This document shows, one piece after another, positions 1 through 64,000 of a stretch of DNA of 64,000 nt. Positions within the stretch are counted from its first letter, which is position 1. The number at the start of each line of letters is the position of its first letter. Both the position numbers and the translations under genes were made by a program. A model generated the notes under the pieces. The model saw only the letters and a list, made by a program, of their open reading frames with translations. It did not search any database and had not been told where the DNA came from. The stretch comes from Nannocystis sp. RBIL2. Lineage in GTDB: Bacteria; Myxococcota_A; Polyangia; Nannocystales; Nannocystaceae. The stretch spans positions 1,382,151 through 1,446,150 of the forward strand of contig NZ_JAPNJW010000002.1 in the NCBI RefSeq assembly GCF_026626745.1. The letters run 5' to 3'.

Positions 1-287
1 ATGCGATAGGCCACGACCAGCCGCGGCGCAACCGCCACGAACCACGCGTCGACGCGAGCGCGGTCGGCGTAACGCAGCGGGTAGGTGTAGCGGCAGTGGC
101 TGTCGACCAGCAGGAGGGCGTAACCCGCGCGGCGGATGTCCTCGACGTCGAGCCCGCGCGAGCGCAGCAGCGCGGTCCGGCCGTACTCCATGTACTTGTA
201 GTAATGCCCGTGCCAGACGATGTTGAGGATGTCGACGTCGTGGAACGGGACCTCGAACTCGACCGAGACCTCGTGCAGCCGGCTCAC
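1..287 (-). CDS. 4-hydroxybenzoyl-CoA thioesterase-like (4HBT/YbgC hotdog) protein; C-terminus beyond window edge
   Basis: Translating the reverse complement from a GTG at 287-285 gives VSRLHEVSVEFEVPFHDVDILNIVWHGHYYKYMEYGRTALLRSRGLDVEDIRRAGYALLLVDSHCRYTYP, the typical 4HBT thioesterase N-terminus. The GTG overlaps the upstream ammonia-lyase stop (GTGA). Absent from the ORF track because it is open-ended. Confidence 0.6.
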   Translation of the reverse strand, partial: MSRLHEVSVEFEVPFHDVDILNIVWHGHYYKYMEYGRTALLRSRGLDVEDIRRAGYALLLVDSHCRYTYPLRYADRARVDAWFVAVAPRLVVAYR

Positions 288-1813
288 GACAGCGCTCCGA
301 TCGGCAACGCGTTCGCGCGCATCAGCGTCAGCACCGCGGCGATGTCCCGGTCCTGGCGGCGGTCGGCGTCGACCATCGGGATGACGCCGCGCACCGCCGC
401 GTGCAGCGTACGCGCCCGCGCGTGGACGTTGTGCCCCGCGCGCAGGTCGACCGCCTGGCACATGGTGAGCAGCCCGATCGCGGCGACCGTCTCGGTCAGC
501 TCGACGATCCGCAGGCAGTCGCGCGCCGCGATCGTGCCCATGCTCACCTTGTCCTGGTTGTGGCATTCGGTGCTTCGGCTGAAGACGCTGGCCGGCATCG
601 TCAGCTTCAACGCCTCGGCCGCCAGCGCCGAGGCCGAGATCTGCATCGCCTTGAAGCCGTGGTGCGCCGCACGATCGGGGCCCGTGCGCCCGACCAGGTT
701 GGCCGGCAGGCCTGCGTTCGTGTCCGGGTTGCAGACCAGCGCGATCTGGCGATCGACCAGGTCGGCGAGGTTGGCCACCGCCGTCTTCAGGGAGTCGAGC
801 GCGAAGCAGGCGTGGCCGCCGTAGAAGTTGCCGCCGTGCAGCACCTCCCCGGTCTCCGGGTCGACCAGCGGGTTGTCGTTGGCGCCGACGATTTCGACCT
901 CGAGCCACTGCCGGACCCAGGGTAGCGCGTCGACGAGGACCCCGATCACGTGCGGGGCGCAGCGGATCGAGTAGCGGTCCTGGATGCGAGCGGGGGCTGC
1001 CGGCCGCGGGAACTCGATATCTTCGCGGATCCACCCCGCCACGGCTCTCTGGCCCGGGTGCGGCTTGGCGGCGAAGATGCGGTCGTCGAAGTGAGCGGGG
1101 TTGCCGCCGAGCACGTCGCTGCCCATCGCCGTCAGCGCCGCGCACAGGCGCGCCAGCCGCTGCGCGCGCGCGACCGCCAGGCAACCGAGCCCGACCATGA
1201 CGCTGGTCCCGTTCATCAGCGCCAGGCTCTCCTTGGGCTGCAGCACCAGCGGCGGGATCCCGGCCTCGCGCAGCGCCTCGGCCGCGGGCGCGACCTGTCC
1301 CTTGAACCAGACCTCGCGCTCGCCGACCAGCGCCGCCACCACGTACGACAGCGGCGTCAGATCGCCGCTGGCCCCGACCGAGCCCTCGGCGGGGATCCGC
1401 GGCAGCAGACGGTGCCGCAGCAGATCGCACAGGCGCTCGAGCACCTCGACGCGCACCCCCGACCAGCCGCGCGCCAGCGCCACCAGCCGCACCGCCACCA
1501 CCGCGGCGGCCTCGACCTCGTCGAGGATCCGCCCGGTGCCGCAGCCGTGGAAGCGCATCAGGTTGATCGGCATCGCCGCCACGTGCTCGTCGGGCACGCT
1601 CGTCTCGCACGAGTCGCCGAACCCGGTCGTGACCCCGTAGACGACCTCGCCCGCGGCCAGCCGGCGCGCCAGGTGGTCGGCGCCGCGGCCCAGCAGCACC
1701 CGGTACTCCGGGGCGTCGTCGAGCGCCGGGAAAGCTGTCCCTTCGGCCAGCTGAACCACGTCGTCGAGGCCGATCCCGCCGGGCCCCACGATGAGGACGC
1801 GCGCGCTACTCAC
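284..1813 (-). CDS. Aromatic amino acid (histidine/tyrosine) ammonia-lyase, MIO-dependent
   Basis: Carries the ASG triad (GSVGASGDL), GVTTGFGD, and the NDNP and FYGGH motifs of the HAL/PAL/TAL family. The ORF track gives 560 aa from 1966, but homology begins at VSSARVLIVGPGG. I chose the GTG at 1813-1811, which is preceded by GGAGGG and overlaps the upstream stop (GTGA). Confidence 0.85.
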   Translation of the reverse strand: MSSARVLIVGPGGIGLDDVVQLAEGTAFPALDDAPEYRVLLGRGADHLARRLAAGEVVYGVTTGFGDSCETSVPDEHVAAMPINLMRFHGCGTGRILDEVEAAAVVAVRLVALARGWSGVRVEVLERLCDLLRHRLLPRIPAEGSVGASGDLTPLSYVVAALVGEREVWFKGQVAPAAEALREAGIPPLVLQPKESLALMNGTSVMVGLGCLAVARAQRLARLCAALTAMGSDVLGGNPAHFDDRIFAAKPHPGQRAVAGWIREDIEFPRPAAPARIQDRYSIRCAPHVIGVLVDALPWVRQWLEVEIVGANDNPLVDPETGEVLHGGNFYGGHACFALDSLKTAVANLADLVDRQIALVCNPDTNAGLPANLVGRTGPDRAAHHGFKAMQISASALAAEALKLTMPASVFSRSTECHNQDKVSMGTIAARDCLRIVELTETVAAIGLLTMCQAVDLRAGHNVHARARTLHAAVRGVIPMVDADRRQDRDIAAVLTLMRANALPIGALS

Positions 1814-2796
1814 TCTGCCCTCCAGAACTCGTAGAAGTTGAACCAGTTGAGCGGCGCGAGGCGGCAGTAGTGCTCGAGGCGTTCGGCGTAGCGCTGGACA
1901 TGGGCGGCGGTGGCGGCCTCGCGGCGGCCTCTGGGGAGTTCTAATTGTTCGGCGAAGGGCTCGCAATAAAGATCGTAGCGGTCAGGCCCGTGGTAGAGCC
2001 CGAAAGTCAAATAGATCGGGCACTTTAGCAGCGCCGCCAGGGTGTAGGGCCCGGTCGGGAAGCGCGCCGGAGCGCCCAGGAACTCGGCCGTGCAGGTCTT
2101 CTCGTTGACCCCGACCCGGTCGCCGAGCACCGCCACCAGCTCGCCGCGCTCGATCGCCTCCTTGGCGGCCAGGATGTAGCTGGTGTCGCGCGGGTCGATC
2201 GGGATCACGCGCACGTCGAAGTCGGCCCCCACCGTGCGCAAGAAGTCGTTGATCATCTTCGCGTTCTGCCAGTACGCGAGGATGTGGATCGGCAGCCGCT
2301 TGTCGACGCTGCTGGCCCGCATCGCCTCGAACGAGCCGAGGTGGGCCCCGAGCAGCAGCGCCCCCTTGCCCTGCTGCTGCAGCGCCCGCAGGTGCTCGAT
2401 GCCCGTGTGCGTGATGCGGAACCGCGACGTCTCGCCGCGGACCAGGAACACGCGGTCGAGGGCGCAGCGGGCGAACGTGTAGATGTGGCGCCAGCTGGCC
2501 CAAAAGCCGTGCGGCTGGCCGATCCGCCGCAGGTAGTCCTGCGAGGCCCGCCGCGCCGCCCCGGCGAACAGCGCGTAGTAGAAGGTGATCACCGCCAGCA
2601 GCACCCCCGCCCCGCGGCGGCCGAACACCCGGCAGAACAGCAGCGTCGCCTTGATCCCGAGCACCGTCCCGCGCTCGGGCCGGGTCATCCACGCCCGGTC
2701 GCCCTCGCCCGCGACGACGGCCGGAACGCCGCCCCCCGCGGACCCGTTCTGGTTGTCCTCCAGGACATGTCCCTTCGTACCTGCCTGCTCCGCCAT
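1810..2796 (-). CDS. LpxL/HtrB-like lysophospholipid (lipid A-type) acyltransferase
   Basis: Membrane acyltransferase (LPLAT) fold of the kind found in aryl-polyene clusters. The first 36 codons are low-complexity and contain the GGACATGTCC repeat (translated GHVLED). The true start is probably M37 at about 2688. Confidence 0.75.
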   Translation of the reverse strand: MAEQAGTKGHVLEDNQNGSAGGGVPAVVAGEGDRAWMTRPERGTVLGIKATLLFCRVFGRRGAGVLLAVITFYYALFAGAARRASQDYLRRIGQPHGFWASWRHIYTFARCALDRVFLVRGETSRFRITHTGIEHLRALQQQGKGALLLGAHLGSFEAMRASSVDKRLPIHILAYWQNAKMINDFLRTVGADFDVRVIPIDPRDTSYILAAKEAIERGELVAVLGDRVGVNEKTCTAEFLGAPARFPTGPYTLAALLKCPIYLTFGLYHGPDRYDLYCEPFAEQLELPRGRREAATAAHVQRYAERLEHYCRLAPLNWFNFYEFWRAE

Positions 2797-2829
2797 GGCC
2801 GATCGAACCTGTCCTCTCGCGCAGCCCGA

Positions 2830-3720
2830 TCAGCGGCCGGCCGGCAGCGCCGGGCGGCGCAGGCGGCGGTAGAGGTTGACCCACGGGCGCACCATCACCC
2901 GCTGGAACGACAGCCGGGTGTGCAGCCACGAGATCTTGACGTTGTCGCCGAACACGCGGAAGTGCGACACCCCGCCCTCGTCGCGGCCGATGTAACGGAC
3001 CTTCGTCGGCAGATTGATCACCGGCACCCCGGCCCACACCAGGCGGACCGCGATCTCGATGTCGAAGTCCATGCGATCGCCGGTGCGCCCGAGCGCCAGC
3101 GCGGGCACCAGCGGGTACACACGGAAGCCGCACATCGGGTCGGTGATGACCCCGCGCCCGGCCTCGAAGTTGGTCCAGAACAGCGTGATCTTGCGGGCGA
3201 TGAGCCGCCCCTTCGGCGCCGACGCGTCGTACACCGGCGCCCCGAGGATCAGCGCGTCCGGCCGCTCGTGCGCGGTGGCGAGGAATTGCGGGATGTCCCC
3301 CAGGTCATGTTGCCCGTCGGCGTCGACCTGCAGCGCGTGGGTGTAGCCGAGCTCGTGGGCGAACTGGAACCCGGTCTTGACCGCCGCCCCCTTGCCGCCG
3401 TTGTGCGGCCGTCGCCGCACGTGCGCCAGCCCCTCCGCCCCGATCGCCTCGACCGCGGCGCGGCCCTCCGGCCCCGAGCCGTCGTCGATGACGACCACGT
3501 CGGGCAGGTGCGCCTTGACCCGCAGCACCACGTCCCGCACCGTCCGCGGATTGTCGAAGGTCGGGATCAGCGCGCACGGCCGGAACGCCGCGGCCCCGGC
3601 TTCGCCTGTCCCCAGGGACACGTCCTGGCCCCCGTCCGCGCTCATGCCCGCCTCCCGGCGCGAGGCGCACCCAGCCCGCCGACCGTCGGCGACCGCTCTG
3701 TCCTCCCGGACATCTGGCAA
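2830..3720 (-). CDS. Family 2 glycosyltransferase
   Basis: Shows the GT2 signatures IPTFDN, VIDDGS and QVDADGQHD. The 5' end again overlaps a CTGTCC-N4-GGACAC repeat, and the start may be the internal MSADGG. Confidence 0.8.
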   Translation of the reverse strand: MPDVREDRAVADGRRAGCASRREAGMSADGGQDVSLGTGEAGAAAFRPCALIPTFDNPRTVRDVVLRVKAHLPDVVVIDDGSGPEGRAAVEAIGAEGLAHVRRRPHNGGKGAAVKTGFQFAHELGYTHALQVDADGQHDLGDIPQFLATAHERPDALILGAPVYDASAPKGRLIARKITLFWTNFEAGRGVITDPMCGFRVYPLVPALALGRTGDRMDFDIEIAVRLVWAGVPVINLPTKVRYIGRDEGGVSHFRVFGDNVKISWLHTRLSFQRVMVRPWVNLYRRLRRPALPAGR

Positions 3721-3750
3721 CGACCTGCGCCTTCGGCCATACGCACCGCC

Positions 3751-5616
3751 TCAGCCTCCGCGCGCCTCGTACTCGAGCGCCCCCGCCGTGACCACCTCGC
3801 CGGCCCGCGCCAGGGAGAAGCGGACGCTCGTCCCGCGGACCTCGAGCCGCAGCACCAGCGCGTCGCCCGGCGCGATCGGCCGGGTGAACTTCAGCCGCGT
3901 CGCCCGCCGCAGCGGCCCCAGCTCCGGCCGCAGCGCCGCCACCTGCGGCACCACCAGCGCGGTCAGCTGCGCCACCCCCGGCAGCACCGGCAGGGCGTCG
4001 AAGTGCCCGCGGAAGAACGCCAGGTCGACCGGCACCCCCACCTCGACCTCGTGCACCGACGACCCGCCCTCTTCGCGCAGCGTATGCCCGCGCAGCGCGA
4101 ACGCCGACGCCCCCGGGCCACCTGTCCCCGCGGACATGTCCCGTGAGCCACTCAGCCCCGATCCCGCGCTCGGTGCGTCCGTCGCCGAACTTACGGACAT
4201 GTCCCTCGGGCCACCCGCCGCGACTTCCTCTTCGCCCGCGAGCCCGAGCAGCGCGTGCAGCTTGCGCCGCGTCAGCTTGCCGCTCGGCTCGCGCGGCAGC
4301 GCCGGCACCACCTTGATCCGCCGCGGCACCACCACCTGGTCGAACCACGGCAACAGCGCCCGGCGCAGCTCGGCCACCAGCTCGCCGGCGTCGCGCCCGC
4401 CCTCGCGCGCGACCACGGCGGCCACCAGCTCGTGCCCGCGGGCGCCCGGCGACTCGACCGCCACCACCGCGGCGTCGGCCACCGCGGGCAGCGCCAGCAG
4501 CCGCTGCTCGACCTCGGCCACCGCCACTCGCTTGCCGGCGATCTTCACCACCCCGTCGAGCCGCCCGCGCAGGTGGAACCCGCCGCGCGCGTCGACCTCG
4601 ACGCGATCCTCGCACGGGTACGGCACCGGCGCGTCCGGCGCCAAGAACGGCGAGCGCAGCAGCAGCCGGCCCTCGGCCGCCACCTCGACAGTCACTCCCG
4701 GCAGCGGCGTCCAGGCTGGCTCCGGGGACATGTCCCTTAAAACATCCTCGTGCCGCCGCCAGCCGATCCCGCCGGTCTCCGACGAGCCGTACACCTCGGT
4801 CACCTGCAGGCCCAGCTTCGTCAGCAGCTCGTCGGCGGTCGCCCGTGGCAACGGCGCGCCCGACGAGAACACCCGCGACAGCGGCGGCAGGTCGCCGCGC
4901 GTCAGCACCGTCAGGCCGCGCAGGTGCGCCGGCGTGCTGACCAGCACCGTCGCCGCCACCTGCCGCGCCGCCCGGGCCACCGTCTCGGCGTGCAGCGGCG
5001 TCTCGCGGGCGAACGCCGCCCCCGCGGCCAGCGGCGCCAGGATCCCGAACAGCAGCCCGTAGAGGTGGTACGGCGGCACCGTCGCCAGCGCCACCTCCCC
5101 GGCCCGCAGGGCGAACGTGGCCGCCAGCGCCTGCGCCTCGCCGAGCAGCTGCGCGGCCGTCTTGGCGCACGGCTGGTGGTCGCCGGTGCTGCCCGAGGTG
5201 TACACGACCGCCAGCCGGCGATCGGCCGCCAGCGCTTCGGGCCATGTCGGATCGGCCATGTCCCCTGAAACATGTTCCGAGAGCCACTCGCGGACGTCCT
5301 GCGCGTCGGCCAGGTCGGAGTCGTGCAGCAGCGCGACCACCGACGGCCGCCCGGCCAGCTCGCGCACGGCCGCCGGCTGGGCGTTGGGCGGCAGCGCGAC
5401 CGCGTGGCCGCGCAGCCACGCCGCCAGGGTCGTCACCGCCAGGTGATAGCGGTCGCCGCACACCACCAGCACCTCGCTGCCCGGCGCCGGCGCCGGCAGC
5501 CGCGCCGCGATGCCCCTCGCGTCGCGCATGAGCTCGCCGGCCGTGCGCGCGCCGGCCTCGCCGACGGCGACGGGCGCCACGGGATCGGTGTGGACGAGCG
5601 GGACGAACGACTTCAT
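3751..5616 (-). CDS. AMP-dependent synthetase/ligase fused to a C-terminal hotdog (FabZ/MaoC-like) dehydratase domain
   Basis: Adenylation motifs YTSGSTG, EVYGSSET and PSGKLTRRK, followed by a hotdog domain (LRGHTLREEGG...FFRGHFDALPVLPGVAQL). The true start is MKSFVPLVHTD at 5616, ATGA-coupled to the upstream gene. The ORF-track N-terminal extension overlaps the membrane-protein frame. Confidence 0.8.
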   Translation of the reverse strand: MKSFVPLVHTDPVAPVAVGEAGARTAGELMRDARGIAARLPAPAPGSEVLVVCGDRYHLAVTTLAAWLRGHAVALPPNAQPAAVRELAGRPSVVALLHDSDLADAQDVREWLSEHVSGDMADPTWPEALAADRRLAVVYTSGSTGDHQPCAKTAAQLLGEAQALAATFALRAGEVALATVPPYHLYGLLFGILAPLAAGAAFARETPLHAETVARAARQVAATVLVSTPAHLRGLTVLTRGDLPPLSRVFSSGAPLPRATADELLTKLGLQVTEVYGSSETGGIGWRRHEDVLRDMSPEPAWTPLPGVTVEVAAEGRLLLRSPFLAPDAPVPYPCEDRVEVDARGGFHLRGRLDGVVKIAGKRVAVAEVEQRLLALPAVADAAVVAVESPGARGHELVAAVVAREGGRDAGELVAELRRALLPWFDQVVVPRRIKVVPALPREPSGKLTRRKLHALLGLAGEEEVAAGGPRDMSVSSATDAPSAGSGLSGSRDMSAGTGGPGASAFALRGHTLREEGGSSVHEVEVGVPVDLAFFRGHFDALPVLPGVAQLTALVVPQVAALRPELGPLRRATRLKFTRPIAPGDALVLRLEVRGTSVRFSLARAGEVVTAGALEYEARGG

Positions 5617-6263
5617 GCGCGGAGCAGTCGGCGGAGCAGGCGGTCGGGCAGCGCGTCGCCGAAGCGACGGAAGGTCGCCTTGCGGACGACGTACTCGACG
5701 GTGAACATTACCCCGATCAGCAGGTAGGCCAAAAGTCCGGTGTAGAGCGTCCACCAGGCCACCGGGGCCCACAGCGCCAGGCCGGCGCTGACGAGCGCGT
5801 TGGCGACGAAGAAGCCGCACCAGATCCGGGTCCACGTCCGGCAGTACTCCGGCCCGCCGGGCGGCAGGTCGGGCTCCTGCAGGCGCGCGAACCGTTCGAC
5901 CAGCGACACCGGCCCGCGCAGGCTGGCCGCGAAGTTGGCCAACAATCCCAGGTTGACCAGCACCGGCAGGGCCATGAACAGCCGCTGCTCGCCCGACAGC
6001 GCCGCCACCGCGAACAGCCCGAACAGCGACAGCGGCACCCGCAGCACCGGCCACAGGTCCTCGCGCCGGGCCTCGCGCAGGCGCAGCAGCAGCCCCGGCA
6101 GCAGCGCCGCCGCCAGCACCAGCGCCAACGTGCGCGGGCTCCAGCGCGTCATGCCGAGGTACACGACCAGCGGGTAGCCGCCGATCACCATCGACCGCAG
6201 CACCGCGGGCACCCACCTCGGGACCCCCGCGGCTCGCCGCGGCTCGCCGTTCGGGTCCGCCAT
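5613..6263 (-). CDS. Integral membrane protein of the aryl-polyene-type cluster
   Basis: 216 aa with several hydrophobic helices. The stop overlaps the AMP-ligase start, and the start lies 8 nt after the ACP stop. Confidence 0.55.
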   Translation of the reverse strand: MADPNGEPRRAAGVPRWVPAVLRSMVIGGYPLVVYLGMTRWSPRTLALVLAAALLPGLLLRLREARREDLWPVLRVPLSLFGLFAVAALSGEQRLFMALPVLVNLGLLANFAASLRGPVSLVERFARLQEPDLPPGGPEYCRTWTRIWCGFFVANALVSAGLALWAPVAWWTLYTGLLAYLLIGVMFTVEYVVRKATFRRFGDALPDRLLRRLLRA

Positions 6264-6271
6264 GTCGGGCC

Positions 6272-6559
6272 TCAGCTCGCCGCCGGCGCGCGCTGTTCAG
6301 CGACGAAGCGGGCCAGGTTGGTCACGCTGGCGAAGATGTGCCGGTTCTGGGCGTCGTCGGCGCGGGTCTTGACGCCGTACTTCTTGCCGATGGCCATCGC
6401 CAGCTCGAGCACGTCGATCGAGTCGAGGCCCAGCCCCTCGACCAGCAGCGGCGCCTCTGGGTCGATGTCCTCGGGGGTCATGTCCTGCAGCATCAGGGCC
6501 TCGATGATGAGCTCCTTGATCTCGCGGACCAGGGCGTCGGGCGGGGCGGCATCTGTCAT
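6272..6559 (-). CDS. Acyl carrier protein
   Basis: 95 aa with the GLDSIDVLEL phosphopantetheine-attachment motif. Confidence 0.85.
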   Translation of the reverse strand: MTDAAPPDALVREIKELIIEALMLQDMTPEDIDPEAPLLVEGLGLDSIDVLELAMAIGKKYGVKTRADDAQNRHIFASVTNLARFVAEQRAPAAS

Positions 6560-6727
6560 GGGGTCGGCGCATCCTACGGGGATCGCCCTGGAGACGACAA
6601 GCGGCGCCCATCATCCTCCGTGGACGCCCGAGCTGCGCGCTGCGGTCACCGACACCGCGCAAGCTCACATCTCCCCCTGGCTCTTGGTGCAGGCGACCTC
6701 GGCGGCCCTCGGTACGCTCGCCGCCGC

Positions 6728-7507
6728 ATGACAAGCACCCAGCAACCGCGGATCGCCATCGTCACCGGCGGCGGCAACGGCATCGGCCGCGCCACCGCTC
6801 TCAAGTTCGCCGAGGCCGGCTACGGCGTGGCCGTGTGGGACCTGGCCGAACAGGCAGCCGAGGAGGTCGTGTCCGCGATCACCGCCGCCGGCGGCGTCGC
6901 CATCGCCCGCAAGGTCGACGTCAGCAAGCCCGAGGACTGCGTCGCCGGGGTCGCCGCCGTGCTCGAGCGGTTCGGCCGGATCGACGTCCTCATCAACAAC
7001 GCCGGCGTCGTCCGCGACGGCCAGTTGGTCAAGGTCAAGGACGGTCAGGTGGTCGGACAGATGAGCGCCGACCAGTTCCAGTTCGTCCTCGATGTCTGCC
7101 TCAAGGGCGTGTTCAACTGCACCCAGGCGGTCGTGCCGACCATGATCGCCCAGAAGTACGGGCGAATCGTCAGCACCAGCTCGGTGGTCGCATTGTACGG
7201 CAACTTCGGCCAGACCAACTACGTCGCCGCCAAGGCCGGCGTCGTCGGCATGACGCGCGTATGGGCGCGCGAGCTCGGCCGCTACGGCATCACGGCGAAC
7301 GCCGTCGCCCCGGGCTTCATCGCCACCGACATGGTCAAGAGCATCCCGGAGAAGGTTTATAACGCGCTGATCGAGCACACCCCGGTCGGCCGCGCCGGAC
7401 AGCCCGACGACATCGCTCGCGCCTATCTCTTCCTGGCCGACGACAAGTCGAGCTTCATCAACGGCGCCATCTTGAGCGTCGACGGCGGCTCCGTCGTCGG
7501 CACCTGA
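6728..7507 (+). CDS. fabG: 3-oxoacyl-ACP reductase (SDR family)
   Basis: TGGGNGIGRA Rossmann motif, NNAG, and the YxxxK catalytic region. The start MTSTQQPRIAIVTGG is at 6728. The ORF-track 5' extension is antisense to the ACP. Confidence 0.85.
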   Translation: MTSTQQPRIAIVTGGGNGIGRATALKFAEAGYGVAVWDLAEQAAEEVVSAITAAGGVAIARKVDVSKPEDCVAGVAAVLERFGRIDVLINNAGVVRDGQLVKVKDGQVVGQMSADQFQFVLDVCLKGVFNCTQAVVPTMIAQKYGRIVSTSSVVALYGNFGQTNYVAAKAGVVGMTRVWARELGRYGITANAVAPGFIATDMVKSIPEKVYNALIEHTPVGRAGQPDDIARAYLFLADDKSSFINGAILSVDGGSVVGT

Positions 7508-7688
7508 ACCGCTGCACGCGGTTCTGATCGGGCCTCACGGGCGGCGAACGGCGTCCGTGACGGCGCGCGCGGCGCTGAACAGCATCCGCCACGGCAGGCC
7601 CTCACCCTGCCCGCGCGGACCTCGGGCCGCGCGCGGCATTTTGCCCCTTCGTTGCAGCAGCAGCGCGAAAAGACTAGCGTAACGGGCG

Positions 7689-9473
7689 ATGCACGACGAC
7701 GGCGCGCGCTGGCTACCCAAGTTTCTCGCGGACAGCGGCTACCGCCACGCGATGTATACCCATCAGTGGACCGAGGTGTTGATCTGGCGCGACACGGAGC
7801 GGTGGCTCGGCCGCGGACCCGACCGCGACAGCGCCCTCGAAGATGCGCTGACGCAGATGTTCCCGTCAGCTGCCGCGCGTCAGCTCTTCGATCGCTTCCG
7901 CGACGGCCTCCAGGAGCCAGCCCGTCCGCAGGCGGCGCCACCCAGCGCCGCAGTATCCGCCGAAGTTATCCCCGCCCCGCCCGCACCGCCCGCCCCGCCC
8001 GAACCCGAGCTACCGCGCAGCCCGATCGTCGGCCGGATCCAGCTACCGACTTATCCCGCTGCTGCGGTCGCCGAGGCGCGCGAGACCCTGGAAGAGATCC
8101 TCAAGGACATCCAGGACATGCGACCCGACTTCGCGCTGATGTCGCCGCGCTATCAGAAGGTCTACATGCTGGCGTGGATCTCACGCGCGCGCAGCTTCGA
8201 CGAGCAGTTCCAGGGCGAGCACAAGATCACCGTACTGGTGCGACGGATCGCCCACGAGCTGACGAACCTCAGCAAGACCTTGTGGCCCGGCTCGGTGCAG
8301 GCGCTGCAGATGAACGCGGTGCCCGCATGTGTGGTGACCGAGCTCGGGCTCAAGACGCTGCACGCGCCGAAGACCTGGGCCGAGGCGCACGAGTTCGTGC
8401 AGAACCATCGCGAGCGCGCGATGACCAGCGAGGTCCCGGTCGACGACTACGGCTGGGCCGACCGCCCGCGCAAGGCCCCGCCGGGCCAGCCCCGCGCCCT
8501 CCTGCGCGAGGCCCAGCGCGCCGTCGAAGCCATCGCCGGCAACGTCACCGATCCGCCGCCGCGCCACCTCACCACGCCGCCGGAGGAGCTGCCGAACGAG
8601 CAGCTCGACGCGCTCGTCAAGCACGCCCAGGCGCTGCGCGACATCCGTCGCTTCATCGCCGCCGAGGACCCCGAGACCTGGGGCGCCGTCATGGGCCGCC
8701 TGCGCTGGCTCGCGGGGCGCCTCGGCGAGCGCCTGCCGCAGCTGCGTCGCTGGCTCGACCCCGAGTTCATCCCGCCGCCCGAGCGCGCCAAGACCGGGCC
8801 CTCGGCCGATCAGGTGCGCCAGCAGCAAGCGACGGTGCGAGCCGAACGCGACGCCCTGGTCGCCGCTGACAGCTTCGACGACGAGGCCCTGCTCGCCTTC
8901 CTCGGCCGGGCCTTCGACGCCCACAACACGCCCGAGGTCGCCTCGCTGGTCCAGCCGATCCGCCCGCGCATCGACGCCCTGCGCCCCGACCTGTTCGAGG
9001 ACCGCCGCATGCGTCGCCGCCTCACCGGCCTGCAGGACGTGATCAAGCGCGGAGAGCTCGGCGTGCTGCCGTCCGACAGCGACAGCGACCTCGAGGAAGA
9101 GACCGAAGACGTCGACGATCCGGGCGCGCACCTGGTCGCCCAGGTCCGGCCCAAGGTCGAGGGCAAGCGGGTCCTGTTCGTCAGCAACCGCGAAGACCCC
9201 GACCTCAAGTCGAAGCTCGAGGAGTCGCTCGGCCTCGACATCACCTGGTGCGACGGCAACGCCCGCAAGGTCCAGGCCCAGTGCGAGAGCATCTCGCGCC
9301 ACAGCTACGACTACGTGCTGATCGCCACCGGCTTCCAGGCCCACAACATCGACGGCATCCTCGCCCGCGCCGCCCGGGCCAGCGCCATCCCGTACGTCCG
9401 CGTGTTCAAGGGCCGCCCCCTCGCGGTCGCCCGCGCCCTCGCCCGCAGCCTCGGCGTCGCCTCCGCCGCCTGA
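7689..9473 (+). CDS. Hypothetical protein (594 aa)
   Basis: Long ORF with non-repetitive, balanced composition; no family recognised by eye. The alternative-frame ORFs over the same span are Arg/Pro-rich artefacts. Confidence 0.5.
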   Translation: MHDDGARWLPKFLADSGYRHAMYTHQWTEVLIWRDTERWLGRGPDRDSALEDALTQMFPSAAARQLFDRFRDGLQEPARPQAAPPSAAVSAEVIPAPPAPPAPPEPELPRSPIVGRIQLPTYPAAAVAEARETLEEILKDIQDMRPDFALMSPRYQKVYMLAWISRARSFDEQFQGEHKITVLVRRIAHELTNLSKTLWPGSVQALQMNAVPACVVTELGLKTLHAPKTWAEAHEFVQNHRERAMTSEVPVDDYGWADRPRKAPPGQPRALLREAQRAVEAIAGNVTDPPPRHLTTPPEELPNEQLDALVKHAQALRDIRRFIAAEDPETWGAVMGRLRWLAGRLGERLPQLRRWLDPEFIPPPERAKTGPSADQVRQQQATVRAERDALVAADSFDDEALLAFLGRAFDAHNTPEVASLVQPIRPRIDALRPDLFEDRRMRRRLTGLQDVIKRGELGVLPSDSDSDLEEETEDVDDPGAHLVAQVRPKVEGKRVLFVSNREDPDLKSKLEESLGLDITWCDGNARKVQAQCESISRHSYDYVLIATGFQAHNIDGILARAARASAIPYVRVFKGRPLAVARALARSLGVASAA

Positions 9474-9487
9474 GCCGCTGGCTCCGA

Positions 9488-9525
9488 GGACATGTCCTCA
9501 CGAACATGTCCTCGCGTACATGTCC
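9488..9525. repeat. Three tandem direct copies of ACATGTCCTC, 14-nt period
   Basis: GGACATGTCCtcacgAACATGTCCtcgcgTACATGTCCtc, intergenic between the gene ending at 9473 and the DUF2975/XRE operon. Confidence 0.6.
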
Positions 9526-9781
9526 TCGCAGACACGCGAGGCCGACGGTCGCGCCTCACGGCGCGCGTCCCATTGTCCAGGAGCTCATCCCAGCGCGAAC
9601 GACCCGCCCGCGGTGCGACCCGGCCCGGCTGGGCCCGCTCGCGACCTGGAGCAGATCCGTGTGGTCCTCGCCACAAAGCTCCGGCGCCCGCGCGTCCTCG
9701 CGCATCGCTCCCGATCGACGCCAGCGCCTGCAGGCCAGGCGTTCCGCCACGTTCTCCGCCGCCATGTCAAGCTAGCTTGAC

Positions 9782-10264
9782 ATGACCGTCGTGTCGCGTA
9801 TCTTTGACATCATGTCAAGCCGAGCTGTCACCGGGGAGGCGCGCCTGAGCACCTCGTTCGCGGAGAAGAGCGTCTGGATCCAGCTGATCGGCGTGGCCGT
9901 CGCGCTGGGCCTCTATTTCGTCGTCGCCGGCTGGATGCTGGCCCGCGGAATCACCATCCTGCCCGCCTTCGCCGGCGTGTTCGTGGTCGCCGTCGTTCTG
10001 CTGGTGACGATCCTCGTGGGCGGCCACCTCGTCGCCGCGCTCGTCGGCCGCCCCGAGCCGACCGACGTGCGCGACCGCGAGATCGAGGGTCGCGCAGAGA
10101 GCCGCACCGGCTGGATCCTCGCCACCGGCGTGATCGGGGCCATCGGCGCCCTCGTCGTCGCAGTCGAGCCGGTGTGGGTCGCGCACCTGTTGCTGCTGTC
10201 GCTGTACCTGGCGGAGCTCGCCCGCCTCGCGCTGCAGCTCGTCTACTACCGGCGCGGGATGTAG
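9782..10264 (+). CDS. Small multi-pass membrane protein (DUF2975-like)
   Basis: About four transmembrane helices; immediately followed by an XRE HTH gene, a known pairing. Confidence 0.55.
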   Translation: MTVVSRIFDIMSSRAVTGEARLSTSFAEKSVWIQLIGVAVALGLYFVVAGWMLARGITILPAFAGVFVVAVVLLVTILVGGHLVAALVGRPEPTDVRDREIEGRAESRTGWILATGVIGAIGALVVAVEPVWVAHLLLLSLYLAELARLALQLVYYRRGM

Positions 10265-10266
10265 CC

Positions 10267-10494
10267 GTGGAGCCCGCACGCGGCAGCGTGAAGAACCGGA
10301 TCCGCCAGCTCCGCTTCGAGCACGGCGAGATGACGCAGCAGGAGCTGGCCGAGCGGATCGGCGTCAGCCGCCAGACCGTCAACGCGATCGAGGGCGGCAA
10401 GTACGCCCCGTCGCTCGAGGTCGCCTTCCGGATCGCCCTCGTCTTCACAGTCCCGCTCGAGACCGTATTTCAGTTCGACCCCGACGCGAAGTGA
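10267..10494 (+). CDS. XRE-family (YozG-like) helix-turn-helix regulator
   Basis: HTH motif QQELAERIGVSRQTVNAIEGGKYAPS. GTG start 2 nt after the membrane-protein stop. Confidence 0.7.
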   Translation: MEPARGSVKNRIRQLRFEHGEMTQQELAERIGVSRQTVNAIEGGKYAPSLEVAFRIALVFTVPLETVFQFDPDAK

Positions 10495-10528
10495 GGGTCC
10501 CGCGCAACTGTCCCTTCGGACAGGCGCA

Positions 10529-11158
10529 TCACTGGACCACGATCGTCACCTCGAACGGCGAGGCCTTGCGCGTGCCCGCGACCGTCCAGCGGTCGAGCGT
10601 GCGCAGCTGCGAGTACGCGCGCAGCAACGCCTCCATGTCGCCCACCTCTTGCCCGGCCACGGTGCGCACCAGGTCGCCATTTTTAAAACCCAGCAGCGCC
10701 AGCGGCGACTGGGAGCGGATCGCGAACAGCTTGAAGCCGACAGCCTTGCCGTCCTCGGTCACCGGCATGAGGCGCACCAGGCGGGCCATGTGTTCGGGCG
10801 CCGCCATGAGGGCATCGATCTCGCTGCGCTTCACCACGCAGGTCCCGTCGGCGCACGTCGGCGTCAGCGTCGCCTCGCCTGCGGGCGCGGCCTCGGGCGC
10901 TGCGTCGGTCGGCGGCGCCGGCGGGGCGCCGCCGGCCTCCAGCGGCGGAGACCGGCTGACCTCGCACAGCACCCGGTCGGCCCGCGCCTTCGCCAGCTCG
11001 GCGGTCAGCGACTCGATCCGCTGCCCCTGCTCCTTGACCAGCGCCGCAGTCGCCGCCAGCTCCTCCCGCATTGCCGCCAGCTCCCTCTCCTTCGCGGGGT
11101 CGCACCCGCCCAGCAGCAGCCCCAGCAGCATCCACGCCTCGATCCGTCGCCCCGGCAT
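10529..11158 (-). CDS. Lipoprotein with GspC/PilP-like C-terminal domain
   Basis: Signal plus lipobox (MPGRRIEAWMLLGLLLGGC), a coiled-coil, and LGFKNGDLVRTVAGQEV, which resembles the type II secretion C-component fold. Confidence 0.5.
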   Translation of the reverse strand: MPGRRIEAWMLLGLLLGGCDPAKERELAAMREELAATAALVKEQGQRIESLTAELAKARADRVLCEVSRSPPLEAGGAPPAPPTDAAPEAAPAGEATLTPTCADGTCVVKRSEIDALMAAPEHMARLVRLMPVTEDGKAVGFKLFAIRSQSPLALLGFKNGDLVRTVAGQEVGDMEALLRAYSQLRTLDRWTVAGTRKASPFEVTIVVQ

Positions 11159-11213
11159 CGACGCCACTTCAACACGTCCGCCCCGGCCGCGACAAGCGCT
11201 ACAGTCCCTGCGC

Positions 11214-11429
11214 GTGACCTTGCCCGCCGAGCCCCGCGAGCCGCTGCTCCTGGCCCTCCGCCGCGCCGACCCGCTCGCCTTCCGCCGCGAGGTGCGGGCG
11301 GTCCTGGCAGCCCAGTGCAGCGTGAGCGCCGGCGCCCGGGCCCTCGGCGTGCGCGAGGCGACCCTGCGCGACCTGCTGGCCGACGACGCCGAGCTGGCCC
11401 GCGGCCTCGACCTCGACGACTGGCCCTGA
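11214..11429 (+). CDS. Possible small Fis-type HTH protein
   Basis: The C-terminal AVLAAQCSVSAGARALGVREATLRDLL resembles a Fis/NtrC HTH. The start is uncertain (GTG). Confidence 0.3.
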   Translation: MTLPAEPREPLLLALRRADPLAFRREVRAVLAAQCSVSAGARALGVREATLRDLLADDAELARGLDLDDWP

Positions 11430-11510
11430 GGACAGGCTCAAATGAACATGACCGTAGAGGCATGTTCCATCGAGCATGTCCATGACACCATGTCGCACAC
11501 GTGACATCGC
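11430..11510. repeat. Cluster of CATG-centred half-palindromes
   Basis: gaACATGacc, ggCATGTTCC, gaGCATGTCC, caCCATGTCG and CACGTGACAT, all within 80 nt. Confidence 0.5.
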
Positions 11511-11961
11511 CCCCGCCGCGTGCCAGACTCGCCGCGTGCTGCAGCCCGTCGTCATCAGCGAAGCCGAGCTCGACCGCCGCCACGGCACCTTCGCCCGGCT
11601 CGCCTCGGGCGGCCGCTACGGCTGCGCCTGCGCCGTCTACGACGGCGACGTCACGATCGACGGCGACGGCTGGCTGGACGACGAGCACTGGTCGCAGCTG
11701 CAGCTCGCCGCCGCCCCCGACGACATCGGCACCATCGTCGTCACCGGCAGCCTGACGGTGCGGGGCGACCTCTGCGTGTCCGACCGGCTGATGTGCGCCG
11801 TCGTCCTCGGCGACCTGGTCGCCCGCGAGCTCGCCATCTTCGAGACCGAGTTCTACGTCGGCGGCGACCTGCGGGTCGAACGCCTGCGCGACCGCGACGA
11901 GTACCTCACGGTCGCCGGCGCGCGCTCGGTCGCCCACCCCGACGTCGATCCCGACGAATGA
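11476..11961 (+). CDS. Hypothetical protein
   Basis: 161-aa ORF downstream of the repeat cluster; the start may be the internal GTG (VLQPVVISE). Confidence 0.4.
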   Translation: MSMTPCRTRDIAPAACQTRRVLQPVVISEAELDRRHGTFARLASGGRYGCACAVYDGDVTIDGDGWLDDEHWSQLQLAAAPDDIGTIVVTGSLTVRGDLCVSDRLMCAVVLGDLVARELAIFETEFYVGGDLRVERLRDRDEYLTVAGARSVAHPDVDPDE

Positions 11962-12022
11962 ACCTGTCCCGAGTGACATGTCCCCCAGGACATGTCACTC
12001 GCCGCCTGTCCCGCAGGACAGC
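11962..12022. repeat. Nested perfect palindromes
   Basis: CCTGTCCcgaGTGACATGTCCcccaGGACATGTCACtcgccgCCTGTCCcgcaGGACAGcc. Lies in the convergent 3' intergenic region before the M16 peptidase. Confidence 0.65.
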
Positions 12023-12029
12023 CCCCGGC

Positions 12030-14897
12030 TCAGCCCTTGCGCCGGCGCGCCCGGACCACGCAGCGTGCCGCGCGCTGCGGGCGGAACAGCGTCCTCGCCA
12101 GCGCCCACACCCCCTCGGCGGTCACCGCCGCCACTCGCTGCGGGTACGCGAACGCCCGCGCGCGCGGCAGCCCGTAGACCTCGGACAGCGCCAGCAGCGA
12201 CGCCATCCGGCTGCGGCGCTGCTGACCGAGCTCGAACTGACCGACCAGCCACGCCTTGGCGCGCTCGACCTCCGCCGCCGACGGCGGCTCTCGCACCGCG
12301 CGCTCGACCTCCGCCGCGATCGCGGCCATCGCCTTCGGCAGCTTGTCCTGGCTCGTCGACGCGTGGATCGCCACGTGGCCGGCGTCGACGCCCTCCACGC
12401 TGCTCATCGACACCTCGTACACCAGCCCCTGGACCTCGCGCAGCGCCGTGAACAGGCGCCCGGTCTGGCCGCCGAGCACCGCGCTGAGCACGTCGAGGGT
12501 CGGCTCGCGCTCGTCGCCGACGGCGATGCCCGGCCAGCCGAGGGCGATGTGGGCCTGCTCGCGGTCCTGGAAGATCTCGCGCTCGCGCGGCCCGGTCGGC
12601 GCCGCGAACTTCTTCGGCGCACCTGGCCCTTCAGACAGCCTGTCTCCGAGGCCAGCCTCGCGCAGCGCCGCCTCGACCTGGGCTGCCGCCGCCGCCACGT
12701 CGATGTCGCCGGCCAGGGCCAGCACCGCCTGCCCGATCGGGTAGTCGCGGCGCCACACCCCGCGCAGCTTGGCCGGCGTCAGCGCCCGCAGCCCGGCCGG
12801 CGTACCGCGGCCCGGGCGGCTGAACGGGTGCTCGCCGTACAGCAGCGCGTTCAGCCCGCGGCTGGCCACCGCGCCCGGATCGTCGACCTCGGCCGCCAGG
12901 TCCTGCAGCGCCACCCGCCGCTCCTCCTCGAGCTCGTCGGCCGCGAACTTCGGCGTGGTCGCGCAGTCGAGCGCGTGCCCGAGCACCGCCGGGAAGTGCC
13001 GGCTCAGGCACTCGAAGTGCAGGCCCAGGCTGTTGCGGCCGGCGAACCCGTCGAGCCCCGCGGCCATCCCGTCGATCGCCCGGCTCAGCGCCTCGCCGCC
13101 GGTGCGGGCGTTGCCGCGGGTGAGCAGCGCCGCGATCAGCGAGTTCGCGCCGGCCAGCGCCGCCGGCTCGCGCCGCAGCCCGCCCGGCCAGATCAGCCAG
13201 CCCGCCGCCACCGGCACCGCCGGCTCGACCCGCGCCAGCAGGCGCAGGCCGCACGCCAGCGTCACCGTCTCGATCCCGTCGCTGGCGCAGCGCGGCCTCA
13301 CCCCGGCGCGCCCCGGCGTCGGCGCCGGCTTCAGCGCCTCGGCCACCGCGGCCTTGAGCGACCTGGCCGTTTGGACATCCACCTCCGCGCGCGGCAGCTC
13401 GAGGCTGACGCTCGCGCGCGCCGGGTCGAGCCAGCGCGCGCAGGCCGAGCGGACCGCCTCGGGCGTCAGCGCCGCCAGGGCCGCGTAGTACTCGCGCTCG
13501 CGGGCGAGGTCGCCGAACAGCGTCGCGCAGGCCCCGAGCGCGTGGGCCTGGCCCTGCACCGTCTCGCGCCGGTACACCAGGTCGCTCTCGAGGATCGCCT
13601 TGGCCCGCGCCAGCTCCTCGGCCGACACCGGCGCGTCCGCCAGCCGCCGCACCTGGGCCACCACCGCCGCCACCGCCGCCGCCGTCTGGTTCGCGGTCGT
13701 GCGCGCCGACACCATCACCGTCCCGCCGTGCCGCAGCGTGTCGCAGTGGGCCTGGATGTCCGAAACGACCTGTTCTTTGCGACGTGTCTCGGCGACCAGG
13801 CGCGACGACTCGCCGTTGCCGAGCACCACCGACGCCGCGTCGATCGCCGCCGCCTCGGCCGCGCCGGCCGCCGGCGCCGGCCAGGCCAGCAGCGCGTAGG
13901 TCTCCTGGACCTCGGCGCGGCGCAGCGTCACCCCCGGCTTCGGCGCCGGCTCGCCCGTCGACGCGCGCCCCTTGGCCGCCGGCAGCGCGCCGACGATCGC
14001 CCGTGCCACCTTGCGCAGCGCGGCCACGTCGACCGCGCCGACCGCCACCAGAGTCAGCCGCTCGCCGGCGTAGGCTCGTCGGTGGTACCCGCGCAGCCGC
14101 GCCGCCGAGTGCCCCGCGACCTCTTCCGCCAGGCCGAGCACCGGCCGCGCGTACGCGTGCGCCCCGTACACCCGCGACAGCGCCGCCTGCGTCACCCGCT
14201 GGCCCGGGTCGTCGTCGTACTGCTTGATCTCCTCGATCACCACCTCGCGCTCCTGCCCCAGAGTGGCCGGGTCGAGCGTCGGGAACAGCGTCGCGGTGGC
14301 CACCAGCGCCGCCGCCTCGGCCGCGCGGGCCGCCGGCGTCGTCACGTGGACCACCGTCTCGTCGTGGCTGGTGAACGCGTTGATGTCGCCGCCGAGCGCC
14401 TCGATCGCGCCCGCGAGATCGAACGCCTCCTCCGTCCGCCGCACCCCGGCCGCCGCCAGGCGCGCGCGGTTGCTCTTCGGGCCATGTCCCAAAGCACATG
14501 GCTTGAAGAGCATGTGCTCGAGCAGGTGGGCGCAGCCGTGCTCGTCCTCCCGCTCGGCCGCGGTGCCCGAGCCGACCCACAGCTGCACCGCCGCCGGCCC
14601 GGCCCCGGCCGGTCGCCCCGGCAGGATCAGCAGGCGGGCGCCGTTGGCCAGCCGCTCGTCGACGAGCGGCGCGAATTGAGTGGCGGCGCCGGGGAGATCG
14701 AGGCCGCGGGGCGAAGGGGGCGAGACGGGCAGATCGGGCACGGTAAAAGCTCGCCGCCCGCCGGTCGCGCGCGGCGCCTCCTCATACCGCGAGTCGCCGC
14801 CCCGCGCATCCTCGCCCGCGCCCGGCGCCGCCCCGCCACCGATTCGCGGCCCCGGGCCGCCAACGCTCGCGGAGCGCCGCCTCCGGGCCGCGGCCAT
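12030..14897 (-). CDS. M16 (pitrilysin/insulinase) family zinc peptidase, two-unit
   Basis: Inverted zincin motif HLLEHMLF (HxxEH) and duplicated M16 halves. N-terminal start uncertain. Contains GCCATGTCCC repeats in frame around 14481. Confidence 0.8.
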   Translation of the reverse strand: MAAARRRRSASVGGPGPRIGGGAAPGAGEDARGGDSRYEEAPRATGGRRAFTVPDLPVSPPSPRGLDLPGAATQFAPLVDERLANGARLLILPGRPAGAGPAAVQLWVGSGTAAEREDEHGCAHLLEHMLFKPCALGHGPKSNRARLAAAGVRRTEEAFDLAGAIEALGGDINAFTSHDETVVHVTTPAARAAEAAALVATATLFPTLDPATLGQEREVVIEEIKQYDDDPGQRVTQAALSRVYGAHAYARPVLGLAEEVAGHSAARLRGYHRRAYAGERLTLVAVGAVDVAALRKVARAIVGALPAAKGRASTGEPAPKPGVTLRRAEVQETYALLAWPAPAAGAAEAAAIDAASVVLGNGESSRLVAETRRKEQVVSDIQAHCDTLRHGGTVMVSARTTANQTAAAVAAVVAQVRRLADAPVSAEELARAKAILESDLVYRRETVQGQAHALGACATLFGDLAREREYYAALAALTPEAVRSACARWLDPARASVSLELPRAEVDVQTARSLKAAVAEALKPAPTPGRAGVRPRCASDGIETVTLACGLRLLARVEPAVPVAAGWLIWPGGLRREPAALAGANSLIAALLTRGNARTGGEALSRAIDGMAAGLDGFAGRNSLGLHFECLSRHFPAVLGHALDCATTPKFAADELEEERRVALQDLAAEVDDPGAVASRGLNALLYGEHPFSRPGRGTPAGLRALTPAKLRGVWRRDYPIGQAVLALAGDIDVAAAAAQVEAALREAGLGDRLSEGPGAPKKFAAPTGPREREIFQDREQAHIALGWPGIAVGDEREPTLDVLSAVLGGQTGRLFTALREVQGLVYEVSMSSVEGVDAGHVAIHASTSQDKLPKAMAAIAAEVERAVREPPSAAEVERAKAWLVGQFELGQQRRSRMASLLALSEVYGLPRARAFAYPQRVAAVTAEGVWALARTLFRPQRAARCVVRARRRKG

Positions 14898-15139
14898 GAA
14901 CCGCGTCCCGCCCCGTCCTCCGCTCGCGGACCGCCGTCACCGCCCCTCCCTGTCGATCTCGTCACGCACCCCGCCGCGATCTCGACCGCGCTCGGCACCG
15001 TCGCACCACCGACGAGCCCGCTCGGCGATCTCGCCGCCGACGCCGGCTGTCGTCATTCCCGGCCGCTCCCTCCGCCTGCGCGCCCACGCCCGCGCCCGCA
15101 GGCCGGTGCGCCGCCCGTGTTCTGCGGTATGGTCCCGCC

Positions 15140-17008
15140 GTGCTCTCTCCGACGCTCGCGTTGCGCTGCCCGCATTGCCAGCACGCCCTCTCGCTCGCCG
15201 ACCTCCGCGACGCCGCCGACTGCCCTGCGTGCCGCCAGTCCCACGGCTTGCCTCCGGCCGTCGCCGACGCCCTGGCCCTCTACGAGCGGGCGATCCAGCA
15301 AGCAGTCAGCGACCTGGTCCACAGCGCACCTGTCCCGAAGGTCAGCCCCGAACCCGAGGCCGAGGCCCCGCCGCCGAGCCCGCGGCTCCACGCGCGCCAC
15401 CAGCCCGGCCCCTCGGCCCGGCTGCTCGCCGCTCCCGTCCCGCCGACCACCCTGCTCTCGATCGGCCCGGCCCCGCCGCCCGCAGTCCCGGCCCCCGTGC
15501 GACCTGTCCTGAGGGACAGCGCTGCTCCGCTCGACGCTCCCGAGCCCGGCGACACCTTGCAAGGCCCCCGCCCCGGTCGCTGGGCGGAAGCCCGACCCGG
15601 CACCCTGCCGGCCGAGCTGGCCGCGGGCCTGGGCGTCCACGGCCACGACGCCGCGCCGGAGCCGGCCCAGCTGTCCCTGCCCGTCGAAGCAACTGTCTCC
15701 GCGGACACGCGATTCCAACCTGTCCCCACGGACAGCCGGAACATCGACCCCAAGGACACGCGATCTCAACCTGTCCCCACGGACAGCCAGCACTTATCTG
15801 CCCCTTCGGACAGCCACATCACCGCCCGCCACACCTCCCCGCCACCTGTCCCTGCAGACAGCTCACCCGCCGCCCCGGCCCCGCTCACCGCGGTCGCTCC
15901 CGGCTTCGACCCCGCCGCGCTGTCCGGCCCCTTGCCCGCCCCGCGCGAGCAGGCACCTGGCCTCGGGGCCAGCCTCGCCCGCGACCCGGCCGCGCGGACG
16001 ACCGCCAGCGACACCCTCCCCGGCGCCGCGTTGAACCCGTCGAACTCCTCGCTCCTGGCGATCCTCTCCAACCGCTCCGGCGCCAGCCTCAGCACGCCCT
16101 CCTCGACGGCGGGGCTCGCGGCTCCGCCCGGCGGTCTGGCCGAGGCGCCGCTGGTGGTCGCCGCGGTGCGCGAGCCCGCCGACCGCCCGCCGTCCCCCGC
16201 GACCCAGGAGCTGATCGCCGCAGTCCGCTCCTTCCTCCCCGATCGCCGCGACGTCGCCGGCCCCGAGCCCGAGGGGCGGATCCCCGCCAGCGCCCTCGCG
16301 GTCGCCCGCCGCGCCCTCCTGGCCCGCCACGCCGACGAGCGGCGCCAGCAGCAAGTCCACGACGGCGGCCTCGGTCTCCTGTTCGCCGCCATCGTCTGCG
16401 GCGGCCTGCTCCTGTTCGGCCTGTGGTACGTCGCCGCCCCGATCGCCGTCCTCGCCGTCCTCCTGCGTCTGCGCCGCGAGGAGCGCGGCGAGCGGTTCGG
16501 CGCCGAGGTCCAGCGCCTCGGCGACGCGCTCGGCGGCCAGCGCCTCCCCAGCTACGACGCCATCGCCGCGTGGTTCGATCGTCTGTGGCCCGCGCCCGTC
16601 AGCCCCGAGGCGATGTGGACCAGCCACCTGCACGGGGCGGTCCGCTGCGACGTGCACGGCTTCCCCGCGCTGGTCGACGTCCACCTGAACGAAAAGACAG
16701 CCGGCGGCGTCGTCTACCCGCCGCGGATCACCGCCTACCTCGCCGCCCTCTGGCCCAGCCGCGTGCCCTCTCTGCGCATCACCGCCACCGACCTCACCCC
16801 CGCCGCCCAGGCCCGGCTCGCGCGCCTGCGCAAGGCCGGCTACACCGTCGTCGCCGACGCCCACGGCGGCCTCATCATGCGCGCCAGCGAGTCGATCGCC
16901 CAGGCCGCGCGGGCGGACATCACCCGTCTGCCCGCGCTGCAGGTCCCGATCGGCGAGCTCGCCGACCTCGCCCGCGACCTCGGGGCCGAGCCCGTCCCCG
17001 CGCCCTAG
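15140..17008 (+). CDS. Membrane protein with N-terminal zinc ribbon, long Pro-rich disordered region and C-terminal cytoplasmic domain
   Basis: CPHCQH...CPACRQ zinc ribbon, one transmembrane helix (LLFAAIVCGGLLLFGLWYVAAPIAVLAVLL). The disordered region is built from in-frame palindromic repeats (PVPTDS, three copies). Confidence 0.55.
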   Translation: MLSPTLALRCPHCQHALSLADLRDAADCPACRQSHGLPPAVADALALYERAIQQAVSDLVHSAPVPKVSPEPEAEAPPPSPRLHARHQPGPSARLLAAPVPPTTLLSIGPAPPPAVPAPVRPVLRDSAAPLDAPEPGDTLQGPRPGRWAEARPGTLPAELAAGLGVHGHDAAPEPAQLSLPVEATVSADTRFQPVPTDSRNIDPKDTRSQPVPTDSQHLSAPSDSHITARHTSPPPVPADSSPAAPAPLTAVAPGFDPAALSGPLPAPREQAPGLGASLARDPAARTTASDTLPGAALNPSNSSLLAILSNRSGASLSTPSSTAGLAAPPGGLAEAPLVVAAVREPADRPPSPATQELIAAVRSFLPDRRDVAGPEPEGRIPASALAVARRALLARHADERRQQQVHDGGLGLLFAAIVCGGLLLFGLWYVAAPIAVLAVLLRLRREERGERFGAEVQRLGDALGGQRLPSYDAIAAWFDRLWPAPVSPEAMWTSHLHGAVRCDVHGFPALVDVHLNEKTAGGVVYPPRITAYLAALWPSRVPSLRITATDLTPAAQARLARLRKAGYTVVADAHGGLIMRASESIAQAARADITRLPALQVPIGELADLARDLGAEPVPAP

Positions 17009-17012
17009 CGCC

Positions 17013-17438
17013 GTGTCCGTCACGCGTGAACACGCGACCACGTCCGCCCGGTGTCCCCAGTGTGGGACCGGCGTGACCGTGCATCACACCGTCGCCCGCC
17101 GCGACGACGGGGTCCGTTGGTCCACCGCGATCCGCTGCCTCGCCTGCGGCCTCTCGCTCGAGTCGGACAGCAACGCCGGCGACTCGGCCGCGCGAGCCGC
17201 CGTGCTGGCCACCAACGGCTCGTGGATCGTCCGCCTCACCAGCCTCGGCCCGCGACCGATCCGCGTCCTGCGGGCCCTCCGCGACACTCTCGGCCTCTCG
17301 CCCGCCGTCGCCCGCACGCGCCTCGCCGCCCTCGCCCAGGGCACCCGCGTCGAGATGGAGGCGCTGCTGGCCAAGTTCGTCCGCGAGGGCGCCGAGGGCA
17401 CCTGCGTCCGCGTCGAGCCGACCTCCGGCCCGCGCTGA
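17013..17438 (+). CDS. Zinc-ribbon protein with ribosomal L7/L12 C-terminal-like domain
   Basis: CPQCG...CLACG, then IRVLRALRDTLGLSPAVARTRLAALAQGTRVEMEALLAKFVREGAEGTCVRV, which resembles the L7/L12 CTD. Confidence 0.45.
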   Translation: MSVTREHATTSARCPQCGTGVTVHHTVARRDDGVRWSTAIRCLACGLSLESDSNAGDSAARAAVLATNGSWIVRLTSLGPRPIRVLRALRDTLGLSPAVARTRLAALAQGTRVEMEALLAKFVREGAEGTCVRVEPTSGPR

Positions 17439-17605
17439 CCGACGACCCCGACCCTCCTCGCGCAGCGCCGCCGATGCATGGCCCATCCATCGCATCGAGG
17501 ACCTCGCCCCCGTCCTCGCGTCGCGCGTGGAGACCTCCGCGCCTCGCTCCGCCGCGAGCGTTGCCGCGCCGCCGAATCGACGGCGCCTTTGGTTATGCTC
17601 GCAGC

Positions 17606-18370
17606 ATGGGTTCGTTGCGAGACAAGGTCGCGCTGATCGTCGGCGGCAACTCGGGCATCGGCAAGGCGACCGCCTTCGCCTTCGCCGACGCCGGGGCCAG
17701 GATCGTGGTCGCCGCCCGTCGCCGGGCCGAGGGGCTCGACGTCGTCGAGCAGCTGCGCGCCCGCGGCACCCCTGCGATCTTCGTCCCCCTCGACGTCACC
17801 GTCGAGGACGACATCGTCGCCGGCGTCGCCGCCACCGTCGCCGAGTTCGGCCGCCTCGACTGCGCGGTCAACTCCGCCGGCATCTGCGAGGACTTCGGCC
17901 CCGTCACCGACGTCGACGGCGCCGCCTTCGATCGCATGATGGCCGTCAACGTCCGCGGCACCCTCCTCGGCATGAAGCACCAGCTGAAGCAGATGGTCGC
18001 GCAGGGCGGCGGCGGCAGCATCGTCAACGTCGCCTCGATCCTCTCCCACGTCGGCACGCCCACCGGTTCGGCCTACGTCGCCACCAAGCACGCCGTCCTC
18101 GGCATCACCCGCTCGGCCGCCCTCGGCCACGCCAAGCAGGGCATCCGCGTCAACTGCGTCGCCCCGACCGCCATCACCGGCACGCCGATGGTCGACAACG
18201 CCCTGGCGAACTTCCCCGCGGTCATGGAGCCCGTCATCTCCGCCATCCCGATGGGCCGCCCCGGCCGCGCCGACGAGGTCGGCCGCGCGATCGCCTGGCT
18301 CAGCAGCGACGACGCCGCCTTCATCTCCGGCCACTCCCTGGCGATCGACGGCGCCCAGCTCGCCATGTGA
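17606..18370 (+). CDS. Short-chain dehydrogenase/reductase
   Basis: GGNSGIGKA, NSAG and YVATKHA motifs. Start MGSLRDKVALIVGG at 17606. Confidence 0.85.
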   Translation: MGSLRDKVALIVGGNSGIGKATAFAFADAGARIVVAARRRAEGLDVVEQLRARGTPAIFVPLDVTVEDDIVAGVAATVAEFGRLDCAVNSAGICEDFGPVTDVDGAAFDRMMAVNVRGTLLGMKHQLKQMVAQGGGGSIVNVASILSHVGTPTGSAYVATKHAVLGITRSAALGHAKQGIRVNCVAPTAITGTPMVDNALANFPAVMEPVISAIPMGRPGRADEVGRAIAWLSSDDAAFISGHSLAIDGAQLAM

Positions 18371-18487
18371 GCGCTGCGCATTATCTGTCCATTTGGGCAT
18401 GTCCATTCAGACATGGCTCAAAAGACAGCAACGAACGTGAGGCCGGTTACGTGAGCATCGCGCGGGCGTTCGACTCTGTCTCTTCAA

Positions 18488-18525
18488 GAATGTCCTCCAG
18501 GACATGTCCTCTCGGGCATGTCCTC
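18488..18525. repeat. Second triple tandem ATGTCCTC array
   Basis: gAATGTCCTCcagGACATGTCCTCtcgGGCATGTCCTCg, in the convergent 3' intergenic region between the SDR and the S41 peptidase. Confidence 0.6.
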
Positions 18526-18547
18526 GACCCATCACCCCGGCCGCGCC

Positions 18548-19681
18548 TCACTTCGGCTGCAGCTCGCGGAGCCGCTCCTCCAGCTCCGCCTTCAGCTCCG
18601 GGTCCGTCGCCTTGGCGATCTGCTGCTCGATCAGCTTGACCTGGACCACCCGCAGCGCGTCCTCGGCCGGCACCGCGATGTCGGGTTGCACGCCCACCCC
18701 CTCCCAGTTCGTCTTCGAGACTGGGTTTATCGCCCGGCCCGTCGGCACGAACGCCCGGAAGTGGTCGCCGAGGCGGACCATGTCGCCCGGGTTCGCCCCG
18801 CCCCACGTCACCTCGCCGACGATCGTCGCCCGCTTCAGGTTCTTCAGGTTGTACGCGAACTCCTCCGCCGCCGACCCCGTGCGCGGGCTCGTCAGCACGT
18901 AGACCTCGCGGCCCACGTAGGACTCGCCCGGCACCGGCGACGTCCAGAACTGGCGCGTCTCGTTGGCTGGCCGGAAGTACAGGTCGTTCAGGTGGACCGG
19001 CTCGTCGAACAGATAGCTGCACAGGTACGCCACCATCTCCGGCGATCCGCCCCCGTTGCGGCGCAGGTCGACGATCAGCGCGTCGGTCTCCGCCAAAAAC
19101 GCCATCGCCGCCGACGCCGCCTCGAACCCGCGGCCGGGGAACGCGAACCCGCGCACTTCCAGGTAGCCGATGTTGCCGGGCAGCCGCTCGACCTTCTCGA
19201 ACCCCCCGTTCATGCGGCGCGAGAAGTCCTCGAAGCGAGCCAGCTCCTCGGCCGACGGCTTCCCCTCGGTCTGCTGCGGCGGCAGCGTCTCCTTGCTGAA
19301 GCGGACGTGGAAGTGCGCGTCGCGCAGCACCTCGTTGATGTCGTTCGTCAGCGTCGTCGCCAGCGCGTGGCCCGTCGTGATCTTGTCGTACTCGCCGCGC
19401 TTGCGGCGGGCGCGGATCACCTTGGCCACCTCGTTGGCCTTGGCCGGGAACACGTACTTCGCCGTCAGTTCGCGCGCCAGCGCCTCGACCGCCTCCTCGC
19501 GCTCCGCCGCGGTGATCGGCCCGTCCGGCCCTCTCGGCGGCGGCGCCTTCGGCACTGCCATCTGCGGCCCGCCGGAGCTCGGCGGCGTCGCGGCCGGACT
19601 GGCGACCGCCGCCTTCGCGCAGCCGATCGTGTGCAACGTGGATAGCGCCAACCAACCGAGGATCACTGTCGACAATCGCAT
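18548..19681 (-). CDS. S41 family C-terminal processing peptidase, lipoprotein
   Basis: Lipobox LHTIGCAK and the S41 signature LIVDLRRNGGGS. Confidence 0.8.
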   Translation of the reverse strand: MRLSTVILGWLALSTLHTIGCAKAAVASPAATPPSSGGPQMAVPKAPPPRGPDGPITAAEREEAVEALARELTAKYVFPAKANEVAKVIRARRKRGEYDKITTGHALATTLTNDINEVLRDAHFHVRFSKETLPPQQTEGKPSAEELARFEDFSRRMNGGFEKVERLPGNIGYLEVRGFAFPGRGFEAASAAMAFLAETDALIVDLRRNGGGSPEMVAYLCSYLFDEPVHLNDLYFRPANETRQFWTSPVPGESYVGREVYVLTSPRTGSAAEEFAYNLKNLKRATIVGEVTWGGANPGDMVRLGDHFRAFVPTGRAINPVSKTNWEGVGVQPDIAVPAEDALRVVQVKLIEQQIAKATDPELKAELEERLRELQPK

Positions 19682-19702
19682 CTTCGCCTCACCTCTTCGA
19701 CT

Positions 19703-20275
19703 TCACTTCGCGCCGCGCGTCCGCGCCCGTGCCGGCGCCGGCTTGCCCCGCGCCGGCTTGCCCCGCGTCGGCTTCGCCCGTGCCGACCGCTTCGCCGCGC
19801 GTCGAGCCTCCGCCGCCGGCGCGACCACGCTCTTCAGCAGCAGCGCCGCCATGCGCCGGACCTCGACCTCGACCTTCGCCCGCTCGCCGAGCTCGGCGAC
19901 GCTCAGGCTGAACGGCAGGAACGCATTGGTCGCCTTCACCAGAGTCGACGCAGTCGCCGCCGCGTCCTCGACCTCGAACCGCCCGCACGCCACGCCGGCC
20001 GCCAGCACCCCGGCCACCAGCGCCACCTCGCGCTCCATGTGAGCTGTCCTTCGGGCCATGTACCCCGGCCGCACCGCCTCGAACAGCTCGTCGAGGCTCT
20101 GGCGGTACGCGCTGACGCTGTCGAACCGCCGCAGCACCCGCTCGATCAGCACCGCGCGCAGCACCTCGGCCGGATCGCCGCCCCCGCTCGCCAGCGCCAC
20201 CAGCCGCGCGTACGTCTGCGCCACCACCCGGTCGATCGACGACAGCCCGACCTCTTCCTTGCTCGGGAAGTACCA
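19703..20275 (-). pseudogene. TetR-family regulator lacking its N-terminal HTH (5'-truncated at an integration junction)
   Basis: The TetR ligand domain begins at KWYFPSKEEV. Sequence upstream of that belongs to the integrase 3' end in a different frame, so the HTH is missing. Confidence 0.6.
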
Positions 20276-20276
20276 T

Positions 20277-21326
20277 TTAGTTCGTAAACGTACGTTTAGA
20301 CCGCATCTGGACCACGTTGCCAAGCTTTGCCTGACCTTTGCCAAGTCGAGAGGACCGGGCCTCCAGCGCGGCGATGGCTTGCTTGGCAAGCGCGAGCTTG
20401 TTCACATGGACATAATACAGCAGGGTCGTCTGAAGATCCGAGTGACGGGCAAGAGCCTGAAGCGCGTACGGGCTCTCGCCGGCCTCGGCCAGGTGGGTGA
20501 GCACGGAGTGACGGATCCGGTGCGGCCCGCGGACCTCCACACCGGCCCGGACCTGGATCTTGTTCACGATCCACGCCAGCGCTTGATCCGTGGTGTGAGC
20601 GCGCCGTCCCCTCTTGGGCAGGAAGACGAACTTCACGTCGGGCCGCGTCGCCAGAAGCTCCCGGAGAGCTTCCTTCAGACGGGACGTCAGCGGGATCGTC
20701 CCGACCTCGCCCTTAGGGCTGTCCTGGAAGACACAATGGGAGACGTTCCGCTGGATCGTCATGCCCACGTCCCAGTTGATGTCCGACCACTGGAGGCCGG
20801 CGCATTCACCAATGCGCATGGCGCCGTCCACCAGCAGCAACATCAGGACTCGCTCTTCCAGGTCCTCGGCCGCATCGATCTGCTGCTCAAGCTCCGCCTC
20901 GGTGTAAACGTCCACCTTCTTTTTCTCGGCCTTGGGCCACTTGAGCGACGGAATCGCATGCATGGCTGGGAGCTTCCCCCGCTCCTTCGCCCAGTTAAGG
21001 CAAGCGGTAAGTTTCTGCTCCGCCAGCTCGATTGAACTTCGGACGCATCCACGCTCCATCATCCGCGAGCGAAGGTTCGCAAGATGCTCTTTCGCGATTT
21101 GGTCCGCACGGACCTTGCCCAGCAACGGGCCGAGGTCTTTGCGGTAAATGCTACGGTATCCGGATTGAGTGGAAGCTTTCTGATGGCGAATGTGCTCGTT
21201 GTCGAAGTCGATCCACAATTCGGCCAGCTTGGGGACTCTTTTCTCAGGTTCTTTCTTGTCCTCCTTCTTCTTCTCCGTCGCGTCTGCCTTGGGCGCGCCT
21301 TTGCACGCTTCCAAGAACATCTCCAT
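20277..21326 (-). CDS. int: Tyrosine recombinase / phage-type integrase
   Basis: C-terminal catalytic region with HRIRHS...LARHSDLQTTLLYY (R-H-R-Y). Lower-GC, Lys-rich N-terminus. Confidence 0.85.
   Translation of the reverse strand: MEMFLEACKGAPKADATEKKKEDKKEPEKRVPKLAELWIDFDNEHIRHQKASTQSGYRSIYRKDLGPLLGKVRADQIAKEHLANLRSRMMERGCVRSSIELAEQKLTACLNWAKERGKLPAMHAIPSLKWPKAEKKKVDVYTEAELEQQIDAAEDLEERVLMLLLVDGAMRIGECAGLQWSDINWDVGMTIQRNVSHCVFQDSPKGEVGTIPLTSRLKEALRELLATRPDVKFVFLPKRGRRAHTTDQALAWIVNKIQVRAGVEVRGPHRIRHSVLTHLAEAGESPYALQALARHSDLQTTLLYYVHVNKLALAKQAIAALEARSSRLGKGQAKLGNVVQMRSKRTFTN
20285..20298. other. 14-bp perfect palindrome TAAACGTACGTTTA at the integrase/TetR junction (candidate att core or integrase arm site)
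   Basis: AT-rich palindrome in GC-rich DNA, exactly where TetR homology ends and the integrase gene ends. Confidence 0.4.
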
Positions 21327-21955
21327 CCCACGTTCCTCCGGACCTTACTGTACTGCTGCATCATCTCGTCGGTCAGCCGTCGCTGGCATTCCAGGTGCTC
21401 GGCGAACATCATCGAGCCGAGTTTCAGGATGGCCGCCATGGGCGCGAGCACCGGCTCGGCGGGGCGGACATCGGGGCCGCCGGCGGGCGACGGACCAGCG
21501 CTGGACACGTTTTCGCCACCGAGCTGCCCGATCGTGCCATCGATCCAGAGCCGCTTGCCCGGATAGAGTCGAAGGAACAGCTCTACCGACTCCTGCAACT
21601 TGTCCTTTGGAACATGCACTTCAAGACACGCGCGATCCTGAGCGTCGAGCAACCTCACCCCATGCACGGCAGCAACCTCCGCCCGAACACTGGCACTCGC
21701 GAACGGGTGCGCAAGTGCCTAATTTCGACCACCAACGCCAGTTGGGTGTCGCTTGAGCATCTTCGAGCGGGACCGTGGAGACGCGGTTCATCGCAATTTT
21801 GTGTACGCATTCCTGTGTCGATCGATGGACAGCGCTGCGCCGATTGCTGCACGCATTGCTCCAGCAGAGCTGTACGCGTTGCTTGGCGCATCGCCGCTGG
21901 ACGCTGTATACGTTGCAGTGCACAGTCACCTCGCGCGTGCTAGCCTGAGCCGTCG

Positions 21956-22201
21956 ATGAGGGCGATGGCGTTTGACGAGCAAGGGGGGATGCGGGACGTG
22001 CTCGACATGTTCAAGCACTGGCACGAGTTCTGTCGTGCCACGGCCAAGGGCTTGGCGAGCACCCCGGATGACGAGCTCTTCGTAGTCCGGCAGCTCGGGC
22101 TCCCGAGCAGCCGGGTGCTCGCCGTCGTCGATCCCGAAACCCGGCACAGCCCGTCCCCTCGATCGCCCCCCTCACCACCGCCACCCTGGGCGGCATGTTG
22201 A
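21956..22201 (+). CDS. Hypothetical small protein
   Basis: 81-aa ORF in a lower-GC patch just inside the integrated region. Weak call. Confidence 0.2.
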   Translation: MRAMAFDEQGGMRDVLDMFKHWHEFCRATAKGLASTPDDELFVVRQLGLPSSRVLAVVDPETRHSPSPRSPPSPPPPWAAC

Positions 22202-22827
22202 TAACCTTGCTCGTCTCCCTGTTCGCCCGGGCTTCCTGCGACTTCCAGCTCGCCGGCCCGGTCAGCGAGGCCAGCGAGGCCCCGAGGCTCGTGCAGGCCG
22301 CGCGCAGCGCTCCGTGATCATCGCCGGGCGCCTCGGCTCCCCAGGTCCGAAGCGGGCCACGAGCGCGGGGCGCCTCGCGTGCCAGGTCGGCGGTACATCG
22401 ACCAGTGTGATGCGCGAGCGAGGTATGGACCTCGTCGTGATTACCCGGCGAGCGGCGCTTCCGACAGACTGCCGAAGCCCCGCTTCGCCGAGCTCGACGC
22501 CGAAAGTTCGGCCAGCGGGGCGCACGCCGGTGCGCGTGTCCTGGAAGCCAACCAGCCGACTGGAGCACATCCGTCACGTCCGCCCGCGGGCAGGAACTCC
22601 AGCGACGGGCAGTTCGCTCCGGTGGCCCCGGGGCGCCACGACCCCGGAACGGCGCCACGCGCGAGACAGCCAATCATGGGCCTCGCATCTCGGTGCGCAA
22701 GTACCACCGCCGCCACCGCCACGCATCGGCTGCAGCGGCACCAACGGCTCCCGCCCGTTTCCAGCGGCCCAATCGTGCGCAGGCGGGTTCACCGTCGACG
22801 AGGGGCCTCGACGTTGTACGCCCGCGG

Positions 22828-25800
22828 TCAGCGGCGCCGGCGCCGGCGCAGGCCCAGCAGCGCCAGCCACGGTAACGCCTGGGCCAGCGGGGCCGGGCCG
22901 TCCTCACCGACGACGCAACCACACCCGGCCGAGACGTTGGCCCCGGGCCCGGTGTCCGAGGCTTCGCCGGCCGACGTGCTGCCCTCGGTGGGGTCGGTCG
23001 AGGCGCCGGTGGTCGGCGCCTCTCCGCTCTCGTCCCCGTCGGTGGGGTCCTCGGAGGGGACGCACGAGCCGGCGTCGGGGATCCAGCGCGGAAACGGCGA
23101 GTTGGTGAGACCTGAGATCGAGATGTCGTCGATGTCCCAGCCGGGTGCGCTGTAGGCTCCGTTGGTGCCGACGCGGAAGCGAAGGCGCATCGTCAGCCCC
23201 GCGAGCTTCTTGCCGAGGTTCACGCTCCAAGGCTTGCGCGTCGGGTAGCCATAGCTCTCGCCGACGAAGGCGGGACGTCCGGTCAGCACATTGCCGTTGG
23301 CGCTGATCTCGCCGTTATAGCCGGCCTCTGGGAGGACCAGGTTGAGATCGTGCCAGTTCTCGCCGTCGTCGCTCGAAAGCTCGATCACGCCGCCGTCCCA
23401 CGGATGATCGTTGATGAAGTCGAAGCTGAACGCATGCTCGAAGCTGAGCACGAAGTCCTCGTCCTTCGACACGACCAGCGGCGGCGAGACCAGGCTGACG
23501 TCGCTGTTCGTCGGGATGTCGGCGGCATGCCAGACGTGGCCGGGGCCGTTCCCCATGCGCGACCAGACCAGCTCGCCGAGCTCGCCCTCGACGGTCCACG
23601 GCGTCTCGTCGACCTCGACGTCGTCGCTCGTCGAGCTCGCCATCTGGCGGTCGGCATGGCCTTGACCGCGCAGCAGCAGTTGGCCGGGCGCCTCGCACCC
23701 CTCCGCCCCGTTGACCCGCAGCCGGAGCGCGATGGGCTGCGGCGCGGTCACCGTATCGGCGAGCGCGACCGTGATCTTCACCGTGGTCTTCTCCAGCGGC
23801 GCGAGCTCCGGCAACGCCACCGCGAGCCCGTCGGGAAACACCAGCGCCGGATCGAACTCCGCCACCTCGAGCTTCGATCCGGGCGGGAGCGGCACCATGC
23901 CGGCGTTGAACACCTCGACCTCGACCTGCCCGACCTCGCCGACGTCGAGCACGCCGTCGTGGTCGCACGACGCGAGGTCGTCGCTCAGCTTCGCGGTGAG
24001 CGGGACGCCCCGCCCCCGCACCTCGAAGTCCTCCTTCACGCCCTGGAAGGTCTCCGAGTAGCGCGGCGGCGAGACGGCGCAACTGCCCGCCCCGCGGCGC
24101 GCGAACGCGGCGGCGAACCTCGTCGCGTCCGCCGCGCTGGTCGCCGCGACGGCCATCAGCAGGGCGTCCCGCTGCTCGGTATGGGTCGCGTCCGGCGGCG
24201 CCAGCATCATCGCGGCGACCACGTAGTCGGACATCCGCCGCCGGACCTCGTCGAACGTGAGGTCGCCCTTGTGGGCCTCGTGCAGCGCGACGTAAGCCTC
24301 CCACAACATCGACGCCCACACCTCGCCGGCGTTGTGCTGCTGGCTGTTCGGGCTCGGCGACTTCTTGACCGGGTGGTCGTCCGGCAGCGGCTCGCCGTCG
24401 GCGATGTGGCGGAAGCTCAGGGCGTTTCGCGTCGGGTCGACCGAGTACGGCACGCGCCGAAAGCCGAAGTAGCCGGTCGAGTCGAGATTGGCGTACTGAC
24501 CGATGACGAAGGCCCGGTCGAGGTCGTCGCCCTCGCGCAGGCTCATCAGCAGCGCGTTGAAGTCGCCCCACCCCTCGCTCTGGGCCCGGCCCGCCGCGCT
24601 GCCGGTGAAGGCGAGGCGGTAGTGGAGGAAGTGCCCCCACTCGTGCGCGACCAGCAAGTTGTCAAGGGCGCCGTCTCGATCCGGGCTCGGAGCGCCGGCG
24701 ATGTGCACGGTCTGCTGGCCGAGTTGCAACGCCGCCTCGATCGCGTCACCCGCGGCCTTGCTCGTGCCGACGGCGGGGATCGACGGATCGACGATGTCCT
24801 CCGAGTCTTGGAGCTCGGGCGGGTTGAGGTCGTTGCTGGCGCTGACGAGGACGACTCCGACCGCCCCGGCGGCCTCGGCGGCGGCGACCTTGAACTCGTC
24901 GTCGCAGCCGCCGCGTTTGATCAGCGCGATCTGACCGCTCACGTCGTTCAGCGGCGGATCGCAGCCGTCGCCAGGGTTCACACCGCCGGCGTCGACGACC
25001 TGCACCATCGTCGCCGTCACGTCGAAGTTCTCCGGGCCGAAGCTCGCCGCCCGCGCATTGAACTGCTGGTTCAGCGGCGTCAGCTCGAGGTCCGCCAGCG
25101 CCGCCGGATCGAACAGCAAGATCTCCATCCGCGGCGAGGCGCCGTCGACCGGGGTCCCCATCCAGCCGTTGTTGCGCAGCCCGCTGAAGGTGCCCTCCTG
25201 CGCCTCGACGAGCATCGGGTCGCCCTCGGTCCCACCGCGCCCGAAGTTGTCGGCCTGCGCGTTGCCGGTCGCCTCGGTGAACCCGGACTCGTACCACCAG
25301 TCGTGCTGCCAATTGGCGACGTAGAACAGGTTGACGGCGACCGCCTTCCACTGCGTCTCATTCGCACGCGGGCCGAGGGCGGGGTCGTACACGTGATCGA
25401 ACACGCCGGGCGAGGTCGCCGTGGCGCGGAGCCGATCCCCGGGCTCGGGATTGTCGCGGCTCGGATCGACGTAGGCGTCGACGTTGTTGCCCCGGGTCTC
25501 GGTCGCGGCCGGCGGCAGCCACGGGTCGGGCTCGCCGTCGGGGTTGGTGTTGAAGCCCTCCATCGTGATGAGCGCGGGCTCCGTGAACTTCGTCGGGCCC
25601 TTGCCCGGGACGCCCGTCGGGTGCGGGTTGTAGTCGATCGTCGGGCCGTCGAGCGGCCGCCCGTCTTTTCCGGGCTCGGCCCACGCCCGGTATTGATGGG
25701 AGTGGGCGGTCGCGTCGCGGCGGTATAGGAGCTGGCCGTCGTCGGCGGCGACGATGTATTGATAGAGGTCTTCCTGCCCGTCGAGCGAGGTCTGCAGCTC

Positions 25801-26571
25801 GACGAAGTGCCCCGGCACCAGCCTGTCGCCGAGCGGGAAGTAGACCGGCCGCACGCGCGCGGGCTCGCGGAATCGTAGCCGCCCGCCGGACGTGAGCGCG
25901 TAGTGACGCCATTCGGCCCGCGTCTCCCTCGCCGCGAGCGCGACCTCCCCGATGTCGCCGTGGAGGTCGCGCAGGGCGATGCCGATCGCACGCTCGGCGG
26001 ACAGCGCGAAGGCCGGCGCCCGCCCGGGCAGCGCCGCCGGGTGTGGGGTCCCCGAGATCGCCACCAACCGGCGCGTGCGATCGAGCAGGAGCTTGATGTC
26101 GGCCTGGAACACGTCGACGCCGTCCACGGTCTGCCGCAGCGCGACGATGATCCCGCCGCGCCCGGTGTCGTGGGTGTACAGGTGACGCGCCGCCGCGAGA
26201 GCCGCCCGCGTGACGCCGTAGCTCGGCGCATGGCGCTCGAGATGCGACCGCGCGGCCGCCTCGAGCGACATCGACTGCGGCGATGGCTCGGCGAGCGGGG
26301 TCCACAACAGCGAGGGCGCGCCGCGCCCCGGCTCCCGCGCCACCGCGACCCCCGCGGCGACTGGCGCGGGTGGGGCCGGAGGGACAGACATCGCCGCATG
26401 GAGGTTCGGCAGATCGCGCGCTCGCGCGTCAGCGGAGAGGACGTAGAGGCAAGTCAGGGAAAGAGCAGGAAATAATAAGCGAATGGCCACCCAAACAAAG
26501 AGATGAGTAACGGCGTATTGGTTGATACACCCGCAGCGAGCTGCCGGTGATTTGTCGCACGCCCAATGCAA
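22828..26571 (-). CDS. Secreted M36 (fungalysin-like) zinc metalloprotease with PA domain and MYXO-CTERM sorting tail
   Basis: HEWGHFLHYRL plus SEGWGDF match fungalysin (HEYTHG...EGWSDF). PA-domain insert. C-terminal GCGC, hydrophobic stretch, RRRRRR. The 5' end sits in an unusual low-GC patch, so the start is uncertain. Confidence 0.8.
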   Translation of the reverse strand: MHWACDKSPAARCGCINQYAVTHLFVWVAIRLLFPALSLTCLYVLSADARARDLPNLHAAMSVPPAPPAPVAAGVAVAREPGRGAPSLLWTPLAEPSPQSMSLEAAARSHLERHAPSYGVTRAALAAARHLYTHDTGRGGIIVALRQTVDGVDVFQADIKLLLDRTRRLVAISGTPHPAALPGRAPAFALSAERAIGIALRDLHGDIGEVALAARETRAEWRHYALTSGGRLRFREPARVRPVYFPLGDRLVPGHFVELQTSLDGQEDLYQYIVAADDGQLLYRRDATAHSHQYRAWAEPGKDGRPLDGPTIDYNPHPTGVPGKGPTKFTEPALITMEGFNTNPDGEPDPWLPPAATETRGNNVDAYVDPSRDNPEPGDRLRATATSPGVFDHVYDPALGPRANETQWKAVAVNLFYVANWQHDWWYESGFTEATGNAQADNFGRGGTEGDPMLVEAQEGTFSGLRNNGWMGTPVDGASPRMEILLFDPAALADLELTPLNQQFNARAASFGPENFDVTATMVQVVDAGGVNPGDGCDPPLNDVSGQIALIKRGGCDDEFKVAAAEAAGAVGVVLVSASNDLNPPELQDSEDIVDPSIPAVGTSKAAGDAIEAALQLGQQTVHIAGAPSPDRDGALDNLLVAHEWGHFLHYRLAFTGSAAGRAQSEGWGDFNALLMSLREGDDLDRAFVIGQYANLDSTGYFGFRRVPYSVDPTRNALSFRHIADGEPLPDDHPVKKSPSPNSQQHNAGEVWASMLWEAYVALHEAHKGDLTFDEVRRRMSDYVVAAMMLAPPDATHTEQRDALLMAVAATSAADATRFAAAFARRGAGSCAVSPPRYSETFQGVKEDFEVRGRGVPLTAKLSDDLASCDHDGVLDVGEVGQVEVEVFNAGMVPLPPGSKLEVAEFDPALVFPDGLAVALPELAPLEKTTVKITVALADTVTAPQPIALRLRVNGAEGCEAPGQLLLRGQGHADRQMASSTSDDVEVDETPWTVEGELGELVWSRMGNGPGHVWHAADIPTNSDVSLVSPPLVVSKDEDFVLSFEHAFSFDFINDHPWDGGVIELSSDDGENWHDLNLVLPEAGYNGEISANGNVLTGRPAFVGESYGYPTRKPWSVNLGKKLAGLTMRLRFRVGTNGAYSAPGWDIDDISISGLTNSPFPRWIPDAGSCVPSEDPTDGDESGEAPTTGASTDPTEGSTSAGEASDTGPGANVSAGCGCVVGEDGPAPLAQALPWLALLGLRRRRRR

Positions 26572-27168
26572 CTACATCCCGGAGCGCTGGCAGTCCGGAT
26601 ACGCGGGGATGTAGGCCGGGCAATTTTGTTTCGTCGATTGCAGCGAGCGGAGCCCGACTCCTCACGTCGATGGCGGTGGCGCTCGCAACAGCGCACATCG
26701 CCGGCGGGCGACCGATGATACCGACGCGCGGCGAAGGCGGCACGCCGGCCGCGAGGTCCGCGAGTACGACCACAGGACCAGAACCGCGGTGATGAGCCCG
26801 AGCAGGCCGCGCATCAGACGAACCGTCGCCCACGCCGACGTGTCGCTCGTCGCGTCGGCCATGTCGCCGACGCTGACCATGAACGCGCTGAGACCCAGCG
26901 GGAGCGCGACCAGCCGCGCGCGCGGCCACGGCAGCGTCACCAGGAGACCGACCCACGCCACCATACGGATGCCCGACCCACGTGTTGAGCTGTTCAAGAC
27001 CTCGCGAGACCCTCAGGCGGACAGGAGCAGGGGCGGGCGGTACGGGCGACAACGTGGGAACGAGCGCGGCCGGTCTCTCGGCAAGCGACGCACCGGCGGT
27101 GCTCAGGGCGCGGCGGTCGAGCCCCGCGCGCTCGCAGACGTAGACAGGCCCAGCGGCGCACGCCTACG

Positions 27169-28302
27169 ATGCGCCCGATGAATCTCGACGTATCCGATGT
27201 ATTGCAGCAGGCGCCCTTCGTCGTGCTCCGGATCGACGCCGACGCGCGCATTCTCGACTGGAACGACGAGGCCGGCGCGCTGCTCGGCCTCGACCCCGCG
27301 CGTGACCGCGGCCGGACGCTCGCTGAGCGGGTCCCCGTCGAGGGCGGCGACGTGGCGTGGCGCGGGCTGCTCGGCGCGGCGCGCGGCGCCCGGCGCACCT
27401 GGACCACCCGCCGCGACGATCGCACCTTCACGTGTACCTGGCTCGTGCAGCCGCTGCGCGACCCGACCGGCGCGCCCGCCGGCGCGATGCTCTACGGTCG
27501 TGACGTAAACGTCGAGACCGAGACCGAGCGGCGCATCCACCTCGAGCGTACCGCTCTGCGGGCGATTCTCGACAACCTCGCGCTCTCCGTCTGGATCATC
27601 GACCCGAAGGGCGACTACCTGTTCGCCGAAGGCAAGGGCCTCGCGCACTTCGGGCTCACGCCGGACATGCTCGCCGGCGGCAACATCCTCACGGCCTTCC
27701 CCGACAACCCGGCGACCGAGACGATCCGCGCCGGGCTCTCCGGACAGCACGCGCACTACCCCTCGGTCGAGGCGGGCTACGACTTCGAGAACTGGCAGAT
27801 CCCCGTGCGCGCGCGCGGTGGCGAGGTCACCGCGCTCGTCGGCGTCACCCTCGACGTCACCGAGATGCGACGCAACGAGCGGGAGCTGCAGACCCGCCTC
27901 GAGCAGATCGAGCGTCAGCAACAGGCGATCCGCGAGCTCTCGACGCCGATCATCCAGGTCTGGGACCACGTCCTCACCCTGCCGATCATCGGTCTCGTCG
28001 ACAGCGTGCGCACCGCAGAGATCATGGACAGTCTGCTGCAGGCGGTCGCGCGCTCCCGGGCGCGCTTCGCAATCCTCGACCTGACCGGGGTCGACGTCGT
28101 TGACACCGGCACCGCGAGCCACCTGCTCGGCCTGATCCGCGCGATCCGCCTGCTCGGCGCCGAGGGGATTCTGACGGGCATCCACCCGAACATTGCCCAG
28201 ACCATCGTCGCGCTCGGCTTCGACCTCTCCGGCTTGGTCGTCCGCTCGACGCTGAGCGAGGCGCTCCGGTTCTGCATCGCGCAGATGCAACCGGGCCGCT
28301 GA
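27169..28302 (+). CDS. PAS-PAS-STAS sensor (RsbR-like anti-sigma-factor-antagonist domain protein)
   Basis: Two PAS/PAC segments, then a STAS domain (IIQVWDHVLTLPIIGLVDS...AILDLTGVDVVDTG). Confidence 0.75.
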   Translation: MRPMNLDVSDVLQQAPFVVLRIDADARILDWNDEAGALLGLDPARDRGRTLAERVPVEGGDVAWRGLLGAARGARRTWTTRRDDRTFTCTWLVQPLRDPTGAPAGAMLYGRDVNVETETERRIHLERTALRAILDNLALSVWIIDPKGDYLFAEGKGLAHFGLTPDMLAGGNILTAFPDNPATETIRAGLSGQHAHYPSVEAGYDFENWQIPVRARGGEVTALVGVTLDVTEMRRNERELQTRLEQIERQQQAIRELSTPIIQVWDHVLTLPIIGLVDSVRTAEIMDSLLQAVARSRARFAILDLTGVDVVDTGTASHLLGLIRAIRLLGAEGILTGIHPNIAQTIVALGFDLSGLVVRSTLSEALRFCIAQMQPGR

Positions 28303-28320
28303 GCGTCTGTTCCCCGCCCC

Positions 28321-28560
28321 ATGTCCTGCGGCTCGGTGCATACGAAGATCCGCACCGACGCCGGGATCATCGTCGCCCCTTTAGCACGTCGAGCACGCGC
28401 CCGAGCACGTCGGCTTCGACATGGCCGCGGATCCGCAGCAACACGCGCCCCACCTCGATCTCGAGCACGCCGGCCTCGTTCGTCATCGAGGCGGCGACCT
28501 CCTGCGTCACCTCGACGAAGCCGGTGTCGCCCGAGCCCCGGCCGCGTGCATCGGTCTGTG
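28321..28560 (-). mobile_element. IS66-family relic: tnpB 5' stub and tnpA (orf1) 3' fragment
   Basis: MIPASVRIFVCTEPQDMGRG then a break; upstream is ...GFVEVTQEVAASMTNEAGVLEIEVGRVLLRIRGHVEADVLGRVLDVLKGRR. Matches the intact copy at 51064-51762. Confidence 0.6.
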
Positions 28561-28689
28561 CCGCGTGCAGAGACCATCGTCGCAGGGCACGAGGCACGGA
28601 CACCGGGAGCGATGACGGTGAGGGTGGCGAGACGGGCGGCGAGGTCGGTGAAGCTGTTGGAGCGGCTGAAGTCGCGGCCTCGGGTGGAG

Positions 28690-28760
28690 CTGCAGCGGAA
28701 AGCGGAGGGGATGGACTACGTCTGCGGCTCGCATGCCGACACCGTGTTCCAAGTGCGACC
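28690..28760 (+). pseudogene. About 60-bp fragment of a lipoprotein paralog (MDYVCGSHADTVF...)
   Basis: Near-identical to 37255-37320 inside the lipoprotein gene 36773-37870, and adjacent to the IS66 relic. Confidence 0.5.
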
Positions 28761-28841
28761 GGACCCGCGCGGTTTACGGCGCTGCGGTCGACCCTTGGTG
28801 ACTCGACGACGGGCTCAGGCGCCGACAAAAGCCCGGAGCGC

Positions 28842-29063
28842 CTACCTGGACGGCGTCGCCAGACCGCCGGCGAAGACGGCGGCGGCGAGGAAGAAGCACC
28901 CGAAGCTGGTCCACATCATGGGCTCGACGCGCAGGACGATTCCGCCGGCCATGGAGATCGGGCCACCTCCCACCAGGGCTACGAGGGTCCCGGACGCCCC
29001 GAGCAGCGCGCCGAGAACCACCAGGGCAATCCCGGCGAGGAAGTATGGTCTGGTGCGTTTCAT
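28842..29063 (-). CDS. Possible small two-helix membrane protein
   Basis: 73 aa, hydrophobic; weak RBS. Confidence 0.25.
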   Translation of the reverse strand: MKRTRPYFLAGIALVVLGALLGASGTLVALVGGGPISMAGGIVLRVEPMMWTSFGCFFLAAAVFAGGLATPSR

Positions 29064-29595
29064 GGCCGCCTCGTGGGGAGCAGGCGGAGACTACGCCTAC
29101 CTCGCCCGCACCGCCAGACGAGGCTCGCTGACGGAGCCCGCCACGCCCGCATAGCTCGCCAGGAGCGGGTCTCCCTCCGCCCGCCGCCGCATGCGCGCGC
29201 GAACGTGCGGCCGCCGGTGTTGCTCGGCGCGAATGATCGCCGACACCTGCGCGACCGCCCAGCCGGGCCCCGCGCTCGGCATGCCGGTCGGTCCGCTGAC
29301 GCTGTCCAGCCTCGCCGACGTCGACTGGTTCGTGCTCCCGGCCGACGCCAACGCCGTCGGCAAGTCCGTGCACGTGGTGACGGCTCCGGGCGACTCGGAC
29401 ACCGATACCCTGGTCGAGGTGTTCGGAGGCACCTCCCCAGGCGTCCGCACGGACGCCGGGTTCAAATCGCCCCTGGCCATTCGTCTTGGCCGGAGCCTCG
29501 GCGGCTCGGACCTCGCCGGCGGCGAATCGAAGGACTATGACCTTCGACGGGAGCCGGCATTCGACCCGGATGAGCCACCATTCACGAGGGTGGGA

Positions 29596-29886
29596 TCACT
29601 TCGTCTCGAGGTCCTGCGCGCCGTCGCCGGTCTCGACGACGTCGCACGGGCTCGGCTCCGCCGCGTCGCTCTCGTAGCAAAGGCCCAGGACCTCGTCGTA
29701 CACCATCTCGCTGACGGCGGTGGTCTCGTCGCCCGCGCAGGGGGTGCACCAGTTGCAGGCGTTGGGCGGCTCCTCCTGCAGGCAGATGGGGTCGCAGCAC
29801 CTGGGCGCGGCGGACGCCGTGCCGACCCCGATCGCACCGAAAGACAGGACGAATGCCATCACCGCGAAAACATGAGCAGAACGCAT
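29596..29886 (-). CDS. Small secreted cysteine-rich protein
   Basis: Signal peptide MRSAHVFAVMAFVLSFGAIGVGTASA; mature part of about 70 aa with 10 Cys and an acidic tail. GGAGGT RBS. Confidence 0.5.
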   Translation of the reverse strand: MRSAHVFAVMAFVLSFGAIGVGTASAAPRCCDPICLQEEPPNACNWCTPCAGDETTAVSEMVYDEVLGLCYESDAAEPSPCDVVETGDGAQDLETK

Positions 29887-30059
29887 GAGATACCTCCAGT
29901 GTTTGCGCCGAGTGCCCCGAACAATTCGAGGCATGCGACATGAATGACTTTCTCAGAACCCGAGCGAAAGTCAAGCTGCGATGAATCCCGTCGGCTGCAA
30001 ATTGGTCGTCGCGAATCAGCCGGGACCGACCGGGCGAAAGGACGTTGTGGGCTCGGGAA

Positions 30060-30210
30060 ACGGCGAGAGTTCGACCGCTCGCTGCTTTCTCCGCTGGAAT
30101 CCACGGCCCGCGGAGAACATCCCGCCGTCGGCGTATTCGCCGAGACGATGGGCCTCGGCCGAATAGGCCGTCGGCCCGCTCGACCGCTCGCTGCTTTCTC
30201 CGCTGGAATT
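30060..30210. repeat. Two direct copies of a ~28-bp repeat (TCGACCGCTCGCTGCTTTCTCCGCTGGAAT), about 114 bp apart
   Basis: Copies at about 30066 and 30180. Not CRISPR-like (only two copies, long unequal spacing). Confidence 0.5.
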
Positions 30211-30497
30211 GGTGACTCCTGGAGAACAGGCGGTCCGCCGCCCACACAGTCCGCGCGGCGCCGGTGGGTCGTGCCGCCCTCGGCATTCACGCTGGGGAGG
30301 TCGAGGCGGCCGCGACGCGCTTCCGCGAGCCCGATGCACGGGTCATGTTCGCCTTTGCGCCGCGACGCCGCCGAGGACGACACTGCCTTCATTCAGGAGC
30401 GGGGCGGGCCCCCCGGCGGGGCAGCGGTCCTCGTCGGTGAGCGGACCGCGTTCCTGGACGCATTCCGCGATGATCGCCCGCGCGGGCGCCGGCGCGC

Positions 30498-31051
30498 TCA
30501 CGGCCTGCGCAGCATCGCGATCGTCCAGCGGCCGGGGTACGCGTCGGCGCACAGATTCCCCTCGGTCGCGACCTCGATCGCCGTGGGCACCCACACTTGG
30601 TACTCGCCGACGTCGGCGTGCGAGCCGTCGTGCAGCACGACCGGCTCGCCGCCCGGAGTCGCGGCCGAGAACATGTAGCGCGCGAACTCGTACCCGCAGT
30701 CGTCGCTCTCGCTCGGGTCGCAGAACGCCTCGTCGCTGAATTGCAGCGGCGACCAGTCGTCCGCGTGCAGACTGCCATGACCTGTCCTGGCGAACAGGAG
30801 CACGCCGCCGTCGGCGCTGACGCGGATGCGATCGAGATCCGGCGGGCTCTGCTGATAGCTCTCGAGCATGACGACGAGCCCCGGGGTGAATGCGCCGAGG
30901 TCGGGCGCAGGGCCGGCGGACAGCGTGCCAGCCGTGGAAGCGGTGCCCGGGCTCTGGCCGACCGGATAATCCAACACGCAGGCCAGGAGGCAGCCGGCGG
31001 CGAGGAGAGCGGCGAGATTGATGGCAGGGCGGTTCTCCGCGGAGAGCGTCA
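30498..31051 (-). CDS. Lipoprotein with signal region AGCLLACVLDYPVG
   Basis: GTG start with GAGGGG RBS. Shares the ACVLDYPVG post-lipobox motif with the genes at 33656 and 34577. Confidence 0.5.
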
Positions 31052-31148
31052 CGGGGTTACCCCTCTGTGGTATAGTTCTCCGAAGCTGCGCCCTTCCGTC
31101 ACGAGCCAGGATCGCGGGTCGGCCCAATCAGAGCGGTGGCGTCACGAG

Positions 31149-32309
31149 TTATCGCGCGCACACGTAGTGCTCGAACTGCTGTACCAGCGCCGAGGTCGGG
31201 AACTCCACGACCAGGCGCTGCGCGACGGCCTCGGCCTCGGCTGCGCGGTTCAGCTGGCACAGCGCATCGACCCGCGCCGCCTCACGGGCGTCGACCAGGG
31301 CGCCGCGCGGGAATTCGCGGGCATGCGCGACCAGCAAGGCCAGCGCGACCGCAGCCGCGCCTTCGTCCAGGCGCCCGCGAGCCTGGTCGAGCAGCGACAC
31401 CTCGGCGGACAGGCGATCGGGCTTCGCCGGCGGCGACGCTGCCGTCGCCCGCGGCACCGGCGGCGGTGGGTCTGCGCTCGGCTCGCTCCGGGCTGCGATT
31501 GCGCCTGTCTTCGGGGACAGGACCGTCTCGCCTCGCTCGGCCCCCCGCGCCGGTGGTGGAGGTCGTGGCCCGGCCCCGCGTTCGGTCGCGTGCATGGTCG
31601 CGCCCCCCGCGACGATCAGCGTCGCCGCCACCGCCGTCCGGGTCGTGGCCAGCGCTCCGAGGGTCCCCACCGCGCCGGTCTTGCCGAGCACCGGCCCCAG
31701 CAACACCCACGTGCGCTGCGCCCGTCCGGGCGGCGCAGCGTCCCGGCGGCGCATCTGTTCGGCCGACGCCGCCAGCTCCGCCTCACCCAGCCGCGCCTGC
31801 AGCTGCCCCCGCGCCAGCCGCAGCCGCGAGTAAACGGTGTTGACCGGCAACGCCAGCTCCGAGGCGACTTCCGGCCCGCTCATCCCCAGCAGCTCGGTCA
31901 TCTCCCACACCGCGCGGAGCTCTCCGGCGAGCTGAGCCAGCGACTGCTCGAGCTGTTGGGCCGTGTCGAGCCGCTGGTGCGGGGCGTCGTGTGCCGCCGG
32001 CAACACCTCGGCGAGCGCCGCGACCCGTCGAGCTTGCCGGGCCGCGCCCCGCCGGTAGCGCCAGGCGATCCGCCGCGTGACCGCGAACAGCCACGCCCGC
32101 GGCGAGACCTCGTACCGCAGCTCGTCGAGCCGGCGATACGCCGTGATGAACACCTCCTGCACCACGTCATCCAGGACCACCGGCGGCACCCCGAAGCGGC
32201 GCGCCGCCGCCCATACGAAGTCGAACTCGCGCCGATAGAGCGCGTAAAACCGCGCGCGGCGCGGGTCGTCGTCGCGCCCAGGTTCGTGGTCGGTCGCCGG
32301 GACGTGCAT
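31149..32309 (-). CDS. ECF sigma factor with transmembrane helix and C-terminal extension domain
   Basis: Sigma-70 region 2 (VVQEVFITAYRR) and region 4 (ELLGMSGPEVASELALPVNTVYSRL), then a hydrophobic segment and a domain of about 150 aa. Confidence 0.7.
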   Translation of the reverse strand: MHVPATDHEPGRDDDPRRARFYALYRREFDFVWAAARRFGVPPVVLDDVVQEVFITAYRRLDELRYEVSPRAWLFAVTRRIAWRYRRGAARQARRVAALAEVLPAAHDAPHQRLDTAQQLEQSLAQLAGELRAVWEMTELLGMSGPEVASELALPVNTVYSRLRLARGQLQARLGEAELAASAEQMRRRDAAPPGRAQRTWVLLGPVLGKTGAVGTLGALATTRTAVAATLIVAGGATMHATERGAGPRPPPPARGAERGETVLSPKTGAIAARSEPSADPPPPVPRATAASPPAKPDRLSAEVSLLDQARGRLDEGAAAVALALLVAHAREFPRGALVDAREAARVDALCQLNRAAEAEAVAQRLVVEFPTSALVQQFEHYVCAR

Positions 32310-32346
32310 GGCCTATTGCTCGATTCTCCGGGTTTCTCGGGTTCCG

Positions 32347-33489
32347 TCACCGCGGATCGCGAAAGCGTAGCTCCACGCCGACGAGCAACCGGCCGGAGAT
32401 CAGGGACGAGTCGAACAGGGACACCCGCGATCCGGGGGCGACCACTACGAAGCCAGGCACGAAGATTCCAGCGACCCCCTCCAGCGCTACCCCGAGCCGA
32501 ACCCGCGGGTGCACCACCACCGCCACCCCGGCCGAGGCCACGACCGCCAGCCACAGCCCGGTCATCCCCCGGGCTCCCGCCACATCCTGCGCGACTCCGC
32601 GGACCCCTCCCAGCTCCAGGCCGCCGCACAGCGGGATCTCGACCCGCTTCGTGCCCGGGCGTCCGCACCCGAGCACCGCGCCCATGGCCCCGAACGCCCG
32701 CAACGAGCCCTCTGGGCGATCTGTCCTGCGCGGCGCGAGGAACATGCCCCGGAATTCCAGCCGCGCGCGTCGCCACAGCAGGCCACCGACCAGCGCGACC
32801 GCGGCGGTCACGCCCGGGACCGCCCCGAGTTCAGGCCCTCCCTGGATCCTCATCAGCCCGCCCGGGCGCCTCCGCATGCGGCCGCTCGTCGTCGCCGACT
32901 GCCCGGAATCGTCCGCGGGGGCAGGCCCGGGCACGCGCATCTCGACTTCACCGTCGAGCCCCGGCGTCGCGGCCGGCGGCGGATCCGGCGTCGGGGGCGT
33001 CTCGCGGCTCGATTGCACCGATTCGCGACGGAGCGGCTCCGCGGCGTCGACGGGAGACGCTTCCGTCGTCGGCTCCGCGGGCGACACCGCCGTCGTTTCC
33101 CCCATTTCCACCTCGCCCTCGTCGATTTGCGGATCTGCGGGCGGCGCCGCGCCGCTCCCCTTCGCCTCGCGACGGGTGGCGGCCGTCGCCACCAGCAGCG
33201 CCGTCGCGTCGACGAGCGCCGCGCAGCGCTGAGACGTCAGCGTCCGCACCTGGCCGCGGCCCTGCGCCGAGATCTGGAGCGCGAGGCGAAAGCGCGGGGC
33301 TTCGGCGTGCGCCGTGACGCGGGCGTCGACCCGAACCTCGTCGACGAACCTCCGCCCGAGCCGGCGATCGATCGCCGCCAGCAACGCCTCGCGTCCCGGG
33401 CAGTCCCTCGGAGCTTCCCACACCAGCCGGCTCGGTGGCTCGGGGACCTGCGCGGCGAGAAACCCGGCAAGAACGAAGGAAACTGGCAT
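32347..33489 (-). CDS. Hypothetical protein, Gly-rich C-terminal half
   Basis: Upstream of and co-oriented with the ECF sigma gene. Confidence 0.4.
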   Translation of the reverse strand: MPVSFVLAGFLAAQVPEPPSRLVWEAPRDCPGREALLAAIDRRLGRRFVDEVRVDARVTAHAEAPRFRLALQISAQGRGQVRTLTSQRCAALVDATALLVATAATRREAKGSGAAPPADPQIDEGEVEMGETTAVSPAEPTTEASPVDAAEPLRRESVQSSRETPPTPDPPPAATPGLDGEVEMRVPGPAPADDSGQSATTSGRMRRRPGGLMRIQGGPELGAVPGVTAAVALVGGLLWRRARLEFRGMFLAPRRTDRPEGSLRAFGAMGAVLGCGRPGTKRVEIPLCGGLELGGVRGVAQDVAGARGMTGLWLAVVASAGVAVVVHPRVRLGVALEGVAGIFVPGFVVVAPGSRVSLFDSSLISGRLLVGVELRFRDPR

Positions 33490-33655
33490 CGTCGAGGAAC
33501 GGAGAGCCTAACACTACCGGCACCCGCCGTCGGATGAGCGGCCCGCCCCGCGCAGCCGAGCCGACGCGCGCGCGAAGTTCCTGTCTTTTCTTTCACGCTC
33601 GCGCCGTGACGGACGAGCCTCGACGTGGAGAACAGGACAGGTGAAGGAGTGACCG

Positions 33656-34423
33656 GTGAGCCACCTCCGATCACACAGCCCGCCCCTCTGTCTGCTCGTC
33701 CTCGCCGCGGCCCTGCCGTCCGCGTGCGTCCTCGACTACCCGGTCGGAAACACCCCCCAATCCACGGCGACCGGCGAGACGGAGCCGACGAGCACGCCGA
33801 CGACGGGCGGCACCGACACGGCCACGAATCCGACCCAGATGCCGACCGGCGGGCCGCTGATGTGCGCCGATTTCCTGTCCGACCAGGACTTCAACGAGAT
33901 GGTGTCGATCACGATCACCAACGCCGGCGACACGCCGGTCTGGCTCGAGTCGGTCGGGTGCGCCAAGCTGCCGGCGCTGCAGATCACCGACGCGAAGGGG
34001 CTTGACCACTATTTCGTCGAGGGCGACTGCGCCGCGCCACTATGCGATGAGCTGCTGCAGGGTGTGTGCGAGCGCGGGTGCGAGGACTGCGGAGGGCTAC
34101 CGAAACTGCGGCTCGATCCCGGCGCCCGCTTCGCGCTGAACTGGGCAGGGGCCGACGCGGAGGTCATGCAAATGCCCGCCGAATGCGCGCCGGGAGAGGG
34201 ATGCGCGGGAGAGTGCGTGGCGGCGCGGACGCGGCCGGCGGGCGTCTACGACATCACCGTGACGGCGTTCCATGGCTGTCTCGGCGCCTGCGAGTGCGAG
34301 CCGCCGAGTCCCGGGAGCCACTGCAAGCTGACGGACGCGGTCGTGCTGAGCGAGCCGCAGACGCGGAGCGAGCCGCTGTCGTTCCCGGATACCGTGGACA
34401 TCGAGATCTTGATCGGCGGTTGA
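33656..34423 (+). CDS. Cysteine-rich lipoprotein
   Basis: AAGGAG RBS then GTG. Lipobox LPSAC. Mature region has more than 16 Cys (CERGCEDCGG, CAGEC, CLGACEC). Confidence 0.6.
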   Translation: MSHLRSHSPPLCLLVLAAALPSACVLDYPVGNTPQSTATGETEPTSTPTTGGTDTATNPTQMPTGGPLMCADFLSDQDFNEMVSITITNAGDTPVWLESVGCAKLPALQITDAKGLDHYFVEGDCAAPLCDELLQGVCERGCEDCGGLPKLRLDPGARFALNWAGADAEVMQMPAECAPGEGCAGECVAARTRPAGVYDITVTAFHGCLGACECEPPSPGSHCKLTDAVVLSEPQTRSEPLSFPDTVDIEILIGG

Positions 34424-34576
34424 AGGGGCGGGTTTGGAGAGGATGTCCAAATGGACAGGTCCGTATCCGGTCGCGCCGGGCCGCAGGAGCCGCGGCGCGA
34501 TGTCTTGTCACTTCGCGGCTCGCCGCCGTGACGAACGAGCCTCCGGGTGGAGAAGAATCCAGTGAAGGAGCAACCC

Positions 34577-35911
34577 ATGAGCCAAATTCGATCGCACAGC
34601 CCGCCCGCCCGTCTGCTCGTCCTCGCTGCGGCCTTGTCGTCCGCGTGCGTCCTTGACTACACGGTCGGAAACACCCCGCAATTGACGGCGACCGACGGCG
34701 CCGACGACGAGTCCAGCACCGCCGCGCCGGAGCCGGCGGTCTGCGGCGACGGCGTGGTCGGCGGCGACGAGGCATGCGACGACGCCAACGACGTCTCCGA
34801 CGACGGCTGCGACCGCGATTGTCGGCAGACCGCGCTCGTCGAGTGGACGCGCAAGGATCATGGCGTCTTGTGGGGAATCATCGGCCTGGACGTCGCCGTC
34901 GATCCAGCGGGCCGCATCGTCGTCGTCGGAGAGGATAACAACATGGCGTTCGTCATGGTCCTCGATCCCTCGGGATCCCTCGTCTGGCGACGCGACGTAC
35001 CGAACGGCGCGCGGCAGTTCACGACTTTCACGGGCGTGACCGTGGACGAGGAGGGGCGCATCTTCGCGGCCGGCGACGGGGGCGTCGCGGGCGCCGGTGC
35101 GCCGATCCTCCACGCATTCGGGCCCGAAGGCGCGACGCTGTGGACGTTCGAGGAGCCTCTGGCCGGCGTCGGCGACGGTATCCGGGCGCTCGCGCTCGGC
35201 GACGGCGGCCTGTATTCGGTCGGCAGCGAGCTGCAGGGCGACGACAGCCAGGACCTCGTCGTCCGTCGTCACGATCCCGCCACGGGCGCCGTCGCGTGGA
35301 AAGTCAACCACGGAGACGATGGGCGCATCGATGCCACCGGCGTCGCGGTCTCCGGGTCCGCGGTCGCTGCAGTGGGCTTCGTCGGTCGAGACGAAGACCT
35401 GTTCTGGCACTCTCTCGTGGTGGTCCTCGACCAGGACGGGGCCCCGCTGTGGAGCCAGGAGGAGGATGCTGGGGTGTGGTCCGGTGTCGCCGCGATCGGC
35501 GACGGAGACCTGTTGCTCGCGGGTCACGGCGACCACGACGATGACGGGCGCTACAGGGCCGCGCTGCGCCGCGTCGGTCCCGACGGCGCGGAGGTGTGGC
35601 GTTTCACCGGCGACGCGCCCGAAGAGGGGTTTGACGATGTCGTCGTCGGCGCCGACGAGACGATCGTCGCCGTCGGCACCAGCCGGATCGCCGACACCCA
35701 AGGCACGTACAGCTTCGCGCGTCACCTGACCGGAGACGGCATGCCGACGTGGATCTCTTACTTCTCCAAGAGCGACGCCCTCAGGGAGACAGCCAAGGGC
35801 GTCGATTTCGGGCCCGGCTTCGCCGTCGCCGCCGGTTACTGGGATGCGCCGGCAGACCCGGTGGAAGGCTCGCCGAGTCACATGTGGGTCCGTCGGTTCG
35901 CGGTCCATTGA
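34577..35911 (+). CDS. Lipoprotein with Myxococcus cysteine-rich repeat and beta-propeller-like repeats
   Basis: AAGGAG RBS. CGDGVVGGDEACDDANDVSDDGCDRDC matches the myxobacterial disulfide repeat. Repeated WxxxxxG blades follow. The 5' region duplicates that of the 33656 gene. Confidence 0.65.
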   Translation: MSQIRSHSPPARLLVLAAALSSACVLDYTVGNTPQLTATDGADDESSTAAPEPAVCGDGVVGGDEACDDANDVSDDGCDRDCRQTALVEWTRKDHGVLWGIIGLDVAVDPAGRIVVVGEDNNMAFVMVLDPSGSLVWRRDVPNGARQFTTFTGVTVDEEGRIFAAGDGGVAGAGAPILHAFGPEGATLWTFEEPLAGVGDGIRALALGDGGLYSVGSELQGDDSQDLVVRRHDPATGAVAWKVNHGDDGRIDATGVAVSGSAVAAVGFVGRDEDLFWHSLVVVLDQDGAPLWSQEEDAGVWSGVAAIGDGDLLLAGHGDHDDDGRYRAALRRVGPDGAEVWRFTGDAPEEGFDDVVVGADETIVAVGTSRIADTQGTYSFARHLTGDGMPTWISYFSKSDALRETAKGVDFGPGFAVAAGYWDAPADPVEGSPSHMWVRRFAVH

Positions 35912-36121
35912 TAGGAGCGCCGTGCGGGTCGCCAGCGCGCCTGGCCGCCCGCGCGGGAGGCGAGCCCGACCTGGCGGCCCCCTCGCGGCGTCGCAGCCGA
36001 CGAACGTCGTCTCGAGGCGTTCGCGAACCTCCGGCGTCATGTCGATGTCACTGTCCGTCTCAGTGTTCGCGTTCGTTGCTCTTCTCCCCAACCCGCCTGC
36101 CGTGCTGACGGCGCCGGCGGG

Positions 36122-36580
36122 TCACGCGGATTGCGAGCGCAGCCACTCCAGCCTGAGCTTGATGATTCGGCGCCGGAGCCCGTGACGAGTAATGCCCAGC
36201 AACTGGGCAGCGCCGATGATGGAGCCGCCGCGCTCGAGGGCCAGTTCGCAAAGCCGGCGCTTGGCGGCGAGGAGGTTGAGGCTGTCCAGGGGGATGCCGG
36301 GCGGCTCGGGGGGCGGCGTCTCGTCCATGCTCGTCGGACTCGCCTCACCGGCCTCCGATTCCCCTGACTTCTCGTGCGCGAACTCGCACTCGGCGTCAGC
36401 TTCGAGGATCGGCGCAGAGGGCAGGCCGAGACCGTGCCGCACCAGCTGGGCGAGCTGGTCCAGCGAGGCTCCCCGGTCGAGTTGCTCGCGGATCCAGCGG
36501 GCTCGCTCGATGGCCCATGGCGGCCACAGGTTCCTGCTGCCCTGGGCATGGCCGCCGCCGACGCGGCGCGGCTCGGGCAT
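36122..36580 (-). CDS. Fis-type HTH protein
   Basis: C-terminal GSIIGAAQLLGITRHGLRRRIIKL. The long N-terminal extension in the ORF track is antisense to the lipoprotein gene and was rejected. Confidence 0.4.
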   Translation of the reverse strand: MPEPRRVGGGHAQGSRNLWPPWAIERARWIREQLDRGASLDQLAQLVRHGLGLPSAPILEADAECEFAHEKSGESEAGEASPTSMDETPPPEPPGIPLDSLNLLAAKRRLCELALERGGSIIGAAQLLGITRHGLRRRIIKLRLEWLRSQSA

Positions 36581-36772
36581 CAGTTCGCCGAGCACCCACT
36601 TGCGGACGACGGGGGAAGGCGCGCCTGCGGCCTCGACAATCTGCTCTTGGCTGGCGAATCTTCGGGGACCCTGCACGCATGAGCAGTGGTACGGGGGCGA
36701 GATTGCCCGCCAGATGCGCCGATGGCGCTGGGATGCGTGACATCGCGCGCCGTGCCGCGCTACCCTTCGAGG

Positions 36773-37870
36773 GTGCCGCGTCGTCTCGCCCTCGCCGCTG
36801 CAGTCGCCCTTGGCTGTGGGACCGACAACTCGCCGGCGTTCACGACGACGACGACGGGCGTCACGTCGGTCGCGCACACGTCGAGCAGCTCGGGCAGCAC
36901 GACGACGTCGACCTCGACGACGAGCTCGACCGGCGGGACCGCCGAGGACAGCGCCGCGGCGAGCAACTCGGCGTCGACGTTCGACATGGCCCCGCCGCCG
37001 GACCTCGACGACCCGACGCCTGCGGGCTGCAAGGGCAAGATCGACTTCGTGTTCGTGATCTCGGCGCTCTTCACGATGGCCGGGGAGCAAGATCAACTCG
37101 TAGCGAGCTTCCCCGGCTTCCTTGATGTGTTGGAGACGAAGTTCGCCGGCTTCGACCGGCACATCATCAGCGTGAACACGGACGAGAAATGGCGGGGCCT
37201 CGGCTGCGAAGCAGCCGAGAACTGCGGGAACAAGGGCAACTGCGGCCCGAACGCCATGGACTACGTCTGCGGCTCGCACGCCGACACCGTGTTCAAGTGC
37301 GACCGGACCCGCGGCGCGGGTCTGCTCTACAACGCCGGCCCCTACGCCACCAACCACCCGTGCGAGCTCTACGGGGGGAACCGCTACATCATCGAGGGCG
37401 AGACCGATCCGGACGCGTTCGCTTGCATCGCACAGGTGGGCACCTTCGGCGACGATCCGCCGCTCGCCGACACCCTCGTCGCCGCGGTGTCCGACGAGCT
37501 CAACGGCCCGGGCGGTTGCAACGAGGGTTTTTTACGCGACGACGCCCTGCTCGTATTCGTCTTCATCATGGACAACGAGGACGACGAGTCGGTCCTGAGC
37601 GCGAAGAAGGTTCACGACGCGGTGGTGGCCGCCAAGGGTGGCGACGAGCACGCGGTCGTCGGACTCGCCATCATCGCGCAACCGCTGGAGGGCGAGCCCG
37701 TGCCCGGCTGCGTCTACGATGACGGCCTCTGGCCGATCCACCTGCGCGAAGTGATCAAGACCTTCGACTATCACCACGAAGGCAACATCTGCGCCGACAG
37801 CTACGACGGGTTCTTCAGCGAGGCGGCCGATCTCGTTCACGAGGCGTGCAACGCCTTCATCCCACAGTGA
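36773..37870 (+). CDS. Lipoprotein (unknown function), source of the fragment at 28690
   Basis: Lipobox AVALGCG. Ser/Thr-rich linker. Cys-containing globular domain (MDYVCGSHADTVFKC). Confidence 0.6.
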   Translation: MPRRLALAAAVALGCGTDNSPAFTTTTTGVTSVAHTSSSSGSTTTSTSTTSSTGGTAEDSAAASNSASTFDMAPPPDLDDPTPAGCKGKIDFVFVISALFTMAGEQDQLVASFPGFLDVLETKFAGFDRHIISVNTDEKWRGLGCEAAENCGNKGNCGPNAMDYVCGSHADTVFKCDRTRGAGLLYNAGPYATNHPCELYGGNRYIIEGETDPDAFACIAQVGTFGDDPPLADTLVAAVSDELNGPGGCNEGFLRDDALLVFVFIMDNEDDESVLSAKKVHDAVVAAKGGDEHAVVGLAIIAQPLEGEPVPGCVYDDGLWPIHLREVIKTFDYHHEGNICADSYDGFFSEAADLVHEACNAFIPQ

Positions 37871-37877
37871 GCCACGC

Positions 37878-39530
37878 TCACTGGCGCACGAACGCCGCCC
37901 GGGCGTACCGCACGCCTCCGGACGTCAGCTCGCCGACCGCGAACACCTGATCCCAGGGGTCGACCGCAGCGCCGTAAACCGCGGACGGGTCCAGGCCCGA
38001 CGAGAACTTGTGCTCGTACGTCAAACCCTTGCGCCCGAGCACGACGCCGCGGAGCGTACCCCCGTCCATCACGACTCCCACGGCGATCACCCCTCCGTGC
38101 GCGCTCACGGCGACCCCTGTCCCGTACGCGGCATCCCCGGCCGCCTCGGGCGACCACCAGATCCGGGCGCCGCTGGCGTCGTAGATCGCGATCTCGATCC
38201 GCTGCGACGTGCCGTCACCCGTCGCGCCGTAGCCGACGACAACCACGCCGTCCGGGTGTGCGGCTGCCCCGAGGTACATGCCTTGCCGCCATCCGCCGCT
38301 TGCCGCCTGCACGACCACTGGGTCGAGTCGCGCACCGGTCTCAAGGGCCAACGGCACGAGGATCCCGCGTGTCTCGTCCCACCAACCATTGTCGTGTTCG
38401 CCGGTGCTCGCGCCGACGACCCAGGCGACGCCGTCCTTGATCACCACGTCGAACGCGAGGTCGTCGAATTCGTGCAGGTTCAGTTGACCATTGGGTCCGT
38501 GGTCCCAGCCCTTCGCGCTCACGACCGCGACGCCCTCCGCGTTCATCCGCCAGATCTTGATGTCCGTGTCGCCGTAGCCCGAGCCGCCGAAGCCGACCGC
38601 GATACAGCCGCTCGCGTCGTCGCTGGCGATGCCCCGCACCGTCGTCCCGGCCTCGGTCGGCATCTCGACGCTCGTCTCGTGGCCTTCCGCGTCGAGCAAG
38701 AGGATCCGCGGCCGCCACTTGCTGTCCGCCTGGCGGACATTCATCGCGACCCAGATCTCGCCGTCCGGCGTCAGCGCGACCGCATCGACCGCGCCCTCGC
38801 GCGAGTCGAGCACAATCGTTCCCTCGGCCCAGACCTCCGCGCCGTCCTTGCCCCGCCGCTTCCGGATCGACGGGCGCGGCGCCCCGTCGACGACGACGGA
38901 ACCGACCTCGATCGCGTCCCCCTCGGGCGTTGCGACGACGCGCCGCGAGGTCGAGCCGCTCGGCCCCAGCCTGGCCCACGCGAGATCGCCGGACGCCGGC
39001 GTGGCGACCTCGAACATCACCGGCGGCCACACGTGCGCGAGCGGCCCGCGCATGGCGGTCACTTCGAGCACGTGCGCGCCGTTGTCGATCGAGCCGAAGC
39101 ACGGCGCGGCGCCGGTCCACACGCCGCCGCCCTGATCGGTGAACGGCTCCAGCTCGGCGCCGTCGAGGGTGGCCCTCACGAGGCTCGCGCCCTCGGTCGT
39201 CACCGTCACCGGCACCGAGCCGGCGAGGTGGACTTTCGCTGGCACGTCGACGCCGAGGATCCGCGGCGGGAGCAGCTCGGCGTCGCTGGCTGTGCTGCCG
39301 GCCTCACCCGTGCTCGTCGCGTCCGTCGTGTCCTCGGGCTCGCCGGTCGCCGGGCTCGGCTCGTCGCTCGAGTTCGCGGGGCCCGTCATCTCCGCCGCTC
39401 CCCCGTCGCTGCTCGCACCTGTCCCGGCGGTCATGTCGTTGGCGAGGAAGTCGGCCCACGACGGCGCGTGATCGACACAGGCGCCGAGCGCGAAGAACAT
39501 GCAGAGGGACACAGCGCGACCGCGGAACAT
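37878..39530 (-). CDS. Lipoprotein with beta-propeller-like repeats (paralog of 34577)
   Basis: Lipobox FFALGAC; repeated blades. Confidence 0.6.
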   Translation of the reverse strand: MFRGRAVSLCMFFALGACVDHAPSWADFLANDMTAGTGASSDGGAAEMTGPANSSDEPSPATGEPEDTTDATSTGEAGSTASDAELLPPRILGVDVPAKVHLAGSVPVTVTTEGASLVRATLDGAELEPFTDQGGGVWTGAAPCFGSIDNGAHVLEVTAMRGPLAHVWPPVMFEVATPASGDLAWARLGPSGSTSRRVVATPEGDAIEVGSVVVDGAPRPSIRKRRGKDGAEVWAEGTIVLDSREGAVDAVALTPDGEIWVAMNVRQADSKWRPRILLLDAEGHETSVEMPTEAGTTVRGIASDDASGCIAVGFGGSGYGDTDIKIWRMNAEGVAVVSAKGWDHGPNGQLNLHEFDDLAFDVVIKDGVAWVVGASTGEHDNGWWDETRGILVPLALETGARLDPVVVQAASGGWRQGMYLGAAAHPDGVVVVGYGATGDGTSQRIEIAIYDASGARIWWSPEAAGDAAYGTGVAVSAHGGVIAVGVVMDGGTLRGVVLGRKGLTYEHKFSSGLDPSAVYGAAVDPWDQVFAVGELTSGGVRYARAAFVRQ

Positions 39531-39554
39531 GGCGACCTCCGAGCGCAGGGGGGC

Positions 39555-40430
39555 TCAGAACGAGTATACGAAGCCGGTGCCGCCGGCGCGCGCTCTCGCG
39601 CGTGAGCCTGCGCGACTCGGCGCGAGCAGGACGGCAACGCTTGTAATTACGCTTACACATCCAACAGCGAGCAGGGCCGGCCATGTCGCATGGAGCCGGA
39701 CATAGCGGTCATCGGCGTCGTGCGCCGCGGCCCGCTCGGCGGCCGTGTACTCGCGGCCCTGCGCGCCGTCGACGATGGCGGCGAGCTCGGCTTCCGCCTG
39801 ATCGCGTCGCACGAGCGCGCCAGCCATGCCCCCGAGCAGGCCGAGGCCGACCCCGCCGAGCACGGAGGCAGCGATCACGCGGCCGCGCGGCCTCCACGGC
39901 GGTCTGTCCTTCGCGCCAGGTTCGGGCGTGCTGTCCTTCGAGCCAGGTTGTGGCGCCGGTCCTTCGGCTCGCGGCCCGGCCGTCCGCGTCGGCCCGGTCA
40001 TCGGCGTCGGCGTCGGCTCGCTCGTCGGCGTCGGCTCGCTCGGCGGCGGCTCGCTCGTCGGCGTCGGCTCGCTCGGCGGCGAGGCACACTTCGCGCCGAC
40101 CTTGCCCACCAGGGCCGCGTCGGTCGCTTCCAGTTCGACCCACGAGGCCCGCTCCTTCTCGCTGGCGAAGCCCCCTCGCGCAAGCAGGCCGCTTGCCACG
40201 TCGAGAGCCTCGCACAGGTGGGCGACGTCCCCCGTCGTCCGGTAGAGAGCGCGCAGGCTGTCGTGGACCCCGTAGAGCGCCGCGGGAGCGTGGACACCCG
40301 GAGCGGCGGCCCGCTCGCGGTGCAGCTTCAGCGCGAGCTCTAGCTTGCCCTCGTTGAAAGCCGCGACGGCCTCGGCCTCGGAGGGCGGCGGGGGGAGCAT
40401 GGTCGACACCAGGACGAGGCGCAGCAACAT
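39555..40430 (-). CDS. Membrane protein with tandem Pro/Thr-rich repeats
   Basis: Start 9 nt after the kinase stop. (PSEPTPTS) repeats are encoded by a 24-bp tandem repeat at about 40020-40090. C-terminal transmembrane helix. Confidence 0.5.
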   Translation of the reverse strand: MLLRLVLVSTMLPPPPSEAEAVAAFNEGKLELALKLHRERAAAPGVHAPAALYGVHDSLRALYRTTGDVAHLCEALDVASGLLARGGFASEKERASWVELEATDAALVGKVGAKCASPPSEPTPTSEPPPSEPTPTSEPTPTPMTGPTRTAGPRAEGPAPQPGSKDSTPEPGAKDRPPWRPRGRVIAASVLGGVGLGLLGGMAGALVRRDQAEAELAAIVDGAQGREYTAAERAAAHDADDRYVRLHATWPALLAVGCVSVITSVAVLLAPSRAGSRARARAGGTGFVYSF

Positions 40431-40438
40431 GGGCTCTC

Positions 40439-41989
40439 CTACCGAGCGAAAAAGGTGTGTTGCCTCTGCCCCTTGGCGACGCGGAGGGCGAAGTGCTCCA
40501 GGGCCTCGCGGATACACCGCGTCTCCGGCGAGTCCGAGGCGACACCTCGAACGCTGGCCGGCTCGCCCGCGGCGATGGTCGTCAAGAGCGGTTCTGCGTC
40601 GATCTTCGCGCGCTTCAGGCAGGCCCGCGCGCGAGCCTCGGCCCGCCGCATGCGGGTCGCCCACGGCTCGGGCCGCGGCGGCTCGGTCGACTCGACGACC
40701 GCGCTCGCGGCCGCCGGCTCGACAACCCGCGACGGCTCAGCCGCGCGCGGCTCGACGGCCGCGCTCGCTACTGCAGGCTCGACGATCCGCGGCGGCTCGA
40801 CGACGGGCGGTGCTACGACCCGCGGCGGCTCGGCGGTGGGCGACTCGACGACCGCGCTCGCCACCGCTGACTCGCCCGGCGCTGCCGCCCGCAGAAGCGC
40901 CACGGTCGCGCCGACGCCGAGGGCGAACGATGCGACCGAGGCCCCGAGGACAAACGGCAGCGACGATCGCTTCGCCGGCGCCGCGAGGCGCGACTGCACG
41001 ATCTCGAGCGCCCGGACCAGCTCGGCCATGCTGCGGTGGCGCTCGGCCACACGCGAGACGCCGCGCCGAAGCTCGAGGACCAGCGGCCCGAGCTCGGGCG
41101 CGAACTCCTCCGCTCGGATCTCGCGGTGGCGGTACACCTCCGGCGCATACAAGCGCCGACCCGTGATCATCTCGTACAAGACCACGCAGACCGAGAAAAC
41201 GTCCGTTCCGGGCGAGACCCTGCCCTCGTTGACCCACTGCGGGCACATGTACGCCGGATTGCCGATCCACTCGGTCTCCGCCGTTCGCCAGCGCTTGCCG
41301 ACCGCGGTCGGATCGCGCAGGTGCGGCTGGTCGTAGTAGTCCGCGGTCAGAAGGGCCGCGCCGAAGTCGATCAGGCGTACGCGCTCGCCTTCGAGGATCA
41401 CATTGTCCGGCTTCACGTCGCGATGGATCACCCCGGCGGCGTGAACCGCCGCCAGCACGCGGCCGAGGTCGATCGCCAGCGCAAGCGCTCGCGCGGGCGG
41501 TATCGTCGTCTCGCGGCGCAAGCGGCCGCGGATCGTCTCGCCCGAAATGATCTGCATGGCGAAGTAGGGCTCGCCCTCGGCGGTCTCTCCTATGTCGTAG
41601 ATCGCCGGGACGCCCGGGTGCCCGATCGCCGCGAGCGCTCGGTATTCCCGCCGAAAGCGCTCCGTGAAGCTCGTGTCCGCATAACTCGGCTTGATCCGCT
41701 TGATCGCCACGTTGCGACAGGCCACGCGATCGTATGCGAGCTGAACGACGCCCATCCCGCCCACCCCGAGCGTTTGCAGCAGCGTGTAACGCTCGGCGAA
41801 GGGGCCGAGCGGCAGACCCGCCACTTCCGCCGCGGCCGGCTCGTCATCGTCGTCGCCGGCTCCCAAGTCGAGCGGCGGGCTCACGTCGAGCGGCGGATCG
41901 AGCAAGCCGAAGGCCGACTCCTGCGGAGCCCGACGAGTGACATCAGCCGGGTCGAGCGGCGGGAACGGGCTATCGGCGAGGACGGTCAA
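40439..41989 (-). CDS. Hanks-type serine/threonine protein kinase with Pro-rich repetitive C-terminus
   Basis: GVGGMGVV, VAIK, HRDVKPDN and DFG motifs. C-terminal 8-aa tandem repeats (VVEPPRIVEP...). Confidence 0.85.
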   Translation of the reverse strand: MTVLADSPFPPLDPADVTRRAPQESAFGLLDPPLDVSPPLDLGAGDDDDEPAAAEVAGLPLGPFAERYTLLQTLGVGGMGVVQLAYDRVACRNVAIKRIKPSYADTSFTERFRREYRALAAIGHPGVPAIYDIGETAEGEPYFAMQIISGETIRGRLRRETTIPPARALALAIDLGRVLAAVHAAGVIHRDVKPDNVILEGERVRLIDFGAALLTADYYDQPHLRDPTAVGKRWRTAETEWIGNPAYMCPQWVNEGRVSPGTDVFSVCVVLYEMITGRRLYAPEVYRHREIRAEEFAPELGPLVLELRRGVSRVAERHRSMAELVRALEIVQSRLAAPAKRSSLPFVLGASVASFALGVGATVALLRAAAPGESAVASAVVESPTAEPPRVVAPPVVEPPRIVEPAVASAAVEPRAAEPSRVVEPAAASAVVESTEPPRPEPWATRMRRAEARARACLKRAKIDAEPLLTTIAAGEPASVRGVASDSPETRCIREALEHFALRVAKGQRQHTFFAR

Positions 41990-42005
41990 GGCGCGCTCTC
42001 CTGCT

Positions 42006-42815
42006 TCACATGGGGGGCGGCAGCGTGGAGTACAGCTTCTCGGGCTCCTGGGGCCCCTGCGACTTCAAGGGCGTATCGCCGGCGAGGTCGTCGCGATCCG
42101 GCCAGGCGACGAAGCCGTGCTCCACCGCCCTGGCCAGGCGATTCTGGCAGCTACAGGCATTGAGCGGATCGACGTGCTCGCAGACCGACTCCAACTCCGC
42201 GCGCAGATCTTGAAGGGCGCGCGTGTAGGCGACGTTCCCGCCGGTCGGCGTGCCGAAGATCGAGTTCGTCTCGTCGCGAGAGAACCCGAGGACCTCACGC
42301 AAGATGAAAGCGGCACGCGGCGCCGGGGCCAGGTTCATCAGGACGGTTGTCAGGCACTTGCGCTGTAGCTCGCGCTGAAGCACGTACAGCCGCCGCACGT
42401 CGCCGCGAATCAGCGGGTGTCCCATCCCGAGCTTTGTCGTCCCGTCGAACCGTCCGAGGCTCTCGTCGAGGTTGAACCCGTCGAACCGTTGGCGAGCGGA
42501 GAACAAGCGGATGAGCTGCCGGAGTCGCCCGAACAAGTCGGGGGCGGGCTGCTCGCGGATGGGTTCGCCCTGCGAGCGCTTCTGGCCAGGCCGCTTGTAT
42601 TCGTGCTGACGCAAGCCGGGGCGCTTGTAGGCGCCGGGCGGGTGGCCCGGCAGCACGTCCGGAGCGTCCGGCTGGAGCATCGCCATGCCCGCCTCACGCG
42701 AGCCAGCCATCCAGGTTGCGAACAGCACCACGAGCGGGTGTTCGGCGGGCGGCCGCTGGGCGGGGGCCTCTTGTTGTGCGGCGGTGCCCGAGGATTCAGG
42801 GGTCGGGGTGGCCAT
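42006..42815 (-). CDS. Sigma-70 region 4 protein (possibly a truncated or rearranged ECF sigma) with Cys-containing C-terminal tail
   Basis: AAFILREVLGFSRDETNSIFGTPTGGNVAYTRA is region 4. No recognisable region 2. Confidence 0.45.
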   Translation of the reverse strand: MATPTPESSGTAAQQEAPAQRPPAEHPLVVLFATWMAGSREAGMAMLQPDAPDVLPGHPPGAYKRPGLRQHEYKRPGQKRSQGEPIREQPAPDLFGRLRQLIRLFSARQRFDGFNLDESLGRFDGTTKLGMGHPLIRGDVRRLYVLQRELQRKCLTTVLMNLAPAPRAAFILREVLGFSRDETNSIFGTPTGGNVAYTRALQDLRAELESVCEHVDPLNACSCQNRLARAVEHGFVAWPDRDDLAGDTPLKSQGPQEPEKLYSTLPPPM

Positions 42816-43246
42816 CGACGTCCGATGTTGCAGCGGAAGCGCGCTTCCGTCCAGCCGGCCGGCCGGCCGGGGAGCGGACGCGCGCCCTGGCTCGGCCAGG
42901 ATGGGCTATCCTCGGCCTATCATCGGTCTATCATCGGGTCAATGCCCGCTTGCGCGCCGCCGCGGCGCGCGCAACCGCTCGGCCGGGCAACTGTTCAGCG
43001 CTTCCTAAAAGTTCGCGGTCGAGGAGCCGGTCACATGTCCATCACGGGCCGGTCCCACGCTGCAGGCGGCGAGCGGGGCGCCCGAGGTCGACGCCGCCTA
43101 CTCGGCCGGGCGCCAGAACCGCGGCGGCTCGGGGATCATCACGCTGGCGCACGCCTCGGACGGCCGCAGGACAGCTGCCGGCGCGCTCTCCCGGCACAAG
43201 CCTGAACCCTTGCGGCAGCGTCGACGCGTCCGGTACCGTCCGCGCG

Positions 43247-43519
43247 GTGTCCTTCCCCCTCACAACCGAGGAATTGGCGAAAATGGCCAACCTCACCGTG
43301 CCCACCATTCGGGAATGGCGAAAGCTCGGGCTCTTCGTCGGGATCAAGACGACGAAGAAGGGCGGAAGCGGTGGGGTGCGGATCTTGTGGGCGGCCTCGG
43401 CTGCGGACCGGGTGGCGGAGATCGTGAAACTCAAGGGCGAGGGGTGGGGAAACGACGCCCTGCGCGAGCATTTCGCAGCGAAGGCAAGAGCACAGGAGAG
43501 CGGTCAAACGGCCCCGTAG
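43247..43519 (+). CDS. Small MerR/excisionase-like HTH protein
   Basis: LTTEELAKMANLTVPTIREWRKLGL. Confidence 0.4.
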   Translation: MSFPLTTEELAKMANLTVPTIREWRKLGLFVGIKTTKKGGSGGVRILWAASAADRVAEIVKLKGEGWGNDALREHFAAKARAQESGQTAP

Positions 43520-43579
43520 AGCGATCGCCGCGCGCGTCGAGTCGCGCTCGTCGCCCTGAACTCACCATCTGTCGCAAGC

Positions 43580-43825
43580 GTGAACATGCGGTTACAGCCT
43601 GGCATCTATCGCCATTACAAGGGAACCGAGTACCGAGTCTTCGGTGTCGCCCGACATTCCGAGACCGAAGAGCAGGTCGTCTTCTACCAGGCGCTCTACG
43701 GCGAACACGGCCTTTGGGTGCGGCCTTTGTCGATGTTCCTGGAGTCGGTCGAGATTGACGGCGAAAGCGTCCCGCGCTTTACCTTGGTCCAGCCCGAGAA
43801 CGACCTGTTCGCGCCGCCGGGCTAG
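43580..43825 (+). CDS. DUF1653 family protein
   Basis: GIYRHYKGTEYRVFGVARHSETEEQVVFYQALYGEHGLWVRPLSMFLE. Confidence 0.7.
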   Translation: MNMRLQPGIYRHYKGTEYRVFGVARHSETEEQVVFYQALYGEHGLWVRPLSMFLESVEIDGESVPRFTLVQPENDLFAPPG

Positions 43826-44149
43826 TGCCGCGACCGGGCCACTTCGAGCCGCCCTAGCGAGTTCTCCGCCACGCTGGCCAGCGAGCTGGTTCCGGCGCGG
43901 GTAGCCCGCCGCCTGCCACTGCAGGGCCCGCGCCTGAGCCGCCGCCGCGACGCCCTGGTCGACGACTCGGACACGCGCGGGGCGATGGGCCCGGAGCGGC
44001 CCGCCCCGGCGTCGTCGTCGACCCGCCGCAGGTCTCGCGCAGCGAGCTGGCGGGTGAGGCGCTGTCGATCCCTCGCCTGCGCTGGTGCTCGGCGAGACCG
44101 GCGTCGGCAAGGAGCGCGTCGCCGGCGAGCTGCACCGCCTCAGCGGCCG

Positions 44150-44215
44150 GCGGGGACCGCTGCTGTCGATCAACTGCAGTACAAATAGCCGCGGGCCCAA
44201 TAGCAGCACGCATCC
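44150..44215 (-). pseudogene. Inverted C-terminal fragment of a paralog of the Cys-rich lipoprotein at 60171-60602
   Basis: The reverse complement encodes ...PTRADACCYWARGYLYC, matching 60520-60590. Confidence 0.4.
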
Positions 44216-44620
44216 GCGCGGGTGGGGTCGGGCAGGTCGACTTGCGCAAGGCTTCGAGGGCCTCAGCGCGCTCGTGCAGCAGGCGCTGGGCAAGGATCCG
44301 CTGTCGGGGGCGTCGTACCTGTTCACGATTCGGCGGCGGACGACGGCGAAGGTGCTGCCCCGCCTGGCGATGAGCCGGCGAAGAAGAAGACGGGGCACGG
44401 ATGTTCGCTACCACGGACAGGAACGTGAGACGCCCGGCGAAAGGGGAAAGGGGCGCTGATCATGGAGGGATATGGCCGGCAGCAGCGGCAATCAGACCGT
44501 CAAACGCAGGTCAGGGGCCTCCGGAAACCGCGGCCTCATGTCGAGCGAGGCGCATGGCGCGGACGAGAGCGAACCGCCAGCGGACGCTGACCACGACGTA
44601 TTCGTGGCGGCCGACCGCAG
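44215..44620 (+). mobile_element. IS66 tnpB internal fragment plus about 350 bp co-duplicated flanking sequence (copy 1 of a segmental duplication)
   Basis: VDLRK-FEGLSALVQQALGKDPLSG with a 1-nt deletion. Duplicated at 60690-61010 apart from a 60-bp indel. Confidence 0.55.
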
Positions 44621-45018
44621 GCGCGTGACCTGGCCACCGCTCGCACGACTGCCCGAAGCACCCACGTCGCTCGGTCTACCGCAGCGCGCGAGCGAGCGCG
44701 CAAGTCAGCGTGACGCCCCGGCCGGGCTCGCGGTCACCGAGGAGCACCTTGCACGCTCGTTCTAGCGGACGCGGACCGTATCGGCGACGATGACAACGTG
44801 TCGTTCAAGACGTTCAAGTGCGGTCGCGACCTCGATCGCCGCCTGCGATCGCCAGACCGGGCCACGGTGCTCGCGGCGCTGGACGAGGCCGAGCGCGCCC
44901 CCCACCCCGCGCTCGAGGATGCCGTGTGCAGCCACCTGCTCAGCGAAGACTTCGAGATCGGAGGTCGGGCTGCCGAGGTGCTCGGCGCGATTCACAGTGC
45001 GGGGAAGCGACCGGAGCA

Positions 45019-45480
45019 ATGGCCGATCGATCTCGGCACGGATGGAGCCCCGAATCCATCGCTGCTACCTTCGATGCAGTCTGGGAGGAGGTGCAGGACG
45101 AGTTGGTCGCGGACGAACCGTCGTCGGCGCCGACGAGCATCGAAGCGATCGAGGTGGCCGTTCGCGAAAAGTTCGCGCCCGAGCGCACGAGCTTGCCACT
45201 CGACTACCGCCGTTACCTGGAGAGTTCGATGCAGCATGGCTGGATCAGCCGCAATGGCATGTTCCACCTGTCGGGCGCCGGCCTCCATCTCAATGGCTAT
45301 CGCCCCGGCATCGTGATCGCCTGGTGGTACGACGATCACTTCGTGTTTCTGGATCCGAGGGAGCAAGAGAGCGCGCTACCCATCAAGTACTACAACATCG
45401 ACGAAGACGAGGATCCGTACGGCGAGTACCCGAGCTTCAGCGTCTGGCTCCTCACCGAGATGCGACGGCGCAGGCCATAG
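45019..45480 (+). CDS. SMI1/KNR4 (SUKH superfamily) immunity-type protein
   Basis: LPLDYRRYLESS...G...HLSGAG pattern, about 150 aa. An upstream HEAT-like segment (44798-45018) lies in another frame and may be a frameshifted N-terminus. Confidence 0.5.
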   Translation: MADRSRHGWSPESIAATFDAVWEEVQDELVADEPSSAPTSIEAIEVAVREKFAPERTSLPLDYRRYLESSMQHGWISRNGMFHLSGAGLHLNGYRPGIVIAWWYDDHFVFLDPREQESALPIKYYNIDEDEDPYGEYPSFSVWLLTEMRRRRP

Positions 45481-45883
45481 CCGTCGCGGGCCGAGAACGC
45501 CCTCGGGGTACTGTAAGGTTTCAGCCCCTCGTCGCAGGCAGCGCTGCCAGCCGCTCGCCGCGTTGCTGTGACACGGCGATGAGGGGCACGGACTCGCAGC
45601 CCATCGGCGGCGAGCCGAAGCGCCTGGCGTCGAGGGTGAAGTCGATCGTCGCGCCGCTGCGCCGCGCCGTGCCGAAGTCGGCGGACGGGGCGCGGCGATC
45701 TGAGCGGCTAACGAGTACACCGTCGGGAACGCGTCGCCGTGCGCATCGATCACGTGGAACATCAAGCGGCTCGCCGACATGGCGGTGAAGCTGCGTCGGG
45801 TCAAGACGATCGAAGCTGCGTCGAGTACGGCAGGCCGTCCGAGACTGCACGTGTTCTTGCACAGGCCGTAGGCGAACCCGCCG

Positions 45884-46270
45884 TCACGCGCCGCGTCGAT
45901 CGCCCGCGGGCCTGTGCCCGCGGGCGAATTCTTGGGGCAAGACGGCGACTCCTGGCTCGCGCAGCGCGGCGCGGGCGGTGAAGCGGAGGTACTGCTCGGG
46001 GTCGACGCCGCAGACGATGCACGTCTCGATCAGCGAGTACATGATCGCCGCGACATGCGTGCCGCGCACCGATCTCGACCCGTAGTGATTCTTGCGCCCG
46101 AGCACCATGCCCCGCAGCGCGCGATCGGTGCGGTTGTTGCTGAGCGGGATCAGCGGGTCGTCGAGAAAGGCCGTCAGGCCGGTCCAGTTGCCCAGCAGGT
46201 AGCCGGGCGCATCCGCGAGCGCGCTGCGCGGGAGCGCCGAGGACGCCCCAACGCCCCAGCGCGCCGAGGT
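45884..46270 (-). mobile_element. IS66 transposase (tnpC) C-terminal fragment
   Basis: GNWTGLTAFLDDPLIPLSNNRTDRALRGMVLGRKNHYGSRSVRGTHVAAIMYSLIETCIVCGVDPEQYL. Confidence 0.65.
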
Positions 46271-46465
46271 CGCCCCATCGCCCGAGATCGCCGAGGTCGC
46301 CGAGGTTGCCGAGGTCCCCGCGGTCTCAAGACCAGACCGAGAGCCAGTACAACGAGGCGCCTCAGGTCGCCGAGGTCGCCGGGGTTATGCCGCCGCTCCA
46401 AGGCGCCAAAGCCCATGTAGCCGAGCCGGCGCGCTCTCTCTCTAAACCTGTCCTTAAGGCGGCTT

Positions 46466-47008
46466 GTGGGCCTTGCAGGTCTGGTGATTGTGTTCGTGGC
46501 CGGATGGCAAGCGGGGCGGCTCCGCGGCGGCGCGGGCGAGGACGAGTTAGCCACCACCGCGGATGCTCCTTTGGAGCCGGCCAAACTTGGAGGCGAGCCT
46601 CTGGTTTCGTCGGTCGTTCCGCCGCCAGTGCCGCCGGCGCCTTTGCCCGAAGCCCAGCCGGTCCCTCCGCAAGGAGATCGCTCGCCGATTCCAGCCGATA
46701 ACCGACAAACGACGCCCCAAGCACCTATGAGAAAGGCTAAGGCCCGCCGCGCTCTCGACCTCGCGGACGAGGCTGAGGCGGTGATCCGACGCAACCTGCC
46801 AAGAGTACGTTCCTGCCAGGGGGCGCCGGACGTGATGGGCCTGCACTTGCGTCTGAAACCCGATACTCCCGCCGCTCTCGTTGCTATTGACGAGGAGGCG
46901 ATCGATCCAGGGCTCAAGTGGCAAACGTGCGTTCGGCGGGTCGTTTCTCTGTTAAATTTCCCGGCGGTTTCGGAGCCGTCTGATATTCGTCTGCGGATCG
47001 AAATCTGA
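46466..47008 (+). CDS. Hypothetical membrane-anchored Pro-rich protein
   Basis: N-terminal transmembrane helix, Pro-rich linker, C-terminal domain; lower-GC codons. Weak call. Confidence 0.3.
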   Translation: MGLAGLVIVFVAGWQAGRLRGGAGEDELATTADAPLEPAKLGGEPLVSSVVPPPVPPAPLPEAQPVPPQGDRSPIPADNRQTTPQAPMRKAKARRALDLADEAEAVIRRNLPRVRSCQGAPDVMGLHLRLKPDTPAALVAIDEEAIDPGLKWQTCVRRVVSLLNFPAVSEPSDIRLRIEI

Positions 47009-47299
47009 TGATTTCGTGTCGAGCTACAGCCGCCTAGCCTTTGGAGGTCACTTCCACGCGAGGGCCGGCTCGTCGGAGAGACGCACGCGGACGATCTGCG
47101 CGCCGATCTCGTGCGGGCGGGCGGTGTCGACGTCGGGTTCACGCCGTGGGCTCGGGAGGGCGCCCTCTTCATCCATGCAACGCTAGAAAATGGTCGATCT
47201 TTTCTAATGTGGGTCTCTCCCCCAATGCCTCGTATCTGGGTCTTAGGAGGCGGAGCTCGGCGAGAGCTTCGTTTACAGCACCAAGCTCGGCGAGAATGA

Positions 47300-47869
47300 T
47301 TGCCGCATTGTAGTGAGCATCAATCTCAACCCATTCGAAACCGAGGCGTTCCGCGTCAGAAGCCACTTTATCCGCAGGCGTCGCCGGCGACCAGGCAGCG
47401 GAGCACCCGCCATGCCCCACTTTGGGTCGCCGCTGGACGGCGCGAGGGCGCCGAGGTGCCGGTGCCCACCGCCGACCCGCCGCGCGGCGAGCTGTTCGCC
47501 GTCGCGCTGCACAACGCGGTCGAGGGCTGCGTGTCCGAGGCGTTCGCGGCGGCGCTCGCGGCTCACCAGGCGCGCCACGCCGGGAGCCCCGAGCTGCGCG
47601 CCGTGTTCGCCGCGATCGCGGCCGACGAGCTGCGCCACGGCCAGCTGGCCTGGGATCTTCACACATGGCTTTTCGGGCAGCTCCCGGCGGAGCAGCAGGC
47701 CGAGGTCCAGGCCGCGCAACTGCGGGCGTTGGCGATGCTGCCCCGCGAGACCTGCGAGACCGCGGCGACAGCTCCGGCCGAGCTCGGCTGGCCCTCGCCT
47801 GCCCGCGCGCGCGTGATGGCCGAAGGGTTCGCCCGCGAGGTAGCGGCCGCGGTGGGCGCGGCCGCCTGA
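47300..47869 (+). CDS. Possible ferritin-like domain protein
   Basis: Paired helices with E/H residues (AADELRHGQLAWDLH). Start unclear; a low-GC TPR-like relic lies antisense at 47170-47400. Confidence 0.3.
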   Translation: MPHCSEHQSQPIRNRGVPRQKPLYPQASPATRQRSTRHAPLWVAAGRREGAEVPVPTADPPRGELFAVALHNAVEGCVSEAFAAALAAHQARHAGSPELRAVFAAIAADELRHGQLAWDLHTWLFGQLPAEQQAEVQAAQLRALAMLPRETCETAATAPAELGWPSPARARVMAEGFAREVAAAVGAAA

Positions 47870-48494
47870 GCGCGGCGAGAGCGACGCGGGTCGGCTCGGG
47901 GAAGGTGGCGAGGGCGGCATGCCGTCCTCGCTGGTGTCCGTCTCGGGATCGAGTCGCGCGCGGCGTTCAGCGGGTACTCCGACGAGCCAGATCGGACCGT
48001 GGTGCTCAGGTCGATCACGACGTCGGCCGGCAGGTTGCCGCGCTGGGTTTCTTTGCCGAACTGAAAGAGACCGTTGAGCCGCACGTAGTAGCCGCCGCGC
48101 CGGTCCCCCGGCCCGCGGCGGTACGCCTCGATCCTCGCCGTCGTCCGCCGGTCCCCGGCCTTGCGTGAGCGATTCAGTATGCAGGCCCATTGCTCCCTTG
48201 CGACGCTGAAATTTGGAACTGGGGTTGGCGGTGCTCGAGCGCAACCACCACGCGATCTGCGGTCGTGCGCGACGGTGCTGCGGGTGGTGCGTGAGGGTGG
48301 AGACCGACGCGGGTATGCGAACTCGCGCTCGGCCCGGCTTTGGAGTGAGGGATTTCGCCATGCAGGCCGCATTGCTCTCTTGTGGCAGTAAAATTAGACC
48401 TGGGTTTGAGGCGACCATTACCCCATTCGTGGCGAGTAGCTTAGGCTCGGCGCAATTTCGCGAATAGGTCGAGAGCGCGCAATAACGATACGGC

Positions 48495-58700: not shown

Positions 58701-59029
58701 CGGAGAAGCCCCCCGAGACGACGGCCGAAGTCCCAGAGCAGATCAAGCCCGACACCGTCGTTGCCGACGCCCGCGACAAGCTGCTGGCAGCCATCGGCGC
58801 CGAAGCCCAGCACCTCGCGGAGAAGTCCGCCGGCCAGGCATCCACCGCCCTGGCGGAGCTCGCACACGCCTTTGCCCTGGTGACCAGCCCCAACCCCGCA
58901 GCCGCCGGCTTCACCGCTGGTCGGCGATATGTGGAGGAGCTCGCCCCGCCTAACGGTTCTCCCATTGGCGATGACTACATCGTCATCGACGTGCCCAGGC
59001 CGGTCATCACCTACTATCCCCGTACCTGA
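58646..59029 (+). CDS. Leader-family small protein C (127 aa)
   Basis: Begins [15 protein letters not shown]. Its body, [27 protein letters not shown]..., recurs twice in protein D. Confidence 0.5.
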   Translation: [127 protein letters not shown]

Positions 59030-59325
59030 GGCCAGAACTGCGCCTGCGCAAGGCCGCGGCGGGCATGGCGAATCAGTCACCGCCCCAGAGCACGGGGCGG
59101 GATAAGAAGTCGCGGCCCCACTGGACTGCAGGTCGGGAACACCAACTACATGATCACCAAGGCCAAAGAACAGACCCGAGATCCGGGCCCGGAGCTGCGA
59201 GCCCGAGCCTGGTCATTCGGCGCGCAGCGCGTGACGGGAGGCATGGCGGGCGGCCTCGATCTGCACCGGCTCTGGGGAGCTGCCTTAGACGGTGGAGACG
59301 GACGCGCGCGCGCTCGCCGATGTAC

Positions 59326-59505
59326 TTCCGAATGAAGATGAATCCGGCGCCGGTGGGAGTATCAGTGCTCCGGCAAGGTCCCGTGAGCGGCTCGATTCCC
59401 CCCTGGCCTCACGCCTGTGTGAAACTCGACACAAGGAGACAGACACATGACTGACGTTAACTCCAAGGGCCCGGCCCCAATTCAGGTCCCGGTGGCCGAC
59501 AGCGC
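59326..59505 (+). repeat. Modular 5' element, copy D (core, 40-codon uORF, RBS, leader; hairpin absent)
   Basis: CGATGTACTTCCGAATGAAGATGAATCCGGCGCCGGTGGGAGTATCA...ACACAAGGAGACAGACACATGACTGACGTTAACTCCAAGGGCCCGGCCCCAATTCAGGTCCC. Confidence 0.7.
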
Positions 59506-60001
59506 GATCCCGGAGGCCGAGGGCGGCCCTGCGGCACCCACCTCGAACGCCGTCGCCGACGCCCGCGACAAGCTTCTGGCAGCCATTGGCGCCGAAGCCC
59601 AGCTCGTTGCGGAGAAGTCCGCCGGGGATGCGTCCAAGCCGCTCGCGGAACTTGCCCGCGCCTTCAACAATGTGACCATCAAGAACATGATCACCGGTAC
59701 GTCGCAAGCGGACGTCGCCCTGCTCGTGGTGCCTGCAGACCGGGGAGGATTCGAGGGCGCCTTCGCGCGTGAAACCCAAGTGAGGCTGTTGACGGCCATC
59801 GGCGGCGAAGCCCAGCACCTCGCGGAGAAGTCCGCCGGCCAGGCATCCACCGCCCTGGCGGAGCTCGCACACGCCTTTACGCTAGTAACCAGCCCCAGCC
59901 CCGCAGCCGCACGGATCGCGCTCGCGCCCGCAAGCGGCCTCACATTGATGAACGAAGTGGCGATCGACGGGAGTGTGACGGTCACGGTTAGATATCTCTG
60001 A
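59447..60001 (+). CDS. Leader-family mosaic protein D containing an EF1A-type GTPase fragment
   Basis: [37 protein letters not shown] matches the eukaryote/archaea EF1A motif ([26 protein letters not shown]..QTREH), not bacterial EF-Tu (NMITGAAQMDGAILVV). It is flanked by two copies of the protein-C-like segment. Confidence 0.5.
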   Translation: [184 protein letters not shown]

Positions 60002-60170
60002 GCGTTCGCCGGGGCGGCGTTCTTCGCGTCTGTCGCCCCCCGAAGGTCTTCGGCGACGGCGCAAAGATCGACATCCGCGACTGTGCGGACGTTCCTCGCC
60101 CCAGGCGAGCACCTCGTCAGCGCGCACCCCGGTCGGAGCGAGTTTGGCGCGGCTGGCGTATGCTTCGTAG

Positions 60171-60602
60171 ATGAACGGACCATGGTGGCTCGCGCTCGCA
60201 GCCGGACTCTTCGCCTGCGGTCCACACCCGCCGCCGAACGACGGCATGACGGACACCGGTACTAGCGCGGTCTCCACCATGGTTGAGCCGTCCTCACGGC
60301 TCGATCACCCGCAGCCCGACATGCTCCCCCCGCTGGACTGCAACGCGCGGCCGGAGGTCGCTCCGGACACTTTCTGTGATTACATCTGGAACGGCTTCGA
60401 CCCCGGAATTGTCTACGCTTGTTTAGATGGCGCCGACCCGGAACCCTGCCCGGACGCCAGTGCGCCTGAGATTTTGACGACTCTGGAAAGCTGCTTTCAG
60501 TGCTGGATCATCGACACTGTCGGGACGTGCGGGCCCGACCCCACCCGCGCGGATGCGTGCTGCTATTGGGCCCGCGGCTATTTGTACTGCCCGACCGGGT
60601 GA
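60171..60602 (+). CDS. Cysteine-rich lipoprotein
   Basis: Lipobox LFACG; 10 Cys. Confidence 0.55.
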   Translation: MNGPWWLALAAGLFACGPHPPPNDGMTDTGTSAVSTMVEPSSRLDHPQPDMLPPLDCNARPEVAPDTFCDYIWNGFDPGIVYACLDGADPEPCPDASAPEILTTLESCFQCWIIDTVGTCGPDPTRADACCYWARGYLYCPTG

Positions 60603-60689
60603 CGACGGGCGGCGTGTCCGCAGTCCCGCGGGCAGGCTCACGCGGGCTCACGCGGGCACACCGCTCCGCTCGCCGTGCCCCGTCGTGAC

Positions 60690-61010
60690 GGGCAGGTCGA
60701 CTTGCGCAAGGGCTTCGAGGGCCTCAGCGCGCTCGTGCAGCAGGCGCTGGGCAAGGATCCGCTGTCGGGGGCGTTGTACCTGTTCACGATTCGGCGGCGG
60801 ACGACGGCGAAGGTGCTGCCCCGCCTGGCGATGAGCCGGCGAAGAAGAAGACGGGGCACGGATGTTCGCTACCACGGACAGGAACGTGAGACGCCCGGCG
60901 AAAGGGGAAAGGGGCGCTCCGGAAACCGCGGCCTCATGTCGAGCGAGGCGCATGGCGCGGACGAGAGCGAACCGCCAGCGGACGCTGACCACGACGTATT
61001 CGTGGCGGCC
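60690..61010 (+). mobile_element. IS66 tnpB fragment plus flanking sequence, copy 2 of the segmental duplication
   Basis: Near-identical to 44215-44620. Confidence 0.5.
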
Positions 61011-61529
61011 GACCCTTCACCGTCGCTCTCACTCCCGCTGTCCGTGGCCGTCGTGGCTCGCCCGGCCTTACCTGATCGCCTACCTCGGTGACGAGGACCG
61101 AGCCGACCGCTACCTCGACCAAAAGCAGGCGCACTTCGCCTGCGTTGGCTATCCCCGCACACTCGAGGACCGGGCGCATGTTCTCTGCGACTCGGTCCTT
61201 CCGGTCGACGATACCTTCAGCAAACCCGGTATCCAGGGCAACCCTGCCGCAGCCAGGGAACACCATGCCGGCTGGAGCGCGGTGTTCGCCGGTGAACCTC
61301 CACCACCCGGGGCCGACCCGGCGTACTTCTTCGTGCACGAAGCCCTCGAGGCATGCCTGCCCCACGCATCCCCCGGCCTCGTCGAACGCCTCCGCAGTGG
61401 CTGGCAAGACGTCGCGGATGCCTTTCTTGACGAGGCCATCCACAAGACGAGCGAGGTCGGCGCTGTGCTCACCGGCGCAGGAGCGCCCGGCCGCCCCGCC
61501 TCGCCGAGCTGCTCGGCGCGCTCGCGCGG

Positions 61530-62330
61530 GTGATGGGCGACGGGGTGGTGCTGCGCGCGGTGACGACGCAGGGCACAGTCACCGCGAGCATGCCGCCGGC
61601 TGCGGTGGACAACCGGTTGCCACGCGCATCGCTGCCGCCGCTCGCGCGCCGCGAGGGGCGCGAGCTGTTCGACGTCCTGCGAGAGGCGTGGGCCCTCGCC
61701 ACGCGGGGTGCTCTCGCAGATGGACCGATCGAGTGCAGCGCGCTCGCGCGGGACACCGGCACGCTGGCCGCCGGGCCGCACGAGCCGCCGCCTGTCCCGT
61801 GCGAGCCCTTCGTGCTCCCGCCCGATCCGGCGCTGACTGACGCGCTCGCGGACATCGACACGAGCAACGAGGCCGGGCTCGCGGCGGTGCTCGTCCATCC
61901 CGACCCGCGGGCACGCGTCGCGCTGATCGACGACTGGGGCGACGTGCTCGGCCACGCGCCGACGTGGGCGCGGCTGCTGGCCGATCCGTCCCCCGCCGTG
62001 CGCGCTGCCGCCGTGCGCTGCAGCGACTGCCCGCTGCCGATGCCAGCGAGCGAGCGTCACCCCGGCGTCCGTGCGTCGTCAGAACAGGCGCACCCGTGGG
62101 AACTGGCGATGCTCGCGGACCCTTCCGGAGTCCGCCGTGCGCGCCGCGGTCGCGAGGAATCTCAAGGCTCCGTCCCGCGTGCTCTGCGAGCTCGCGCGAG
62201 ACCCGGTGGCCGAGGTCCGTCGCGCCGTGGCGTGGCCGCTCTGCCTGGCCGCGTTCTCGGGGTACCGCGGCGACGCGGCGGCCCGACGCGCCCTCGAGGC
62301 GCTGGCACGGGTGCGGCGGCCCGTCGTCGG
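61530..62330 (+). pseudogene. HEAT/PBS-lyase-repeat protein remnant, frameshifted
   Basis: LLADPSPAVRAAAVRC and DPVAEVRRAVAW repeats lie in two different frames and are followed by an IS fragment. Confidence 0.3.
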
Positions 62331-62480
62331 TATTCGCTGGGTCCTTCACATCGGCGCCAGGAGGCGCAAGGTCCCGGCCGAGTACGGCCGGTCCACGACT
62401 GCATGGCGCTGGTATGAGCATTGGTGCGTCGACGGCACATGGCAGCGGCTTGCCGCCACACCCCGGCCCCGCCGACCCCG
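62330..62480 (+). mobile_element. IS5-family (DUF4096) transposase N-terminal fragment
   Basis: IRWVLHIGARRRKVPAEYGRSTTAWRWYEHWCVDGTWQRL. Confidence 0.45.
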
Positions 62481-62924
62481 CGGCTGCGCGCGAGGTCGCA
62501 GCGCCCGTACACACCTCGCCGAAGTCGACGGGCTGAGCCGGGTGGGACGCGTCACGGTTGCCGCCAACGCCGGCCAGGAGGTGCTCACGCGGGCCGAGGC
62601 CGGCGCCTTCTCGCCGGCGATCGCCGCTGCGGCGCTGGCGCTCGGCACCATCGACCTCGAGCGTGGCCGCGGCGCCGAGCCGAGCGGCGATTGCACCCAC
62701 CCGAACGCGCTCTCGAGTCGCTTCATGGACGCGTCGCGGCGCAGCTTGCAAAGCTCTCCCGGCATGCAACAGTCATCCGGCACCGCAGGTGCGGTCATGC
62801 CGAGGGCGCGCGACATCATAGCCCGTGCTGTCCTGGCGACGCCGAGCCCGCCGGACGAGACCGCCGAGCCCGGCCGTCATGCGGAAGAGCGCGGCGAGCG
62901 CTTTGCTCGTCTCGGATTCGCGCG

Positions 62925-64000
62925 ATGACCTCGCCCCCTCCGTACACCATCACGGAGTCTCTCTCCCACGGCGGCAGAGCCGTTCTCTATCGCGCGATCA
63001 GGAACGCTGATGGCTGCGCGGTCGTCCTCAAGGTGCTCGATCCGCGGCGCCGCCGACCGCAGGACCTCGCGCAGCTCAAGCTCGAATACGAGATCGGAAC
63101 GCGGCTCGCCTCCCCGGCCGTCGTCAGGCCGCTCGCCCTCGAGACGTACCAGGGCATGCCGGCCCTCGTCCTGGAAGACTTCGGCGGAGAGGCACTCGAC
63201 GCCTCGCTCGGGGCACCGATGGCGGTGGACCGCTTTCTCTCGCTCGCGCTCGGCATCGCGGGGGCGGTCGCGGACGTTCACCGGCAGGGCGTCGTCCACA
63301 GGGACCTCAAGCCCGCCAACATCCTCGTCAACCCCGCGACGGGTGAGGTCAAGCTCGCCGACTTCGGGCTCGCGTCCCGCCTCCCGCGCGAGCATCAGCC
63401 CGTGTGCCTCATCGAGGGCTCGTTGCCCTACCTGTCGCCCGAACAGACGGGGCGAATGAACCGCGCGATCGACAACCGCGCCGATCTCTACTCTCTGGGC
63501 GTCACGTTCTATCAGATGCTCACCGGAGAGCTCCCCTTCGAGGCGAAGGATCCGGTGGAGTGGGTCCATTGTCACGTCGCCCGTGTTCCTCCGTCCCCTG
63601 CCGAGCTCGTCTCCGAAGTGCCCGAGCCCCTCGCGCGCGTCGTGCTGAAGCTCCTCGCCAAGATGCCCGAGGATCGCTACCAGAGCGCCGGCGGTCTCTC
63701 GGCCGATCTGGAGCGCTGTCGGATCCAGTGGCAGGCGTGCGGGCGGATCGAGCCGTTCCCGCTCGGTCGGGACGATGTTTCGGACCGCTTGCTGATCCCG
63801 CACAAGCTCTACGGGCGCGAGCGGGAGACCGCCGCGCTGCTGGCCGCTTTCGACGCCGTGGCCGCGACGGGCGCGCCGGCGCTGGTGACGGTGTCCGGCT
63901 ATTCGGGGGTAGGCAAGAGCGCCCTGGTCAATGCCTTGCACAAACCGATCGTGGAGAAGCGGGGATATTTCATCGCCGGCAAGTTTGACCAGTACAAGCG
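62925..64000 (+). CDS. Serine/threonine kinase fused to a AAA/NACHT-like ATPase (PknK-like), 3' end beyond window
   Basis: Open frame from ATG 62925 to the window edge, so not in the ORF track. YTITESLSHGGRAVLYRAIRNADGCAVVLKVL, HRDLKPANIL, DFGLA and APE-like motifs, then a P-loop GYSGVGKSAL. Confidence 0.8.
   Translation, partial: MTSPPPYTITESLSHGGRAVLYRAIRNADGCAVVLKVLDPRRRRPQDLAQLKLEYEIGTRLASPAVVRPLALETYQGMPALVLEDFGGEALDASLGAPMAVDRFLSLALGIAGAVADVHRQGVVHRDLKPANILVNPATGEVKLADFGLASRLPREHQPVCLIEGSLPYLSPEQTGRMNRAIDNRADLYSLGVTFYQMLTGELPFEAKDPVEWVHCHVARVPPSPAELVSEVPEPLARVVLKLLAKMPEDRYQSAGGLSADLERCRIQWQACGRIEPFPLGRDDVSDRLLIPHKLYGRERETAALLAAFDAVAATGAPALVTVSGYSGVGKSALVNALHKPIVEKRGYFIAGKFDQYK

Follow-up and report, generated by a model that had tools for sequence, protein, structure and literature searches.

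A 14-bp periodic palindromic repeat of Nannocystis genomes with resemblance to REP/BIME elements

REP and BIME sequences are repetitive extragenic palindromes of enterobacteria and pseudomonads, and the related REPINs are mobilised by RAYT transposases (Y1 HUH). The uptake sequences of Neisseria (DUS) and the Pasteurellaceae (USS) are asymmetric 9–12-mers that work singly. Rickettsia palindromic elements (RPE) are 100–150 bp in length and largely intragenic, and MIRU sequences are 40–100 bp and present at a few dozen loci per genome. In cyanobacteria, the highly iterated palindrome HIP1 (GCGATCGC) recurs quasi-periodically through genes and has two orphan methyltransferases linked to it (PMC5861425, PMC4390886). 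A palindromic repeat that is abundant in a 64,000-nt stretch of DNA from Nannocystis sp. RBIL2 (the window) is compared here with these systems. Repeats of this kind are known in other bacteria, but the one in Nannocystis seems to be undescribed; no published description was found in the searchable literature, in agreement with the initial annotation, which knew of no equivalent in Myxococcota.

The decamer GGACATGTCC is present in six exact copies in the window (Table 1), where dinucleotide shuffles give an expectation of 0.06. With one mismatch allowed there are 17 sites (1.9 expected), 16 of which are within 2.7–18.6 kb. CTGTCC-N4-GGACAG has five exact occurrences (0.01 expected). For TGTCC-N4-GGACA, when one mismatch is allowed, the count is 37 (1.8 expected), 29 of them to the left of 20.28 kb. 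The proposed over-representation is therefore real, and it holds beyond the window: when the 10-mers of 536 kb are ranked by z-score, with the hits that selected the loci masked beforehand, GGACATGTCC is at the top with 42 sites against about one expected. Every position initially listed holds a copy or degenerate copy, apart from the atypical AGACAG-CC-TGTCT at 12633, which is outside the family geometry.

The decamer and the CTGTCC-N4-GGACAG palindrome, initially described as two motif types, are two phases of a single 14-bp periodic palindrome, (GGACA-TGTCC-N4)n. The unit consists of the self-complementary decamer and a free 4-nt spacer. In the other phase it is a stem loop with 8-nt arms, AC[A/C]TGTCC and GGACA[T/G]GT, and a fixed 4-nt loop, and two neighbouring units give a hairpin of 10–14 bp that reads identically on either strand. 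TGTCC-N4-GGACA occurs 164 times, no other spacer length between 0 and 12 gives more than five, and GGACA-N0-TGTCC occurs 110 times; the half-sites are almost exclusively found as dyads with a spacing of 0 or 4. Distances between units peak at 14, 28, 42 and 56 bp (95, 29, 30 and 13 pairs). Of 19 exact decamers in unbiased loci, 17 are flanked by a half-site at N4 when one mismatch is allowed, vs 3% at random positions. The sequence signal around the decamer ends within about 33 bp, with none further out. The spacer is free, but the exact arm sequence and the fixed spacing are conserved.

Table 1. Copies of the repeat and the integrase gene in the window
Feature	Position	Strand	Context
Exact GGACATGTCC sites	2763, 4132, 4195, 4726, 9488, 18500
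One-mismatch site (LAEGT)	1736..1749	-	TAL gene; no indel vs outgroups
TGTCC-TCCA-GGACATGTCC, 1.5 units	2754..2772		58 nt downstream of GT2 stop (2830); at or before acyltransferase gene start
TGTCCCCAGGGACACGTCC	3607..3625		5' end of GT2 gene; N-terminal extension missing from outgroups
TGTCC-TCCC-GGACA	3699..3712		between ligase-dehydratase stop (3751) and GT2 start
Two in-frame copies, RDMS...RDMSAGT	4123..4213	-	linker between AMP-ligase and ApeI-dehydratase domains
In-frame doublet EDVLRDMS	4726..4749	-	AMP-binding domain loop; rare codons GAT GTT TTA AGG
Degenerate in-frame doublet EHVSGDMA	5240..5263	-	AMP-binding domain
Array, 3.5 units of 14 bp	9485..9534		begins 12 nt past stop of gene 7689-9473; 11-bp hairpin
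Single hairpin CTGTCC-CTTC-GGACAG	10508..10523		34-bp convergent gap 10494/10529
Two hairpins, 14-bp and 6-bp stems	11962..12022		fill convergent gap 11961/12030
Seven in-frame ACCTGTCC-N4-GGACAG-type copies (PVPxDS)	15328..15860	+	proline-rich segment of Zn-ribbon protein
Two-unit array	18385..18413		15 nt past SDR gene stop (18370)
2.6-unit array	18490..18525		23 nt past S41 peptidase gene stop (18548, minus strand)
One-mismatch copy	20044..20058		TetR remnant; final copy ahead of synteny break at 20280
Integrase gene	20277-21326	-

The density of the repeat depends on genomic context. It is 4.68 per kb in convergent gaps, 1.45 in tandem gaps, 0.91 in divergent gaps and 0.37 in coding sequence, i.e., convergent 3' gaps are about 13 times denser than coding sequence. 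Copies are found 3–60 nt past stop codons, and 45 of the 60 in tandem gaps are nearer the upstream stop. The initial annotation was correct in placing copies in convergent gaps, which have the highest density of all contexts. Its statement that many copies lie inside coding sequences is valid in that in-frame copies exist, but most copies are intergenic. Those said to sit exactly at gene 5' ends are mostly at starts of shadow open reading frames on the wrong strand. The copy at junction 2754..2772 is also present in N. pusilla, N. exedens and SCPEA4.

In-frame coding copies are a real minority and are confined to linkers, loops and disordered segments. About a third of the exact decamers fall in coding sequence. 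A single preferred frame had been proposed, and DMS is the commonest (22 copies, with 12 in GHV and one in TC), but this bias is weaker than the 97.5% DMS that codon usage alone predicts. Relative to the codon-usage expectation, coding copies are in excess by 59-fold in the DMS frame and up to about 1300-fold in the GHV frame, and they carry TTA, GGA, CAT and GTT codons in a genome where third positions are about 90% GC. The proposed peptide additions are present: RDMS occurs twice in the linker, the AMP-binding domain has EHVSGDMA and EDVLRDMS, and the Zn-ribbon protein has seven PVPxDS-type copies, which include tandem repeats of 27 and 51 bp. Sites in conserved domains do not fit that proposal. 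Those at 3294 (GT2 core) and 6476 (ACP) show no indel relative to outgroups, as is the case for the TAL site, which points to an origin of the TAL site by substitution or chance and not by insertion. Comparison of orthologs shows 0–4 RDMS copies in the ligase-dehydratase linker across Nannocystis and none in outgroups. In ST9 and P0051, which are the most distant two of the aligned homologs, the AMP-binding loop (4726..4749) lacks the motif and is shorter by 4–10 residues. Some copies are true additions in frame. The element-linked indels between the window and N. pusilla are all tandem copy-number changes. The exact decamer of the ligase loop is kept in lineages down to 66% protein identity, with a different element variant at 58%; from sequence comparison, this persistence could reflect selection or homogenisation and not passive survival.

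The repeat is present in thousands of copies in Nannocystis genomes. Every Nannocystis species sampled has it genome-wide at about 0.5 sites per kb, and a scan of 185,579 species found 106 blocks, 62 of them from Nannocystis or Nannocystaceae and scattered over whole chromosomes. In the same syntenic cluster the density is 1.1–1.4 per kb in four Nannocystis species, 0.2–0.4 in relatives with 58–66% protein identity and 0 in Nannocystaceae ST9. The 2.7–20 kb segment is a dense region but nothing special; six of 53 sampled 8-kb genome blocks reach 1.25–1.9 sites per kb. Within the window the density decreases from 1.43 per kb (positions 1–20280) to 0.18 per kb (20281–64000), and synteny with N. 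pusilla and N. exedens stops at 20280–20285, which bears out the early view of a host-specific family that is scarce to the right of the integrase junction. The variable flanks of other species, together with the integrase-linked region, have 0.11–0.67 per kb vs 1.4–1.7.

ILAH1 (the window) and N. pusilla are 95.8% identical. Element-linked indels separate them by 17 units of 14 bp (244 bp), by three 70-bp repeats (208 bp) and, in the linker, by 51 bp. At locus 9485..9534 there are 3.5 units in the window vs 20.6 in N. pusilla, locus 10508..10523 is represented in N. pusilla by four copies of a 70-bp composite repeat, and linker 4123..4213 has a 51-bp tandem duplication there. Linker variation between species consists of 51–63 bp tandem duplication and not new insertion. 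All element-linked indels in the 14 kb compared with N. pusilla are tandem and none is a new dispersed insertion, so that transposition is inferred and not observed. Four species hold sites at the same positions. Between ILAH1 and N. exedens, where the sample is only 17 sites, 6 of 10 coding sites (control 0.53) and 1 of 7 non-coding sites (control 0.23) are conserved. The five conserved TGTCC-N4-GGACA sites all have a changed spacer and unchanged arms.

The explanation we favour, with somewhat better than even confidence, is that the repeats form a REP/BIME-like family of interspersed short palindromes that is specific to Nannocystis and its closest relatives and acts at the DNA level. Its genome-wide spread preceded the divergence of the sampled Nannocystis species, and DNA past the integrase junction has few copies. 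Copies survive where they are least harmful, right after stop codons and chiefly between convergent genes. Intragenic copies are tolerated only in linkers, in surface loops and in disordered segments, where their length leaves the reading frame intact and where they impose rare codons, and local copy number shifts through tandem slippage or unequal exchange. The element would act as DNA, i.e., as a palindrome or cruciform, as a slippage substrate and possibly as the substrate of a putative enzyme, and not through an RNA hairpin under selection. Its dispersal into new sites would be ancient and rare today, and any current hairpin role at transcript 3' ends would be secondary. No mobilising enzyme or binding protein was found. 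A RAYT-like C-terminal motif of the Y..NP..AG. type had no match in six-frame translations of about 0.9 Mb, a weak test on less than 1% of the genomes concerned. The GT(A/G)G head of classical REPs is missing from the position profiles of 109 decamers and 37 stem loops. To our knowledge, the unit of 14–24 bp is shorter than every REP shown to be mobile.

RNA hairpins selected independently to end transcription or shield mRNA 3' ends, with the similarity between copies incidental to function, are an improbable explanation. The location of copies shortly past stop codons and their strong enrichment in convergent gaps are consistent with it. The fold z-scores of the gap arrays run from -2 to -6, and the hairpins are stable on both strands (-6.0 and -5.1 for the two strands of 11962..12022), and arm positions -1 and +14 co-vary (A-T 59, C-G 31, unpaired combinations 45; p = 6e-4). 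However, an identical stem sequence with a loop of exactly 4 nt recurs genome-wide, compensated two-mismatch variants are only weakly enriched (7.3% vs 2.7–6.3% in slid controls), the sense strand shows no preference for wobble pairs (45 vs 57), and the coding share of the exact decamers also argues against selected hairpins. No T run follows the arms in the position profiles, so the hairpin plus U tract of an intrinsic terminator is not formed, and none of the five consensus terminator matches in 1–20 kb coincides with a copy. Rfam covariance models run on 1–22 kb gave a single sub-threshold chance match, away from the elements. The reading of the initial annotation, an RPE-like mobile element that chiefly inserts in frame into genes, is very unlikely. 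In-frame copies in the ligase linker, in loops and in the Zn-ribbon protein resemble such insertions, as does the linker copy number that varies between species. Nevertheless, the unit is 14 bp and not 100–150 bp, coding density is the lowest among contexts, conserved-domain sites have no indel and the linker variation is tandem duplication; the context statistics largely refute this reading, and the RPE analogy is not supported. We give still less credence to operator sites through which a regulator would control the aryl-polyene-like gene cluster at 0.3–7.5 kb. The 5-N4-5 dyad geometry is that of FNR/CRP-type operators and four species have a high density throughout the cluster, but the sites are on all chromosome regions sampled and are located after genes, not before. 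The high density runs to 20 kb, well past the cluster, and ST9 has the same cluster with zero sites. This reading is refuted by the genome-wide distribution. Sites restricted to the promoters of one regulon, as in a cluster-specific operator, were not seen.

A recognition signal that selection or molecular drive maintains genome-wide, as with HIP1 or the uptake sequences of Neisseria and Haemophilus, is possible but clearly short of likely. Its candidate reader would be a methyltransferase, a nucleoid, segregation or recombination factor, or a DNA-uptake receptor that reads the dyad as a dimer, and arrays would carry dimers phased 14 bp apart. The conserved arms and spacing around a free spacer, the spacer changes at all five sites conserved in N. 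exedens, the forcing of the motif on coding DNA despite codon usage and its retention at the same protein loop in lineages at 58–66% identity all suggest such a signal. So does its depletion in the integrase-linked region and in the variable flanks seen in other species. The transcribed strand shows no excess of G·U wobble, which is what a signal read on DNA would give, and density, inverted pairs after genes and frame effects parallel the uptake sequences. On the other hand, no cognate protein is known or was found, conservation relative to N. exedens is not above controls in the small sample of 17 sites, and the arrays behave as unstable tandem repeats. HIP1 is fairly even through genes but the Nannocystis motif is concentrated in convergent gaps, uptake sequences are non-palindromic, and a centre-to-centre spacing of 14 bp would place adjacent dimers on different helix faces. 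The more specific proposal that the decamer dyad is a functional signal throughout Nannocystis genomes, read on double-stranded DNA by a dedicated protein with dimers phased 14 bp apart and maintained by selection or drive, is slightly more doubtful again. If true, the selection or drive would be of such strength that enzyme loops are made to accept rare codons (TTA, GGA, CAT) and the signal stays at the same protein site across those diverged lineages. The signal would then be a Myxococcota counterpart of HIP1 and the uptake sequences, marking native vs acquired DNA. A signal that is read, and not a passive repeat, would also provide a tractable Myxococcota case of the long-open question posed by HIP1, namely the reason for which genomes retain a short palindrome thousands of times over.

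The repeat is a simple sequence marker of native vs recently acquired DNA in the 11–13-Mb Nannocystis genomes. These genomes are mined for natural-product gene clusters. The repeat gives rise to length variation in intergenic regions and in protein linkers, and this variation may serve strain typing. It is also a likely source of errors in assembly and gene calling. Gene callers here take the ATG of the motif as a start codon, and genes are split or extended around the motif.

Compared with known systems, the repeat shares with the MIRU/VNTR of mycobacteria the tandem arrays between operon genes or past genes and a copy number that varies among close relatives, but MIRUs are not palindromic decamers dispersed in thousands of copies. 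Like RPEs, it can sit in frame in protein genes and add peptide segments; its unit, however, is only 14 bp and mostly intergenic, with coding copies limited to linkers, loops and disordered regions. It resembles DUS and USS in a density around one per 1–2 kb, in hairpin-capable inverted pairs past genes, in preferences for reading frames and protein segments and in depletion in foreign DNA. It differs in that even a single unit is a dyad, with fixed spacing, and not an asymmetric 9–12-nt word that works singly in either orientation. With HIP1 it has in common an exact short palindrome that is about 40-fold over-represented, above the genome-wide excess of at least 15-fold taken as the mark of a HIP1-type palindrome, occurs in coding DNA against codon preference, is clade-specific and is sparse in seemingly recently acquired DNA. 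Unlike HIP1, it is concentrated past stop codons and builds tandem arrays with a 14-bp period, and no methyltransferase is known for it. Like REP/BIME, it is an imperfect short palindrome that numbers hundreds to thousands of copies and has a lineage-specific sequence; doublets give longer hairpins, and there are clusters and composite tandem arrays such as the 70-bp repeats of N. pusilla. The arms and 4-nt loop amount to 20 nt and doublet stems to 10–14 bp, in the range of REP stem loops (palindromes of about 20–40 nt), and the preference for extragenic positions at gene 3' ends and in convergent gaps is also that of REPs. The differences from REPs are a 14-bp unit in strict 14-bp phase without the GT(A/G)G head, a sizeable minority of copies in frame inside genes, and a core that is a perfect self-complementary decamer, so that direct and inverted copies look the same.

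The decamer GGACATGTCC is present in six exact copies in the window, compared with 0.06 expected from shuffles, and the palindrome CTGTCC-N4-GGACAG in five (0.01 expected). With one mismatch allowed, there are 17 decamers vs. 1.9 expected and 37 TGTCC-N4-GGACA sites vs. 1.8 expected. The over-represented palindromes described in the initial annotation are thus real. Chance and codon bias as the source of their excess are ruled out by the shuffles, an order-3 Markov model and a codon-usage model. Copies are found at all positions listed in that annotation except 12633, which is atypical, but its division into two motif types does not stand. The sites viewed in context form arrays with a period of 14 bp, e.g., GGACATGTCCTCAC GAACATGTCCTCGC GTACATGTCC at 9488. 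Where two TGTCC-N4-GGACA units meet they form GGACATGTCC, so what had been taken for two types is a single unit, (GGACA-TGTCC-N4)n, read in two phases.

The anatomy of the unit was analyzed in ~0.55 Mb of Nannocystis DNA. TGTCC and GGACA are separated by a spacer of 4 at 164 sites, and by any other spacer from 0 to 12 at no more than five; GGACA-N0-TGTCC is found at 110 sites. Distances between decamer-like sites peak at 14, 28, 42 and 56 bp. The arms reach 8 nt, AC[A/C]TGTCC and GGACA[T/G]GT, and the variable positions -1/+14 co-vary, i.e., there are 59 A-T and 31 C-G pairs vs. 45 unpaired (p = 6e-4). Spacer composition tracks the local strand composition, and the unit has no orientation of its own. 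The hexamers TTTTAA/TTAAAA are very rare in the 72% GC Nannocystis DNA; in 10 of 22 cases they are within 45 nt of element units and often represent the unit's spacer. TTTTAAAA is 34-fold above expectation in Nannocystis loci.

The doublet TGTCC-N4-GGACATGTCC was searched for in one genome per species from 185,579 species, and at least 106 blocks of 8 kb matched. Among the matches listed, 62 of the 106 blocks are from Nannocystis/Nannocystaceae, these being spread over the chromosomes of N. punicea, N. exedens, N. pusilla, N. bainbridge and N. radixulma and over contigs of several MAGs; the other 44 listed are single chance-level hits with no further copies (0.05 sites per kb). With the selecting hits masked, GGACATGTCC is the top over-represented 10-mer in the Nannocystis blocks (42 vs. 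~1 expected). The enumeration suggested initially was carried out on sampled 8-kb blocks; one-mismatch 14-mers have a mean of ~0.5 per kb (0 to 1.9 per kb per block). This extrapolates to several thousand sites per genome, from blocks chosen because they contain one doublet, which was masked for the estimate. Elsewhere in the genome the mean density is only ~1/3 that of the 2.7-20 kb block. In the same syntenic cluster there are 1.1-1.4 sites per kb in four Nannocystis species, 0.2-0.4 in relatives at 58-66% protein identity and 0 in Nannocystaceae ST9. The distribution also shows that the stretch at 2.7-20 kb is a dense region, not a unique one.

Genes of the window were mapped by third-position GC and Pfam (see table). 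The AMP-ligase protein is 100% identical to a protein of Nannocystis sp. ILAH1, the strain name used here. The motif-bounded + strand ORFs within the ligase region were rejected as genes, as they have no Pfam matches and the minus-strand frame encodes the AMP-ligase/dehydratase fusion; they are shadow ORFs of the ligase gene. A conserved aryl-polyene-like cluster is found in the left part of the window and in L001 (N. pusilla), L003, L005 and L112-L114, with TAL, a 4-coumarate-type ligase/ApeI dehydratase fusion, ACP, KR, GT2 and a lipid-A-type acyltransferase, continuing with 4HBT, LolA, MMPL and DUF3261. Its synteny extends from Nannocystis to Nannocystaceae ST9 (ligase identity 45%). Public gene calls near elements differ between genomes and include a GT2 start on the motif's ATG, a GT2 split in two and an acyltransferase fused to TAL. 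Automatic annotation probably suffers from the presence of the repeat.

Genes, arrays and other features of the window and of comparison loci (L numbers)
Feature	Location	Strand	Details
TAL (aromatic amino-acid lyase), lipid-A-type acyltransferase, GT2 glycosyltransferase, AMP-ligase/ApeI-type dehydratase fusion, unknown protein, ACP	284-6559	-	third-position GC + Pfam
AMP-ligase fused to ApeI-type dehydratase	3751-5616	-	
Rejected ORFs	4255-4740, 4750-5268, 5272-5727	+	motif-bounded
Ketoreductase	6728-7507	+	
Unknown proteins, small HTH protein, M16 peptidase, Zn-ribbon protein with proline-rich segment, SDR, S41 peptidase, TetR remnant	right of ketoreductase		
Tyrosine-integrase gene	20277-21326	-	
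Aryl-polyene-like cluster	284-7507		
Arrays directly 3' of stop codons	9485-9534, 10508-10523, 11962-12022, 18385-18413, 18490-18525		
ILAH1/N. pusilla indel	~9506		244 bp = 17 units of 14 bp
ILAH1/N. pusilla indel	~10497		208 bp = three 70-bp composite repeats
ILAH1/N. pusilla indel	ligase linker		51 bp
N. pusilla arrays	L001 5848-6128, 4628-4870		
67-bp repeats	L012 3774-3974		
Extra 196-aa gene of N. pusilla	L001 2343-2933		
Counterpart gap in ILAH1	11957-12003		
27-bp in-frame repeats	39904-39966, 15693-15785; L051 6774-6914; L005 212-296		
TTTTAA/TTAAAA near units	4737; L050 4071, L075 5586, L028 6971, L021 443		
Synteny break in TetR gene	19703-21326 region		
Differing public gene calls	L005 11850; L001 12020-12828, 12862-15423		

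With genes called by third-position GC in 58 Nannocystis blocks and the left part of the window, there are 4.68 elements per kb in convergent gaps, 1.45 in tandem gaps, 0.91 in divergent gaps and 0.37 in coding sequence. In tandem gaps, 45 of 60 elements are closer to the upstream stop, typically 3-60 nt past it. Five window arrays are directly 3' of stop codons, four of them in convergent gaps, and all five fold as hairpins with stems of up to 14 bp and z-scores of -2 to -6 vs. shuffles. Canonical terminators and known RNA families were considered for the identity of the elements and none matched: no U tract was found 3' of the window arrays, and neither overlapping consensus terminators nor Rfam matches were found at element copies in the window.

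The in-frame copies stressed in the initial annotation are present in a linker, in loops and in a disordered segment, but they represent a tolerated minority; coding density is the lowest of the four contexts. In the comparison of orthologs suggested there, the ligase-dehydratase linker of Nannocystis exceeds that of outgroups by 120-290 nt, and the number of its RDMS copies varies among species (0-4); a further 51-bp tandem duplicate is present in N. pusilla. Doublets in two loops of the AMP-binding domain read (G/E)HV-x-x-DM(S/A) and use codons that are very rare in the genome (TTA, GGA, CAT, GTT and AGG). In the most distant homologs, one of the two loops lacks the motif and is shorter by 4-10 residues; at this loop a 66%-identity relative has the exact decamer and a 58%-identity relative the other element variant, ACCTGTCC-CCGG-GGACAGGT. 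Seven PVPxDS-type copies are located in the proline-rich segment of the Zn-ribbon protein. In the TAL, ACP and GT2 cores, one-mismatch sites show no indel relative to outgroups; these sites arose by substitution or chance.

Coding decamers are read in the DMS frame 22 times, GHV 12 times and TC once. From codon usage alone, 97.5% would be expected in the DMS frame, and the coding decamers in that amount of coding sequence would total only 0.4. The frame spread and the number of decamers, compared with this prediction, therefore imply a sequence imposed at the DNA level. Protein-level selection then filters the imposed sequence, e.g., the cysteine-encoding frame is nearly absent. There are also 27-bp in-frame tandem repeats, each with one CTGTCC/GGACAG-type unit, whose period is coding-compatible (14 + 13 bp); they are distinct from the intergenic arrays of 14 bp.

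Over 14 kb, ILAH1 and N. pusilla share 95.8% identity. All element-linked indels in this 14 kb are tandem copy-number changes, and no new dispersed element copies were seen. The 3.5 units of one ILAH1 array correspond to 20.6 tandem copies of GCGAGGACATGCGC in N. pusilla. At another site, a single hairpin of ILAH1 corresponds in N. pusilla to four copies of a 70-bp composite repeat, which combines the element hairpin with a second inverted repeat (CCGAGC...GCTCGG); L012 has similar repeats of 67 bp. In four species the elements are at the same gene boundaries and protein sites, and most are therefore older than these species. Conservation of exact sites between ILAH1 and N. exedens is not above that of control words (17 sites only); in five of five conserved TGTCC-N4-GGACA sites, the spacer has changed and the arms are unchanged. 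An extra 196-aa gene (~790 bp more) separates the M16 peptidase gene from the 143-aa gene in N. pusilla, and the counterpart gap in ILAH1 has only two hairpins. The indel borders at element copies hint at recombination or deletion between elements.

At position 20,280 the density of one-mismatch TGTCC-N4-GGACA sites drops from 1.43 to 0.18 per kb, with 29 of the 37 sites on the left side and 8 on the right. Homology to N. pusilla ends at 20280 and to N. exedens at 20285. This synteny break is inside a TetR gene and coincides with the integrase stop codon; the ILAH1 TetR is without its N-terminal domain (TetR_N). No tRNA that could be an integration target near 20.28 kb is present in the window. 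DNA beyond TetR is different in ILAH1, N. pusilla and N. exedens, and has 0.11-0.67 sites per kb vs. 1.4-1.7 in the conserved block, in agreement with the earlier proposal that the motif is sparse in acquired or variable DNA.

G·U wobble is not favored on the transcribed strand (45 pairs vs. 57 on the other), which speaks against RNA-level selection via sense-strand wobble. Compensated variants in the 5-bp core are only weakly enriched, the loop has a constant length of 4 nt and the same stem sequence recurs genome-wide. Together with the wobble parity, this points to a DNA-level palindrome or a product of common descent rather than individually selected RNA hairpins. The genome-wide, lineage-specific distribution, the context densities and the absence from the cluster of ST9 rule out an operator of a cluster-specific regulator. 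A KOPS-like polarity was considered for the arm variant GGACAGGT (complementary-strand form, ACCTGTCC), which favors the G-rich strand by 90 to 17 in the 58 Nannocystis loci of L006-L111 and window positions 1-20280. That strand is presumably the leading strand, and GC-skew sign follows the replichores in complete genomes. The bias is real, but strand composition alone predicts ~2:1 and tandem copies inflate the observed value, which is far from KOPS-grade.

The main rival explanation is that of a recognition signal maintained by selection or drive, similar to HIP1 or uptake sequences. In its favor are the exact core, the fixed spacing, the rare codons that the element imposes and its persistence at one protein loop across deep lineages; it is weakened by the strong bias to 3' gaps, by array instability and by the absence of measurable excess conservation. 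The best-supported interpretation is that Nannocystis has a REP/BIME-like family of interspersed palindromic repeats. In this view the family is ancient and mostly extragenic, located at 3' ends; it forms hairpins and changes in copy number via slippage, and a tolerated minority of copies is carried in frame within protein linkers and loops. No enzyme, methylase or binding protein for the element was identified, so its mode of spread is one that we infer.

No description of this motif for bacteria, or of comparable repeats for Nannocystis or myxobacteria, came up in literature searches, in keeping with the initial remark that no described Myxococcota equivalent was known; in the literature, GGACATGTCC appears only as a p53 half-site. 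The element is of significance as a marker of native DNA and as a cause of length differences in linkers and intergenic regions, and is a possible test case for why short palindromes persist in thousands of copies. It is not a member of the strict REP/RAYT class, as the GT(A/G)G head is absent and a motif search of low power yielded no RAYT gene. The initial comparison with Rickettsia palindromic elements is not upheld, since the Nannocystis element differs from these in both size and preferred location.

Follow-up and report, generated by a model that had tools for sequence, protein, structure and literature searches.

A gene of Nannocystis sp. RBIL2 encodes a protein whose proline-rich linker contains a repeated short peptide, and beneath that peptide lies a repeated DNA palindrome. 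The question raised by this locus is whether the peptide is repeated for the sake of the protein or is dictated by a signal in the nucleic acid. The window considered here is the whole stretch of 64,000 nucleotides that was analysed, and it was compared with other DNA of the genus.

Host Protein

The palindromes lie in the following gene:

15140-17008, + strand: host gene of a 622-aa protein, given as an open reading frame with its translation

The product is 99.7% identical to a hypothetical protein of Nannocystis sp. ILAH1. Its N-terminus carries a CxxC...CxxC arrangement in which C10, C13, C28, and C31 are invariant among 13 homologs, and the linker is variable. The linker (residues 63-359, about 300 aa) consists of 20% Pro and 18% Ala, has pLDDT values below 50, and is predicted to be disordered. 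It is followed by a hydrophobic helical segment at approximately aa 410-440 and then by a conserved, confidently modelled C-terminal alpha/beta domain. No Pfam family reaches threshold for the host protein. The zinc ribbon proposed in the initial annotation has the four invariant cysteines in its favor; they are its sole support, Pfam Zn_ribbon_4 and related models scoring 9.6-11.4 bits against cut-offs of 27-30.3. When the AF2 model was compared with PDB structures, no fold matched at E ≤0.001, and the weak resemblances returned were to type III secretion chaperones and YbjN.

Palindromic Units in the Linker

The full motif is CTGTCC-N4-GGACAG. Six such units had been described within 15670-15870, whereas five full ones are counted, two of them perfect, two with one mismatch, and one with two. 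The sixth is probably a lone half-site. Indeed, the CTGTCC at 15671 has no right arm and stands in another codon phase (CTG TCC, read as L S), and a GGACAC at 15754 has no left arm. The single reading frame claimed for the units is correct, all five being in the phase xCT GTC CNN NNG GAC AGx, and the peptides had been quoted correctly; the five encode TVSADT, PVPTDS, PVPTDS, SAPSDS, and PVPADS. Two more units in the same phase occur upstream in the gene, at 15330 and 15504. The units of the host gene are:

15330-15345, + strand: unit with one mismatch, CTGTCCcgaaGGTCAG, encoding A-PVPKVS; its left arm, ACCTGTCC, is invariant in six species
15504-15519, + strand: perfect unit, CTGTCCtgagGGACAG, encoding R-PVLRDS; its position is conserved across the genus and its loop is variable
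15693-15708, + strand: degenerate unit with two mismatches, CTGTCTccgcGGACAC, encoding TVSADT
15720-15735, + strand: perfect unit, CTGTCCccacGGACAG, encoding Q-PVPTDS
15771-15786, + strand: perfect unit, CTGTCCccacGGACAG, encoding Q-PVPTDS; second copy of a 51-nt duplication
15798-15813, + strand: unit with one mismatch, CTGCCCcttcGGACAG, encoding SAPSDS
15846-15861, + strand: unit with one mismatch, CTGTCCctgcAGACAG, encoding P-PVPADS; found at this position in every Nannocystis ortholog

The unit at residue 64 retains only its left arm in most species, and its right arm no longer pairs. This state fits recognition of a half-site and weakens the case for a hairpin or for a full dimer site.

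Form and Frequency of the Palindrome

The core of the motif is TGTCC-N4-GGACA, with a spacer of strictly 4 nt, and the consensus can be written as (A/G)C(C/A)-TGTCC-N4-GGACA-(G/T), with a 4-nt loop free in sequence. Exact 16-mers number 5 in the window, with 0.01 expected from dinucleotide-preserving shuffles, and 16-mers with at most two mismatches number 33, with 3.85 expected. At spacer 4 the core has 12 exact and 37 one-mismatch matches in the window; each other spacer from 0 to 11 gives 0-1 exact and 0-3 one-mismatch matches. The 12 exact cores correspond to an excess of about 200-fold by a composition estimate. The half-sites taken alone (TGTCC, n=91; GGACA, n=79) are on a par with control 5-mers of similar composition. 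Only halves paired at exactly 4 nt are enriched, so that the palindrome as a whole is the unit and a lone uptake word is not. Being gapped, the motif escaped maximum-order Markov k-mer enrichment.

The loops are nearly random, with approximately 40 distinct sequences among 70 oriented sites, and the arms are conserved. Arms persist and loops vary in coding copies and in orthologous intergenic copies alike. A GTAG-like flank is absent from the motif position matrix.

Nucleotide-Level Constraint on Codons

The codons that carry the arms are unusual for this DNA. CCT is used at 40 of 49 motif sites, against 3.7% of background Pro codons, and the codon preceding the motif ends in A at 43 of the 49, against about 2% in the background, whatever residue is encoded. 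That residue varies (A, R, Q, L, P, S, T, and G), although its codon mostly ends in A. Of 12 third positions within motif codons, 8 have an A or T conserved in all six species, compared with 5 of 35 outside the motif (Fisher p = 0.0012). A control PVP tripeptide at approximately residue 101, outside the palindromes, is written with CCC or CCG codons.

Ten homologous genes were examined, and the linker units keep the DNA motif in all ten. The case that would speak against a DNA origin, namely, peptide repeats without the DNA motif, was looked for among these genes and none was found. A frameshifted homolog (P0006/L008), in which the palindromes are read as LSPRT, was set aside; that assembly also splits many adjacent genes, and the frameshift is therefore probably an error of assembly.

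The proposal that the DNA repeat directly yields the peptide repeat is thereby supported, as rare codons hold the arms and the same palindrome is frequent in the non-coding DNA of the genus. The arms are kept against codon usage while the loop-encoded residues drift, which makes the peptide repeat (P)V(P/L)xD(S/I/T) a by-product of a signal in DNA or RNA; its location in the disordered linker explains why it is tolerated. Instead of selection, a drive that is not selective, for example, gene conversion or repair biased toward the motif, could also have conserved the arms.

Copy Number and Linker Length

The linker carries 5-9 units, always in one reading frame, and unit maps of seven species assign 4-7 of them to the main cluster, depending on the species. 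Both linker length and repeat copy number, which had been suggested as checks, vary between species and strains. Across ten homologs, which are not independent of one another, protein length follows site count with r = 0.88. One change of this kind can be read in the window:

15703-15793, + strand: tandem duplication in frame, with a period of 51 nt; 15703-15742 and 15754-15793 share 90% identity

Tandem Repeats Finder reports a 27-nt period over 15693-15785 in the window and periods of 21 and 69 nt at locus L004. The number of units changes through in-frame tandem duplication or deletion of 21-, 27-, 51-, and 69-nt blocks, each containing a palindrome. The notion that a mobile repeat had spread into the gene finds no support; unit positions are conserved, copy number changes locally and in tandem, and a copy in CoaBC (described below) brings no added length. 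Across the genus, the last unit and those at residues 64 and 122 occupy the same positions and are therefore old.

Copies Outside the Host Gene

The palindrome recurs elsewhere in the window, mostly at the ends of genes:

4122-4213, − strand: two coding copies in frame, 4122-4137 and 4199-4213, where a linker joins the AMP-binding_C and ApeI/FabA-like domains of gene 3751-5616
9486-9534, unstranded: intergenic array of three abutting 14-nt units (ACATGTCC-N4-GNACA), starting 13 nt past the stop of gene 7689-9473
10508-10523, unstranded: perfect intergenic unit in a convergent spacer, 13 nt past the stop of a 75-aa HTH_3 gene
11420-11435, unstranded: unit CTGGCCcTGAGGACAG, with the stop codon of a 71-aa gene in its loop; every ortholog locus retains it
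11964-12021, unstranded: three units filling the 68-nt convergent spacer between gene 11536-11961 (+) and an M16 peptidase gene (−)
18385-18519, unstranded: two abutting dimers (18385-18414 and 18490-18519) in a convergent spacer

Each of the dimers at 18385-18519 adjoins a stop codon, that of a short-chain dehydrogenase gene (+) or that of an S41 peptidase gene (−). Coding copies other than those of the host gene thus lie in linkers, namely, the hinge loop of SMC, the inter-domain linker of CoaBC, a multihaem cytochrome, and the AMP-binding/dehydratase linker listed above. The CoaBC linker copy, from another Nannocystis genome, aligns without gaps to a solved homolog (chain 6tgv_A). Coding copies fall into the three codon phases in the numbers 30, 23, and 1, and other proteins read the same DNA in another phase, as DMSxxT.

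Among the genomes of 185,579 species, 62 exact abutting dimers were found, 45 in Nannocystis and 13 in Mesorhizobium. The latter were rejected as parts of an unrelated perfect hairpin of 44 nt with mutually complementary “loops”. Abutting arrays are thus almost confined to Nannocystis, and each genome of this genus holds, roughly, a thousand copies of the palindrome or more.

The position of the copies relative to genes was determined in 393 kb of Nannocystis DNA, a sample chosen in part by the motif itself. Sites per kb amount to 4.38 in convergent spacers, 1.19 in co-directional spacers, 0.23 in divergent spacers, and 0.17 in coding DNA; once the dimers used to pick the loci are subtracted, the corresponding values are 1.93, 0.86, 0.13, and 0.06. 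The same bias is present in loci that were not chosen by dimers. Convergent spacers are enriched about 20-fold, and coding DNA is 25-30 times poorer than convergent spacers. The gene calls behind these densities come from a purpose-made codon-usage caller with approximate start codons, and 13 of the 54 coding sites are no more than 90 nt away from a called start. Annotated gene calls likewise place the sites close to stop codons. The association with 3′ ends is not exclusive, as some sites in co-directional spacers stand 13-50 nt upstream of the next start.

Alternative Explanations

High-GC, low-complexity DNA yields many spurious repeats and ORFs, and a compositional artefact of this proline-rich coding region with 75% G+C has to be considered. 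Such a chance origin is refuted, with next to no probability left to it, by the gap between shuffled and observed exact matches, by the near absence of matches at other spacers, and by the retention of the motif across species. Alternatively, PVPxDS may be a functional short linear motif of the protein, for example, a docking or modification site, and the palindrome a coincidence of codons inherited by duplication. The peptide repeat does occur in all Nannocystis orthologs, and distant homologs have it in a weaker form; the units are all in a single phase, and V and D are the residues best kept. The codon evidence nevertheless largely refutes this explanation, which is very improbable: the base before the motif is mostly A whatever residue it helps encode, CCT replaces the usual CCG or CCC, and loop-encoded residues change freely. 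Moreover, the identical DNA word with its spacer abounds in non-coding DNA and is read as DMSxxT in other proteins.

Two further explanations are given more weight, although both appear unlikely. The palindrome may be mobile DNA (REP-, REPIN-, or MITE-like), a small element spread by a transposase such as RAYT that lands in 3′ spacers and disordered linkers, where in-frame survivors make new peptide segments as Rickettsia palindromic elements (RPEs) do. It resembles REP/BIME in being present in many copies, in its specificity to one genus, in favoring 3′ and convergent spacers, and in forming clustered arrays, and its in-frame copies in several unrelated proteins resemble RPEs (PMC10969869). 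However, copies of a master element should share their loop, whereas the unit has only 14-16 nt and an essentially random loop; sites in genes and spacers keep their positions between species that differ by 10-30% in protein sequence, the CoaBC copy adds no length, and copy number changes in tandem and not by dispersal. In addition, the motif has no match in the viral contigs scanned. As a weak test, covering about 5% of a genome with an approximate query, tblastn for RAYT in 700 kb found no RAYT-like ORF, the best hit (E-value 0.05) being an unrelated 594-aa ORF. These points make mobility quite improbable. Somewhat less so is a function at the RNA level, in which transcript hairpins act as terminators or 3′-end protectors at gene ends and, in the stretch of the host mRNA that links the N-terminal domain to the membrane segment, slow ribosomes or alter mRNA stability. 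A perfect unit forms a 6-bp stem capped by a tetraloop (about −8 kcal/mol), energies of −15 to −23 kcal/mol are obtained for arrays (z-scores of −3 to −4), and a position downstream of stops is where RNA 3′-end hairpins sit; loops oriented with the upstream gene are mildly purine-rich, and the units bring rare codons into the linker. On the other hand, the units lack a downstream U-tract, and no palindrome coincides with any of the sites called as terminator-like in 2-22 kb. Broken pairs show no preference for G-U (9 GU, 15 AC, and 21 other), mismatches have no consistent strand bias, and the spacer is rigidly 4 nt, whereas hairpins tolerate loops of 3-6 nt. The residue-64 unit has a perfect left arm and an unpaired right arm, the fold of the entire 221-nt repeat region is only slightly more stable than the folds of shuffled sequences (z = −1.96), and an Rfam scan of the whole window at gathering thresholds returned no family.

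Proposed Explanation

The explanation that accounts best for these observations, with a probability of about 0.6, is that the palindrome is an iterated element of gene 3′ ends in Nannocystis, that the linker peptides are its by-product, and that it has a symmetric reader. On this view, the palindrome normally sits directly behind genes, most of all where two genes converge. Fixed spacing, free loop, two-fold symmetry, and conservation between species point to a symmetric sequence-specific factor, probably dimeric, which may act on duplex DNA or on a hairpin. The role of the palindrome would be tied to the ends of transcription units, through termination, insulation, 3′-end protection, or local DNA topology. 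Selection would permit coding copies solely where the protein tolerates them and solely in the two phases free of TGT and GGA codons.

A more specific proposal is tentative and rather doubtful, namely, that TGTCC-N4-GGACA is recognised by a sequence-reading system, specific to Nannocystis and hitherto undescribed, that marks where transcription units end. Candidates would include a terminator or insulator that depends on a protein, a site for organising DNA topology or the nucleoid, and a methylation-linked signal. If this were true, selection for site arrays would override codon usage and set amino acids in the linkers of many proteins, and the array of 7-9 sites in the 622-aa gene would be a functional DNA-level locus in itself.

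The locus is a clear example from nature of part of a protein sequence being fixed by a non-coding DNA signal and not by protein function; across the genus, rare codons and a rare third-position base remain constant while the encoded residues drift. Annotators, as well as repeat and disorder predictors, would mistake such peptide repeats for protein-level motifs. The bipartite palindrome is apparently undescribed, and literature searches on the motif, on Nannocystis repeats, and on REP/RAYT in myxobacteria found nothing relevant. Its distribution implies a sequence-specific factor in a group with very large genomes, whose transcription termination and chromosome organisation are poorly understood.

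Comparison with Known Systems

The uptake sequences DUS and USS of Neisseria and Pasteurellaceae are short genome-wide motifs under nucleotide-level pressure, which form inverted pairs at gene ends and, within genes, occupy tolerant protein regions in preferred reading frames. Identity with a DNA uptake sequence was rejected because the Nannocystis half-site alone is not over-represented. The parS element is a 16-bp site with no spacer and was rejected on that ground, and FNR/CRP-type operators were rejected because the motif is nearly absent from divergent, promoter-containing spacers. Intrinsic terminators consist of a GC hairpin and a U-tract, whereas no T-run follows the Nannocystis units. 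Like in-frame coding minisatellites, the linker repeats are head-to-tail, with periods divisible by three (21, 27, 51, and 69 nt) and variable copy number; ordinary coding minisatellites, however, are not built on a frequent non-coding genomic signal and show no rare-codon conservation across species.

REP and BIME elements are GC-rich palindromes present in hundreds to thousands of lineage-specific copies, often in arrays, downstream of genes or between convergent genes. The Nannocystis motif is like those of Enterobacteria and Pseudomonas, which are associated with RAYT transposases, in its extragenic 3′ and convergent enrichment and its high copy number. It differs in that its unit has 14-16 nt instead of 20-40 nt, its loop is not shared among copies, a conserved GTAG-type 5′ tetranucleotide is lacking, and abutting 14-nt arrays take the place of inverted doublets. 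Furthermore, its sites are positionally conserved between species, and its coding copies are tolerated and conserved.

HIP1 (GCGATCGC) is a palindrome of cyanobacteria over-represented by orders of magnitude inside and between ORFs (PMC5861425; PMC4390886). It is conserved between genomes beyond codon usage, and its function is not established (Xu, Lawrence and Durand 2018, PMC5861425; Elhai 2015, PMC4390886). The Nannocystis motif is similarly over-represented, roughly 200-fold by the composition estimate, with sites conserved inside and between ORFs beyond codon usage. In contrast to HIP1, an ungapped octamer that is common within genes, it is bipartite (5+4+5), scarce in coding DNA, and forms tandem arrays.

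RPEs are palindromic repeats found in frame in unrelated genes, where they add peptides in structurally permissive places (PMC10969869), and the Nannocystis copies likewise lie in linkers of SMC, CoaBC, the cytochrome, the acyl-AMP ligase, and the 622-aa protein. RPEs and in-frame MITEs are discrete insertions of about 100-150 bp with terminal inverted repeats, which add residues relative to homologs lacking them, whereas the Nannocystis unit has 16 nt, brings no extra length in CoaBC (the one case examined), and grows by local tandem duplication. By analogy, the Nannocystis palindrome may be regarded as akin both to REP- or HIP-like iterated palindromes and to in-frame palindromic coding repeats.

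The Host Gene and Its Linker

The gene at 15140-17008 (+) encodes a 622-aa membrane protein that shares 99.7% identity with a Nannocystis sp. ILAH1 hypothetical protein; its homologs are confined to Nannocystis and close relatives. In 13 homologs, the four N-terminal cysteines are invariant (CxxC-14-CxxC), a hydrophobic segment is shared, and the C-terminal domain is highly conserved; the linker between the cysteine motif and the hydrophobic segment is variable in both length and sequence. In the AlphaFold model, residues 63-359, which form this linker (20% Pro, 18% Ala), have pLDDT below 50, and the C-terminal domain is well supported. A Pfam search of the protein returned no family at threshold and comparison with solved structures gave no significant match; therefore, the "Zn-ribbon" label of the initial annotation reduces to a cysteine pattern, whereas the disordered Pro-rich linker that it described agrees with the prediction. 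The linker is translated, since the N- and C-terminal domains share one frame in at least 12 homologs (495-631 aa) and every linker length change among homologs is a multiple of three.

The C-terminal domain (16460-17005) has a confident alpha/beta model; its best structural matches, to type III secretion chaperones and YbjN-like proteins, are weak (E 0.05-1). A 900-aa M16 peptidase gene always stands beside the host gene in divergent orientation. In one N. pusilla assembly (locus L008, 10001-11860, protein P0006), the homolog linker is annotated in a shifted, open frame in which the palindromes read LSPRT or LSSRT. The adjoining M16 and S41 genes are likewise split there, so indel errors are the likely cause.

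Palindromic Units in the Linker

The 16-nt palindrome CTGTCC-N4-GGACAG recurs within the linker. Six units had been counted at 15670-15870; the palindromes are real, but the full units are five and the sixth is a half-site only.

Full units at 15670-15870, host gene (+)
15693, two mismatches, encodes TVSADT
15720, perfect, CTGTCCccacGGACAG, encodes PVPTDS
15771, perfect, CTGTCCccacGGACAG, encodes PVPTDS
15798, one mismatch, encodes SAPSDS
15846, one mismatch, encodes PVPADS

All five have the codon phase xCT GTC CNN NNG GAC AGx in the open reading frame 15140-17008 (+), and two further units of this gene, located upstream at 15330 and 15504, have the identical phase. The half-sites are CTGTCC at 15671, which has no right arm and lies in a different codon phase, and GGACAC at 15754, which has no left arm. 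A related palindrome at 15957-15972, CTGGCCtcggGGCCAG, encodes APGLGAS in the phase of the units and is kept in orthologs; it could be a degenerate unit or a palindrome in its own right.

Chance is ruled out as the source of the units, and the observation is highly non-random. The window holds five exact 16-mers versus 0.01 in shuffles, and 33 matches with up to two mismatches versus 3.85 expected. The core TGTCC-N4-GGACA occurs at spacer 4 in 12 exact and 37 one-mismatch copies in the window, versus 0-1 and 0-3, respectively, at each other spacer from 0 to 11.

Constraint at the Nucleotide Level

The comparison of orthologous DNA covered N. pusilla strains, N. exedens, N. bainbridge, another species, and four metagenomic homologs that are more distant. 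The DNA motif is present in every linker compared, in constant phase, and orthologs carrying the peptide repeats without it were looked for and not found in these linkers. At 40 of 49 sites the first T of the motif is supplied by CCT, a codon that makes up only 3.7% of Pro codons in the window genes. The preceding codon has A in its third position at 43 of 49 sites, versus about 2% A at third positions in the window genes, whichever residue is encoded (A, R, Q, L, P, S, T, or G). A non-palindromic PVP tripeptide near residue 101 uses CCC or CCG in all species. Third-position A/T of the window is kept in all six Nannocystis orthologs at 8/12 positions inside motif codons versus 5/35 outside (Fisher p = 0.0012). 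Conversely, the loops and the residues they encode vary freely; the residue-122 unit reads PVLRDS, PVLKDS, PVLKDI, or PAPKDS according to species. The intergenic unit that follows the M16 peptidase gene likewise retains its arms across orthologs, with a changing loop. On this codon evidence and the comparison of ten homologous genes, the proposal that a DNA-level palindrome dictates the peptide repeat of the linker is supported.

Copy-Number Change

The units form clusters of 4-7 per species at a spacing of 21 or 27 nt, interrupted now and then by a longer spacer (30-66 nt). Linker length and repeat number both differ between species and between close strains, the latter by whole 21- or 27-nt units, and site count correlates with protein length (r = 0.88, ten homologs that are not phylogenetically independent). 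The window carries a 51-nt tandem duplication (90% identical) together with 27-nt periodicity, and in N. bainbridge there are six 21-nt units plus a 69-nt higher-order duplication of recent origin (88% identical). Given such whole-block duplications and unit-wise strain differences, expansion is by local in-frame tandem duplication of palindrome-carrying blocks and not by dispersed insertion. Positional conservation across the genus marks three units as old, namely those at residues 64 and 122 and the last one. In place of "repeat spread", the wording of the initial annotation, the units are better described as ancient sites that are preserved as nucleotide sequence and have been amplified locally through tandem duplication in frame.

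Other Coding Copies

In-frame copies in other genes
L059 2817-2844, SMC hinge loop, abutting dimer, VPADMSPGTA
L067 618-645, CoaC-CoaB inter-domain linker (CoaBC), abutting dimer, LEDMSQGTA
L012 5025-5052, multihaem cytochrome, abutting dimer, VPEDMSSGT
Window 4122-4213, gene 3751-5616, linker between AMP-binding_C and dehydratase-like (ApeI-like) domains

The coding dimers, three of which are from elsewhere in Nannocystis, sit in conserved proteins that are unrelated to one another, within loops or linkers between domains, and encode x-V/L-P/E-x-D-M-S-x-x-T. The codon phases of 54 exact coding copies are distributed 30, 23, and 1, the near-empty phase being the one that needs TGT (Cys) and GGA codons. 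The CoaBC copy aligns without a gap to M. smegmatis CoaBC (PDB chain 6tgv_A), which indicates, at least in that case, that the motif uses existing linker length and not extra inserted DNA.

Distribution of the Motif

The larger finding is a genus-wide palindrome associated with the 3′ ends of genes.

Intergenic units in the window
9486-9534, three abutting units, spacer just 3′ of a stop codon
10508-10523, single perfect unit, spacer just 3′ of a stop codon
11964-12021, three units, 68-nt convergent spacer
18385-18519, two dimers, one beside each of two converging stops

Exact-core density over 393 kb of Nannocystis sequence, with genes called by codon usage after training on the window (sites/kb; without the ascertaining dimers in brackets)
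Convergent spacers, 4.38 (1.93)
Co-directional spacers, 1.19 (0.86)
Divergent spacers, 0.23 (0.13)
Coding DNA, 0.17 (0.06)

The ranking is the same in loci picked independently of the motif, and in public gene calls of the ortholog loci the units cluster near stop codons, no more than tens of nucleotides away. Neighboring units are often contiguous, giving a 14-nt period (GGACA/TGTCC); in the window, the everted pair at spacer 0 has 6 exact and 17 one-mismatch copies versus 0-3 at other spacers. One spacer of about 260 nt contains seven units (L004 6256-6506). The loop of the unit at 11420-11435, CTGGCCcTGAGGACAG, holds the TGA stop of a conserved 71-aa gene, and this unit is kept with the same TGGCC mismatch in all ortholog loci (L001 6145, L002 5328, L004 6256, L005 6193, L006 3872).

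When one genome per species was scanned (185,579 species), the exact abutting dimer was found at 62 places, 45 in Nannocystis and 13 in Mesorhizobium; viral contigs gave no match. The Mesorhizobium matches were rejected as the same element, being an unrelated 44-nt perfect hairpin. This palindrome, CCCCCCTCTGTCCTGCCGGACATGTCCGGCAGGACAGAGGGGGG, stands in tandem in one Mesorhizobium sp. (L047 5790-5833 and 5857-5900) and has similar counterparts in 12 further Mesorhizobium genomes; it resembles a long hairpin repeat specific to Mesorhizobium, and it fits the search pattern only coincidentally.

A phage-integrase-family gene at 20277-21326 (-), in a low-GC stretch (63%), abuts a TetR-family gene (19703-20227) with an apparent N-terminal truncation (its L001 counterpart encodes 230 aa). 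At this junction, near 20270, synteny with other Nannocystis genomes stops. Palindrome density falls from about 1.4/kb at 1-21.6 kb to about 0.14/kb at 21.6-64 kb, which is what recent acquisition of the right-hand DNA would predict. The window has no tRNA genes.

Possible Reader and Origin of the Motif

A perfect single unit folds at about -8 kcal/mol into a 6-bp hairpin with a tetraloop, and folding is stronger in arrays. Several results argue against a purely structural RNA role: the units have no U-tract, canonical terminator, or Rfam family match, broken pairs show no G-U preference (9 GU, 15 AC, 21 other), arms degenerate without consistent strand bias, loop length is rigidly four, and the residue-64 unit holds a perfect left arm whose pairing partner is absent. 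The fixed spacing, free spacer sequence, and two-fold symmetry suggest instead a putative dimeric, sequence-specific reader that would recognize the palindrome. Nor is an origin of the REP/RAYT type favored, given that loops are random, site positions are conserved, and the dynamics are tandem-only; no RAYT-like open reading frame was seen in the 700 kb searched, a weak test.

Comparison with Known Systems

Literature searches found no description of the Nannocystis palindrome. In location it resembles REP/BIME elements, but it is too short and its loop too variable for a REP. It differs from DNA uptake sequences in having no single-word enrichment. In-frame coding copies are shared with the Rickettsia palindromic elements (PMC10969869), although the Nannocystis unit is not a discrete insertion. 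Conservation and hyper-abundance are features shared with HIP1, itself a palindrome of unknown function (PMC5861425), but the Nannocystis motif differs in being bipartite and depleted from coding DNA.

Follow-up and report, generated by a model that had tools for sequence, protein, structure and literature searches.

A decayed integrase-tetR junction in Nannocystis sp. RBIL2, probably the product of site-specific insertion by a tyrosine-integrase element

In the 64-kb stretch of Nannocystis sp. RBIL2 DNA analysed here (the window), the end of a minus-strand integrase ORF directly abuts a tetR fragment that has lost its 5' part (Table 1). The original prediction of an integration junction in a 5'-truncated tetR gene was borne out, with the integrase ORF running to its end and homology to the TetR C-terminus following. 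It had also proposed that the integrase frame terminates immediately upstream of the tetR fragment, and the alignment with intact tetR DNA agrees, in that the integrase stop codon precedes the first tetR-identical base. The tetR-matching DNA begins 1 nt past the stop codon, and true identity runs from GTACTTC, at position 20273, downward. The homology had been read as starting at KWYFPSKEE; a start near YFPSKEE stands, but the KW is not derived from TetR. A gene for an S41 peptidase follows on the same strand, 21 nt downstream of the tetR stop codon.

Table 1. Positions of the features at the integrase-tetR junction (window coordinates)
Feature	Position	Strand	Evidence
S41 peptidase gene	18548..19681	-	PF03572 and PF11918 matches
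tetR 3' fragment, codons ~48 to stop, ligand-binding domain only	19703..20275	-	PF17935, DNA alignment
Candidate core-type recombination site (inferred)	20253..20275	-	Inverted repeat, geometry analogous to relatives
Tyrosine integrase ORF, 349 aa	20277..21326 (21326→20277)	-	Stop TAA at 20279-20277; PF00589
14-bp perfect AT-rich palindrome TAAACGTACGTTTA	20285..20298	.	Sole window match
Three GGCAA units, candidate attP arm-type binding sites	20317..20342	-	Pattern search
Orphan DNA between integrase remnant and M36 protease gene	21339..22830	.	GC 56-68% to about 22.1 kb

The tetR fragment matches PF17935 (TetR_C_27) with 28.9 bits against a cutoff of 26.1 bits and shares 91-97% identity with N. 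pusilla TetR proteins, whose intact length is 243-245 aa. The intact N. pusilla proteins read ...GVSRRTIYMYFPSKEE, and intact tetR orthologues read ...RRTIYMYFPSKEE across the position of the breakpoint. The uninterrupted sequence ACGATCTACATGTACTTCCCGAGCAAGGAAGAG is present in N. pusilla and N. punicea alleles. The orthologues carry the PF00440 (TetR_N) domain, and the longest window ORF in the TetR frame has no PF00440 match. When the N-terminal 79 aa of the orthologues were searched by tblastn, nothing else was found in the 64 kb and the first 46 residues remained unmatched. Low-stringency blastn of the tetR 5' coding part and promoter from four genomes against the 64 kb returned only GC-rich noise, as did a manual six-frame reading of the window for the HTH half. 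The proposal that the HTH is missing is thus supported, and no unusual start codon that would rescue it was found in the window.

Comparison with relatives, as had been suggested, proved informative. The gene is intact in at least six other Nannocystis genomes or proteins, namely N. pusilla (L001, L007, P0001), N. punicea (L002), N. exedens (L006) and SCPEA4 (P0006); N. exedens and N. pusilla Na p29 were among the matches listed in a scan of genome contigs that left out short fragments. The junction is lineage-specific and not a genus-wide arrangement. Collinearity with four Nannocystis genomes comes from the left and ends at 20273-20285. The order tetR-S41 peptidase is kept in L001 and L002, and in all Nannocystis loci the peptidase gene stays with tetR as its conserved partner. 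The peptidase gene is probably the regulatory target, deprived in RBIL2 of its repressor.

The integrase ORF matches PF00589 with an E-value of 1.2e-24 over profile positions 4-170 of 172, and the phrog_1 integrase with an E-value of 1e-47. Its catalytic domain and C-terminus are complete, with the R...H-x-x-R...H/W...Y residues present and MRIGE, HRIRHS and RHSDLQTTLLYY legible in alignment with relatives. The C-terminus is equal in length to those of the relatives and differs from them in the last eight residues. The N-terminal side is truncated. Full-length members of this Nannocystaceae HTH_17-integrase family (P0122-P0167) are about 460-490 aa long, and the window ORF covers only positions 132-482 of the 484 in the family HMM. 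Positions 1-131 have no match in any frame of the 64-kb window, so that about 130 N-terminal residues, comprising PF12728 (HTH_17) and a following domain of ~90 aa, are missing here. DNA homology between the window gene and its relatives stops at about 21338-21341. An early tblastn result had carried the homology to 21431, and this was overruled by the DNA alignment with a metagenome contig (L103), which places the true end at ~21338. GC content is 56-65% across about 20.2-22.1 kb as compared with 70-78% in the flanks. The window integrase is 100% identical to MCY1069163 (RBIL2) and MCY0992249 (ILAH1); the database entry P0121 is likewise identical to it, and P0124 is an ILAH1 paralogue.

The junction is common to RBIL2, ILAH1 and the L103 contig, which is 93% identical. 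RBIL2 and ILAH1 encode the identical integrase protein two locus tags from M36 genes. In L103 the junction is identical, while the integrase gene is frameshifted, is truncated at a different 5' point (family HMM position ~95) and lies beside unrelated DNA. A single independent tetR insertion is documented, and common descent may explain its presence in L103 and ILAH1. L003 and L102, the full-length relatives closest to it (73-74% identity), adjoin a gene of another kind; the possibility that they too are inserted in a TetR gene was rejected, as the protein downstream of their integrase gene has no TetR signal.

Little else of the element is left. In L003, L004, L005 and L102 the integrase gene is preceded by conserved cargo genes of ~700-1042 aa, ~430 aa and ~430 aa, none of which gave a tblastn match in the window at E<=1e-3. 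The orphan DNA upstream of the integrase remnant marks where the element was cut away. It holds no convincing gene, its ORFs have no Pfam, NCBIfam or PHROG matches, and no match to it was seen with blastn or tblastx in 104 loci or elsewhere in the window. The ORF at 21329-21667 and other small ORFs in 21.3-22.2 kb were considered as genes or element remnants and dismissed, having neither a profile match nor similarity. Ordinary myxobacterial genes at normal GC (70-78%) resume by about 22.2-22.8 kb and include an M36 protease with MYXO-CTERM, PAS/STAS proteins, an ECF sigma factor and Ser/Thr kinases, with an IS66 transposase fragment at 52.6-53.8 kb. The M36 protease has its nearest N. pusilla homologue at 76% protein and 84% DNA identity, in a different context; no conservation of the right flank was found around this homologue. 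A displaced tetR neighbourhood was ruled out as the origin of this flank, which matches nothing upstream of tetR in four Nannocystis genomes. Cargo, attR and the tetR 5' part are all absent from the window.

What kind of event joined the integrase gene to tetR is suggested by the relatives. In those with 40% identity, the same integrase 3' end is joined, past TTGGACTT-CGGCAAC, to differing target DNAs, so the crossover of the family can be placed a few nt 3' of the stop codon. Their geometry there is TTGGACTT-CGGCAAC-AAGTCCAA, just 3' of the stop, and in L089 and L096 the integrase 3' end is joined to the symmetric arm AAGTCCAA. Closer relatives (L003, L102, L004) carry a similar arm at equal offset, which reads TGATACTT in L003 and CCATAATT in L004. 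In the window the integrase stop is followed, after 1 nt, by an arm-like octamer. The candidate core there consists of TGGTACTT (20275-20268), CCCGAGC (20267-20261) and AAGGAAGA (20260-20253); it holds the inverted repeat CTTCC-7-GGAAG and equals the tetR codons M/W-Y-F-P-S-K-E-E. By analogy with the cores of the relatives, the crossover in RBIL2 would fall within this segment. Element sequence just past the breakpoint (ACGAACTAAAT) and tetR sequence (ACGATCTACAT) match at 9/11 positions with a 1-nt offset, a likeness to be expected if the two are similar core-binding arms. Inside the integrase 3' end are three GGCAA units spaced 11 and 10 bp, the middle one out of frame with the other two. 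The window has this pattern a single time (0 expected), and it was found at the integrase 3' end in 19/19 loci with a family integrase and in 0/85 other loci, which would suit a role as arm-type binding sites. Since the recombination core of the integrase relatives lies just 3' of the stop codon, the best reading, which we hold with good confidence, is that of an attL-type, integrase-proximal junction produced by site-specific insertion of a tyrosine-integrase element into the tetR coding sequence, the element having since decayed.

The other end of the insertion had been expected to show itself as a second copy of the palindrome or of a flanking att repeat. Neither was found in the window, no tetR 5' half lies within 43.7 kb, and neither the 21-mer core (<=3 mismatches) nor the junction 11-mers have a second copy in the 64 kb. 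The palindrome itself had been placed at the breakpoint. It exists and is the only match to TAAACGTACGTTTA in the window even allowing 2 mismatches (0 expected), but it lies 12-25 bp to the element side, within the integrase codons S-K-R-T-F-T, its centre 12.5 nt 5' of the stop codon. The window has 27 perfect palindromes of 14 bp or longer, versus about 13.5 in Markov-1 simulations, so that a perfect 14-bp palindrome is not rare and only its AT-richness is unusual. Palindrome density had been said to change at the junction, a claim that failed: the frequency of perfect palindromes of 12 bp or more is about 1 per kb on either side of 20.3 kb. An RNA hairpin or terminator was also ruled out, with z = +1.57 for a minimum free energy of -7.7 kcal/mol. 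The palindrome is identical in L103, and L102 has CCGTAG-8-CTACGG centred at the matching position. Its equal distance from the integrase stop, together with the uniqueness and odd composition of TAAACGTACGTTTA, would be in keeping with the palindrome being the recombination core itself, with two inverted integrase-binding half-sites and strand exchange inside it. Against this, both halves are element-type where intact tetR reads GTCAGCCGCCGG, with no similarity, tetR identity begins only 12 bp beyond, and the palindrome has no repeat in the window. Moreover, the 40%-identity relatives, in which the core is directly visible, have no dyad at this position. We consider such a core highly improbable; the palindrome could still be an accessory protein-binding site, possibly a dyad belonging to an arm of attP.

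The site was originally taken as the left border of an integrated region. In its strongest form this reading would make the integrase the functional terminal gene of an intact island of more than 44 kb, with the second att site and the tetR 5' half beyond the right end of the window. The region to the right is indeed non-syntenic: beyond 20285 no similarity was seen to the tetR upstream DNA of four Nannocystis genomes. The low identity and different context of the nearest N. pusilla M36 homologue, and the IS66 fragment on this side, also speak for an island. Non-synteny is not specific evidence for an island, however, because the upstream flank of tetR differs between all Nannocystis species compared. 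The island reading also has to contend with an integrase that lacks the N-terminal third of its full-length relatives, with the absence of the gene set that precedes the integrase gene in L003, L004, L005 and L102, with the return of GC to 70-78% among ordinary genes by about 22.2 kb, and with L103, whose DNA upstream of the integrase gene departs from the window after only 93 nt. An intact island is accordingly very unlikely, and the proposed border was not upheld. A different view is that illegitimate recombination or deletion joined the integrase end to tetR, the exact abutment being a coincidence in which the integrase had no part. Deletions did happen at this locus, because the 5' side of the integrase gene, at about 21340, was clearly cut non-specifically and was cut differently in L103. 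At the tetR side, by contrast, the integrase reading frame is complete to its normal stop at the length seen in relatives, and the junction falls within 1-4 nt of the core position in related elements. Arm-like similarity between element and tetR bridges the joint, the tetR target has a 5-7-5 inverted repeat of core-like geometry, and the identical joint is found in a lineage 4-7% diverged. A chance joint is very unlikely.

Site-specific insertion followed by decay would have proceeded as follows. The integrase of a mobile element would have recombined in or beside the tetR codons M-Y-F-P-S-K-E-E, where the inverted repeat with its 7-bp spacer resembles the core of the family. As the attP core of the family would lie directly 3' of the integrase stop, with the putative GGCAA arm sites within the 3' end of the gene, the integrated stop codon would come to abut target DNA. 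The insertion would have split tetR, leaving the promoter and the HTH-coding 5' part on one side and the ligand-binding 3' part on the other, and so have inactivated the repressor. A later deletion would then have taken the cargo genes, the 5' quarter of the integrase gene, the tetR 5' part and the second att junction, out of the 64-kb neighbourhood at least, and the decayed scar would no longer be able to excise. The window integrase ORF is still open with all catalytic motifs kept, and its dN/dS versus L103 is 0.34, not 1; some integrase activity may persist, or the inactivation may be recent. The locus is an ordinary scar of a known kind and not the edge of a living island.

Two insertions into coding motifs have been seen, in the Y-F-P-S-K-E-E of TetR here and, among the 40%-identity relatives, in the C-D-D-G-N of cysteine-rich repeat proteins. 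At least some elements of the integrase family insert into conserved coding motifs. Whether the family as a rule finds its attB in short, highly conserved coding motifs that belong to multi-copy gene families, with the core abutting the integrase stop and arm sites within the gene, is a tentative idea that we would put forward as possible rather than probable. If true, each genome would offer many alternative landing sites, and the elements would have a means of knocking out regulators. Integrative elements of an uncharacterised myxobacterial family, with att sites that overlap and abut the integrase 3' end, come into view through this locus, and knowledge of these sites could help to delimit islands in genomes of 11-13 Mb and supply integration tools for myxobacteria. 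In RBIL2 and ILAH1, both the 349-aa "integrase" and the TetR-like ORF downstream of it are best annotated as remnants. This lineage is without the repressor that is encoded just upstream of the S41 peptidase gene in other Nannocystis.

Among known elements that split genes are the A118-like phage in comK of Listeria and, in B. subtilis, skin in sigK and SPbeta in spsM, all of which stay excisable and restore the target gene. The RBIL2 case is like them in that site-specific insertion within a conserved coding motif would inactivate the gene. Unlike them, the RBIL2 element is a truncated integrase gene, the other half of the target is gone from the neighbourhood, and the disruption is permanent. 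With lambda-type integrases the family shares the PF00589 domain, in which the R, H-x-x-R, H and Y motifs can be read. Further shared traits are, in the relatives, a 7-bp overlap flanked by inverted arms of 8 bp and, as putative sites, phased direct repeats beside the core. The N-terminal domain of the family is HTH_17 (excisionase-like), unlike the arm-binding fold of lambda, and is absent from the window copy.

The myxophage Mx8 has a tRNA-Asp locus as its target, whereas the RBIL2 element sits in a protein-coding gene. Both have a myxobacterial host and an integrase gene that is terminal and reads toward the junction. For Mx8 IntP, attP is reported to lie within the int coding sequence (Tojo 1996 and Magrini 1999, as summarised in PMC6070905 and PMC4383910). 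The att determinants would similarly overlap the integrase 3' end here, with the three GGCAA units and the dyad in the last ~65 nt of the gene, and the candidate core begins 1-2 nt past the stop codon. Integration of Mx8 replaces the C-terminus, its crossover being inside int. Here the stop precedes the candidate core and the C-terminus is of normal length, which argues against such a crossover, although its last eight residues differ from those of the relatives. Kinship with Mx8 was not supported: when 50,697 phage records were searched by tblastn with P0123, a full-length relative, no myxophage was among the matches listed. These 12 records were Streptococcus phages or satellites and human-gut phages, and the best matches, from phages of Gram-positive hosts, had <=27% identity over 56% of the query. 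Degraded islands in which an integrase pseudogene lies beside a displaced target fragment have been catalogued for tDNA islands in Islander (PMC4383910). Unlike those remnants, the target at the RBIL2 locus is a tetR ORF and not a tRNA or tmRNA gene, and its missing part is not regenerated. Like them, an integrase fragment adjoins a fragment of the target gene, GC content is below that of the host, and the arrangement is found in only some strains.

Near 20.3 kb a tetR gene bears a genuine integration scar, lineage-specific and now decayed. The TetR/AcrR proteins of Nannocystis pusilla are 91-97% identical to the tetR fragment, are 243-245 aa long, contain PF00440 and read ...GVSRRTIYMYFPSKEEVGLSS across the site. 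The missing HTH of the original prediction was confirmed, as a domain search found no TetR_N in the frame running to 19703 and neither tetR codons 1-46 nor the promoter region was found anywhere in the 64 kb. Intact tetR loci are collinear with the left part of the window in N. pusilla (L001, 94% DNA identity), N. pusilla Na p29 (L007, 93-95%), N. exedens (L006, 89-96%) and N. punicea (L002, 82-94%), and from the left the collinearity with all four ends at 20273-20285. In a three-way alignment, exact identity to intact tetR starts at GTACTTCCCG (20273) and continues downward. TetR homology had been predicted from KWYFPSKEE; the KW is thus not derived from TetR. Just past the identity, the element ACGAACTAAAT and the tetR ACGATCTACAT match at 9 of 11 positions with a one-base offset.

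In the adjoining ORF the Phage_integrase domain is complete (PF00589, positions 4-170 of the 172-position profile, E=1.2e-24); the ORF also matched PHROG integrase families. TGGTACTTCCCGAGCAAGGAAGAG begins 1 nt past its stop on the minus strand. The GC content is 56-65% over about 20.2-22.1 kb versus 70-78% in both flanks. MCY1069163 of Nannocystis sp. RBIL2 and MCY0992249 of ILAH1 are both 100% identical to the integrase, and the M36 protease beside it is 100% identical to an RBIL2 protein. The window thus belongs to RBIL2 or to a strain that cannot be told apart from it, and RBIL2 and ILAH1 have the junction arrangement in common.

Features of the junction and its right flank in the window
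Feature	Position	Strand	Remarks
tetR fragment	int stop +1 nt to 19703	minus	open frame; TetR_C_27 present, TetR_N absent
Octamer equivalent TGGTACTT	20275-20268	minus	counterpart of relatives' octamer
Integrase ORF, 349 aa	21326 to TAA stop 20279-20277	minus	ORF reading
AT-rich 14-bp palindrome TAAACGTACGTTTA	20285-20298		inside integrase codons S-K-R-T-F-T
Three GGCAA units, 11- and 10-bp spacing	20317-20342	minus	int 3' end; pattern search
Orphan DNA	21339-22830		no gene match (Pfam/PHROG and similarity searches)
M36 (fungalysin) metalloprotease	22828-26571		PA domain; C-terminal GCGC...LLGLRRRRRR tail, MYXO-CTERM-like

The integrase C-terminus is as long as that of its relatives, with differences confined to the last eight residues. 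Relatives of about 40% identity, recovered from metagenomes, have an identical int 3' end and then TTGGACTT-CGGCAAC 13 nt past the stop. Beyond this the DNA differs, and in most contigs it holds CDDGN cysteine-rich repeat genes, which may lie either way round; L089 and L096 have the symmetric arm AAGTCCAA there instead, completing a classic 8-7-8 core. The sequences of these junctions indicate that recombination in this family takes place a few bases beyond the int stop codon, on its 3' side. A similar octamer lies one to two bases past the stop in L003 and L102 (TGATACTT, 73-74% identity) and in L004 (CCATAATT, 48% identity). In the window its equivalent is followed by CCCGAGC and AAGGAAGA, where an inverted repeat CTTCC-7-GGAAG is contained, and the TGGTACTT-CCCGAGC-AAGGAAGA stretch is tetR codons Y-F-P-S-K-E-E. 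We infer that this coding stretch is the attB core, with strand exchange inside it at a point that only attP could fix. The predicted integration junction at a 5'-truncated tetR is thus borne out by the integrase C-terminus length, the core placement in relatives and the end of collinearity.

The complete symmetric cores (L089:2596-2640 and L096:2457-2500) may represent either attP or a tandem arrangement, and in L099:1198-1340 a mere 100 nt or so separates two junctions. The CDDGN repeat of these metagenome loci (L086-L099) is myxobacterial and DUF4215-like, with the integrases inserted in both orientations. L004 has a 21-bp exact direct repeat, TGCGGCCTGCCGCTGCTGTGA, at 6559-6579 (26 nt past the int stop) and 10492-10512 (3.9 kb further downstream).

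The triple GGCAA pattern occurs once in the window versus zero expected, and at the same int 3' position in 19 of 19 family-integrase loci versus none of 85 others. Since the middle unit lies in another reading frame than the other two, conservation would act on the DNA, as expected of arm-type sites. L094 has two such signatures, one per strand (4003-4028, plus; 4413-4438, minus) and separated by about 400 bp, which suggests that the 3' ends of two family integrases point at each other from either side of a single target.

The palindrome had been placed at the breakpoint; it sits instead within integrase codons, not between genes, and has no second copy in the window when up to two mismatches are allowed. 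It was rejected as the crossover site because the two halves both belong to the element and no similar sequence occurs there in intact tetR. In this GC-rich DNA, perfect palindromes of 14 bp or more are no rarity (27 counted versus about 13.5 in simulations), and TAAACGTACGTTTA is unusual among them only by its AT-richness. The supposed change in palindrome density disappeared on counting, with about 1 per kb to the left of 20.3 kb and as many to its right. TAAACGTACGTTTA forms no stable RNA hairpin (z = +1.57). An inverted repeat with 6-bp arms in L102 is centred -12.5 nt from the stop, exactly the same distance as the palindrome, and L003 has the same repeat with one mismatch; the relatives of about 40% identity have no inverted repeat there. 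The palindrome is possibly a dyad to which a protein binds in this subfamily's attP arm. Elsewhere, a 22-bp perfect palindrome, CATGTCAAGCTAGCTTGACATG, at 9763-9784 in a short gap just before ORF 9782-10264 (plus), looks operator-like.

Judged by its sequence, the element is a remnant. A local family profile of 484 positions, built from 36 full-length relatives of at least 440 aa, most of them with an N-terminal HTH_17 domain, matches the window at positions 132-482 only; positions 1-131 have no match in any frame. The conserved genes before the integrase in L003, L004, L005 and L102 (about 700-1042, 430 and 430 aa) have no Pfam or PHROG match, and so constitute an uncharacterised mobile-element module; none of these cargo-type genes has a match in the window. 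Two same-strand genes of about 430 aa and a larger one precede the full-length integrase in L003 (4215-9943), L004 (53-4753) and L005 (3-4664), the larger being 1042 aa in L003 and about 700 aa in the metagenome contigs, which stop there; L102 (3-1841), a short contig, holds one gene of 433 aa and a partial second one. The upstream-gene proteins of L003 and L004 are 61-68% identical. A second family integrase in ILAH1 (P0124, 587-kb contig; 65% identity, 343 aa, without HTH_17) suggests another decayed copy elsewhere in that genome.

The metagenome contig L103 has the identical junction sequence, palindrome included, with 93.3% identity in the integrase and 95.9% in the tetR fragment. A 1-nt frameshift interrupts the L103 integrase, whose truncation falls at profile position ~95 versus ~132 in the window, and the upstream DNA is unrelated. 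Between the two copies, dN/dS is 0.34 in int and 0.24 in the tetR fragment; the counts behind both are small, and the values point to evolution that is relaxed, not neutral. An element still intact in a shared ancestor that later decayed independently fits these data, as do separate integrations of related elements at one and the same attB; either history fits site-specific integration followed by decay.

The junction had also been proposed as the left border of an integrated or accessory region, but synteny, gene content and the context of the M36 homologue gave no evidence of a coherent island beginning there. Past the orphan DNA lie ordinary myxobacterial genes of normal GC: those for the M36 protease with its MYXO-CTERM tail, Ser/Thr kinases, an ECF sigma factor, a PAS/STAS protein and a jacalin lectin, and polysaccharide genes, together with one IS66 transposase fragment. 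The M36 gene is one of many Nannocystis paralogues, and its nearest N. pusilla homologue (76% protein, 84% DNA) has a different context. The 20.3-kb site is a synteny break, but tetR upstream DNA varies among all Nannocystis species beyond about 100-250 bp. In L001, L002, L006 and L007 (1-10000, upstream of tetR) the flank beyond that distance is a mosaic differing between species and even N. pusilla strains, so this DNA is a zone of local plasticity. ORF 52612-53805 matches C-terminal IS66 transposase only (DDE_Tnp_IS66 positions 167-283 of 284, and IS66_C) and is probably a truncated copy; it lies toward the right of the window, where GC is lower.

Integration has likely cost the strain the repressor whose gene lies just upstream of a conserved S41 peptidase gene, an effect that is only inferred. 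How the family behaves is the more interesting lead: its core adjoins the int stop, int itself contains arm-like repeats, and the insertions fall in conserved coding motifs. That the family targets such motifs is rather unlikely on present evidence, because the TetR case is one event. A search against known phage integrases found no close sequence kinship. The arrangement recalls that of myxophage Mx8, in which attP is located within int (PMC6070905, PMC4383910), but differs from it in that the int stop in the window precedes the core.

Follow-up and report, generated by a model that had tools for sequence, protein, structure and literature searches.

An EF1A-type fragment in Nannocystis lies in a two-unit member of a modular small-protein family, probably acquired horizontally

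Within 64,000 nucleotides of Nannocystis sp. RBIL2 (contig NZ_JAPNJW010000002.1; the whole stretch analysed is called the window), the small gene orfB encodes 184 residues, 29 of which reproduce part of the G domain of eukaryotic elongation factor EF1A. Our preferred reading, to which we assign a probability of roughly 0.6, is that orfB is a two-unit member of a large modular family of small proteins, acquired horizontally on an island bracketed by IS66-related repeats, and that the members of this family are payload-presenting proteins. A sequence-only reading of the same DNA had placed an EF1A-type fragment at 59640-59780 and taken it for a recombination scar; the fragment is there, with its core at residues 78-106 of orfB (59678-59764), and the scar is not borne out.

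Architecture of orfB

The gene (59447-60001, plus strand, as are all features of this section) appears in the list of open reading frames and has an exact database match (P0001; NCBI OV203_34040, 'hypothetical protein'); an AAGGAG Shine-Dalgarno sequence lies 7 nt 5' of its ATG. It is a mosaic, as had been proposed, of modules and the EF1A piece, in the order N-terminal box, H module 1, EF1A piece, H module 2 and C-terminal payload. The box, termed 'GPAP' here and 'leader' previously (59447-59494), has identical or near-identical copies at 58646 and 54182 and matches the MSETTPNSKGPAP start of a B-type subfamily in Streptomyces and Kitasatospora. H module 1 (59549-59665), located by tblastn and hmmsearch, is a predicted helical hairpin, with AF2 helices at residues 34-57 and 63-82 (pLDDT 70-86). 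The EF1A piece is followed by H module 2 (59765-59890) and by a payload (59891-59998) that recurs in the family and clusters with P0102 and P0111 from Streptomyces and with the B-type protein P0258. Membership of the H-type family is defined by an H module after a GPAP or QQIP box; orfB, which has two such modules (E = 7e-16 and 9e-18), stands 16th among the 203 of the H-type profile search.

The fragment had been described as lying between two copies of a segment about 90% identical. The two copies within orfB are in fact identical at 21 of 28 amino acids (75%) and at 77% of nucleotides, and the pair exceeding 90% is a different one, formed by the downstream copy in orfB and positions 58780-58905 of the neighbouring gene orfA (27/28 amino acids; 99% over 84 nt and 93% over 126 nt). 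Judged from these alignments, H module 2, and with it the 3' half of orfB, is recently homogenised with the orfA module. The lower GC content that had been noted in the piece is weakly present (0.61-0.64 against 0.68-0.70 in the flanks), with GC3 at 0.76-0.79 against 0.81-0.82, and most of the drop therefore comes from amino-acid composition.

Upstream of the start codon, 59316-59446 holds an element beginning GCCGATGTACTTCCGAATGAAGATGAATCC and a 5' leader with the translation-start region (..GATTCCCCCCTGGCC..CACAAGGAGACAGACAC), both delimited by repeats and by shared loci. Further copies of the element lie at 54041-54118 and 58331-58408, with a partial copy at about 54700-54745; weak hairpins resembling terminators overlap it on the minus strand. 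The translation-start region is also found in the Streptomyces loci L007 and L008. A promoter scan gave no sigma-70-type sites, and Rfam, searched for known RNA elements in the leaders, had no match in the window or in four related loci. Streptomyces 5' leaders share a 10-bp hairpin with one compensatory change, in six sequences, which are too few to weigh.

Identity of the EF1A piece

By comparison of its sequence, the piece is EF1A-type and not of the EF-Tu or CysN type. In phmmer searches of PDB sequences, EF1A, Hbs1 and eRF3 of archaea and eukaryotes scored E = 4e-6 to 5e-4 and EF-Tu of bacteria only 0.04-0.3, NCBIfam models scored in the same order (EF-1alpha 1.8e-5, EF-Tu 3e-3, CysN 0.17), and the piece carries the GTSQAD and GxFEAG-like elements of the EF1A type. 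In a search of 5.8 billion proteins, the best matches outside the family were eEF1A of Gregarina, Toxoplasma and Eimeria (E about 1e-7). The core is identical at 27-28 of 29 residues to apicomplexan-type eEF1A, at 23 to other protist sequences, at 17-19 to human, yeast and archaeal EF1A and at 14 to E. coli EF-Tu. Gene models of the Toxoplasma type (P0014, P0015 and P0017) are interrupted directly behind GAFSKE(G), the point at which the bacterial piece likewise stops. The outcome that would have spoken against the original identification, a bacterial CysN or EF-Tu as best match or a collapse of the similarity on proper alignment, thus did not occur: eukaryotic EF1A is the best match and the alignment holds.

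What has been excerpted, from a G domain of the alveolate eEF1A type, is the switch-II helix together with strand beta4 and the loop behind it. Alignment to EF1A extends over 29-33 residues only (EF1A positions of about 95-131), and Pfam GTP_EFTU matches orfB at profile positions 83-106 of 188 with 16.1 bits, below the cutoff of 26.5. The G1 (GHVDxGKS), G3 DxPGH and G4 (NKxD) motifs are absent from the orfB reading frame; orfB is not a functional translational GTPase, which would have G1-G5 together with domains II and III. AF2 gives the piece no defined structure (pLDDT under 50 over residues 84-101). Between the window and the Streptomyces locus L001, about 40% of its codons differ synonymously and the peptide is kept. 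Constraint on the piece is nevertheless not uniform, because the copy in P0090, identical at 15 of 29 residues, shows that it can drift.

A modular family of carriers and payloads

The superfamily to which orfB belongs comprises some 500 or more small 'hypothetical' proteins, mostly of Streptomyces and relatives. An exhaustive HMMER search gave 203 clusters at 50% identity, among them the multi-module members P0080, P0081 and P0082; the B-type subfamily numbers 288 proteins, and a scan of a genome collection with degenerate patterns found at least two loci. The 53 named hits of the profile search all come from actinomycetes and Nannocystis, and it is on these named hits that the absence from other groups rests. 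A protein of 2101 residues with 14 weak repeats (P0161) was discarded as a Bacteroidetes T9SS repeat protein, and frameshifted or truncated members also occur (P0073, P0089, P0128, P0133).

Members begin with a shared N-terminal box (NSKGPAP.. or EGIQQIPAQITV), behind which stands one of two carriers: a 44-residue helical hairpin, H, or a four-stranded beta unit, B (AF2 pLDDT 70-86 and 84-91, respectively). A linker rich in Ala, Gly, Ser, Thr and Pro leads from the carrier to a hypervariable payload of 15-60 residues, which is sometimes a whole small domain. Units may follow one another in series, and a single protein of 809 residues contains as many as five H modules. Large arrays of family genes are present, for example, in Streptomyces sp. 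NPDC001903 and S. lavendulae. Nannocystis and Streptomyces have the translation-start region CAAGGAGACAGA[GC]ACATG and its upstream leader in common. Differences between H modules per codon position are 0.28, 0.23 and 0.44, and on such substitution patterns carriers and payloads alike are evolving as coding sequence. Neither carrier is matched by a Pfam or NCBIfam model at E below 0.01, nor by the PADLOC and PHROG models for anti-phage defence and phage families, and searches of the literature by keyword and sequence string found no description of the family. That the junctions of module and piece are assembly chimeras is unlikely, because complete genomes carry such junctions.

Payloads that can be recognised are in-frame excerpts of eEF1A, EF-Tu, EF-G, S1, L7/L12, Hsp70, flagellin, pilin, Rhs core, RRM, gelsolin and copper oxidases, and many are of non-host type. 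Pfam profiles matched Flagellin_N, Flagellin_C, RRM_1, HSP70, GTP_EFTU, Phage_base_V, Porin_4 and AAA; EF-G payloads (one being the RGITITSAA piece) and S1 payloads were assigned by PDB search, and multicopper oxidase, tyrosinase, gelsolin and L12_N payloads from precomputed Pfam domains. A payload detectable by Pfam was found in only about 10% of 150 members, recognition of origins being biased to famous conserved motifs. Gene names have been taken from these tails ("Hsp70 family protein", "multicopper oxidase", "flagellin", "RHS core", "phage baseplate protein V") and are misleading.

Almost half of the pieces (166/346) fall into 42 recurrent clusters, both tails from the window included. 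Several clusters span H and B carriers, and since identical payloads sit behind either carrier type, payloads have been exchanged by recombination. The tail SRAGGHQVGLCLELEP differs between Streptosporangium and Nonomuraea by 10 synonymous and 0 non-synonymous changes; given such synonymous-only divergence and recurrence across genera, payloads seem to be under selection as peptides. In the EF1A and S1 pieces the case for purifying selection is not airtight, because independent captures from related donors would give the same pattern; it is stronger in the tail GHQVGLCLELEP, for which no donor is identified.

Neighbouring cassettes and the island

Two further cassettes of the window, both on the plus strand, belong to the same superfamily as orfB. 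The gene orfA (58646-59029; 127 residues when read from this ATG, the annotated OV203_34045 beginning at residue 18) is a single-unit member with a GPAP box, one H module and the payload PPNGSPIGDDYIVIDVPRPVITYY, which clusters with P0117 and P0119 of Streptomyces and with P0141. The other (54182-54445; 87 residues) confirms the earlier observation of an S1 fragment on the same leader: a GPAP box is joined directly to domain 1 of ribosomal protein S1 (Pfam S1 E = 3e-5; PDB S1 E = 2e-19), with 72.5% nucleotide identity to E. coli rpsA and a low GC of 0.53 (GC3 0.58). A complete S1 has six S1 domains and an N-terminal S2-binding helix; here domain 1 stands alone (E. coli residues 20-81) and the family leader replaces the helix. 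The same piece occurs in protein P0093 of Nocardia sp. NPDC020380, where 23 codons are identical to those of the window, 17 differ synonymously and 13 non-synonymously, and where the final 21 residues agree throughout although their codons show 9 synonymous changes.

All three cassettes lie on a 16.4-kb island between two copies of an IS66-related repeat (44250-44616 and 60711-61014) that are 98-100% identical, the right-hand region matching TnpB_IS66, and truncated IS66 genes adjoin the cassettes.

Origin of the fragment and function of the family

The order module, EF1A piece, module is not peculiar to Nannocystis. With boundaries agreeing to within 1-3 residues it recurs in Streptomyces and Kitasatospora (P0002 of Kitasatospora sp. 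Xyl93 and P0003 of Streptomyces sp. NPDC058239) and, diverged, in P0090, and the S1 piece and the C-terminal tails of both window genes likewise recur in actinomycete members. The earlier proposal that part of an EF1A gene had entered locally between duplicated leader copies, leaving an accidental and non-functional mosaic, might have drawn on the three module copies found within 1.2 kb, on the IS66 debris and repeats around the cassettes and on the slightly lower GC of the piece. It is contradicted by this shared architecture, and the flanks are diverged family modules (75% at the amino-acid level) rather than a fresh duplication. Furthermore, tblastn of orfA and orfB across the window found no second EF1A-like sequence, and a coding-type substitution pattern and a conserved translation-start region argue for function. 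Capture on the spot was consequently rejected, and we regard a local scar as very improbable indeed. Because the flanks are diverged, the architecture is shared with actinomycetes and the S1 piece and tails recur there, the fragment arrived within a pre-assembled family gene. On the preferred reading, orfB would have reached Nannocystis by horizontal transfer on the IS66-bracketed island, presumably from actinomycetes, and the family would have captured the EF1A piece once, from foreign DNA or cDNA, and thereafter inherited and transferred it.

Decay in a recombination hot spot, with the carriers as part of a selfish repeat (a mobile-element end with an outward-reading start, for example) and the tails as mere read-through, is a distinctly unlikely account of the whole family. 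Transposases of several kinds (IS66, IS21, DDE_5, DDE_Tnp_1, Tn3) do frequently adjoin the cassettes, the phyletic distribution is sporadic, broken members exist, and the conserved upstream element also stands 5' of an unrelated GSCFA gene at about 54700. Read-through should not, however, yield tails composed like ordinary protein segments rather than like out-of-frame GC-rich DNA, nor recognised pieces that are all in sense and all in frame, nor payloads that recur across genera with synonymous-only change; and tblastn of plasmid and phage collections showed the family to be absent from both.

A more substantial challenge comes from peptide precursors of the RiPP type, in which the N-terminal box with H (or B) would be a leader for a modifying or processing enzyme encoded elsewhere, the payloads cores, and multi-unit proteins multi-core precursors; the EF1A piece would on this account be one core among others. 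In form, and in form only, the fit is good: a leader precedes a hypervariable C-terminus in proteins of about 100 residues, with many paralogues per genome and array, and multi-unit members exist. A 16-residue C-terminal peptide is under strong purifying selection, linkers often end in Arg directly before recurrent payloads, a Trypsin_2 protease gene lies 1.3 kb upstream in L001, and precursors encoded far from their enzyme are known among the prochlorosins. Against this, comparison of 10 loci (nine related ones and the window) brought to light no modifying enzyme, RRE protein, protease or transporter that is conserved beside the genes, and some payloads are far too big for cores or amount to entire domains (flagellin at about 250 residues, an RRM domain, the S1 OB fold). 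As the first Arg or Lys of the tail falls where composition would place it, a processing site at Arg before the payloads is at most possible. The leaders have no Pfam or NCBIfam match and are therefore not Nif11 or NHLP leaders. A PIMT gene near L012 is of the imiditide type, and a link to imiditides was rejected because their precursors are 30-75 residues long, with a high Gly, Lys and Pro content. On balance we hold the RiPP account to be unlikely.

Other partners were sought in the same 10 loci. All-against-all clustering of open reading frames found no conserved neighbour outside the family except a hemopexin-repeat protein in two loci; ligase fragments near L004 and L008 were considered and proved inconsistent. 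No small gene is conserved downstream, an Imm5-like gene being present in one locus only, and the tails, at 15-60 residues, gave no hit to toxin domains, so that the pairing of C-terminal toxin and immunity gene that marks polymorphic toxins is not seen. Family proteins have no signal peptide or known export signal, and an extracellular role would therefore be without a delivery route.

If the proteins are indeed payload-presenting, they may act as carrier-plus-peptide molecules, the carrier conferring stability or recognition and the unstructured payload being the active part. Such a payload would most plausibly mimic an interaction or assembly segment of its parent protein, working as interference or bait and perhaps acting once released from the carrier. 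Carrier-presented mimic peptides are thus our best guess at the function of the family. A bolder and, in our estimation, unlikely extension is that the family constitutes a natural, horizontally mobile library of mimic peptides from competitors, prey or predators. New payloads would then enter it as excerpts, cut in frame from proteins that are abundant and conserved, whether from bacteria (Pseudomonas-like S1, EF-G and DnaK; Gram-negative flagellin, pilin, porin, secretin, VgrG and Rhs) or from eukaryotes (alveolate eEF1A; eukaryotic Hsp70, RRM, gelsolin and C2), and selection would keep isolated interface or motif segments that interfere with, or bait, the partners of the parent.

Should the family prove to be what it seems, soil actinomycetes and at least one myxobacterium would be maintaining hundreds of small genes with short peptides as their active parts, taken over from the best-conserved proteins of other organisms, eukaryotic ones included, kept by selection and shuffled between two unrelated carriers. 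Functional peptides could then be reached by a new route, the excerpting of foreign genes in place of the evolution of cores de novo, and a new class of inter-kingdom gene-fragment transfer would have to be recognised. The family would also be a directly testable source of peptides, possibly inhibiting translation factors, chaperones or flagellar and pilus assembly.

Comparison with known systems

The closest formal parallel is with RiPP families such as prochlorosin ProcA, with its Nif11/NHLP leaders, and the multi-cassette cyanobactin PatE. They share with the present family a conserved N-terminus, a hypervariable C-terminal peptide, many paralogues per genome, some multi-cassette precursors and cores under selection. 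Here, however, the searches turned up no cognate enzyme, and the leaders fit none of the known leader families; payloads excerpt housekeeping and surface proteins of other organisms, some as whole domains, and two unrelated carriers share them.

MicroProteins, such as the plant LITTLE ZIPPER and Id-type proteins, and dominant-negative fragments resemble the family in being small proteins that correspond to a fragment of a larger, complex-forming one. An N-terminal fragment of S1 reportedly competes for ribosome binding, and assembly interfaces are found among the payloads (S1 domain 1, an N-terminal piece of L7/L12, the terminal helices of flagellin, pieces of pilin). Known fragments target a parent in their own cell, whereas the parents here are mostly foreign (alveolate eEF1A; Gram-negative flagellin, porin and secretin).

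Polymorphic toxins (Rhs, CdiA) and their orphan cassettes combine a constant N-terminus with C-termini swapped by recombination (Zhang et al. 2012, PMC3482391). Swappable C-termini, and arrays in variable islands near mobile elements, are common to both systems, and several family payloads are the end of the Rhs core itself (..DPxG[HN], then stop). Yet the payloads are too short for toxins and stop at the very point at which an Rhs toxin would start, and immunity genes and trafficking or secretion domains are lacking. The ALF repeats of Streptomyces umbrella toxins (UmbC; PMC11062931) are, like H, Ala/Leu-rich two-helix units of about 44 residues arranged in series, a likeness by description; H itself has no Pfam or PDB sequence match, and it occurs in small proteins with neither coiled-coil stalk nor toxin.

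In CRISPR arrays and piRNA clusters, as here, a conserved unit alternates with foreign sequence that has been captured, and donors that are abundant or highly expressed seem to be over-represented. Neither the window nor the related loci showed cas genes, a reverse transcriptase or an integrase, and the units differ in being protein-coding under codon-level constraint, their pieces in frame and conserved as peptides. A library of mimic peptides, if such it is, would be a protein-level counterpart of a spacer archive, or a set of dominant-negative microProteins aimed at other organisms.

An alveolate-type fragment in orfB

The open reading frame orfB (59447-60001, + strand; 184 aa; OV203_34040 of Nannocystis sp. 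ILAH1 in NCBI) has a strong Shine-Dalgarno sequence, AAGGAG, 7 nt 5' of its ATG, and contains at residues 78-106 (nt 59678-59764, +) a core that is a real match to EF1A. Against all PDB sequences (phmmer) this core matched EF1A, Hbs1 and eRF3 of archaea and eukaryotes at E = 4e-6 to 5e-4, compared with 0.04-0.3 for EF-Tu, and NCBIfam placed EF-1alpha ahead of EF-Tu and CysN. In a search of 5.8 billion proteins, the top matches outside orfB's own family were eEF1A of Gregarina, Toxoplasma and Eimeria; the core shares 27-28/29 residues with apicomplexan-type eEF1A, 23/29 with EF1A of other protists, 17-19/29 with that of human, yeast and archaea, and 14/29 with EF-Tu. These comparisons bear out the sequence-only reading, which had preferred EF1A over EF-Tu or CysN: the alignment holds, and the best non-family matches are apicomplexan rather than bacterial paralogs. 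Judged by its closest relatives, the fragment belongs to the eukaryote type and, within it, to the alveolate type. The lower GC claimed for it exists as a dip, albeit a small one (GC 0.61-0.64 vs 0.68-0.70; GC3 0.76-0.79 vs 0.81-0.82). A role for orfB as a GTPase was rejected because G1 and G4 are missing, as is the DxPGH of G3, and the Pfam score is under threshold.

Three truncated coccidian-type EF1A gene models (P0014, P0015, P0017) all leave EF1A sequence just after GAFSKE(G), implying an intron there, and the bacterial piece ends at that same point (GAF[STA][KR]), which may point to capture from genomic DNA or be a coincidence. On an 886-bp ENA metagenome contig (P0032), the EF1A piece is joined directly to a succinate dehydrogenase/fumarate reductase flavoprotein-like stretch (GMDMAYRAGAPLRNMEFV), without a family carrier.

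The AIG...AF segments on either side of the piece had been put at about 90% identity and read as a local recombination scar. They in fact agree at 21/28 aa and 77% of nucleotides, and the piece does not lie within a fresh duplication. Near-identity instead pairs the downstream copy with the neighbouring gene orfA (58646-59029, +), at 27/28 aa, 99% over 84 nt and 93% over 126 nt; the 3' half of orfB has therefore been homogenised with orfA recently, by local gene conversion. That orfB is a local scar is unlikely, as Kitasatospora P0002 and Streptomyces P0003 also carry the EF1A piece between two copies of the same 44-aa module (H).

A family of carriers and payloads

Homologues of orfB are "hypothetical proteins" of Streptomyces, Kitasatospora, Embleya, Nonomuraea, Nocardia and Streptosporangium, built from a box (EGIQQIPAQITV or GRGPAPITVP), the 44-aa H carrier, an Ala/Gly/Ser/Thr/Pro-rich linker and a tail, or payload, that is wholly different between members. 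When 1.84 billion representatives were searched exhaustively with HMMER, 203 H clusters were returned, some proteins having 2-5 H modules (maximum 809 aa). A second carrier, B (IPADQVKPEDIGTLSIEYRDG.PV.VVSGG..IPA.L.VVD..GN.VAAYTA), stands behind an NSKGPAP N-terminus, as found in the Nannocystis genes, in 288 further proteins. Neither carrier had a match in Pfam, NCBIfam, PADLOC, PHROGs or PDB sequences. In AF2 models, H is predicted to fold into a helical hairpin (pLDDT 70-86) and B into a beta unit of four strands (pLDDT 84-91); structural neighbours of these models were looked for and not found.

Cassettes form arrays of up to ~12 genes in 15 kb amid transposases, and no conserved nearby enzyme, transporter or secretion gene was found in the window and nine related loci. 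Proteins of ~620 aa, homologous to one another and ending in hemopexin-like repeats, adjoin arrays at two Streptomyces loci (L007 5819-7693; L009 12527-14395), and lectin-like beta-propeller or ricin-type proteins and a C2-domain protein also lie near arrays (L003, L004, L009, L013). At L008 a cassette borders directly on a truncated gene for an ATP-dependent ligase (5563-6528), whose called ORF enters the antisense of an H module, and an RNA-ligase-family gene (L004 1-255) lies ~10 kb from the L004 array; the ligase pattern is inconsistent across loci.

Conservation between Nannocystis and Streptomyces loci extends to the 5' leader and the start region. The ~140-nt leader of L007 (14123-14265, 20000-20142) and L008 (59-201, 3492-3634) includes a 10-bp hairpin (GATTCCTGGCC..GCCAGGAATC) in which one pair has undergone a compensatory change, and its GATTCC..TGGCC part is kept in Nannocystis; the leaders had no Rfam match.

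In the window, a start region (CAAGGAGACAGACACATGAC) and an N-terminus MT(D/A)(V/H)... are common to orfA, orfB and a third cassette (54182-54445, +), in which domain 1 of ribosomal protein S1 (Pfam S1; PDB E = 2e-19) is fused straight onto the leader, confirming the suggestion of a second translation fragment on a common leader. This S1 cassette is 72.5% identical in nucleotides to E. coli rpsA (GC 0.53, GC3 0.58). An upstream element (GCCGATGTAATTCCGAATGAAGATGA...) precedes each of the three cassettes; a fourth copy (GCCGATGTAATTTCGGATGAAGATGG, 54700-54745) lies ahead of a GSCFA-family gene, which suggests a shared regulatory site or the relic of a lost cassette. IS66-related repeats, 98-100% identical (44250-44616 and 60711-61014), bracket a 16.4-kb island of the three cassettes, GSCFA/WcbI/glycosyltransferase genes and a jacalin ORF. 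A truncated IS66 transposase (52612-53805) ends 236 nt ahead of the S1 cassette's upstream element, and a TnpB fragment from a truncated IS66 gene (60675-61091) lies ~670 nt downstream of orfB. The jacalin ORF (48598-50151, +; 517 aa) lies in a patch of low GC (0.635 vs ~0.70) and combines an N-terminal region of ~370 aa with a jacalin-like lectin domain at its C-terminus (Pfam E = 4e-15).

Origins and transfer of the payloads

By its position in these proteins the EF1A piece is itself a family payload, and P0090 carries a drifted version at the orthologous position. Between Nannocystis and Streptomyces sp. NPDC058239 (L001) the peptide is the same whilst ~40% of third codon positions differ. 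The S1 piece recurs in P0093 of Nocardia sp. NPDC020380 with the same derived residues, its last 21 residues being identical despite 9 synonymous changes. The tails of orfA (PPNGSPIGDDYIVIDVP.P) and orfB each fall in recurrent payload clusters with Streptomyces members, one of which is B-type. On the simplest reading, whole family genes moved between phyla and the EF1A capture is older than that transfer, the direction of which, given the distribution of the family, was probably into Nannocystis.

Payloads assigned by test comprise flagellin N and C regions (several proteins), a complete RRM domain, the Hsp70 motif region, the EF-Tu N-terminal G1 region, a VgrG/gp5 OB domain, a Gram-negative porin, an AAA Walker B region, EF-G domain II and S1; precomputed Pfam domains and source names add multicopper oxidase, tyrosinase, gelsolin, TPR and the L7/L12 N-terminal domain. 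With a Pfam-detectable payload in only ~10% of members, this catalogue is biased to famous motifs. By eye, we take RGITITSAA..FWKGS to be an EF-G switch I piece, FADLFEESLK the S1 N-terminal helix and VYD.D..PVDDF.GE a C2-like piece; secretin, ceramidase and rhodanese pieces and an alpha/beta-hydrolase HGG motif are presumably present too. Several universal-protein pieces look non-actinomycete, e.g. PHVNVGTIGHVDHG, DVILVGGQTRMP and one EF-G piece, whose best PDB matches, 6n0i and 4fn5, we take to be Pseudomonas entries.

Pieces of the translation apparatus (EF1A, EF-Tu, EF-G, S1, L7/L12) turn up repeatedly in the family, and one Nocardia gene (L010 10001-10912, P0093) combines pieces of S1 domain 1 and EF-G domain II with both H and B carriers. 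At L001 11015-12427 an H module takes the place of part of the flagellin C-terminal helix, and the gene ends as an Rhs core end (..DPTGH, stop). Such mosaics of flagellin N and C occur in non-flagellated Streptomyces (relatives L005, P0088, P0095, P0169, P0081), continue with an Rhs core end, a VgrG OB piece or more modules, and are annotated 'flagellin' or 'phage baseplate protein V'.

Selection, possible function and known systems

H modules differ by 0.28, 0.23 and 0.44 at the three codon positions, and tails have the composition of ordinary protein segments rather than of out-of-frame GC-rich translation. Between Streptosporangium and Nonomuraea, the commonest tail (SRAGGHQVGLCLELEP-stop) differs at 10 synonymous sites and at no non-synonymous one, and 166/346 pieces fall in 42 recurrent clusters, several behind both H and B carriers. 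Payloads therefore seem, from these patterns, to behave as selected peptides moved between carriers by recombination; that the genes are pure junk is unlikely.

The comparisons demonstrate that the family is built of modules, that its payloads are foreign in type and are exchanged, that the coding sequence is constrained, and that there has been transfer between phyla and gene conversion locally. Beyond this, we propose with modest confidence a carrier-plus-peptide mechanism. The unstructured payload would be the active part, either imitating a segment through which its parent protein interacts or assembles, or working as a peptide once released; the model comes without a delivery route. Many payloads are of a kind that suits it: S1 domain 1 and the S1 N-terminal helix mediate ribosome binding, L7/L12-N binds L10, flagellin terminal helices and pilin pieces are interaction or assembly segments, and the eEF1A switch II region contacts eEF1B. 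The main rival would make the family genes RiPP-like precursors, a reading that their form and the selection on short C-terminal peptides favour, but the enzymes are missing near the cassettes and some payloads are domain-sized.

Keyword and sequence-string literature searches, of partial coverage, returned no published description of the family. It resembles hypervariable RiPP precursor families, polymorphic-toxin cassettes and microProtein-type interference, and repeat-spacer archives in layout only, but fails the defining tests of all four. On both counts we rate the family, as placed by its sequences and within that literature coverage, as lying outside the known kinds.
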